The notes under the pieces are model-generated. The model was given only the letters and a program-made list of their open reading frames with translations, was not told where the DNA came from and searched no databases. The position numbers and the translations under genes were made by a program. Positions 1 to 12,434 of a DNA stretch of 12,434 bases are shown here, one piece after another (positions within the stretch are counted from its first letter, which is position 1; every line of letters begins with the position of its first letter). The stretch is taken from positions 1 to 12,434 of IMG/VR virus record IMGVR_UViG_3300045988_167490, one strand, 5' to 3'. The DNA is from a virus.

Positions 1-10
1 CTTCCGATCT
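1..10. other. Illumina adapter remnant (CTTCCGATCT); not biological sequence
   Basis: CTTCCGATCT is the 3' end of the TruSeq adapter (..GCTCTTCCGATCT). Its exact reverse complement sits at the other end of the window. Confidence 0.85.
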
Positions 11-26
11 TGTTAAACTTTTAACA
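11..26. promoter_or_regulatory. Terminal 16-nt palindrome TGTTAAA-CT-TTTAACA; candidate minimal origin for protein-primed replication
   Basis: It is the first 16 nt after the adapter, with 7-bp arms that are exact reverse complements. Through the ITR it is present at both termini. The origin role is inferred from its position only. Confidence 0.4.
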
Positions 27-50
27 AACTTTGCCGCTCCCCGCTTTAGT

Positions 51-90
51 GTGCTAAAGTGCTAAAGTGCTAAAGTGCTAAAGCGTTAAA
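51..90. repeat. 8-bp tandem repeat GTGCTAAA x4 plus a degenerate fifth unit GCGTTAAA, inside the ITR
   Basis: Perfect units at 51-58, 59-66, 67-74 and 75-82; degenerate unit at 83-90. An inverted partial copy CGCTTTAG (42-49) pairs with CTAAAGCG (79-86). Confidence 0.9.
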
Positions 91-118
91 GCATATTAAA
101 AAGGTAGGTTTAATATGC
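91..118. repeat. ITR-internal hairpin/cruciform element (10-bp arms, 8-nt loop)
   Basis: GCATATTAAA (91-100), loop AAGGTAGG (101-108), TTTAATATGC (109-118). A90/T119 would add an 11th pair. Confidence 0.85.
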
Positions 119-126
119 TAATATAT

Positions 127-142
127 TGTTAAATTTTTAACA
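127..142. repeat. Internal near-copy of the terminal palindrome (TGTTAAA-TT-TTTAACA)
   Basis: It differs from the terminal 16-mer at 11-26 only in the central dinucleotide (CT vs TT). It lies 5 nt inside the left ITR boundary. I saw no equivalent at the right end. Confidence 0.8.
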
Positions 143-185
143 TCCATTCCTGATCCATTCCTGATCCATTCCTGATCCATTTCTG
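142..185. repeat. 11-bp tandem repeat ATCCATTCCTG, 3 perfect copies plus 1 with one mismatch; left end only
   Basis: Units at 142-152, 153-163 and 164-174 are perfect. Unit 175-185 is ATCCATTTCTG. A decayed fifth unit lies at 186-196. Confidence 0.9.
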
Positions 186-210
186 TTTCATTTGGTTACA
201 AAATTGTAAC

Positions 211-238
211 TTGATTTTTAAAAATTCTATGATATAAT
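211..238 (+). promoter_or_regulatory. Sigma-A-type early promoter with extended -10
   Basis: TTGATT (211-216), 16-nt spacer, TG (230-231), then TATAAT (233-238). It sits about 55 nt upstream of the first SD-led ORF. An inverted repeat GTTACA-AAAT-TGTAAC (195-210) abuts the -35 and could be an operator. Confidence 0.65.
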
Positions 239-291
239 ATATACAAGAAATAAAGATAAGAGCACTTACAGTGCGGAAAGAGGTGAAAATT

Positions 292-429
292 ATGTTAGAA
301 TTTAAAACGGCTATTGTCAATGAACTAGGTGAAATCATTCAGTGGTGTGAAGATTTAACAGAGAATGAAATTGAAGAAATACTAATAAATCGCCCTGAAT
401 GGCGAACAAAGTGTATAGAATTAAATTAA
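292..429 (+). CDS. Small acidic hypothetical protein (45 aa), first early gene
   Basis: It is not in the supplied track because it is too short. ATG 292 is preceded by GAGGTG (280-285) with a 6-nt spacer. Translation: MLEFKTAIVNELGEIIQWCEDLTENEIEEILINRPEWRTKCIELN, stop TAA 427-429. It lies directly downstream of the promoter, and its stop overlaps the SD of the next gene. Confidence 0.5.
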   Translation: MLEFKTAIVNELGEIIQWCEDLTENEIEEILINRPEWRTKCIELN

Positions 430-443
430 GGAGATTTTTTATT

Positions 444-680
444 ATGACAACAAAACAATTAAAAAAATATGCTGATGAACAACTCAAAAATTACAATGAT
501 GTTTTCTTTTTTGTTAACACAAAAAGAATTATAAAACCATATGCACCGAACGGCGAAAAATATGGTATAGCTTATACAAATACAAATAAGCTACTTCGTT
601 ATGCAAGTAATATTGAAGATGCAAAAGAAATGATTAACTGTTTTGTAAGAGAAGAGCAGGAAATGGAAATGAGTCATTAA
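444..680 (+). CDS. Hypothetical early protein (78 aa)
   Basis: The track ORF is 399-680. ATG 444 has AAGGAG (428-433) 10 nt upstream, whereas ATG 399 has no SD and overlaps the preceding small ORF. I recognise no family. Confidence 0.6.
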   Translation: MTTKQLKKYADEQLKNYNDVFFFVNTKRIIKPYAPNGEKYGIAYTNTNKLLRYASNIEDAKEMINCFVREEQEMEMSH

Positions 681-697
681 AGTATAGTTGTTAATGT

Positions 698-762
698 AAC
701 ACGATTTTGTTTAATGTTTTACGTGAAACACGATTTTGTTTAATGTTTCACGTGAAACATTA
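698..762. repeat. 29-bp tandem repeat (2.2 copies) ending in a 22-bp perfect palindrome TAATGTTTCACGTGAAACATTA
   Basis: Unit AACACGATTTTGTTTAATGTTTYACGTGA occurs at 698-726 and 727-755 with one T/C difference, plus a partial third unit. The perfect palindrome is at 741-762. A third copy lies inverted at 5592-5622. Confidence 0.9.
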
Positions 763-766
763 TTTT
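741..766 (+). terminator. Possible weak intrinsic terminator/attenuator formed by the palindrome
   Basis: A 9-bp AT-rich stem (TAATGTTTC/GAAACATTA) with a 4-nt loop is followed by TTTT (763-766), immediately before the SD GGAGG (767-771) of the next gene. The stem is AT-rich, so its strength is doubtful. Confidence 0.3.
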
Positions 767-780
767 GGAGGTAAAATATT

Positions 781-1236
781 ATGGTAAATTATATTGGAAT
801 TAAAAAAATTAAAGCTGAACCTATGACAAGAGGTGATTATAACAAATTCAGAGGATGGAATATCCCTGAAAACGAAAATCCAAATGACAATGGATATATA
901 GTAAAATATTCTGATGGTTATATCTCATGGAGTCCAAAGTCAGTTTTTGAAGAAGCTTATGATGAAATTGGAAATAAACCTCTGATTGATACAGTTGTAT
1001 TAATGAAAAGCAATGATTATAAAGAAAGATTTATTGCAGAGTATCAGCAATTGGTAATCCGCTATAAGGGATTGAAGAAAATGCTTGATAATTGGGATAA
1101 GGGAGAATTATCTTTCGTTCCGGCTTGTTCACGCAGTACATATAATAAGCAGATTAAATCAATGTTAGACTATATTGCCGTACTCGAAGTAAGGGCGGTT
1201 ATGGAAGGTATCAATTTGCAGGGTGATAAAACTTGA
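781..1236 (+). CDS. Early protein with an N4 gp49 / Sf6 gp66-like N-terminal domain and a crAss001_48-like C-terminal domain
   Basis: SD GGAGG lies 9 nt upstream. The N-terminus KAEPMTRGDYNKFRGWNIPENE..GYIVKYSDGYISWSPKSVFEEAY matches my memory of the N4 Gp49/Sf6 gene 66 family signature. The C-terminus (KERFIAEYQQLVIRYKGLKKML..LSFVPACS..MLDYIAVLEVRA) resembles proteins annotated as crAss001_48-related. The function of both families is unknown. Confidence 0.6.
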   Translation: MVNYIGIKKIKAEPMTRGDYNKFRGWNIPENENPNDNGYIVKYSDGYISWSPKSVFEEAYDEIGNKPLIDTVVLMKSNDYKERFIAEYQQLVIRYKGLKKMLDNWDKGELSFVPACSRSTYNKQIKSMLDYIAVLEVRAVMEGINLQGDKT

Positions 1237-1544
1237 TTACTAATCATTCAGTGAAAATATACTTGAGTGAAGAAAACACTAACAAAATTGAATATATGCA
1301 ATATTTGAAACAAAAGGCAGGTGCTAATAGTTACAAATATCGCAGAACTTTTGACGATATTGTAAATAATGTAATATCTGAAAATCTGACAGAGCGACAG
1401 CGACAAATTATTGAATTACATATGCAAGGATTGAAAAATAAAGATATTGCACAAAAGTTAAACTTATCTCAATGTACAGTTAGTAGACATTTGCAAAAAG
1501 GAAAGGAAAGAATATATGCAGTAGTCAAATATTTTTATCGGTGA
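1233..1544 (+). CDS. Sigma-70 region-4-like HTH protein (103 aa); putative transcription regulator
   Basis: TTG start with GGGTGA (1221-1226) 6 nt upstream, overlapping the previous stop (cTTGA). LTERQRQIIELHMQGLKNKDIAQKLNLSQCTVSRHLQKGKERI is a typical sigma-70 r4 / LuxR-type HTH. I saw no region 2. Confidence 0.7.
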   Translation: MITNHSVKIYLSEENTNKIEYMQYLKQKAGANSYKYRRTFDDIVNNVISENLTERQRQIIELHMQGLKNKDIAQKLNLSQCTVSRHLQKGKERIYAVVKYFYR

Positions 1545-1548
1545 TAAT

Positions 1549-1833
1549 ATGTATAATTGTAAATCAACTTGTAAAGGCAAAACTAATCAATTAAAAATCA
1601 ATTTGTATTTGTCGCTTTTTGAAAATGAATATGCGAAAAAGTATTTGCAATGGGCAAATGAATATTCAACAGACATATTACAAATAGAAAAAACTGTTGA
1701 TAATTTGAACGAAACAAAACGCAACAGATATGTACCAAAATTACACGAATATCGCAGAATTTTAAATGACTTAGTAGAAATACAAGAATTTTTAATAATC
1801 AGAGCATTACAGATTGAAACAAAATCAACTTAA
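1549..1833 (+). CDS. Hypothetical protein (94 aa), predicted helical
   Basis: ATG lies 4 nt after the previous stop, with a weak SD GGTGA. I recognise no family. Confidence 0.55.
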   Translation: MYNCKSTCKGKTNQLKINLYLSLFENEYAKKYLQWANEYSTDILQIEKTVDNLNETKRNRYVPKLHEYRRILNDLVEIQEFLIIRALQIETKST

Positions 1834-1892
1834 TTGCAATTAGTTTATATAAATTTGTTTGGTAGTTGCAAATTAAAATAAAACTACTGCCA

Positions 1893-1911
1893 TAGAATTT
1901 TAAAAATTCTA
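1893..1911. promoter_or_regulatory. 19-bp palindrome TAGAATTTT-A-AAAATTCTA in the long intergenic region
   Basis: It has 9-bp perfect arms around a single central A. It shares the 14-mer TTTTAAAAATTCTA with the spacer of the early promoter (216-229). Confidence 0.5.
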
Positions 1912-2002
1912 ATTGTTCAAACGGATTTGTTAGCTACTCAAATTCAAAAAAGTAGTCCGAACACACAATTCAAAATTTTCAAAAAAGAAAGGAAACAAAA
2001 CT

Positions 2003-2377
2003 ATGGCAAAGACATTTACATCAACACACGAACTCACTGCAGTTGAAAAAATCAAATTGAAGAACATTGACGCTTTTTCAATCGCAGAACTCACAAAGAA
2101 CAGCGAAAGCGGATTTTGTATCGGTAATGTGAAGTCAATCACTATTATTTCAGATACAGAAAACGCAGAGATTTCAGAAATTGCAATTTTTGAAACAGAG
2201 AACGCAGACGGCGAAACGGAGTTTTATCTGGCAAGCTCTAAAGTAGTTATTGATACTATTTCAGACATTATCGCAGATGTAGCAGATGACGAAAGCGTGT
2301 TACAGGAATTTGTTTTCTGTTTTTCTTATGGTGTAAGCAAGAACGGCAACAGATATTTAGCAGTTAAAGTAAAATAA
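2003..2377 (+). CDS. Putative single-stranded DNA-binding protein (phi29 gp5-like), 124 aa
   Basis: It is the same length as phi29 p5. The C-terminal half ADGETEFYLASSKVVIDTISDIIADV...EFVFCFSYGVSKNGNRYLAVKV lines up with my recollection of p5 (ADGSLYSAISKTVAEAASDLIDLV...TFKVKVVQGTSSKGNVFFSLQL). SD AAAGGA lies 9 nt upstream. The alignment is from memory, not computed. Confidence 0.5.
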   Translation: MAKTFTSTHELTAVEKIKLKNIDAFSIAELTKNSESGFCIGNVKSITIISDTENAEISEIAIFETENADGETEFYLASSKVVIDTISDIIADVADDESVLQEFVFCFSYGVSKNGNRYLAVKVK

Positions 2378-2781
2378 TGAGAGAGTTTATTTTACATATG
2401 CAAGTTGTTTTATCTGTAATCGGAGCGTTTTTTGGTTGGTTCTTCGGCGGCGCTGACGGATTTCTATATGCGTTAATTGCATTTGTAATTATCGATTATG
2501 CAACAGGTGTTATAAATGCGATAATTTCTAAAGCGTTGTCAAGTGAAATTGGTTTTAAAGGAATTTGCAAAAAAGTAATGATTTTCATTTTAGTAGGTGT
2601 TGCACATTTAATTGATTTATTTATTTTGCAAGAAGGAACAGCTATTAGAACAGCAGTAATTTTCTTTTATCTTGCAAACGAGGGAATATCTATTCTTGAA
2701 AATTCAGCAAAAATTGGATTACCTATTCCGAAAAAATTAAAACAAATTCTCGCACAAATTAATAAAAGGAGTGGAGAATGA
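2377..2781 (+). CDS. Holin (phage_holin_4_1-type, as in Clostridia/Bacilli phages)
   Basis: The start is coupled to the previous stop (TAATG). There are four hydrophobic segments (VVLSVIGAFFGWFFGG; FLYALIAFVIIDYATGVINAI; VMIFILVGVAHLIDLFI; AVIFFYLANEGISIL). The conserved IDYxTG...KGxxKK...YxxNExxSIxEN..GxPxP pattern is characteristic of this holin family. Confidence 0.85.
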   Translation: MREFILHMQVVLSVIGAFFGWFFGGADGFLYALIAFVIIDYATGVINAIISKALSSEIGFKGICKKVMIFILVGVAHLIDLFILQEGTAIRTAVIFFYLANEGISILENSAKIGLPIPKKLKQILAQINKRSGE

Positions 2782-2782
2782 T

Positions 2783-3697
2783 ATGTCAAAAATTACAAAT
2801 AATGTCAGTCGAGGTTTGACCTCGACTGACGGATTTATTCATTACTTTAATATGCTGTATGATAAAGTATCAAATATGTTTGTATGGGAAAATTTACCAA
2901 AAAGCATTGATGTTAACTACTTAAACAGATGTTTATTTTTAAAAGGTCATTGTGCTTTTTTTAAATTAAACGGTAATTTTTATGTTGCAAACGGAGGCTT
3001 TGCAGGTGAGCCGAACGAGTATTATATGCCGTCGCAGTATATTATAGCTAACCCCGCATTGGGCAGTCATACATTTACAATTAACAAAGATTGTGTTATT
3101 TTGTATAATTCAGCTAAAGACATACAGTATAATGATTTTCCGATTTTGTCAGCTGCACGAGGCGGTTTATATTCTTTGATTTATCGAACAGCTATTTTAT
3201 TATCTGATAATGAATGTTCAATAAATGTAGCTCAAAAAAATTCGAGATTTTTTGCGTTTGCGTCAGCGGATACGGAAAACGCTTATAAAAGCGTATCAGA
3301 AGTATTTAAGAAAATTTACAACGGCGAGGAATTTGCAATAGCAAAGAGCGACATTGCAAGCACTATTTCTATATCACCGCTCGCAACAGGTGGCGGCTCT
3401 GTTAGTCCCACACTGCAAACATTAATTGATATTCAGCAATATTTTTTGGCACAATTTTATCACGCAATCGGCGTAAATTCTAATTTCAATATGAAAAAAG
3501 AAAGGCTCGTTAGTGACGAAATTGCTGTTAATGATACAGCGACAGAAGTTAATATCAATTCAATGTTAGAAATGAGGGAAAACAATGTTCAATCACTTAA
3601 TAATCTTTTCAATCTTAATTGTGACGTTGTTTTGTCTGATTTATGGAAACAAAAAACAATAGAAAAATCAGAAGAAAAAGAAGAAACGGAGGAATAA
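2783..3697 (+). CDS. Head-tail connector / portal (phi29 gp10 upper-collar-like)
   Basis: About 304 aa, against 309 aa for gp10. FIHYFNMLYDKVSNMFVWENLPKSIDVNYL matches gp10 [30 protein letters not shown], and NMKKERLVSDEIAVNDTATE matches [21 protein letters not shown]. ATG 2783 has GGAG 6 nt upstream. The track's GTG 2771 overlaps the holin gene. Confidence 0.9.
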   Translation: MSKITNNVSRGLTSTDGFIHYFNMLYDKVSNMFVWENLPKSIDVNYLNRCLFLKGHCAFFKLNGNFYVANGGFAGEPNEYYMPSQYIIANPALGSHTFTINKDCVILYNSAKDIQYNDFPILSAARGGLYSLIYRTAILLSDNECSINVAQKNSRFFAFASADTENAYKSVSEVFKKIYNGEEFAIAKSDIASTISISPLATGGGSVSPTLQTLIDIQQYFLAQFYHAIGVNSNFNMKKERLVSDEIAVNDTATEVNINSMLEMRENNVQSLNNLFNLNCDVVLSDLWKQKTIEKSEEKEETEE

Positions 3698-3700
3698 GCT

Positions 3701-4423
3701 TTGAGTTTATTATGCGGATATGATGAAGTTGAACTTGAAACACTTGAAGAGTTTGCAGAAAAAAACAAAGCTAATTTTGCTAATTTCTTTGATTATGCTA
3801 CAGATATAGCAACTCCGTTTGGTTTTTCAGTAACGGATTTATCAGATATGTTTTTAGAACTATACAAGTACAGATATATGATTATTGATTGCAATAAAAT
3901 TGCTGATTATAATACATATTACAAAAGAGCAAAAGTTGTATATAATCTTAACAAAAACAAATATATCAAACTTGTTGCTACTGAAACAGTTGAGTATAAT
4001 CCAATTGAGAATTACTCAATGATTGAAACCGGAAACGAAACAAGAACGCCAAACTTGACAAGGTCATCAGAGGGAACAGCAAGTGAAAGCGGCACTAATA
4101 GTGCTAATAACACAACAAGCAATACATCAACAGACAGCAATACAAGTTTTGATAGTACAGCTTTTGTTAATAATTCTAAAAATGAATTAACAGGCAATTC
4201 AAACACAACAGGCGAAAATACAGCTAAAAGCAACTCGACAGTTACTAGCAAGGAAACGGGAACAGAACAAACAACGAACGAACTGACACGAAAGGGCAAT
4301 ATAGGTGTTACAACAACACAACAAATGCTTGAGCAAGAAAGAGCGATTGCGGACTTTTCAACAATTAAAATATTTTTTGAAGATGTCGCAAAATTGCTTT
4401 TCTTTGATATTCTAAATTTATAA
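3701..4423 (+). CDS. Lower collar / tail tube adaptor (phi29 gp11-like)
   Basis: It lies immediately after the connector, as in phi29. TTG start with GGAGG 8 nt upstream. It has EYNPIENY and RKGNIGVTTTQQMLEQE motifs flanking a long Ser/Thr/Asn-rich stretch, which is the pattern I recall for gp11-type lower collar proteins. Confidence 0.6.
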   Translation: MSLLCGYDEVELETLEEFAEKNKANFANFFDYATDIATPFGFSVTDLSDMFLELYKYRYMIIDCNKIADYNTYYKRAKVVYNLNKNKYIKLVATETVEYNPIENYSMIETGNETRTPNLTRSSEGTASESGTNSANNTTSNTSTDSNTSFDSTAFVNNSKNELTGNSNTTGENTAKSNSTVTSKETGTEQTTNELTRKGNIGVTTTQQMLEQERAIADFSTIKIFFEDVAKLLFFDILNL

Positions 4424-4442
4424 CAGAAAGGAAATGAAAAAA

Positions 4443-5588
4443 ATGAAAGTTAAACAAATTGCGGAGATTTTAAACACAATTAATGCCGAAATTATTGGTG
4501 AGAGCGCAGTAGTTGCGGAGGATTTATCTAACATCGTTGATGTCGGTAAGGAAGTTATCGGTGCGGTTGACATTGAGAACTACACAAGGTCATTAATTGA
4601 CCGCGTCGGAAGAGTTGTGTTCTGGGATAGAACATACAATTCAACAGCACCGAATATTCTTAAAGACTCTTGGGAATTCGACTCCATTATGGAAAAAATC
4701 CGTTGTGAACTTCCCGATGTAGAGGAAAACCCGTCGTGGAAATTGACTAAAGGTCAGAGTTACGACCCATTTATTTTTAACCCACCAGCGGTAAAAGCAA
4801 AATTTTTCAACAGCAAGACAACATTTGAAATACCGATATCGTTTGTTGAAGAGCAGATAAAATCAGCTTTTACATCAGCAAGCGAAATGTCAAGATTTTT
4901 TGCTATGATTGAAAATCGTGTTATTATGAAAATGACGCTTTGCACTGATAGTATGATAATGCGCACTATTAACAACTTGATTGCTGAAAAGTTTGCGGCA
5001 AACAACAATGTTATTAATTTGCTCGCTGGCTACAATACAAAAATGGGAACTACATTGACAGCGGCTAAAGCATTAAGCGACAAAGAATTTTTACGCTATG
5101 CTTGCAAACAAATTAATCTTTACAGCGATTATTTGACAAGAGCGTCAATGCTCTTTAATGACAAAGGTTATGTCACATTTACACCAAAAGAAAACCAGAA
5201 AATCGTTATGCTTTCGGAGTTTGACAAGTCAGCAGAAGTTTATCTGTACTCTGATACATTCCATAACAGTTTTGTAAAACTTGACGGCTATACAACTGTT
5301 CCATATTGGCAGGGTTCAGGTACAGATGATAACTTCGATTTTGACGAAATCAGTAAAATTTCTGTAAAAACAGCAAGCGGAACTGACATTGAAAAAACAG
5401 GTATTATCGGTGTAATCTTTGACGAAAACGCTTGCGCTGTTTGTAACGAAAATCCTCGCACAACAAGTCAGTACAATGCTAAAGGCGAGTTTATCAACTA
5501 TTTTCATAAATGGGATTGCTCATATATCAATGATACAAACGAAAATTGCATTGTTTTTGTTGTCGAAGATACAACAGGCAAACCGTAA
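4443..5588 (+). CDS. Major capsid protein (phi29 gp8-like HK97 fold, without a C-terminal Ig-like domain)
   Basis: YTRSLIDRVGRVVF matches gp8 FITSLVDRIGLVVI, and GIIGVIFDENACAVCNENPRTTSQYNAKGEFINYFHKW matches [39 protein letters not shown]. It is followed by a hairpin terminator. The start is ambiguous: ATG 4443 is 10 nt from AAAGGA, while the track's ATG 4434 is only 1 nt from it. Confidence 0.82.
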   Translation: MKVKQIAEILNTINAEIIGESAVVAEDLSNIVDVGKEVIGAVDIENYTRSLIDRVGRVVFWDRTYNSTAPNILKDSWEFDSIMEKIRCELPDVEENPSWKLTKGQSYDPFIFNPPAVKAKFFNSKTTFEIPISFVEEQIKSAFTSASEMSRFFAMIENRVIMKMTLCTDSMIMRTINNLIAEKFAANNNVINLLAGYNTKMGTTLTAAKALSDKEFLRYACKQINLYSDYLTRASMLFNDKGYVTFTPKENQKIVMLSEFDKSAEVYLYSDTFHNSFVKLDGYTTVPYWQGSGTDDNFDFDEISKISVKTASGTDIEKTGIIGVIFDENACAVCNENPRTTSQYNAKGEFINYFHKWDCSYINDTNENCIVFVVEDTTGKP

Positions 5589-5591
5589 TCA

Positions 5592-5622
5592 AATGTTTCA
5601 CGTGAAACATTAAACAAAATCG
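5592..5622. repeat. Third, inverted copy of the palindrome-containing element
   Basis: AATGTTTCACGTGAAACATTAAACAAAATCG is the exact 31-nt reverse complement of 731-761. It starts 4 nt after the capsid stop codon and overlaps the first 2 nt of the terminator stem. Confidence 0.92.
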
Positions 5623-5646
5623 CCCTACAAAATTTCTTGTAGGGCG
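5621..5646 (+). terminator. GC-rich hairpin terminator downstream of the major capsid gene
   Basis: A 10-bp stem CGCCCTACAA/TTGTAGGGCG with loop AATTTC. The + strand tail is only ATAATTG. On the - strand the hairpin is followed by ATTTTGTTT, so it looks bidirectional or even better oriented for antisense. Confidence 0.6.
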
Positions 5647-5666
5647 ATAATTGAAAAGGTGATAAA

Positions 5667-6185
5667 ATGAAGGTAACATTATGCACTTTAACAGAAAACA
5701 GAAAAAACGCAGTTATAAAAACATTTACAGAAATTAAAACTATATCAGCGCAACAAATAGAGCAAATGACCGTTTCTGATTTGGAATGCACAATAGTTTT
5801 AAATTTCAATAATAGCATTTCAATGTTAACTAATAGTAATTTAGTAAATTATGCGCATATCAATTTAGAAAGAACTATTTACTATTTTATTGATAAAATC
5901 GAATTTTTGACGGGTAGTAGAATTGTACTACATCTTGTCGAGGATGTTTTAGCAACATATTCAGACGAAATTTTACAACTGAATTGTTTGATTACTCGAC
6001 AAGAAAACATCAAAAGCAATTTTATAGTTGATAATTTTTTACCGTTGAAAAATGAAAAAACAATAAAGGTTATTGATTTTGATAATTCAGAGTTTAATTT
6101 AAGTACAGCGACAAAAGACAGCTACAATTTTTTATTGACCGTTGCGGGAGGTGGCACAAATGGAACTCAACAGACAAATATATAA
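5667..6185 (+). CDS. Tail knob protein, N-terminal module (phi29 gp9 N-terminus-like), 172 aa
   Basis: SD AAGGTGA. IYYFIDKIEFLTGSRIVLHLVEDVLATYSDEILQLNCLITRQE aligns with gp9 [44 protein letters not shown] (from memory). It ends 26 nt inside the next ORF. Confidence 0.6.
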   Translation: MKVTLCTLTENRKNAVIKTFTEIKTISAQQIEQMTVSDLECTIVLNFNNSISMLTNSNLVNYAHINLERTIYYFIDKIEFLTGSRIVLHLVEDVLATYSDEILQLNCLITRQENIKSNFIVDNFLPLKNEKTIKVIDFDNSEFNLSTATKDSYNFLLTVAGGGTNGTQQTNI

Positions 6186-8301
6186 AACAGAAAATGATGT
6201 AAATTATAACGGTATAATTTTTAATACTAAAGGATTGAGCGAATATACAAACAGTGATGATTATAAATTCAATCAAGACTATAACAAAATGCCAGACATC
6301 TCATTTGCGTACGGAATGAGCAAAGGAAAATACTCGCCGCATTGCAATTTTGCAGTTGTTGCAACTAATCTGAATGTAAACCCAGATGTGAGTAAAATTC
6401 AGATTACAAAATATAATCAACCGTTCGCTTACTGTTTTTTGAATAGAGCGAAAGAGTTAATGCACAGTCCGTTTTTGCCTGTCGGGCTTTTTGGTAAGTA
6501 TCCAATCCGAACAACGGTAAGTACCGAAAACACTAATTTTACCTCGTGGGGCAAGGGTACACAAGGAACAGCACAACAAGCGGCGTTTTTTAGAAGTTTT
6601 GTTCCCGCTGTCAAATTTAATTATCAACAATTTGCTATTTGTCCCACTTTTGAGTGTAGTAGCACGATTGACTTGGCAATTCAAAAAAATACTGTCGGAG
6701 AGGTAAAAAGAAAACTTAATGAATTATCAGACGATTATAAATATATCAGTACTGTTAATATGTTAGGTACATATTATAACGGTGAGTCTGTTAGTGGTGC
6801 TAATCACGATGTTGCTGTTTCTGGTATCAATAACATAAAAATCATAACATATAAATCAAGCGGCATAACGGGTGTTGATATTGAACCCGATAATCAAGCA
6901 AAACCGGATATAAGTTTTGAACGATTAACAGTGCTCGGAAATTCTACGCCAATACGCTCAATAAACGAGTTAGCTGGCAAAACGATTAACACTGCTATTA
7001 GATGTCCAGAACCGTTCGAGATTTTAGCGAACAGTGACAAAGAATGGTTCGGAACTGTAGCGGCATATACAGAAAAAGAAAAATTTAAAAGATTAATAAG
7101 TTGTTACGGGTTAATTTGGTGTGACGATAAAGATTATATCGTTAGAGATTTAAACGAAAATACTATTAATGAACATTATTATATACCAATTCGCAACAGC
7201 GAAGGTTTTTATGTTGGCGATTACCTGCAAGGTGAAGAGGCAATCGACTATTTGAAAAAACACCCAGAACTCAACACCACAGACCAATGGCAAAAAAATA
7301 ACGGAGTTGTTATCAATCCCGATACACACGATTATACAAACGATATTGATTTAAATAAGCCCAATCTCTCAACAATCGGTGTTTTCAATCGTAGTTATGC
7401 TATGAATTTTAAGGATATTTTGTCATTATCTAATTATATGTGGAACAGTGACGATAATATATTTAATCAAATTGTCGAAAGTTTAAAGCTATTCGGTGAA
7501 AATCCTATAAACGCACTAATCAGCTTGCGTTTATATCCGTTCGACCTTGATAAAAAATTAGGTTCAACCGCAGTGGAAAAAATCAAACTCGGTAGAATTG
7601 TTACAGATGTTGACGGAAAAATATTACCAAATGACATAGACTGCGTTTTTGATTTGGGTTCAACCGATTTTCCGAATTACCACGATAATTTTTTAGATTA
7701 TTCACCGTATACCGATTGCGAGTTAATTATACCATATTGCGGTAATTTGACAATTCAACCGCAAGAATTTATCGGAAAAACATTATCAATTAAGTTAGTT
7801 GTTGACTTCAATTTAGGTGCTTGCACCGCTGTAATTTTTGCGGACGGTATTCCAAAGCTGTACAAAAGTGGCAACATTGGCGCAGAAGTTGCTATGAGTA
7901 GCAATATATCCGCCGATTATGGTAAAAATTGGTTAAATGCGAGCGTGGGGGCTGTATCTAATATATCGTCAATTGCAAGCGGTAATCTTGTAAGCGTTCT
8001 AGGCAGTGCAACCGATATAGCAAAATCGTACACTCAACCTACAATATTTCAAAATGTAGCTGGCAACTCCTCAACGGTTAACAATTGGTTACCGCAAAAG
8101 GCATATTTGATTATCAGAACATCAGAGAGCAACGAGCCCGAAAATTACGGTGCTACTGTCGGCTATGCGTGTAGTTTTAAAGAAAAATTGCAAAATTTGA
8201 GCGGTTATACAGTAGTCAGTAATCCGCAAATTTCGTTTAAATGCTCAAGTGCTGAAAATGACGAAATAAAAAGAATTTTGCAAAACGGTTTTTATATTTG
8301 A
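6160..8301 (+). CDS. Tail knob protein, main/C-terminal module (phi29 gp9-like) with a large extra central region
   Basis: ATG 6160 has GGGAGGTG (6146-6153) 6 nt upstream; the track's TTG 6142 is unlikely. The C-terminal third resembles gp9: YSPYTDCELIIPYCGNLTIQ vs MMYPYCVTEITDFKGNHMNL; a Gly/Ser/Ala-rich loop (SVGAVSNISSIASGNLVSVLGSA) like the gp9 membrane-active loop; SAENDEIKRILQNGFYI vs NNNDLQEIRTIFDNGITLW. Confidence 0.72.
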   Translation: MELNRQIYKTENDVNYNGIIFNTKGLSEYTNSDDYKFNQDYNKMPDISFAYGMSKGKYSPHCNFAVVATNLNVNPDVSKIQITKYNQPFAYCFLNRAKELMHSPFLPVGLFGKYPIRTTVSTENTNFTSWGKGTQGTAQQAAFFRSFVPAVKFNYQQFAICPTFECSSTIDLAIQKNTVGEVKRKLNELSDDYKYISTVNMLGTYYNGESVSGANHDVAVSGINNIKIITYKSSGITGVDIEPDNQAKPDISFERLTVLGNSTPIRSINELAGKTINTAIRCPEPFEILANSDKEWFGTVAAYTEKEKFKRLISCYGLIWCDDKDYIVRDLNENTINEHYYIPIRNSEGFYVGDYLQGEEAIDYLKKHPELNTTDQWQKNNGVVINPDTHDYTNDIDLNKPNLSTIGVFNRSYAMNFKDILSLSNYMWNSDDNIFNQIVESLKLFGENPINALISLRLYPFDLDKKLGSTAVEKIKLGRIVTDVDGKILPNDIDCVFDLGSTDFPNYHDNFLDYSPYTDCELIIPYCGNLTIQPQEFIGKTLSIKLVVDFNLGACTAVIFADGIPKLYKSGNIGAEVAMSSNISADYGKNWLNASVGAVSNISSIASGNLVSVLGSATDIAKSYTQPTIFQNVAGNSSTVNNWLPQKAYLIIRTSESNEPENYGATVGYACSFKEKLQNLSGYTVVSNPQISFKCSSAENDEIKRILQNGFYI

Positions 8302-8315
8302 GCAGGTGATTTTAA

Positions 8316-8990
8316 ATGAGTTATGCAAAATTAGATTATTCACTTGTTAAAGATTTAACAGTTGCAGACTTGCAACAGCTTATAAAGAAAGAAACATCTA
8401 TTGCTAATAAGCGACTGCGGCGACTGTATAATGCAAATTTGCAAAATCAAAGTGAGCAATATAATCAAGAATTTTCAGCGGCTCTTCATAACACTAACGG
8501 TTTTGGAACAAAAAGCGGTTATTTTTCATCAGCTACAAAAGAAAAGAGCAAACAACAATTAGTAACTCAATTTTTGCAAGTTAGAAATTTTTTAGCAAAT
8601 GATATTACAGTTACATCAGTAAAAAAAGAGCAGAAAGCAAGACAAACAAGTTTTGAACGAATTGAAACAATGAAAGCACAACGAAGTAAAAGAACACGAC
8701 CTAAAAAAATTTCAATCAAAAAAACTTTTGAATTTGTTGATAATCTGTTCACTGACTTAAAAAATATGGGATTTAATACAAATGTTCTCGGCAGTTTGTA
8801 CTCTGATATTTTAGCTATCACAAAATCAAGAATTGAGAGCGGCGAAAACTATTCAAGCATACTTGAAAGTATAGCAAATAGTATGAACTCATACGATTAT
8901 GATACAACAGCAATTCTAAACGATTTTTCAGAAAACGGTCGTTTACTTGTCAAATATGGCGATACTACATTCAAAAGAGAAGAGGAATAA
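8316..8990 (+). CDS. Candidate terminal protein (primer for DNA replication), 224 aa
   Basis: It lies immediately upstream of, and is translationally close-coupled to, the protein-primed polymerase (stop 8990, pol ATG 8993), as with phi29 gp3-gp2. The size is right for a terminal protein. It has a strongly basic patch, KAQRSKRTRPKKISIKK. I saw no direct sequence signature; the call rests on synteny. Confidence 0.5.
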   Translation: MSYAKLDYSLVKDLTVADLQQLIKKETSIANKRLRRLYNANLQNQSEQYNQEFSAALHNTNGFGTKSGYFSSATKEKSKQQLVTQFLQVRNFLANDITVTSVKKEQKARQTSFERIETMKAQRSKRTRPKKISIKKTFEFVDNLFTDLKNMGFNTNVLGSLYSDILAITKSRIESGENYSSILESIANSMNSYDYDTTAILNDFSENGRLLVKYGDTTFKREEE

Positions 8991-8992
8991 CA

Positions 8993-11161
8993 ATGTTGCA
9001 TTTTTCTGAATTTCCAAAGCAGAATTATAAATTTGATATTGTTACTAAGAAAACAAAAAAGCAAGAAATTGAATATTATAACACTGCATTTTCTTTTGAT
9101 ATTGAAACAACTAGCTTTTATTATGAGAACGGTTGTTCGATAATTCCAAAGACGAATGAAACAGAAAAATACAACAAAGCGGCAGTTATGTATATATGGC
9201 AATTTGGAGTAGGTCAAGATGTTTATTACGGTCGTACTTGGCAGGACTTTAAAGATTTTCTAATGATGTTAAAAGAATATTTCAATCTAAACAACAATAG
9301 AAAAATTATAATTTATGTACATAATTTAGCGTATGAATTTCAATTTTTAAGAAAAGAGTTCAACATCACAAATATGTTTGCTCGACAAGAGCGAAAACCG
9401 ATACACTTCACATTAAACGAATTTTTCGAGTTTAAATGTAGTTTTATGTTGAGTTGCTCAAGTCTTGAAACAATTGCAAAAAATTTAACAACAGTAAAAA
9501 TCAATAAAAAAATCGGTGACTTGAATTATAGATTATATCGTAATTCAAGTACACCGCTGACCTCAACCGAACTCGGCTACTGCGAATATGATATAAAAAT
9601 ACTGCAATACTATATCAGCGAAGAGATTGCATTAAATGAAAATAACATCTTAAACATACCACTGACAAAAACGGGTTACGTTAGAAGATTTTGCCGCAAC
9701 GCTTTGAAAGAAAACAATTATAAAAAATATCGTATGTTTATCAAAGATAACTCACCCGAAACAGAAGAGTTTATTTTACTTAACAAAATTTTTCAGGGCG
9801 GCTACACGCACGCAAATTGCAACTATGTAGGTTTAACTTTAAATGATGTTAGTAGCATTGACTTTACAAGTAGTTATCCGTCAGTAATGATTAGACATAA
9901 GTTTCCTATGCGAAAATTTAAGAAAATTGACATTATAGATTATGATACTTTTACAGAATTTATAAACAAATTTCCTTGCATTTTCGAAATTATGTTTACT
10001 AATCTAAAAGCGAAAACATCACATCACATCATACAAAGAGCAAAGTGCAGTGTTTGCACAAATGGTGTTTTCGATAACGGACGAATAATGCAAGCTGATA
10101 GTATTATAACATATTGCAATGATGTTGATTTTAAATGTATTCAAGATTTTTATACATATGACAGTATCACAATTAAAAATTTTTGGTACAGCAAATATGA
10201 GTATTTACCGAAAACAATTATTGAATGTATATTAAAGTTATACAACGATAAAACAATGTTAAAAGGTGTAGCAGGATATGAAAAAGAATATTTAATAAAA
10301 AAGGGTATGTTAAACAGTTCGTACGGAATGTGTGTTACCAATCCATGCAATGACGAAATTTCATATACAGAAAATTGGCAGAAAGAACGCAAAAGCATTG
10401 ACGAATGCTTAAAAGATAATAAATATAACTATAATCAATTTCTTTTGTATTCGTGGGGTGTTTGGGTGACATCTTGGGCAAGATATGAACTTTTTGACGG
10501 TATCAAAAATATTAATGAAGATGTTATTTATTCAGATACTGACAGCATTAAATTTTTAAATTTTGATAAACACAAAGAATATATAAACGCTTACAACAAG
10601 CGTGTTGCTAAAGAATTAAAACAGTGTTGTGATTTTTACAATATTGATTTTGAATTAACGCAACCCGAAAAAAGCGGAAAAAAATATCCGCTTGGCGTAT
10701 GGGATATTGAAAAAAGCTACACAAGGTTTAAAACGCTCGGAGCGAAAAGATATTGTTATCAGTACGCTGACGGCAGTGTAAACTTGACCGTATCGGGCAT
10801 TAATAAAAAATATGCAGTGCCTTATATGATGTCAGTATGTAACAATGATGTTAATAAGTTTTTTGATATGTTCAATTCAAATCTGAAAATACCAAAAGGC
10901 AAAACAGGAAAATTAACTCATACATATATTGATAATGAAATTAATGTTACTTTAGTTGACTATAATGGAAATTCAGAGATTGAAAACATTAAAAGTTGTA
11001 TTCACTTAGAAGATACAGAGTTTACATTGCAGATGTCAACTGAATTTTTGTCATTTTTGTGTGACTTTGTTTTTGACGAACTCGGAAACAATTTTTCATT
11101 AGGAATAAAGAGAGACGAACTTGCAATCACTTTTTTCGATAATTTTAGAAACGGAGTATAA
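8993..11161 (+). CDS. Protein-primed family-B DNA polymerase
   Basis: ExoI FSFDIETT; ExoII HNLAYEF; SLETIAKNL; ExoIII YCEYDIKIL; motif A IDFTSSYPS (Dx2SLYP); motif B KKGMLNSSYG (Kx3NSxYG); GVWVTSWARYELF (cf. phi29 GVFITAWARYTTI); motif C IYSDTDSIKF; KxY GAKRYCY. SD AGAGGA lies 6 nt upstream. Confidence 0.96.
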   Translation: MLHFSEFPKQNYKFDIVTKKTKKQEIEYYNTAFSFDIETTSFYYENGCSIIPKTNETEKYNKAAVMYIWQFGVGQDVYYGRTWQDFKDFLMMLKEYFNLNNNRKIIIYVHNLAYEFQFLRKEFNITNMFARQERKPIHFTLNEFFEFKCSFMLSCSSLETIAKNLTTVKINKKIGDLNYRLYRNSSTPLTSTELGYCEYDIKILQYYISEEIALNENNILNIPLTKTGYVRRFCRNALKENNYKKYRMFIKDNSPETEEFILLNKIFQGGYTHANCNYVGLTLNDVSSIDFTSSYPSVMIRHKFPMRKFKKIDIIDYDTFTEFINKFPCIFEIMFTNLKAKTSHHIIQRAKCSVCTNGVFDNGRIMQADSIITYCNDVDFKCIQDFYTYDSITIKNFWYSKYEYLPKTIIECILKLYNDKTMLKGVAGYEKEYLIKKGMLNSSYGMCVTNPCNDEISYTENWQKERKSIDECLKDNKYNYNQFLLYSWGVWVTSWARYELFDGIKNINEDVIYSDTDSIKFLNFDKHKEYINAYNKRVAKELKQCCDFYNIDFELTQPEKSGKKYPLGVWDIEKSYTRFKTLGAKRYCYQYADGSVNLTVSGINKKYAVPYMMSVCNNDVNKFFDMFNSNLKIPKGKTGKLTHTYIDNEINVTLVDYNGNSEIENIKSCIHLEDTEFTLQMSTEFLSFLCDFVFDELGNNFSLGIKRDELAITFFDNFRNGV

Positions 11162-11164
11162 ACA

Positions 11165-12250
11165 ATGAAGTATTACAGTTTAAAAAATATTGATAAAAAA
11201 CAAGCCGAATATAACGTCATAATCGGTAAAAGAAGTAACGGAAAAACATACTCTGTATGTGATAAATCACTTAGAGAACATTACAAATCAGGAAAACGGC
11301 TTGCATATATCAGACGATACGCAGAAGATATTACACCGAAATTTATAAAAAAGCTGTTTGCACCACACGATTTGGAAAGTATCACGGCAGGCAAGTGGAA
11401 TTACATACGATATTATAACAGAGGATTTTATTTTGCTAAAATAGAAGATAATAAAATTATTGATTGCGAAGTAGAACCGTTTTGTCAAACGTTTGCGTTG
11501 AATGTTTGGGAAAGCGCAAAAGGAGCTGATAACGGATATTTTGATTATATTTTATTTGACGAATTTATCACAAGAGGACACTATTTAGCAGATGAATTTA
11601 TCATATTTTGTAATGTGCTTTCTTCCGTGTTGCGTGACCGTGACGGCACAAAAATATATATGCTTGCTAATACAATCAACAAATATTGCATATATTTTTC
11701 CGAAATGGGTATTAATGATGTTGAGAATATGCAACAAGGCGAAATTAAAGTTTATCCGTTCGGATATGGTAATGAGAAGTTGCAGATAGCAGTTGAATAC
11801 TGTTCAGATACAGATAATACTAAAAAAGTAAGTAAGTATTTTGCGTTCACAAATCCACGCACAAAAATGATTACGGAGGGAAAATGGGAGATTAAAAACT
11901 ATCCACATATTCCAAAAAATATTACTTCTGATAATATTATATATAAAGCGTTTGTTTTTTTCAATCATAAATTTATGTGTGTAAATATTTGTGAAAAAAA
12001 CTCCGAAGTGTTTTTGACTGTACATATGCAAACAAAAGAATTTAATTCAGATAATATCATTTTTGATTTTACACCAAACACCAAAACAAATTATTTTATA
12101 AATCTGAATGTTTGCGATAACAAAATCGGATTGCTGATTAGAAATTTAATAAACAAGCAAAAAATTTTTTATGCCAGCAATGAAGTCGGCGAATTATTCC
12201 GCAATTGGATTTTAGAGCAATCAAAAACGCAACAAATATTTTTGAGTTGA
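11165..12250 (+). CDS. DNA encapsidation (packaging) ATPase, phi29 gp16-like
   Basis: Walker A NVIIGKRSNGKTYS (gp16 NFVIGARGIGKSYA); LAYIRRY (FIYVRRY); Walker B YILFDEFI (TIVFDEFI); YMLANTINKYCIYF (CLSNAVSVVNPYF). SD GGAG lies 8 nt upstream. It is the last gene before the right ITR. Confidence 0.9.
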   Translation: MKYYSLKNIDKKQAEYNVIIGKRSNGKTYSVCDKSLREHYKSGKRLAYIRRYAEDITPKFIKKLFAPHDLESITAGKWNYIRYYNRGFYFAKIEDNKIIDCEVEPFCQTFALNVWESAKGADNGYFDYILFDEFITRGHYLADEFIIFCNVLSSVLRDRDGTKIYMLANTINKYCIYFSEMGINDVENMQQGEIKVYPFGYGNEKLQIAVEYCSDTDNTKKVSKYFAFTNPRTKMITEGKWEIKNYPHIPKNITSDNIIYKAFVFFNHKFMCVNICEKNSEVFLTVHMQTKEFNSDNIIFDFTPNTKTNYFINLNVCDNKIGLLIRNLINKQKIFYASNEVGELFRNWILEQSKTQQIFLS

Positions 12251-12290
12251 TACCGTTATAACACTTTAATACACTAAAATATAGTACATA

Positions 12291-12332
12291 GGTAGGTTTT
12301 ATGCTTTAGCACTTTAGCATATTAAACCTACC
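12291..12332. repeat. Right-end-specific imperfect hairpin straddling the ITR boundary
   Basis: GGTAGGTTT (12291-12299) pairs with AAACCTACC (12324-12332), and TATGCT (12300-12305) pairs with AGCATA (12316-12321). The loop TTAGCACTTT contains an extra copy of the ITR 8-mer. It reuses the CCTACC that forms the loop of the ITR hairpin, so the two folds exclude each other. Confidence 0.75.
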
Positions 12333-12424
12333 TTTTTAATATGCTTTAACGCTTTAGCACTTTAGCACTTTAGCACTTTAGCACACTAAAGCGGGGAGCG
12401 GCAAAGTTTGTTAAAAGTTTAACA
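12314..12424. repeat. Right inverted terminal repeat (ITR)
   Basis: Exact reverse complement of 11-121. It mirrors the 8-bp tandem array (12345-12384) and the hairpin (12317-12344). Confidence 0.93.
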
Positions 12425-12434
12425 AGATCGGAAG
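12425..12434. other. Illumina adapter remnant (AGATCGGAAG); not biological sequence
   Basis: AGATCGGAAG is the start of the standard adapter read-through sequence AGATCGGAAGAGC. Confidence 0.85.

Follow-up and report, generated by a model that had tools for sequence, protein, structure and literature searches.

Bacillus phage phi29 (Salasmaviridae) has a genome of 19.3 kb with divergent early and late transcription and inverted terminal repeats (ITRs) of 6 nt. Small phi29-like phages of 10-13 kb are already known. Clusters of 11-14 kb were described in a 2024 review (PMC11476376), and the Ruminococcus albus phages phiRa02 and phiRa04 (12,985 and 12,977 bp) are cultured lytic podophages (15-16 ORFs, GC about 35%) that resemble phi29 in having a connector, a family B polymerase gene preceding that of the encapsidation ATPase, and a putative terminal protein (Gilbert et al. 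2017, PMC5723332). GenBank isolates of 10.4-12.3 kb comprise Astrithrvirus (11.6 kb) and its allies, i.e. Salmonella astrithr, Astrid and assan, Pectobacterium DU_PP_III, Acinetobacter Phanie, Vibrio K58 g2 and Enterobacter Entb_47 (linear, 10.4-11.9 kb, with annotated terminal repeats of 219 nt in DU_PP_III), and the Amedibacillus phages AD70P2 and AD70P3 (record label Guelinviridae; 12.2-12.3 kb, 27% GC, 15 genes).

The stretch of DNA analysed here (the window, 12,434 nt) is a further phage of this kind. It very probably represents the near-complete genome (linear dsDNA, ~12.41 kb) of a virulent, phi29-like human-gut podophage, with Ruminococcus intestinalis or a close relative as host. A preliminary description had considered its size unusual and comparable only to that of Mycoplasma phage P1, a view contradicted by the isolates listed above, by phiRa02/phiRa04 and by relatives of 12.0-13.5 kb with the same architecture, which are common in human-gut assemblies. 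With phi29 it shares ITR ends (5′-AAAGTA in the window's relatives), a protein-primed PolB, a gp16 ATPase and a virion core of gp10 connector, gp8 capsid, gp9 knob and, as far as can be judged, gp11 collar. The similarity is detectable at the profile level only, in line with the divergence from phi29 noted previously. In contrast to phi29, all genes lie on the + strand, the ITR measures 111 nt, and p4, p6, head fibres, gp12 appendages, gp13 lysin, gp15 endolysin and the RF00044 pRNA are undetectable in the window.

Among cultured phages, Astrithrvirus and its allies show the best protein identities (PolB 41-44%, MCP 40-47%, ATPase 38-40%) and have in common with the window a core of terminal protein candidate, PolB, gp16 ATPase, connector, short collar, MCP and two-gene knob. 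There is no nucleotide similarity, which places the window far outside the genus. Furthermore, the terminal protein-PolB-ATPase block occupies the right end in the window but the left end in these phages, which also carry 2-4 small genes on the opposite strand while the window genes are all co-oriented. Behind the knob they encode an endolysin (CHAP or amidase), whereas the window has a Clostridia-type holin and no recognisable lysin, and their hosts are Proteobacteria rather than a Gram-positive bacterium of the Clostridium class. AD70P2 and AD70P3 possess the same core and, like the window, a host among the Bacillota of the gut, but PolB and MCP are only 34% and 28% identical, the gene order differs and the knob is a single fused protein instead of two genes. 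phiRa02 and phiRa04, compared by their published description only, differ in their rumen host species and higher GC; the contigs L116-L118 (13.0-13.5 kb, MCP about 52% identical to that of the window) are candidates for a place near them.

Neighbour-joining trees of PolB, MCP and ATPase (no bootstrap support) concur in a placement where the window's uncultured gut clade, together with a second gut clade, appears to group as sister to the Astrithrvirus-like phages of Gram-negatives. The clade is widespread in the human gut: its sequences all come from human-gut metagenomes, the closest relative from this source having about 90% nucleotide identity. The full-length ENA/NCBI contigs L014, L015 and L019 have exactly the same 15-gene architecture, and partial Logan and ENA contigs match it over their length.

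The extremities of the window are organised as follows.

1-10, unstranded: adapter remnant CTTCCGATCT, not phage sequence, mirroring 12425-12434
11-121, unstranded: left ITR, 111 nt, with 8-mer repeats GTGCTAAA at about 51-90
12314-12424, unstranded: right ITR, 111 nt, complement of the left arm
12425-12434, unstranded: adapter remnant AGATCGGAAG, Illumina adapter, last 10 nt

Comparison of the window with itself shows that the arms 1-121 and 12314-12434 form a 100% complementary inverted repeat. The outermost 10 nt at each end (CTTCCGATCT and AGATCGGAAG) match the end of the Illumina TruSeq adapter, leaving a biological ITR of 111 nt and a genome of about 12,414 bp. The relative L114, which is independent of the window, likewise begins TCCGATCT. 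In L009, 7 extra nt (AAAGTAT) lie outside the position homologous to the window end, and their final T coincides with the last T of the adapter; the window thus probably misses about 6 terminal nt, the hexamer AAAGTA. The inner edge of the ITR occupies a homologous position in the window, in L009 (ITR of 142 nt with AAAGTAT ends) and in L008, the latter two being independent assemblies, and is therefore not a k-mer artefact. The ITR of the sister-clade contig L106 is 396 nt long and begins AAAGTACCCC. A host CRISPR spacer (L021 sp72) matches the window within both ITRs (21-55 / 12380-12414) at 35/35 positions. Uniform coverage and an end pile-up we infer solely from the adapter remnants at both ends. 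The window is an essentially complete linear genome, full-length to within a few nt. The earlier reading as a complete, ITR-bounded genome of a phi29-like protein-primed podovirus is borne out by the perfect inverted repeat and the core homologies; it needs correcting for the adapter sequence at both extremities and, probably, for a few lacking nucleotides.

Fifteen ORFs, all on the + strand and preceded by SD-like sequences, make up 93% of the window, in agreement with the about 15 co-oriented genes initially counted; no tRNA genes were found in it. The region up to the late genes contains the following elements.

144-186, + strand: tandem array of the 11-mer CCATTCCTGAT, about 3.5 copies, directly inside the left ITR
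211-238, + strand: sigma-70-like early promoter candidate, TTGATT-16-TATAAT with extended TG (consensus match only)
292-429, + strand: early ORF 1, 45 aa from ATG 292 (ORF opens at GTG 271), 85% identical in L009
444-680, + strand: early ORF 2, 78 aa from ATG 444, GGAG before the start, 74-75% identical in L008/L009
695-761, unstranded: two tandem copies of a 30-nt element with the palindrome TGTTTCACGTGAAACA, upstream of the accessory gene
781-1236, + strand: accessory gene, crAss001_48-related protein of 151 aa (PF21825, 4.8e-17)
1233-1544, + strand: LuxR/GerE / sigma-70 region-4 HTH protein, 103 aa (PF00196 9e-12, PF08281 1e-10)
1549-1833, + strand: conserved early ORF, 94 aa, found only in the window's clade
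1834-2002, + strand: conserved structured non-coding RNA candidate, about 170 nt (conservation and covariation)
2003-2377, + strand: acidic protein of 124 aa, possible p5-like SSB (hhalign against phi29 gp5)

The number of 11-mer copies varies, with about 10 in L009 and L018 and about 1 in L008. The promoter candidate is the only good + strand promoter-like site upstream of the first gene, and the early genes (292-1833) would be read from it. These include the HTH protein, a candidate transcription regulator whose gene is kept in all clade members. Early ORFs 1 and 2 gave no family match. The accessory protein also matches several PHROGs without assigned function, and its gene has no tblastn match in L008, L009 or any other relative. 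As for the 124-aa protein, the alignment with phi29 gp5 covers 86 colinear columns (hhalign probability 10.5%, E 0.003). It has no Pfam match, one marginal PHROG match (phrog_34214, E 0.011, function unassigned) and only 4 relatives among 1.84 billion representatives. Outside the window's clade, AD70P2/AD70P3 alone carry a homolog. It is possibly a p5-like SSB.

Further downstream comes the presumed late block (genes for the holin, the connector, the short lower collar, the capsid protein and the two-gene tail knob), followed by the replication and packaging genes.

2377-2781, + strand: holin (Phage_holin_4_1; PF05105, 1.5e-44)
2783-3697, + strand: upper collar/connector (gp10-like), 304 aa from ATG 2783 (PF05352 1.6e-23, phrog_2038 1.4e-34)
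3701-4423, + strand: lower collar/tail tube (gp11-like) candidate, 240 aa, S/T/N-rich centre
4434-5588, + strand: major capsid protein, phi29 gp8-like (PF25622, 3.1e-52)
5594-5648, unstranded: palindrome TGTTTCACGTGAAACA (5594-5609) and 13-bp G+C-rich hairpin (5619-5648) in the MCP-knob intergenic region
5667-6185, + strand: tail knob N-terminal part (knob-N), a separate gene, 172 aa (phrog_2248, 7.5e-5)
6160-8301, + strand: tail knob C-terminal part (knob-C), 713 aa from ATG 6160 (C-terminal homology)
8316-8990, + strand: terminal protein candidate, 224 aa, directly upstream of polB
8993-11161, + strand: protein-primed family B DNA polymerase, 722 aa (phrog_1907, 2.5e-64)
11165-12250, + strand: gp16-like DNA packaging ATPase, 361 aa (PF05894 1.9e-12, phrog_2150 1.8e-23)

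The homology searches confirm the assignments of connector (its start codon picked by comparing relatives), capsid protein, protein-primed PolB and gp16 ATPase. The collar candidate adjoins the connector in all relatives and is linked to phi29 gp11 by a local iterative HMM search (E 8e-17 in a small database); a weak match to phrog_3225 'adaptor Ad4' (E 0.16) and a PDB profile match to phi29 gp11 (6QZ9) with an E of only 0.71 leave its identification moderately supported. The core list drawn up initially is therefore upheld for these four proteins and moderately for the collar, while the gp5-like SSB is not established. The gp9-like knob, also listed there as one protein, is confirmed as a knob but split over two genes. 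The knob-N family profile matches the N-terminal regions of the structurally solved knobs C1 gp12 (4EO2, 8e-4) and Andhra 8EGS_Y (1e-3), and that of phi29 gp9 (5FB4) at 0.096; homologs are Phanie gp9, astrithr gp09 and the N-part of the single-chain knobs in AD70P2 and MT836155. Knob-C has no Pfam or PDB match. In its C-terminal ~320 aa it shares homology with the C-part of the same single-chain knobs and with astrithr gp10, Phanie gp10 and DU_PP_III; a variable N-terminal extension of roughly 400 aa precedes this part. Knob-C is probably a receptor-binding module. No tail fibre or appendage (gp12-like) gene and no scaffold gene were recognisable in the window, nor an endolysin or tail lysin in Pfam/PHROG profile searches of the genome.

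PolB scores 25.5 bits against PF03175 (cut-off 25.8), and its only PDB sequence match is phi29 DNA polymerase, with motifs B (KKGMLNSSYG) and C (YSDTDS) aligned. The gene at 8316-8990 was absent from the core list of the preliminary description. Its position before polB and its homology, by iterative HMM, to the polB-preceding genes of astrithr, Phanie, DU_PP_III, K58 g2, AD70P2 and MT836155 suggest a terminal protein. The candidates share the motif ANKRLxRL (alignment A10), and the structure model is all-helical, at low confidence. No similarity to phi29 gp3 (p3) was detectable, and a search of the window for the phi29-type RF00044 pRNA, run with a positive control, found none. Since lysin and scaffold are not recognised either, the analogy with phi29 is incomplete. 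In the replication scheme that we propose, the terminal protein would prime synthesis by PolB from both 111-nt ITR ends, the 5′-AAAGTA ends of the relatives, identical to those of phi29, being compatible with sliding-back initiation, and the resulting TP-DNA would be packaged by the gp16-like ATPase.

The host assignment relies on the CRISPR array of R. intestinalis NSJ-71 (type I-B, at least 145 repeats), in which 59 of the 144 spacers read match the phage clade at ≤4 mismatches. The window itself is matched by 28 spacers, two of them perfectly. Shuffled spacers gave no match, nor did the arrays of eight related species match the clade, and a 5′-CCN PAM is present at 30/41 protospacers. The GC content of the host CRISPR locus is 30.7%, that of the window about 31%, and the holin is of Clostridia type, its named cellular homologs (63-68% identity) belonging to Lachnospiraceae, Epulopiscium, Anaerovirgula and Hypnocyclicus. 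Because its spacers target the clade, the phage can be firmly linked to R. intestinalis or a very close relative (Oscillospiraceae, Clostridia), which is a new result for these phages and narrows the Firmicutes, possibly Clostridia, host proposed earlier. CRISPR targeting shows exposure of, and injection into, R. intestinalis, not productive infection.

A Gram-negative host like those of the closest cultured relatives (Salmonella, Pectobacterium, Acinetobacter, Vibrio) might be expected from the similarity of PolB, MCP and ATPase to Astrithrvirus-like phages, the more so as split knob and short collar were proposed to be adaptations to such hosts (PMC11476376). We give this hardly any credence given the R. 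intestinalis spacers with their consistent PAM, the matching GC, the holin family typical of Clostridia and the human-gut origin of all sources. It is just as improbable that the window is only part of a larger replicon, be it a prophage, a phage-plasmid or a longer phage, with apparent ends that are assembly artefacts. One ENA contig of 36,412 bp does run past the ITR and joins a near-identical phage genome to bacterial cas genes. Its phage part, however, breaks off within the right ITR precisely where it meets a CRISPR repeat; then come the leader of the R. intestinalis array and cas2-cas1, with a Cas1 100% identical to that of NSJ-71. In the phage genome the joined sequence has a CCC PAM in front of it, so that the junction fits an assembler walking from a leader-proximal spacer into the phage, and we reject this contig as an assembly chimera through the CRISPR array. 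The window ends at its ITRs, both ends are capped by adapter remnants, no integrase or partition gene was found in it, and no other phage-only contig exceeds about 12.46 kb, all ending at or before this length with ITRs.

The podophage could also depend on a helper, encoding its own capsid and short knob but needing, for infectivity, to attach to the tail of a co-infecting phage unrelated to it. Phanie, among its nearest cultured relatives, has been reported to infect only when attached to the tail of a myophage (PMC11476376). The window resembles Phanie in having its knob split over two genes and enlarged by a long additional N-terminal region, and neither fibre or appendage gene nor lysin was recognised. 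On the other hand, the ~400-aa knob-C extension and knob-N are swapped as a module: both knob genes are just 40-45% identical in L009, as against about 93% for the remaining genome. Such swapping typically marks a receptor-binding module that belongs to the phage itself and argues against helper dependence, as do phiRa02/phiRa04, of the same size and type, which form plaques on their host without any reported helper (PMC5723332). We consider helper dependence unlikely and favour an autonomous, presumably lytic podophage with a short-tailed virion of its own.

Two further elements lie outside the genes. The palindrome TGTTTCACGTGAAACA is matched 3 times in the window, where 0.01 matches would be expected, and the one between the MCP and knob genes is kept at that position in relatives. 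A covarying structured RNA (1834-2002), without a match in Rfam, separates early from late genes. Its candidate fold consists of a closing helix leading to a three-way junction with two hairpins, then another hairpin, and both large loops are invariant, each with CAAAUU. In this fold 98.2% of cells are paired, compared with 37-52% in slid controls, and double changes occur at 9 pairs (0-2 in slid controls), values reached by none of 500 shuffles. Conserved G-U pairs make the structure specific to the + strand.

The window holds 15 ORFs with SD-like sequences upstream, which cover 93% of it at a GC content of ~31% throughout; all credible genes lie on the + strand, and no tRNA was found in the window. 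The preliminary description had reported inverted terminal repeats and about 15 co-oriented genes, and both are borne out, the two arms being 100% complementary. The features to which the text refers are the following.

1-121 and 12314-12434, arms of the perfect terminal inverted repeat (ITR)
144-186, tandem 11-mer just inside the left ITR
715-759 and 5594-5609, sites of a 16-bp palindrome
781-1236, + strand, accessory gene related to crAss001_48
1834-2002, + strand, structured RNA
2003-2377, + strand, 124-aa protein, SSB candidate
2803-2831, hairpin
3701-4423, + strand, 240-aa protein, collar candidate
5619-5648, hairpin
5667-6185, + strand, N-terminal part of the tail knob (knob-N, 172 aa)
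6160-8301, + strand, C-terminal part of the tail knob (knob-C, 713 aa)
8316-8990, + strand, 224-aa protein, terminal-protein candidate

The annotation proposed earlier was largely right. The claimed phi29 core is upheld by profile matches for the connector, capsid, PolB and packaging ATPase, and less strongly for the collar; the knob is present too, in two genes rather than the one expected. The calls above the curated Pfam cut-offs are the gp10-type connector (PF05352, 1.6e-23), the gp8-type capsid protein (MCP; PF25622, 3.1e-52), the gp16-type ATPase (PF05894, 1.9e-12), a holin (PF05105), one GerE/sigma-70 region-4 HTH protein and the crAss001_48-related protein. PolB matches phrog_1907 (2.5e-64) and stays just below the cut-off for PF03175 (25.5 bits vs 25.8). 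Its sole PDB sequence match is the phi29 DNAP (E 0.001), with motifs B and C aligned and spaced by 69 residues vs 63 in the phi29 enzyme. The translated protein contains DIETT, YxxxD, DFTSSYPS, KKGMLNSSYG and YSDTDS, and PolB is classed as a protein-primed family B DNA polymerase. A gp11-type lower collar and a gp9-type tail knob both appear to be present, the collar being the weaker half: the 240-aa protein adjoins the connector and a local iterative HMM search from it reaches phi29 gp11, while in direct searches the gp11 match is weak and the PDB profile gives E 0.71.

Two further replication proteins are candidates. The 124-aa protein, labelled gp5-like in the preliminary description, has the same length as phi29 gp5 (124 aa) and aligns weakly with it in hhalign (probability 10.5%, E 0.003, 30% identity over 86 colinear columns). 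It has no Pfam match and one marginal PHROG match (phrog_34214, E 0.011, function unknown); tblastn against GenBank phages returned only the Amedibacillus phages AD70P2 and AD70P3. Since an exhaustive phmmer search found only 4 relatives, no deeper profile is possible. The 224-aa ORF lies directly upstream of polB and is homologous to ORFs at the same position in six relatives, making it a terminal-protein candidate by position. With hhalign it showed no similarity to phi29 gp3 (probability 0.2%); its AF2 model is helical (pLDDT 55), and Foldseek of this model against the PDB gave noise only (E above 2). A scan of the seven unassigned ORFs against Pfam and PHROG to E 10 yielded marginal matches only. 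Neither an appendage nor an integrase could be recognised by Pfam/PHROG scans and PDB search, nor a scaffold, and no scaffold-like ORF lies between the collar and capsid genes of the window. The clade to which the window belongs has a holin and no recognisable lysin: no endolysin or tail lysin emerged from the Pfam/PHROG scans or from a PDB search with the N-terminal half of knob-C. A sister gut clade (contig L106, 1696-2364), by contrast, encodes a CHAP-domain protein, and there a 95-aa ORF lies ahead of the capsid gene.

The exceptional smallness ascribed to this genome did not stand. A tblastn search of PolB and MCP against GenBank phages turned up isolates of 10.4-12.3 kb, together with a series of 12-14 kb human-faecal contigs.

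Small phi29-like isolates and their genome sizes
Pectobacterium DU_PP_III: 11.5 kb
Salmonella astrithr, Astrid and assan: 11.6-11.7 kb
Acinetobacter Phanie: 11.9 kb
Vibrio K58 g2: 10.4 kb (record cut inside polB)
Enterobacter Entb_47: 11.6 kb
Shigella phage: 11.2 kb
Amedibacillus AD70P2 and P3: 12.2-12.3 kb

Clusters of phi29-like phages of 11-14 kb were already described in a 2024 review (PMC11476376), and two phages cultured on Ruminococcus albus, phiRa02 and phiRa04, are phi29-like podophages with genomes of 12,985 and 12,977 bp (PMC5723332). The genome itself is ordinary, one more species in a recognised 10-13.5 kb phi29-like group. Megablast against GenBank phages gave no nucleotide match. 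ICTV practice places the genus level at about 70% nucleotide similarity over the genome, and the window falls outside the genus Astrithrvirus: there is no megablast match to Astrithrvirus astrithr, its proteins are 26-47% identical, the block of terminal protein, PolB and ATPase genes sits at the opposite genome end, and in the window no gene is encoded on the opposite strand.

The closest relatives are uncultured and come from the human gut. Representatives of the clade are IMG/VR UViG_3300045988_163868 and _169488, ENA k141_103222 and NCBI JAIFIH010002105; they share with the window the 15-gene order, the ITR sequence and 8-mer repeats, at 78-91% nucleotide identity. Two IMG/VR contigs from one human-gut sample encode proteins 85-95% identical to those of the window, and searches with the holin and the terminal-protein candidate retrieved proteins of 72-97% identity by the dozen, encoded on contigs from ENA, Logan, NCBI and JGI. 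Of these contigs, those consisting of phage only reach ~12.46 kb at most. The full-length clade contigs L014, L015 and L019 keep the 15-gene order of the window, and partial contigs agree over their length. The two closest, L015 and L008, show 90-91% nucleotide identity over 95% of the window (L014, 78% over 90%), below the usual species line of 95%, and the window is thus a distinct species-level member of a kind of small phi29-like phage that was already known. The contig index has no entry for its exact MCP. Scanning of metagenome contigs revealed the sister clade (MCP 60-62% identical, genomes of 12.3-13.2 kb), with structural and replication genes in the same order as in the window and a 396-nt ITR in one contig, and a more distant group (MCP 48-52% identical, contigs up to 13.5 kb).

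A host can be named from a contig that at first sight resembles a prophage. Sequence that continues past either end would count against a complete genome, and one contig does run past an end: the 36,412-bp ENA ERZ1745026 NODE_573 (L018, identical to L105 and OKRW01000573.1), in which a near-identical phage is joined to cas genes. At the junction (12220-12470 of this contig) the phage ends inside the right ITR and is followed by 30 nt that are the reverse complement of CTATAAATCTATCCATATTGGATTTTAAAT, then by 185 nt, cas2 and cas1. The encoded Cas1 shares 100% identity with the Cas1 of Ruminococcus intestinalis NSJ-71, in whose genome the identical 185-nt leader and 30-nt repeat open a CRISPR array with 145 repeats or more. 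The join lies at the leader-proximal repeat and runs by way of a spacer whose sequence is that of the phage ITR; CCC stands directly before this joined sequence in the phage. Given the leader and repeat shared with the NSJ-71 array, the contig is a chimera: from the leader-proximal spacer, the assembler passed over into phage sequence. The apparent refutation by a sequence that goes on beyond an end is thereby explained. Such chimeric phage/CRISPR-cas contigs could be mistaken for prophages.

The array itself (type I-B; NZ_JACOPS010000001.1, contig L021 11461-20945, also L022) carries a dense record of this clade. Among the 144 spacers read, 59 match the clade and 28 the window with up to 4 mismatches, two of the latter perfectly, including one inside the ITR. 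In UMGS1995, which has the same Cas1, 15 of the 24 spacers read match the clade and 12 the window at the same threshold. Shuffled spacers gave no match. A 5′-CCN motif, the PAM, is present at 30 of 41 protospacers, several of which cluster in polB and the ATPase gene. Eight further Ruminococcus/Eubacterium arrays built on the NSJ-71 repeat, from related species, contain no spacer that matches the window clade, and no spacer of the ten arrays in all matches the sister clade. The host locus has a GC content of 30.7%, and the named cellular relatives of the holin are mostly Clostridia, with one from Fusobacteriota. Together, the spacers, PAM, Cas1, GC content and holin strongly support assignment to R. 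intestinalis (Oscillospiraceae); the earlier guess of a Firmicutes, possibly clostridial, host was right and is sharpened by way of the spacers. A widespread uncultured human-gut phage clade thereby gains a firm host in a cultured strain, whose CRISPR record is unusually one-sided, with 41% of the 144 spacers read aimed at a single 12-kb phage clade.

This host bears on how the tail knob is to be understood. The counterpart of the phi29 gp9 knob is the 172-aa protein encoded after the capsid gene together with the next, 713-aa protein. Knob-N matches phrog_2248 (7.5e-5), and its family profile matches three solved knob structures in their N-terminal regions, those of phage C1 (4EO2, 8e-4), Andhra (8EGS, 1e-3) and phi29 (5FB4, 0.096). 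The two families form the N- and C-parts of one polypeptide in AD70P2 and MT836155, and with the profile matches this indicates that in the window the knob is split into two genes. Knob-C gave no match in PDB sequence and profile searches with the full-length protein, a profile of its C-terminal domain or its N-terminal half, and an AlphaFold2 model from a 9-sequence alignment was unusable (pLDDT 37.8). A two-gene knob has been described for Astrithrvirus-like phages, and it was suggested that the split knob and a short collar are adaptations to the Gram-negative envelope (PMC11476376). In NJ trees of PolB, MCP and ATPase, which agree and carry no bootstraps, the window clade and the sister gut clade stand beside the Astrithrvirus-like phages, whose hosts are Gram-negative; this group excludes AD70P2, MT836155 and MT836125, and phi29 is the outgroup. 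A split knob and a short collar (240 aa in the window vs 293 in phi29) are found in the window clade as well, in a Gram-positive host, which makes a Gram-negative adaptation unlikely. A split-knob lineage that infects Gram-positive bacteria, as sister of the Astrithrvirus-like phages, speaks against that suggestion.

The knob genes also vary within the clade. They are 45% and 40% identical to their counterparts in the clade contigs L009, L018 and L019, vs ~93% protein identity for the remainder, and in the comparison of window 5667-8301 with L009 5706-8301 the last ~60 residues are conserved again. The two genes are swapped as a module within the clade, in a manner typical of receptor-binding modules, and this exchange points to host-range variation driven by recombination.

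The genome ends required some correction. The window begins with CTTCCGATCT and finishes with AGATCGGAAG, both of them the 3′-terminal part of the Illumina TruSeq adapter; the independent relative L114 likewise starts with TCCGATCT. With 10 nt of adapter at each end, the biological ITR measures 111 nt and the genome ~12,414 bp. Adapter remnants at both ends are to be expected if many library fragments begin at a physical DNA end, and are a signal of the sort that the preliminary description sought by mapping reads. At the homologous position L009 reaches 7 nt further out (AAAGTAT), and L106 of the sister clade starts with AAAGTACCCC. A hallmark of phi29-like phages is a terminal protein bound covalently at the 5′ ends, where a repeated terminal base serves sliding-back. 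As the phi29 terminal repeat is 5′-AAAGTA and relatives of the window start with 5′-AAAGTA as well, the window is probably short of its last 6 nt. The inner ITR boundary is biological: its homologous position does not differ between the window, L009 and L008. An origin of the ITR as a k-mer artefact was ruled out, since different assemblies share this boundary and the ITR contains the match of a host spacer; such an artefact may account for the 55-nt terminal repeats of the sister-clade contigs L110, L112 and L113. ITR length differs between relatives (142 nt in L009, 396 nt in L106). The ITR carries 8-mer repeats, GTGCTAAA. Just inside the left ITR, the tandem 11-mer CCATTCCTGAT has a period of about one helical turn, and its copy number is ~1 in L008, 3.5 in the window and ~10 in L009 and L018.

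The early genes are separated from the gene for the 124-aa protein by a 169-nt spacer that is more conserved than the genes on either side. Its fold comprises a closing helix, a three-way junction that bears two hairpins, and one more hairpin behind it. Over nine distinct sequences, 98.2% of cells are paired vs 37-52% in slid controls, 9 pairs are changed on both sides vs 0-2 in the controls, and no shuffle attains the observed values. The fold is specific to RNA of the + strand, owing to conserved G-U pairs. Both large loops are invariant and each contains CAAAUU, including the self-complementary AAUU. The homologous regions are as follows.

Regions homologous to the structured RNA in contigs of the window clade
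L008: 1197-1380
L009: 1815-1996
L014: 1321-1496
L015: 1660-1840
L122-L125: homologous region present

In L124 and L125 a hairpin is doubled. No known RNA family in Rfam corresponds to this element, and a covariance model built from it detects the close clade only; it gave no match in phi29, AD70P2, the Astrithrvirus-like phages or the sister clade. When IMG/VR was scanned for exact words of the loop sequence, no new relatives came to light. At the same map position the sister clade (L106 2365-2535; L107-L115) has another conserved non-coding element of ~170 nt, different in sequence, with an interrupted long-range helix of 27 bp in which 3 pairs show compensatory changes, preceded by a promoter-like TTGACA...GATAAT site.

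Two functions can be considered for this RNA. It might be a functional analogue of the phi29 prohead RNA, acting with the gp16-type motor that the window encodes, and this would extend pRNA-dependent packaging far beyond the Bacillus phi29 group in a form that Rfam does not detect. To our knowledge, prohead RNA (RF00044) is restricted to Bacillus relatives of phi29, and the window gave no RF00044 match, not even when filters were relaxed for the candidate region; the positive control on phi29 scored 145 bits. We regard a pRNA analogue as unlikely; the other, less radical reading, that the RNA regulates the early-to-late switch, is at least as likely.

Some smaller elements deserve mention. The 16-bp perfect palindrome TGTTTCACGTGAAACA occurs in 3 copies in the window vs 0.01 expected. 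It is kept between the capsid and knob genes in relatives (L009 5621-5656, L015 5428-5439, L124 4146-4157), and the two extra copies of the window lie ahead of its accessory gene; it may serve as an operator for the GerE-type HTH protein. The accessory gene, assigned to PF21825, is present within the clade in the window only, and is evidence of gene traffic with unrelated gut phages. Downstream of the capsid gene, the G+C-rich 13-bp hairpin at 5619-5648 has a T-run on the - strand and resembles an intrinsic terminator for antisense transcription, despite the lack of - strand genes in the window; as part of the capsid mRNA, on the + strand, it may have a stabilising effect at the 3′ end. The scan for terminators, run on both strands, also revealed a strong hairpin of 13 bp with 7 G-C pairs at 2803-2831, shortly past the holin stop codon and within the 5′ end of the connector gene.

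Follow-up and report, generated by a model that had tools for sequence, protein, structure and literature searches.

A palindrome repeated in a 12-kb phi29-like phage genome matches the bacterial centromere site parS

Why would a virulent-type phage of 12 kb, with about 15 genes, none of them for a partition protein, carry three copies of what reads as the centromere site of its host? The question comes from a repeat in an uncultivated virus (IMG/VR record IMGVR_UViG_3300045988_167490). An earlier note, made from the letters alone, had described there an element of about 30 nt centred on CACGTG, and had hesitated between a signal acting in RNA and an operator acting in DNA; the match to parS escaped it. 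We examine here what the element is, how it came to be where it is and what may bind it.

The repeat and its genome

The stretch of DNA analysed, called the window in what follows, comprises 12,434 nt and is a complete linear genome of a phi29-like podophage, bounded by perfect 121-nt ITRs; in this family, ends capped by a terminal protein are expected. All credible genes lie on the plus strand, with unidirectional transcription, and among them is a holin gene (Phage_holin_4_1). When the whole window was used as a query at the nucleotide level, it matched no isolate phage. The closest polymerases are those of 11-12-kb Astrithrvirus phages, of Amedibacillus phages and of human faecal contigs. 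Nothing rose above noise in an Rfam scan of the window, and no tRNA was found in it. Its genes use strong SD motifs, and this feature, with the holin and an exchange of genes with phage-like DNA from a Ruminococcus genome, hints at a host among the Clostridia.

All that the earlier note had said of the repeat as a string of letters was confirmed. The two 29-nt copies of the tandem duplication (Table 1) are identical except for T720/C749. Around the second, TAATGTTTCACGTGAAACATTA makes a perfect 22-bp palindrome that stands 4 nt 5′ of GGAGG (767-771), followed by the ATG of gene 781, in agreement with the palindrome said to front the SD of this gene. There is also a third, degenerate unit without the palindrome centre at 686-702 (TTGTTAATGT..AACAC). 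Likewise, the reverse-complement copy of 31 nt lies where it had been placed: it starts 4 nt beyond the stop of the capsid gene (5586-5588) and overlaps the stem of a GC-rich hairpin by its final 4 nt. We call the tandem pair site 1 and the post-capsid copy site 2. All three palindromes are intergenic. Finally, the claim that such a repeat could not be due to chance is upheld. With up to three mismatches, the 16-mer core is found 3 times in the window, whereas 200 shuffles averaged 0.20 and never reached 3 (0/200); base composition predicts 3.9e-6 exact copies, and there are 2. For the core, chance is therefore excluded.

Table 1. Position of the features discussed, counted along the 12,434-nt window
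Feature	Position	Strand	Remarks
Tandem duplication, 29-nt unit AACACGATTTTGTTTAATGTTTYACGTGA (T-rich flank + parS)	698-726 and 727-755	+	centres 29 bp apart
parS-like copy 1, TGTTTTACGTGAAACA	715-730		1 mismatch, C6 to T
parS copy 2, TGTTTCACGTGAAACA	744-759		exact; core of the 22-bp palindrome 741-762
Accessory gene (gene 781), crAss001_48-related (PF21825)	781-1236	+	horizontally acquired
LuxR/GerE/NarL-type HTH protein, 103 aa	1233-1544	+	candidate binder of the earlier note; context only
GP10 connector	2771-3697	+	
Phi29_MCP capsid	4434-5588	+	E 3e-52
Inverted copy of 731-761, exact over 31 nt (parS + AAACAAAATCG flank)	5592-5622	-	100% complementary
parS copy 3	5594-5609		exact; 5 nt past the major capsid protein stop; position-conserved in the clade
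GC-rich hairpin, 12-13 bp, about -20 kcal/mol	5619-5648	-	terminator-like, minus-strand T tract TTTGTTTAAT
Protein-primed family-B DNA polymerase	8993-11161	+	phrog_1907, E 2.5e-64
gp16 packaging ATPase	11165-12250	+	

Identity, distribution and origin of the sites

A match in the literature gives the core its name: the 16-mer is the optimal chromosomal parS site of ParB/Spo0J. It is termed the 'optimal sequence' of the Bacillus subtilis parS, of which the natural site inside parB reads TGTTCCACGTGAAACA (PMC4333373), and it is the parS consensus across phyla (PMC7022226). The sites of the window match the 16-bp consensus TGTTNCACGTGAAACA, two of them exactly and one with a single mismatch. In B. 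subtilis, ParB associates with several kilobases flanking each parS (PMC4333373), while a study of 12 gut bacteria, allowing up to two mismatches, counted 1-10 parS sites per genome and found ParABS homologues in 12/12 (PMC10197239). Indeed, the publications that contain the 16-mer as a string deal, among the matches listed, with ParB/parS or related chromosome-origin biology.

The same core is widespread in viral DNA. A scan of IMG/VR for exact TGTTTCACGTGAAACA retrieved at least 120 contigs, many of which hold 2-5 copies; some are rich in G+C and unrelated to the window phage, and about 30 of the 120 listed proved phi29-like by tblastn. This spread over unrelated contigs indicates a universal protein-binding motif. 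Judged by its letters, then, the CACGTG-centred palindrome is the bacterial chromosomal centromere site parS. That the three copies are binding sites for the ParB/Spo0J of the host is our main prediction, to which we would give a probability of about 0.7; we infer further that ParB would bind them in the cell and that they may serve segregation or spore entrapment. The presence of parS on a phi29-like phage was already known from phi29 itself, and the window adds a further case.

How common is the trait in the family? A fetch based on polymerase alignment, and thus blind to parS, gave 80 loci, one of which was again a close relative of the window described below (L001); the remaining 79, with the window and two such relatives (L001 and L002), make a set of 82 phi29-like loci. 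A parS with at most one mismatch is present in 46/82, and in 37/57 of the loci of at least 10 kb. The sites number 126 where about 0.012 would be expected, and none was found in 47 control loci (410 kb, collected via homologues of gene 781 and mostly larger phage contigs). These counts suggest that parS is a common trait among phi29-like phages, often in tandem and often inside the ITRs. Its bearers span 25% to 52% G+C. Tandem sites recur in many relatives at spacings of 24-42 bp, and a large clade of 42-45% G+C has tandem parS with a 42-bp period inside both ITRs. As counted with a crude greedy ORF caller, which overcalls ORFs in ITRs, 51/126 sites fall within ORFs, against a coding fraction of 91%.

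The nature of the imperfect sites is instructive. In the 79 polymerase-fetched loci, 99/104 of the sites with one mismatch are TGTTCCACGTGAAACA or its reverse complement, that is, the natural B. subtilis variant, in which the change falls at the tolerated position 5/12. This change breaks the pairing of the palindrome, which therefore fits recognition by a protein and disfavours selection for an RNA stem. The variant seen in copy 1 of the window is rarer, with two other instances in the polymerase-fetched loci.

The clade with parS in its ITRs differs from the window in another respect: two members that were checked (L171 and L183) have SD motifs before 0 of 11-12 genes, and the hosts of this SD-less clade are probably Bacteroidota. 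It follows that the trait is probably not confined to phages of spore-formers, and that what it does may reach beyond spore entrapment. Six isolates infecting Gram-negative hosts, among them Acinetobacter and Vibrio phages, all lacked parS (0/6). Acinetobacter and Vibrio have ParABS. We had considered the prediction that Astrithrvirus isolates would carry parS on hosts with ParABS and lack it on enterobacterial ones; with 0/6 carriers, the comparison is uninformative.

Closer to the window, the capsid gene led to L001 and L002, two genomes of a single metagenome in IMG/VR; they are about 90% identical to it in nucleotides and collinear. Sought in these relatives, the element was retained in part: the post-capsid core is kept in both, while site 1 and the unit of 29-31 nt are not. 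After the capsid gene, L001 has one copy with one mismatch (G to A), then the same GC hairpin as the window; L002 has two exact copies in tandem, 24 bp apart, within different flanks and with the GC hairpin absent. Flanks, copy number and neighbouring hairpin thus differ, and what is conserved is the palindrome of 16-18 bp alone. By this comparison the element of 29-31 nt is not a functional unit, the palindrome core being its only conserved part.

Site 1 has a history of its own. It is missing, with gene 781, from both L001 and L002, whose homology with the window ends at 702 and resumes at about 1216-1222. The gene shares 96% nucleotide identity with a gene of 30-38-kb phage contigs, and its product is 95% identical in amino acids to that of a gene, probably of a prophage, in the Ruminococcus intestinalis NSJ-71 genome. 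On the left, this homology begins at 757, inside parS copy 2 or at its right-hand border. Five donor loci, with a gene 781 that is 95-97% identical, contain no parS; with homology starting only at 757, we rejected the idea that gene 781 came as part of a parS cassette. The sequence of site 1 came from elsewhere: reverse-complemented, site 2 of the window itself matches copy 2 with its flank (31/31 nt), and the post-capsid site of L001 matches copy 1 with its 5′ flank (29/29 nt). Because it is absent from the relatives and shows these identities, site 1 reads as two inverted copies, recent and specific to this lineage, of the post-capsid site with 10-13 nt of flank; the stretch 5592-5622 is the probable source of its units. 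It sits at the junction with the horizontally acquired gene, and the T-rich flank was copied along. The tail module swapped between the window and L002 also has its left breakpoint at the end of a parS, at 5609. In the sister clade L123-L130, with the same gene order, neither parS nor the gene for the GerE-type HTH protein was found; parS must thus be dispensable for the basic cycle.

Host ParB and the alternatives

What would bind such a site? The earlier note had taken the palindrome for a DNA site of a dimeric HTH protein, and had named the phage HTH protein as the obvious candidate. The kind of site was rightly guessed, the protein was not: the consensus is of the ParB type. No ParB domain was detected in the proteins of the window, even at E up to 10. 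In 106 ORFs from 12 parS-bearing phi29-like relatives, neither ParBc nor GerE is among the 25 of 32 Pfam families listed, the remaining seven being single weak matches. A ParB encoded by the phage was accordingly rejected as the binder, and the simplest reading is that the candidate is the chromosomal ParB of the host. Its dimers would nucleate on the phage parS by means of their HTH domains; clamps dependent on CTP would then spread over several kilobases and so cover most of a 12-kb genome, tying phage DNA to the ParA/SMC segregation machinery of the cell. By analogy with phi29, a genome that does not replicate, or replicates slowly, might in this way be carried into the forespore or into daughter cells while lytic growth is suspended.

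The analogy is close in several respects. In a passage of PMC2731898 that cites Meijer et al. (2005, EMBO J 24:3647), phi29 is credited with five parS sites and Spo0J with a part in prespore segregation, the parS of phi29 (and Nf) being used by host Spo0J for spore entrapment. Our own search of the phi29 genome gave 4 copies of TGTTTCACGTGGAACA. Both phages are protein-primed podophages with the same 16-bp motif at multiple sites, without a ParB of their own and otherwise virulent, and one phi29 site, at 17243, lies between the stop of gene 16, the last late gene, and the bidirectional terminator TD1, much as site 2 does in the window. There are differences. In the window, two of the three sites are perfect palindromes and two stand in tandem at 29 bp; none lies in a gene, whereas 3/4 of the sites found in phi29 are inside genes. 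The window is an uncultivated genome of 12.4 kb read in one direction, in which the parS function is a prediction from sequence, and its host is probably a gut species of Clostridia rather than Bacillus. Unlike phi29, moreover, it shows no enrichment in Spo0A boxes, the other half of the spore-entrapment kit: TGTCGAA occurs 2 times against 1.64 expected, neither time near the predicted early promoter at 211-238, and an excess of the relaxed form TGNCGAA lies wholly on the coding strand inside genes, a coding-strand effect.

Compared with chromosomal parS and its ParB-CTP, the window has the optimal or consensus site, in several copies within a few kilobases, as around oriC; by contrast, it is a linear viral genome of 12 kb without a parAB operon in cis. 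Phages with partition systems are known, and P1, N15 and mycobacteriophages have their own ParA/ParB and their own, non-chromosomal parS sequences. The window resembles P1, N15 and the extrachromosomal mycobacteriophages with parABS (PMC7157519) in being a phage genome with centromere-like segregation sites; it differs from these plasmid prophages in encoding neither ParA nor ParB and in copying the chromosomal site of the host.

A first complication is that the sites also have properties at the level of RNA. As a transcript, the two palindromes of the tandem pair join in a stem of 19 bp, after which comes UUUU (UUUUGG), with a centroid of -22.7 kcal/mol and a z of -3.0; a scan for terminators did not call it. 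The terminator called at the hairpin that follows site 2 is on the minus strand only: the plus strand has only an A tract upstream, and the conserved flank AAACAAAATCG is the minus-strand T tract viewed from the plus strand. An RNA hairpin with a T tract, as in the earlier view, is predicted at site 1 from its stem and UUUU; the plus-strand transcript of site 2 has no U tract. The post-capsid slot nevertheless has a stable hairpin in each clade. The window and L001 have the GC hairpin there; L002 forms one (-23.2 kcal/mol) from its two tandem parS copies, and L123-L130 have an unrelated one (-23.4 kcal/mol) with a compensatory T-A to G-C change. No such slot is seen at site 1, where the element of the relatives folds no better than shuffles, and a 'hairpin slot' there was rejected. 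As to promoters, none was called at 698-780 or 5590-5660 save a weak 9-of-12 site at 5651-5679. A sigma-70 promoter was discarded, its hexamers being poor and its start falling inside the SD, and so was a promoter of the Bacteroidota type (TAnnTTTG), for which no match was seen by eye in a window that has strong SD sites.

With all sites between genes and a strong hairpin available to the tandem pair, the letters do not separate an RNA-level from a DNA-level role. The sites might have both: true ParB sites, of which the tandem pairs would also act as attenuators or mRNA-stabilising hairpins in intercistronic slots. All that speaks for host ParB speaks for this too, with the fold results in addition, and L002 lacks the GC hairpin just where parS is doubled. 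Yet hairpin potential comes automatically with tandem palindromes, and the element that takes the place of site 1 in the relatives has no significant fold. A secondary role of tandem parS as attenuator or mRNA stabiliser is plausible; that both uses are actually combined in these phages we consider possible, if unlikely.

Another variant of ParB binding is that the sites are decoys used in host takeover. Replicating phage genomes, in their hundreds and each with three sites, would titrate ParB and through it SMC loading, and so disturb chromosome segregation or division of the host rather than partition the phage. Fewer than 10 parS sites are usual for a chromosome of several megabases. The density in the window, about 1 per 4 kb, is some 1000 times that of a chromosome (1-10 per multi-megabase), and the tandem sites of many relatives, at their 24-42 bp spacing, would suit a decoy. 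We found no precedent for it in the literature, however, and the phi29 data, as reported in the source cited above, point to segregation. The binding event would be the same as under our main prediction, which a decoy would not exclude. As an account of what the sites are for, we think it improbable.

What if the match to parS were incidental and the sites worked in RNA alone, as leaky terminators, attenuators or 3′-end stabilisers at the early/accessory and capsid/tail boundaries? Like an intrinsic terminator such as TD1, the palindrome has a tract rich in T or A beside it and follows a late gene of high expression, and the adjacent hairpin at 5619-5648 fits this class on the minus strand. 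The stem of the tandem pair with its UUUUGG, the hairpins of the post-capsid slot and the intergenic position of all sites agree with the idea. A terminator, however, needs no specific sequence, and the same 16-mer is found across phages of 25%-52% G+C and in phi29, where 3/4 of the sites are inside genes; it is the sequence that is conserved, not the structure. A lone parS palindrome is AT-rich and makes a weak hairpin (-7 to -8 kcal/mol), the dominant variant disrupts the stem without compensation, and at site 2 the minus strand alone is called. There is little chance, in our opinion, that RNA is the whole story.

Dimers of LuxR/NarL-type HTH proteins bind to inverted repeats, so that the palindrome might still be an operator by which the phage's own LuxR/GerE-type protein controls downstream genes. 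The window, L001 and L002 each have both the HTH gene and parS, L123-L130 have neither, and in the window the gene begins about 470 nt downstream of site 1. This co-occurrence is weak evidence, because it is confined to one lineage, and it is outweighed because phi29 and other clades have parS without a GerE-type protein, among them the 12 relatives scanned above, within the families listed. The motif, besides, is identical to one for which no binders other than chromosomal ParB proteins are known, and the HTH protein of L001 is 94% identical to that of the window although site 1 is wholly absent there. Such an operator is very improbable.

Finally, the inversion of 762-5592 that the earlier note had envisaged, or a use of parS as a 'linker' in module exchange, has in its favour that both mosaic junctions fall on parS (the homology of gene 781 starts at 757, and that with L002 runs to 5609, before the swapped tail module), yet the window is collinear with L001 and L002, neither of which shows an inverted form, no recombinase gene was found in the window, the donors of gene 781 lack parS, so that the junction involves microhomology at best, and a linker would account neither for the enrichment across the family nor for sites inside ITRs: we give it hardly any credit.

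Meaning for small phages

Host ParB, as the predicted binder of these sites, would have consequences for the way such phages live. If it binds, a phage could be segregated, hidden in spores or carried through cell divisions without lysogeny, which bears on the persistence in the gut of small phages that are strictly lytic. If ParB-CTP clamps, with ParA and SMC, partition the capped linear genomes as episomes, phages of the gut described as 'virulent' would possess a built-in carrier state, and this state, if real, could help explain how they persist in the long term without lysogeny genes.

The breadth of parS among uncultivated phi29-like phages was not found in the literature that we searched, and a 2024 review of the phi29-like group mentions neither parS nor ParB nor Spo0J. 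In the SD-less clade, the tandem parS of the ITRs adjoins the origins of replication, and the presumed Bacteroidota hosts do not sporulate. One may ask, then, whether to copy the chromosomal parS is a general, mostly overlooked strategy of tiny protein-primed podophages rather than a peculiarity of Bacillus and its spores; we put this forward tentatively, as a generalisation that is still doubtful.

As a simple sequence marker, parS could flag phages that rely on hosts with ParABS, and also those with a hidden carrier state, a matter of relevance to phage therapy. An anonymous repeat thus becomes a testable interface between phage and host.

Placement of parS in relatives and in phi29

A large clade of phi29-like genomes of about 11 kb and 42-45% G+C (L166-L201) carries the CACGTG-centred ParB/Spo0J site, parS, as a tandem (TGTTTCACGTGGAACA) with a 42-bp period, within both ITRs: in L171, for example, the copies lie at 206/248 and 10928/10970. 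No Shine-Dalgarno motifs were found in the two members of this clade that were checked, L171 and L183, so that its hosts are probably Bacteroidota. ITR copies of parS occur in six other loci as well (L156, L155, L133, L139, L164 and L102). Several relatives have, directly past the polB stop codon, an exact parS with a degenerate half-match (..ATCACGTGGAACA) some 20 bp upstream of it (L158, 3566-3601; L135, 2766-2801; L146, about 3770-3813). Sites thus come in pairs again and again, with a variable spacing of 20-42 bp.

In phi29 itself (L204, NC_011048) the site at 17243-17258 directly adjoins the stop codon of gene 16 and is followed, after 3 nt, by the annotated bidirectional terminator TD1 (17262-17301). 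An A tract stands between parS and hairpin there, and likewise at the post-capsid site of the window.

Hairpins and the tail-module boundary

Between the window (5610-8064) and its close relative L002 (5635-8067), the module for tail and host recognition, made up of genes 5667-6185 and 6142-8301, has been swapped; its amino-acid identity is 40-44%, compared with about 93% for the rest. On the left, the breakpoint of the swap coincides with the exact end of parS.

The post-capsid GC hairpin of the window (see table) is a canonical intrinsic terminator on the minus strand only, with the tail TTTGTTTAAT, and there is no credible minus-strand gene to its right. A sub-threshold Rfam match to VrrA (minus strand, 5614-5710, E 0.09) probably does nothing but mirror this terminator. 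Another strong hairpin, of 13 bp with 7 GC pairs, lies directly past the holin stop codon, about 30 nt into the connector ORF, and was scored as terminator-like on both strands in the terminator scan.

The sister clade L123-L130 has the gene order of the window, with an MCP identity of 61%, and no parS. Its post-capsid slot, about 30-90 nt past the capsid stop, holds a different hairpin, AACGTTGCAAC..GTTGCAACGTT, inside a TAGTTGCAACGTTGCAACTA palindrome. L123 displays a compensatory change in it, from T-A to G-C, so that the hairpin of this clade is an RNA-structure element.

Repeats, predicted promoter and hairpins of the window, with positions in its two close relatives L001 and L002
Feature	Sequence	Window	L001	L002
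8-nt tandem array, 4-5 copies, in both ITRs	(GTGCTAAA)n	51-92; 12343-12384		
11-nt unit, about 4 tandem copies, just inside left ITR	ATCCATTCCTG	142-185		
Predicted early promoter	TTGATT-16-TG-TATAAT	211-238		
Second repeated intergenic element	TTGTTTGGTAGT.GCAA.TTAAAA.AA.ACTAC	1851-1893	516-579	790-827
Hairpin past holin stop	TGTCAGTCGAGGTTTGACCTCGACTGACG	2803-2831		
Post-capsid GC hairpin		5619-5648		

Genome ends and left-end annotation

The window begins and ends with remnants of Illumina adapters, CTTCCGATCT and AGATCGGAAG (1-10 and 12425-12434), so that roughly 10 of the 121 nt in each ITR are not phage sequence. In L002 (1-15) the sequence opens with AAAGTA, which is also the terminal hexamer of phi29, and then continues as the window does from position 11; about 7 true terminal nucleotides are therefore missing from the window. 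Close to the replication origins, the 8-nt array of the ITRs may act as a binding array.

The 11-nt repeats lie upstream of the predicted early promoter. Mechanically set starts of the ORFs at 271-429 and 399-680 look wrong, and better ones, backed by Shine-Dalgarno motifs, are ATG 292 (after GAGGTG) and ATG 444 (after AAGGAG), respectively. On the minus strand, the ORF called at 129-338 is probably no real gene.

Gene 781 and its slot

The slot taken in the window by the tandem parS and the accessory gene 781 is held in L001 and L002 by the second intergenic element, which folds no better than its shuffles. Related to crAss001_48, gene 781 shares (window 757-1232) 96% nucleotide identity with contigs of 30-38 kb, where its homologue lies directly upstream of a holin-like gene. 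The lineage of the window has recently exchanged gene 781 with much larger phages. Its product also has 95% amino-acid identity to that of a gene of Ruminococcus intestinalis NSJ-71, a match that hints at the host.

Follow-up and report, generated by a model that had tools for sequence, protein, structure and literature searches.

A tail knob probably encoded by two overlapping genes in a 12.4-kb phi29-like podophage genome

The DNA analyzed here, referred to as the window, is the whole 12,434-nt stretch of IMG/VR record IMGVR_UViG_3300045988_167490. The MCP gene (4434-5588) is directly followed by two overlapping open reading frames on the plus strand. ORF1 (5667..6185, plus strand) starts with ATG and encodes 172 aa, and ORF2 (6160..8301, plus strand) encodes 713 aa from its ATG start codon at 6160..6162 (plus strand). 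The two overlap by 26 nt (6160..6185, plus strand), and ORF2 lies in the +1 frame, as (6160-5667) mod 3 = 1. A TGA at 6136-6138 closes this frame, which is then open from 6139 onward; the longer listed form of the +1-frame ORF starts at TTG 6142 and ends at 8301. A putative Shine-Dalgarno (SD) sequence of ORF2, GGGAGGTG, is located within ORF1 at 6146..6153 (plus strand), and a 6-nt spacer separates it from ATG 6160. These coordinates agree with an earlier annotation made from the letters alone (the sequence-only reading). In the ORF1 frame, GGGAGGTG codes for the Gly-Gly of a conserved C-terminal ...AGG motif, and the last ~9 codons of ORF1, past ...LTVAGGG, form an unconstrained extension.

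Searches at the level of both sequence and fold connected ORF1 with the N-terminal region of tail knobs. Against PHROGs, ORF1 matched phrog_2248 ("tail protein") at positions 55-133 of 590 (E 7.5e-5). When a profile of the ORF1 family was compared with the PDB (177,635 sequences), the top two matches were 4EO2 (phage C1 gp12, E 0.0068) and 5FB4 (phi29 gp9, E 0.05), both of which are tail knobs and are matched in the equivalent N-terminal region. BLASTP paired ORF1 69-113 with gp9 88-132 (E 0.004), and a phmmer search of ORF1 against the PDB returned nothing, even at E 10. The AF2 model of ORF1 is confident over residues 1-110, and the top five PDB matches obtained with it in Foldseek were phi29 gp9 chains (probability 0.99-1.00); in addition, the matches in a BFVD search include knob or tail proteins of Cp-1, SOCP and Nf. 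These results, consistent across sequence-profile and fold searches, indicate that ORF1 is remotely homologous to the tail-tube-like domain at the N-terminus of phi29 gp9 and C1 gp12. The sequence-only reading had recognized this resemblance and had overestimated its extent, since the gp9 span matched by ORF1 is about residues 1-135 and not the first ~185.

ORF2 is composed of two parts, a lineage-specific module (residues ~1-405; 6160..7374, plus strand) and a conserved C-terminal core of the knob (residues ~406-713; 7375..8298, plus strand). The homologous core, which begins only at residues ~406-450, is common to gp10 of Acinetobacter phage Phanie (residues 594-852; probability 96.9%, E 1.6e-10) and to the single-chain protein of phage AD70P2, of which residues 186-439 align with ORF2 449-713 (probability 98.2%, E 3.9e-14). 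A direct hhalign comparison of ORF2 593-713 with gp9 438-582 was collinear but weak (P 0.003, probability 10%). A Gly/Ala/Ser-rich hydrophobic stretch of ORF2 (residues 593-625; 7936..8034, plus strand) aligns with gp9 438-470, which is likewise rich in Gly/Ala/Ser, and pairs with AD70P2 as well. From these alignments we infer a candidate equivalent of the pore-forming L loop of gp9, a loop mentioned for phi29 in PMC6542822. The sequence-only reading had supposed that ORF2 resumes the gp9 alignment where ORF1 ends, which is not the case: ~400 unrelated residues intervene, and the accompanying pairing of NKMPDISFAY with NGMPQPLCYY is absent from every alignment and was not recovered by BLASTP.

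Neither single-chain knobs nor short split forms contain the ~400-aa module. It sits where Phanie and Astrid carry a described Ig-like insert, and similarity between the module and those inserts was not detectable. Searches of Pfam and PHROGs with ORF2 and with its N-terminal 413 aa gave no match, apart from a GH3_M match below threshold that was regarded as chance. Similarly, a phmmer search of ORF2 against the PDB found nothing, even at E 10, the ORF2-family profile had no match in the PDB, and a profile built from four fused forms gave nothing significant against the PDB and gp9. The AF2 model of ORF2, derived from a 15-sequence alignment, had a pLDDT of 45 and was unusable, and its Foldseek matches in the PDB (best E 0.33) were discarded as noise.

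Known single-chain knobs, namely, phi29 gp9 (PDB 5FB4, 5FB5, 5FEI), streptococcal phage C1 gp12 (4EO2) and that of Andhra (8EGS), are each one polypeptide of ~580-600 aa, compared with 172 + 713 aa here. The N-terminal tail-tube-like domain of these proteins is matched by ORF1, whereas ORF2 has no significant direct sequence match to them; here as in those phages, the gene adjoins the capsid gene. The closest fused counterparts are WAX05393.1 of Amedibacillus phage AD70P2 (Guelinviridae), with 439 aa, and a 465-aa ORF of MT836155, in which the N-terminus aligns with the whole of ORF1 and both parts are carried in one chain without the ~400-aa insert. The MCPs of these two are just 28-32% identical to that of the window. 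Two further loci, L017 and L031, likewise carry both knob parts in one insert-free chain. Because all four fuse them, the ORF1-like and ORF2-like parts belong to one structure.

Such fusions bear on the possibility that ORF1 is a neck, head-tail adaptor or stopper protein sharing a tail-tube-like fold, with the knob being built from ORF2 alone. In Foldseek searches with the ORF1 model, siphovirus and myovirus proteins of the head-tail adaptor, stopper and neck types indeed appeared at scores similar to those of the knobs. We consider this explanation decidedly unlikely, since AD70P2, MT836155, L017 and L031 join the ORF1-like domain covalently to an ORF2-like C-terminal core, and phi29 gp9 and C1 gp12, the best PDB matches, carry the equivalent domain as their own N-terminus. 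Moreover, the C-part gene lies directly downstream of the ORF1-type (N-part) gene in every split genome compared.

The junction of the two genes was compared among 32 split genomes, which comprise the clade of the window and 27 more distant genomes. The clade is represented by five independent assemblies, the four others having been obtained from ENA, Logan (two) and NCBI. In these four close relatives, the proteins are 63-95% identical, the junction nucleotides differ and the same two ORFs are present. The split is also found in the 27 more distant genomes, some of them from cultured phages (Phanie, Astrid, Shigella vB_SHGBLB0004 and Vibrio K58 g2). At all 32 loci, the C-part starts with an ATG or GTG of its own that is located -32 to +16 nt from the ORF1 stop and is preceded by an SD-like motif. 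The frame of ORF2 relative to ORF1 is +1 in 19 genomes, +2 in nine and 0 in four, and in the frame-0 cases an in-frame stop separates the two genes. The overlap is kept in the clade of the window and, at 26-32 nt, is the longest of the 32 junctions.

Substitutions among the five assemblies of the clade localize the transition between the two genes. The codon at the position of 6160 is ATG in L010 and GTG in L009, L007 and L008, and this exchange is the sole start-codon change in the clade. Over the 61 nt 5' of the start codon, reading in the ORF1 frame makes 11 of 13 substitutions synonymous, versus 2 of 12 for the ORF2 frame. In the overlap, all four substitutions are synonymous when read in the ORF2 frame and none is when read in the ORF1 frame. 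The start codon is the point at which, in close relatives, the frame under selection changes from that of ORF1 to that of ORF2. In addition, the position of the ORF1 stop is shifted in L007, and in L008 a +1-frame TAA directly precedes the GTG start. This comparative evidence supports the view that each gene has its own translation start and that two polypeptides would be produced, as the sequence-only reading had argued from the SD and as is reported for related phages.

The same reading had also entertained a programmed +1 frameshift within 6139-6185, stimulated by the SD as in prfB, which would generate a fused knob of ~880 aa as the sole or a minor product. There is a likeness to prfB in the strong SD-like sequence within the upstream ORF and in the downstream ORF being in the +1 frame, here with a 26-nt overlap, and the +1 arrangement recurs in 19 of the 32 split genomes. 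However, unlike in prfB, ORF2 has a conserved independent start and the frame relation is not conserved, being +2 or 0 in the other 13. The ATG-GTG exchange is the only change at the position of 6160, which is the behavior of a start codon and not of a slip site, and, because of the TAA in L008, any shift would fall at or after the start codon. In the prfB element, a stop codon or a slowly translated one is needed about 3 nt past the SD, whereas the 0-frame stop here lies 30 nt beyond it; at ~3 nt from the SD neither a stop nor a hungry codon is present, and inspection of 6139-6185 revealed no recognizable slippery motif. The ORF1 homologues retrieved are all 155-174 aa long and the ORF2 homologues all 689-771 aa, none of them being fused, and no homologue of the fused length of ~880 aa emerged when 5.8 billion and 1.84 billion proteins were searched. 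An exhaustive search with the N-part profile retrieved 3,580 cluster representatives (50%-identity clusters, E <= 0.001), and the best 150 of them are nearly all stand-alone proteins of 145-175 aa. ORF1/ORF2 neither works like prfB nor belongs to the prfB class, and we judge a programmed frameshift to be highly improbable.

Least probable of all is that a single gp9-like gene was split by an assembly or sequencing error of one base or by a recent pseudogenizing indel. All that favors this is that indels in metagenome assemblies are plausible a priori. It is excluded because four other independent assemblies that differ in sequence keep the junction and 27 more distant genomes are split too, and joining the frames would not give back a gp9-like chain because ~400 unrelated residues separate the homologous parts.

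In 2024, the knob of the Phanie/Astrid group was reported to be "encoded by two genes", and 6+6 complexes were modelled (PMC11476376). Its members, as named there, include Acinetobacter phage Phanie (gp9 + gp10; Pourcel et al. 2024 J Virol, as cited by Evseev et al. 2024, PMC11476376) and Salmonella phage Astrid (ORF009 + ORF010), with DU_PP_III, a Pectobacterium phage, and MAG 2692_55609 as further members (PMC11476376). The AF3 6+6 models were published for Astrid and DU_PP_III only, and HHpred support for homology to the C-terminal region of gp9 was published for the C-terminus of Phanie gp10 (PMC11476376).

The window resembles these phages in several respects. Its MCP is 40-47% identical to those of Phanie, Astrid, DU_PP_III and the Shigella and Vibrio phages, and the gene order is as in Phanie and Astrid (portal, small gene, MCP, N-part of ~150-170 aa, large C-part). 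As in those two, the genome is of the linear type of ~11-12 kb with terminal repeats. The ORF1 family and Phanie gp9 are homologous (hhalign probability 96.9%, E 1.8e-10, 134 columns) and share a terminal ...T(V/T)(A/V)GG motif, and in both ORF2 and Phanie gp10 a variable insert precedes the homologous C-terminal core. Differences were observed at the junction, which has a 26-nt overlap and frame +1 here versus a 1-nt overlap (TAATG) and frame +2 in Phanie and Astrid, and after the knob genes, where a Phage_holin_4_1 holin is found without a recognizable endolysin, in contrast to the amidase or CHAP gene of Phanie and Astrid; the G+C content of 29-35% is a further difference. ORF1 and ORF2 belong to this already described Astrithrvirus-like two-gene knob layout, which is widespread in relatives. 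Host assignment from MAG bins was also attempted and was rejected, since related contigs of ~12-13 kb were binned with Clostridia, Alphaproteobacteria, Bacteroidales, Succinimonas and Methanobrevibacter and were evidently mis-binned.

We therefore propose, with a probability of about 0.9 and on the basis of comparative sequence analysis, that ORF1 and ORF2 are separate, translationally coupled genes that jointly encode the knob of a ~12.4-kb protein-primed phi29-like podophage. ORF1, the "minor" or N-part subunit, would form the proximal ring through a tail-tube-like domain of the kind that single-chain knobs, for example phi29 gp9, have as their N-terminus. ORF2, the "major" or C-part subunit, would form the distal part of the knob, with its conserved core of ~300 aa following the ~400-aa lineage-specific module, which is probably exposed laterally on the tail. 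Initiation of ORF2 at ATG 6160 would be directed by GGGAGGTG inside the end of ORF1, and ribosomes translating ORF1 would stop 26 nt past this start; a short overlap of this kind, typical of coupled phage structural genes, may favor equal amounts of both subunits. That the complex is 6+6 and that the insert lies laterally are inferred by analogy with the AlphaFold models published for Astrid and DU_PP_III and with the phi29 structure.

Two extensions of the two-gene model are more speculative. Phanie virions are described as infectious only after attaching to the tail of a helper myophage, and no recognizable tail fibre or endolysin was found in the genome studied here. The ORF2 module could accordingly be imagined as a docking device like that of Phanie and not as an ordinary surface binder, in which case an abundant family of ~12-kb gut podophages could be helper-dependent; we regard this as unlikely. 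Still less likely is a low-level +1 fusion product specific to the clade with the 26-32-nt overlap.

For annotation, the pair should be labelled as two tail-knob subunits (N-part and C-part) and should not be merged, "corrected" or flagged as a frameshift. Three comparative points can be added to the published description, and they leave the picture of how such tails work unchanged. First, the stand-alone N-part constitutes a very large metagenomic family, as reflected by its 3,580 clusters. Second, splitting of the knob and insertion of the module are separable events, because split forms without any insert exist. Third, since low-G+C, SD-using genomes with Phage_holin_4_1 possess it, the split may not be confined to phages of Gram-negative hosts, a restriction that had been suggested.

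Directly after the capsid gene, the plus strand of the window carries ORF1 (5667-6185, 172 aa) and ORF2 (6160-8301, 713 aa from ATG 6160), which overlap by 26 nt. The +1 frame of ORF2 is open from 6139, and a Shine-Dalgarno (SD) sequence (GGGAGGTG, 6146-6153, plus strand) lies 6 nt 5' of the ATG; a re-check of the window's ORFs found all the coordinates of the sequence-only reading to be correct. Junctions were compared at the DNA level in the window's four close relatives (L007-L010, from independent projects), distant metagenomic relatives, cultured phages and 21 contigs from MAG collections, and the genes matching the N-terminal part (N-part) and the C-terminal part (C-part) of a single-chain tail knob were located by HMMs in the fetched genomes. 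The knob is split in 32 of the genomes compared, and in 32/32 the C-part has its own start codon, ATG or GTG with an SD-like motif 5' of it, positioned from 32 nt before the final base of the N-part stop to 16 nt beyond it. The relative frame of the C-part is +1 in 19 genomes, +2 in nine, including Acinetobacter phage Phanie and Salmonella phage Astrid (TAATG), and 0 in four, where an in-frame stop separates the two parts. Both genes share one frame in the more distant L022, L033, L037 and L006, kept apart by a single stop codon plus 0-4 sense codons. In addition, many N-parts end in a Gly-Gly encoded by the following gene's SD, which makes this motif dual-use.

Within the window's clade, 11/13 substitutions in the 61 nt preceding the start codon are synonymous when read in the ORF1 frame, versus 2/12 in the ORF2 frame. 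All four overlap substitutions are synonymous for ORF2 and non-synonymous for ORF1, and the start codon itself changes solely between ATG and GTG. Selection thus switches frame at the start codon, and the final ~8 codons of ORF1 are unconstrained; in L007, one overlap substitution abolishes the ORF1 stop and lengthens ORF1 by two codons. The proposal of a knob made of two polypeptides by independent initiation thus holds, in view of the start codon and SD in every split genome, the variable frames and the switch in selection. A programmed +1 frameshift like that of prfB, also proposed from the sequence, was rejected, since recoding would need a fixed frame relation, and the observed variation is that of independent genes with translational coupling. 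A defining feature of the prfB site, a slow or stop codon some 3 nt past the SD, is missing from the window junction, where the ORF1 stop comes 30 nt after the SD; in the close relative L008, moreover, a +1-frame TAA directly abuts the GTG start. The suggestion of a one-base assembly error was discarded because L007-L010 and the other genomes are split as well.

The resemblance of ORF1 to the N-terminus of phi29 gp9, as first read from the sequence, was borne out, as a remote similarity, by several methods. A plain sequence search of ORF1 and ORF2 against solved structures gave no match, and ORF1 matched PHROG 2248 ("tail protein") weakly, at positions 55-133 of 590. With a profile of ORF1 relatives, the two best PDB matches were tail knobs, gp12 of the streptococcal phage C1 (4EO2, E 0.0068) and phi29 gp9 (5FB4, E 0.05), both aligned in the equivalent N-terminal stretch; hhalign and BLASTP aligned gp9 84-132 with ORF1 66-113. 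For the AF2 model of ORF1 (confident over 1-110), the top five PDB matches were all chains of phi29 gp9; C1 gp12 and the Andhra knob were matched too, and in BFVD the model matched uncharacterised podovirus proteins of ~450-670 aa and tail or knob proteins of Cp-1, SOCP and Nf. In a collection of 5.8 billion proteins, ORF1 homologues are all 155-174 aa and ORF2 homologues all 689-771 aa. An exhaustive HMM search with the ORF1 family over 1.84 billion cluster representatives returned 3,580 proteins at E <= 0.001 (407 at E <= 1e-10), and nearly all of the best 150 are stand-alone proteins of 145-175 aa. Three long outliers of the N-part family, P0115 (3463 aa, ten stretches matched by the HMM), P0175 (573 aa) and P0178 (358 aa), the latter two with the domain C-terminal, may reflect mistaken gene calls or fusions of another kind.

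For ORF2, no Pfam or PHROG family was found, Foldseek matches of its AF2 model (pLDDT 45) were noise, and the claim that it resumes the gp9 alignment at residue ~48 was not recovered by search. Gp9 438-582 matched ORF2 593-713 weakly (P 0.003, probability 10%), yet collinearly. Within this match, a Gly/Ala/Ser-rich hydrophobic stretch of ORF2 lies opposite a similar stretch of gp9, at the position of the pore-forming L loop, and is a candidate counterpart of that loop. The existence of a gp9 L loop is documented (PMC6542822). Some relatives have a single chain: in the Amedibacillus phage AD70P2 (Guelinviridae), the first ~160 residues of one 439-aa protein align with all of ORF1, and residues 186-439 with ORF2 449-713 (probability 98.2%, E 3.9e-14). 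Similarly, a single 465-aa ORF of MT836155 is ORF1-like at 9-156 and then at once ORF2-core-like at 163-464, and the genomes L017 and L031 are also single-chain. A single ancestral knob chain is thus represented in the window by ORF1 together with the final ~300 residues of ORF2, and ORF2 ~1-405 is extra relative to it. Splitting and insertion are separable, as L022 (2407-3981), L032, L036 and L037, related ~13-kb contigs, are split with an insert-free C-part of only ~330-350 aa.

The window is the linear genome of a small phi29-like podophage, presumably protein-primed. Its completeness is shown by inverted terminal repeats, a perfect 121 bp each (1-121 and 12314-12434), which contain tandem 8-bp units GTGCTAAA at about 51-92. 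The large ORFs all lie on the plus strand, and family matches identified a holin (Phage_holin_4_1, 2377-2781), the portal (Phage_connector, 2771-3697), the capsid gene (Phi29_MCP, 4434-5588), a protein-primed type-B DNA polymerase (8993-11161) and a gp16-type packaging ATPase (11165-12250). Two ORFs without a family match are candidates by synteny with Astrid and Phanie: a lower collar after the portal (3701-4423, 240 aa, Ser/Thr/Asn-rich centre) and a terminal protein just before the polymerase (8316-8990, 224 aa). A 151-aa protein (781-1236) contains the crAss001_48-related domain PF21825 (E 4.8e-17), common to crAss-like gut phages, and also matches several function-unknown PHROGs. A 31-nt perfect inverted repeat, with the 16-bp palindrome TGTTTCACGTGAAACA as its core, links two intergenic sites separated by 4.8 kb: the first (731-761; also 695-730) precedes ORF 781, and the second (5592-5622) lies in the gap from the MCP stop to the ORF1 start. 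It looks like an operator, possibly for the HTH/sigma-r4 protein at 1233-1544. Between the capsid gene and ORF1, a hairpin with a 13-bp stem (5619-5648) has a 3' T-run only on the minus strand, even though every gene reads on the plus strand; placed before the knob genes, this hairpin may stabilise the RNA or act in attenuation. Family searches of the whole genome recognised a holin and no endolysin or tail fibre/spike gene. In Phanie and Astrid an amidase or CHAP gene directly follows the knob genes, whereas the next gene in the window is 8316-8990; ORF2 1-405 or the small unassigned ORFs may conceal a lytic or receptor-binding activity.

A two-gene knob has been described, one protein resembling the N-terminal part of p9 (gp9) and the other, which carries Ig-like domain insertions in varying number, its C-terminal part, together with AF3 6+6 models (Evseev et al., 2024, PMC11476376), who credited the first observation to Pourcel et al. 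(2024). In the known phages compared, the portal gene is followed by a small gene, the MCP gene, a gene of ~147 aa and a large gene, which is also the gene order of the window, with ORF1 (172 aa) in fourth place. The ORF1 family matches Phanie gp9, annotated "putative tail knob protein", up to its C-terminal ...TVGG motif (E 1.8e-10), and ORF2 406-713 matches the C-terminus of Phanie gp10 (E 1.6e-10). Thus, the split knob of the window is another case of this arrangement. The 29-35% G+C, strong SDs and Phage_holin_4_1 holin hint that the host lies beyond the Gram-negative groups considered to date. Related whole phi29-like genomes of ~12-13.5 kb (L018-L038) are binned in Clostridia, Candidatus Enterousia, Bacteroidales, Succinimonas and Methanobrevibacter MAGs, a pattern suggestive of small phage contigs being mis-binned in public MAG collections, and a host call from these bins was dropped as too inconsistent. 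The value of the finding lies chiefly in correct annotation; its additions to the published picture are the insert-free split forms, the dual-use Gly-Gly/SD motif and a possible non-Gram-negative host.
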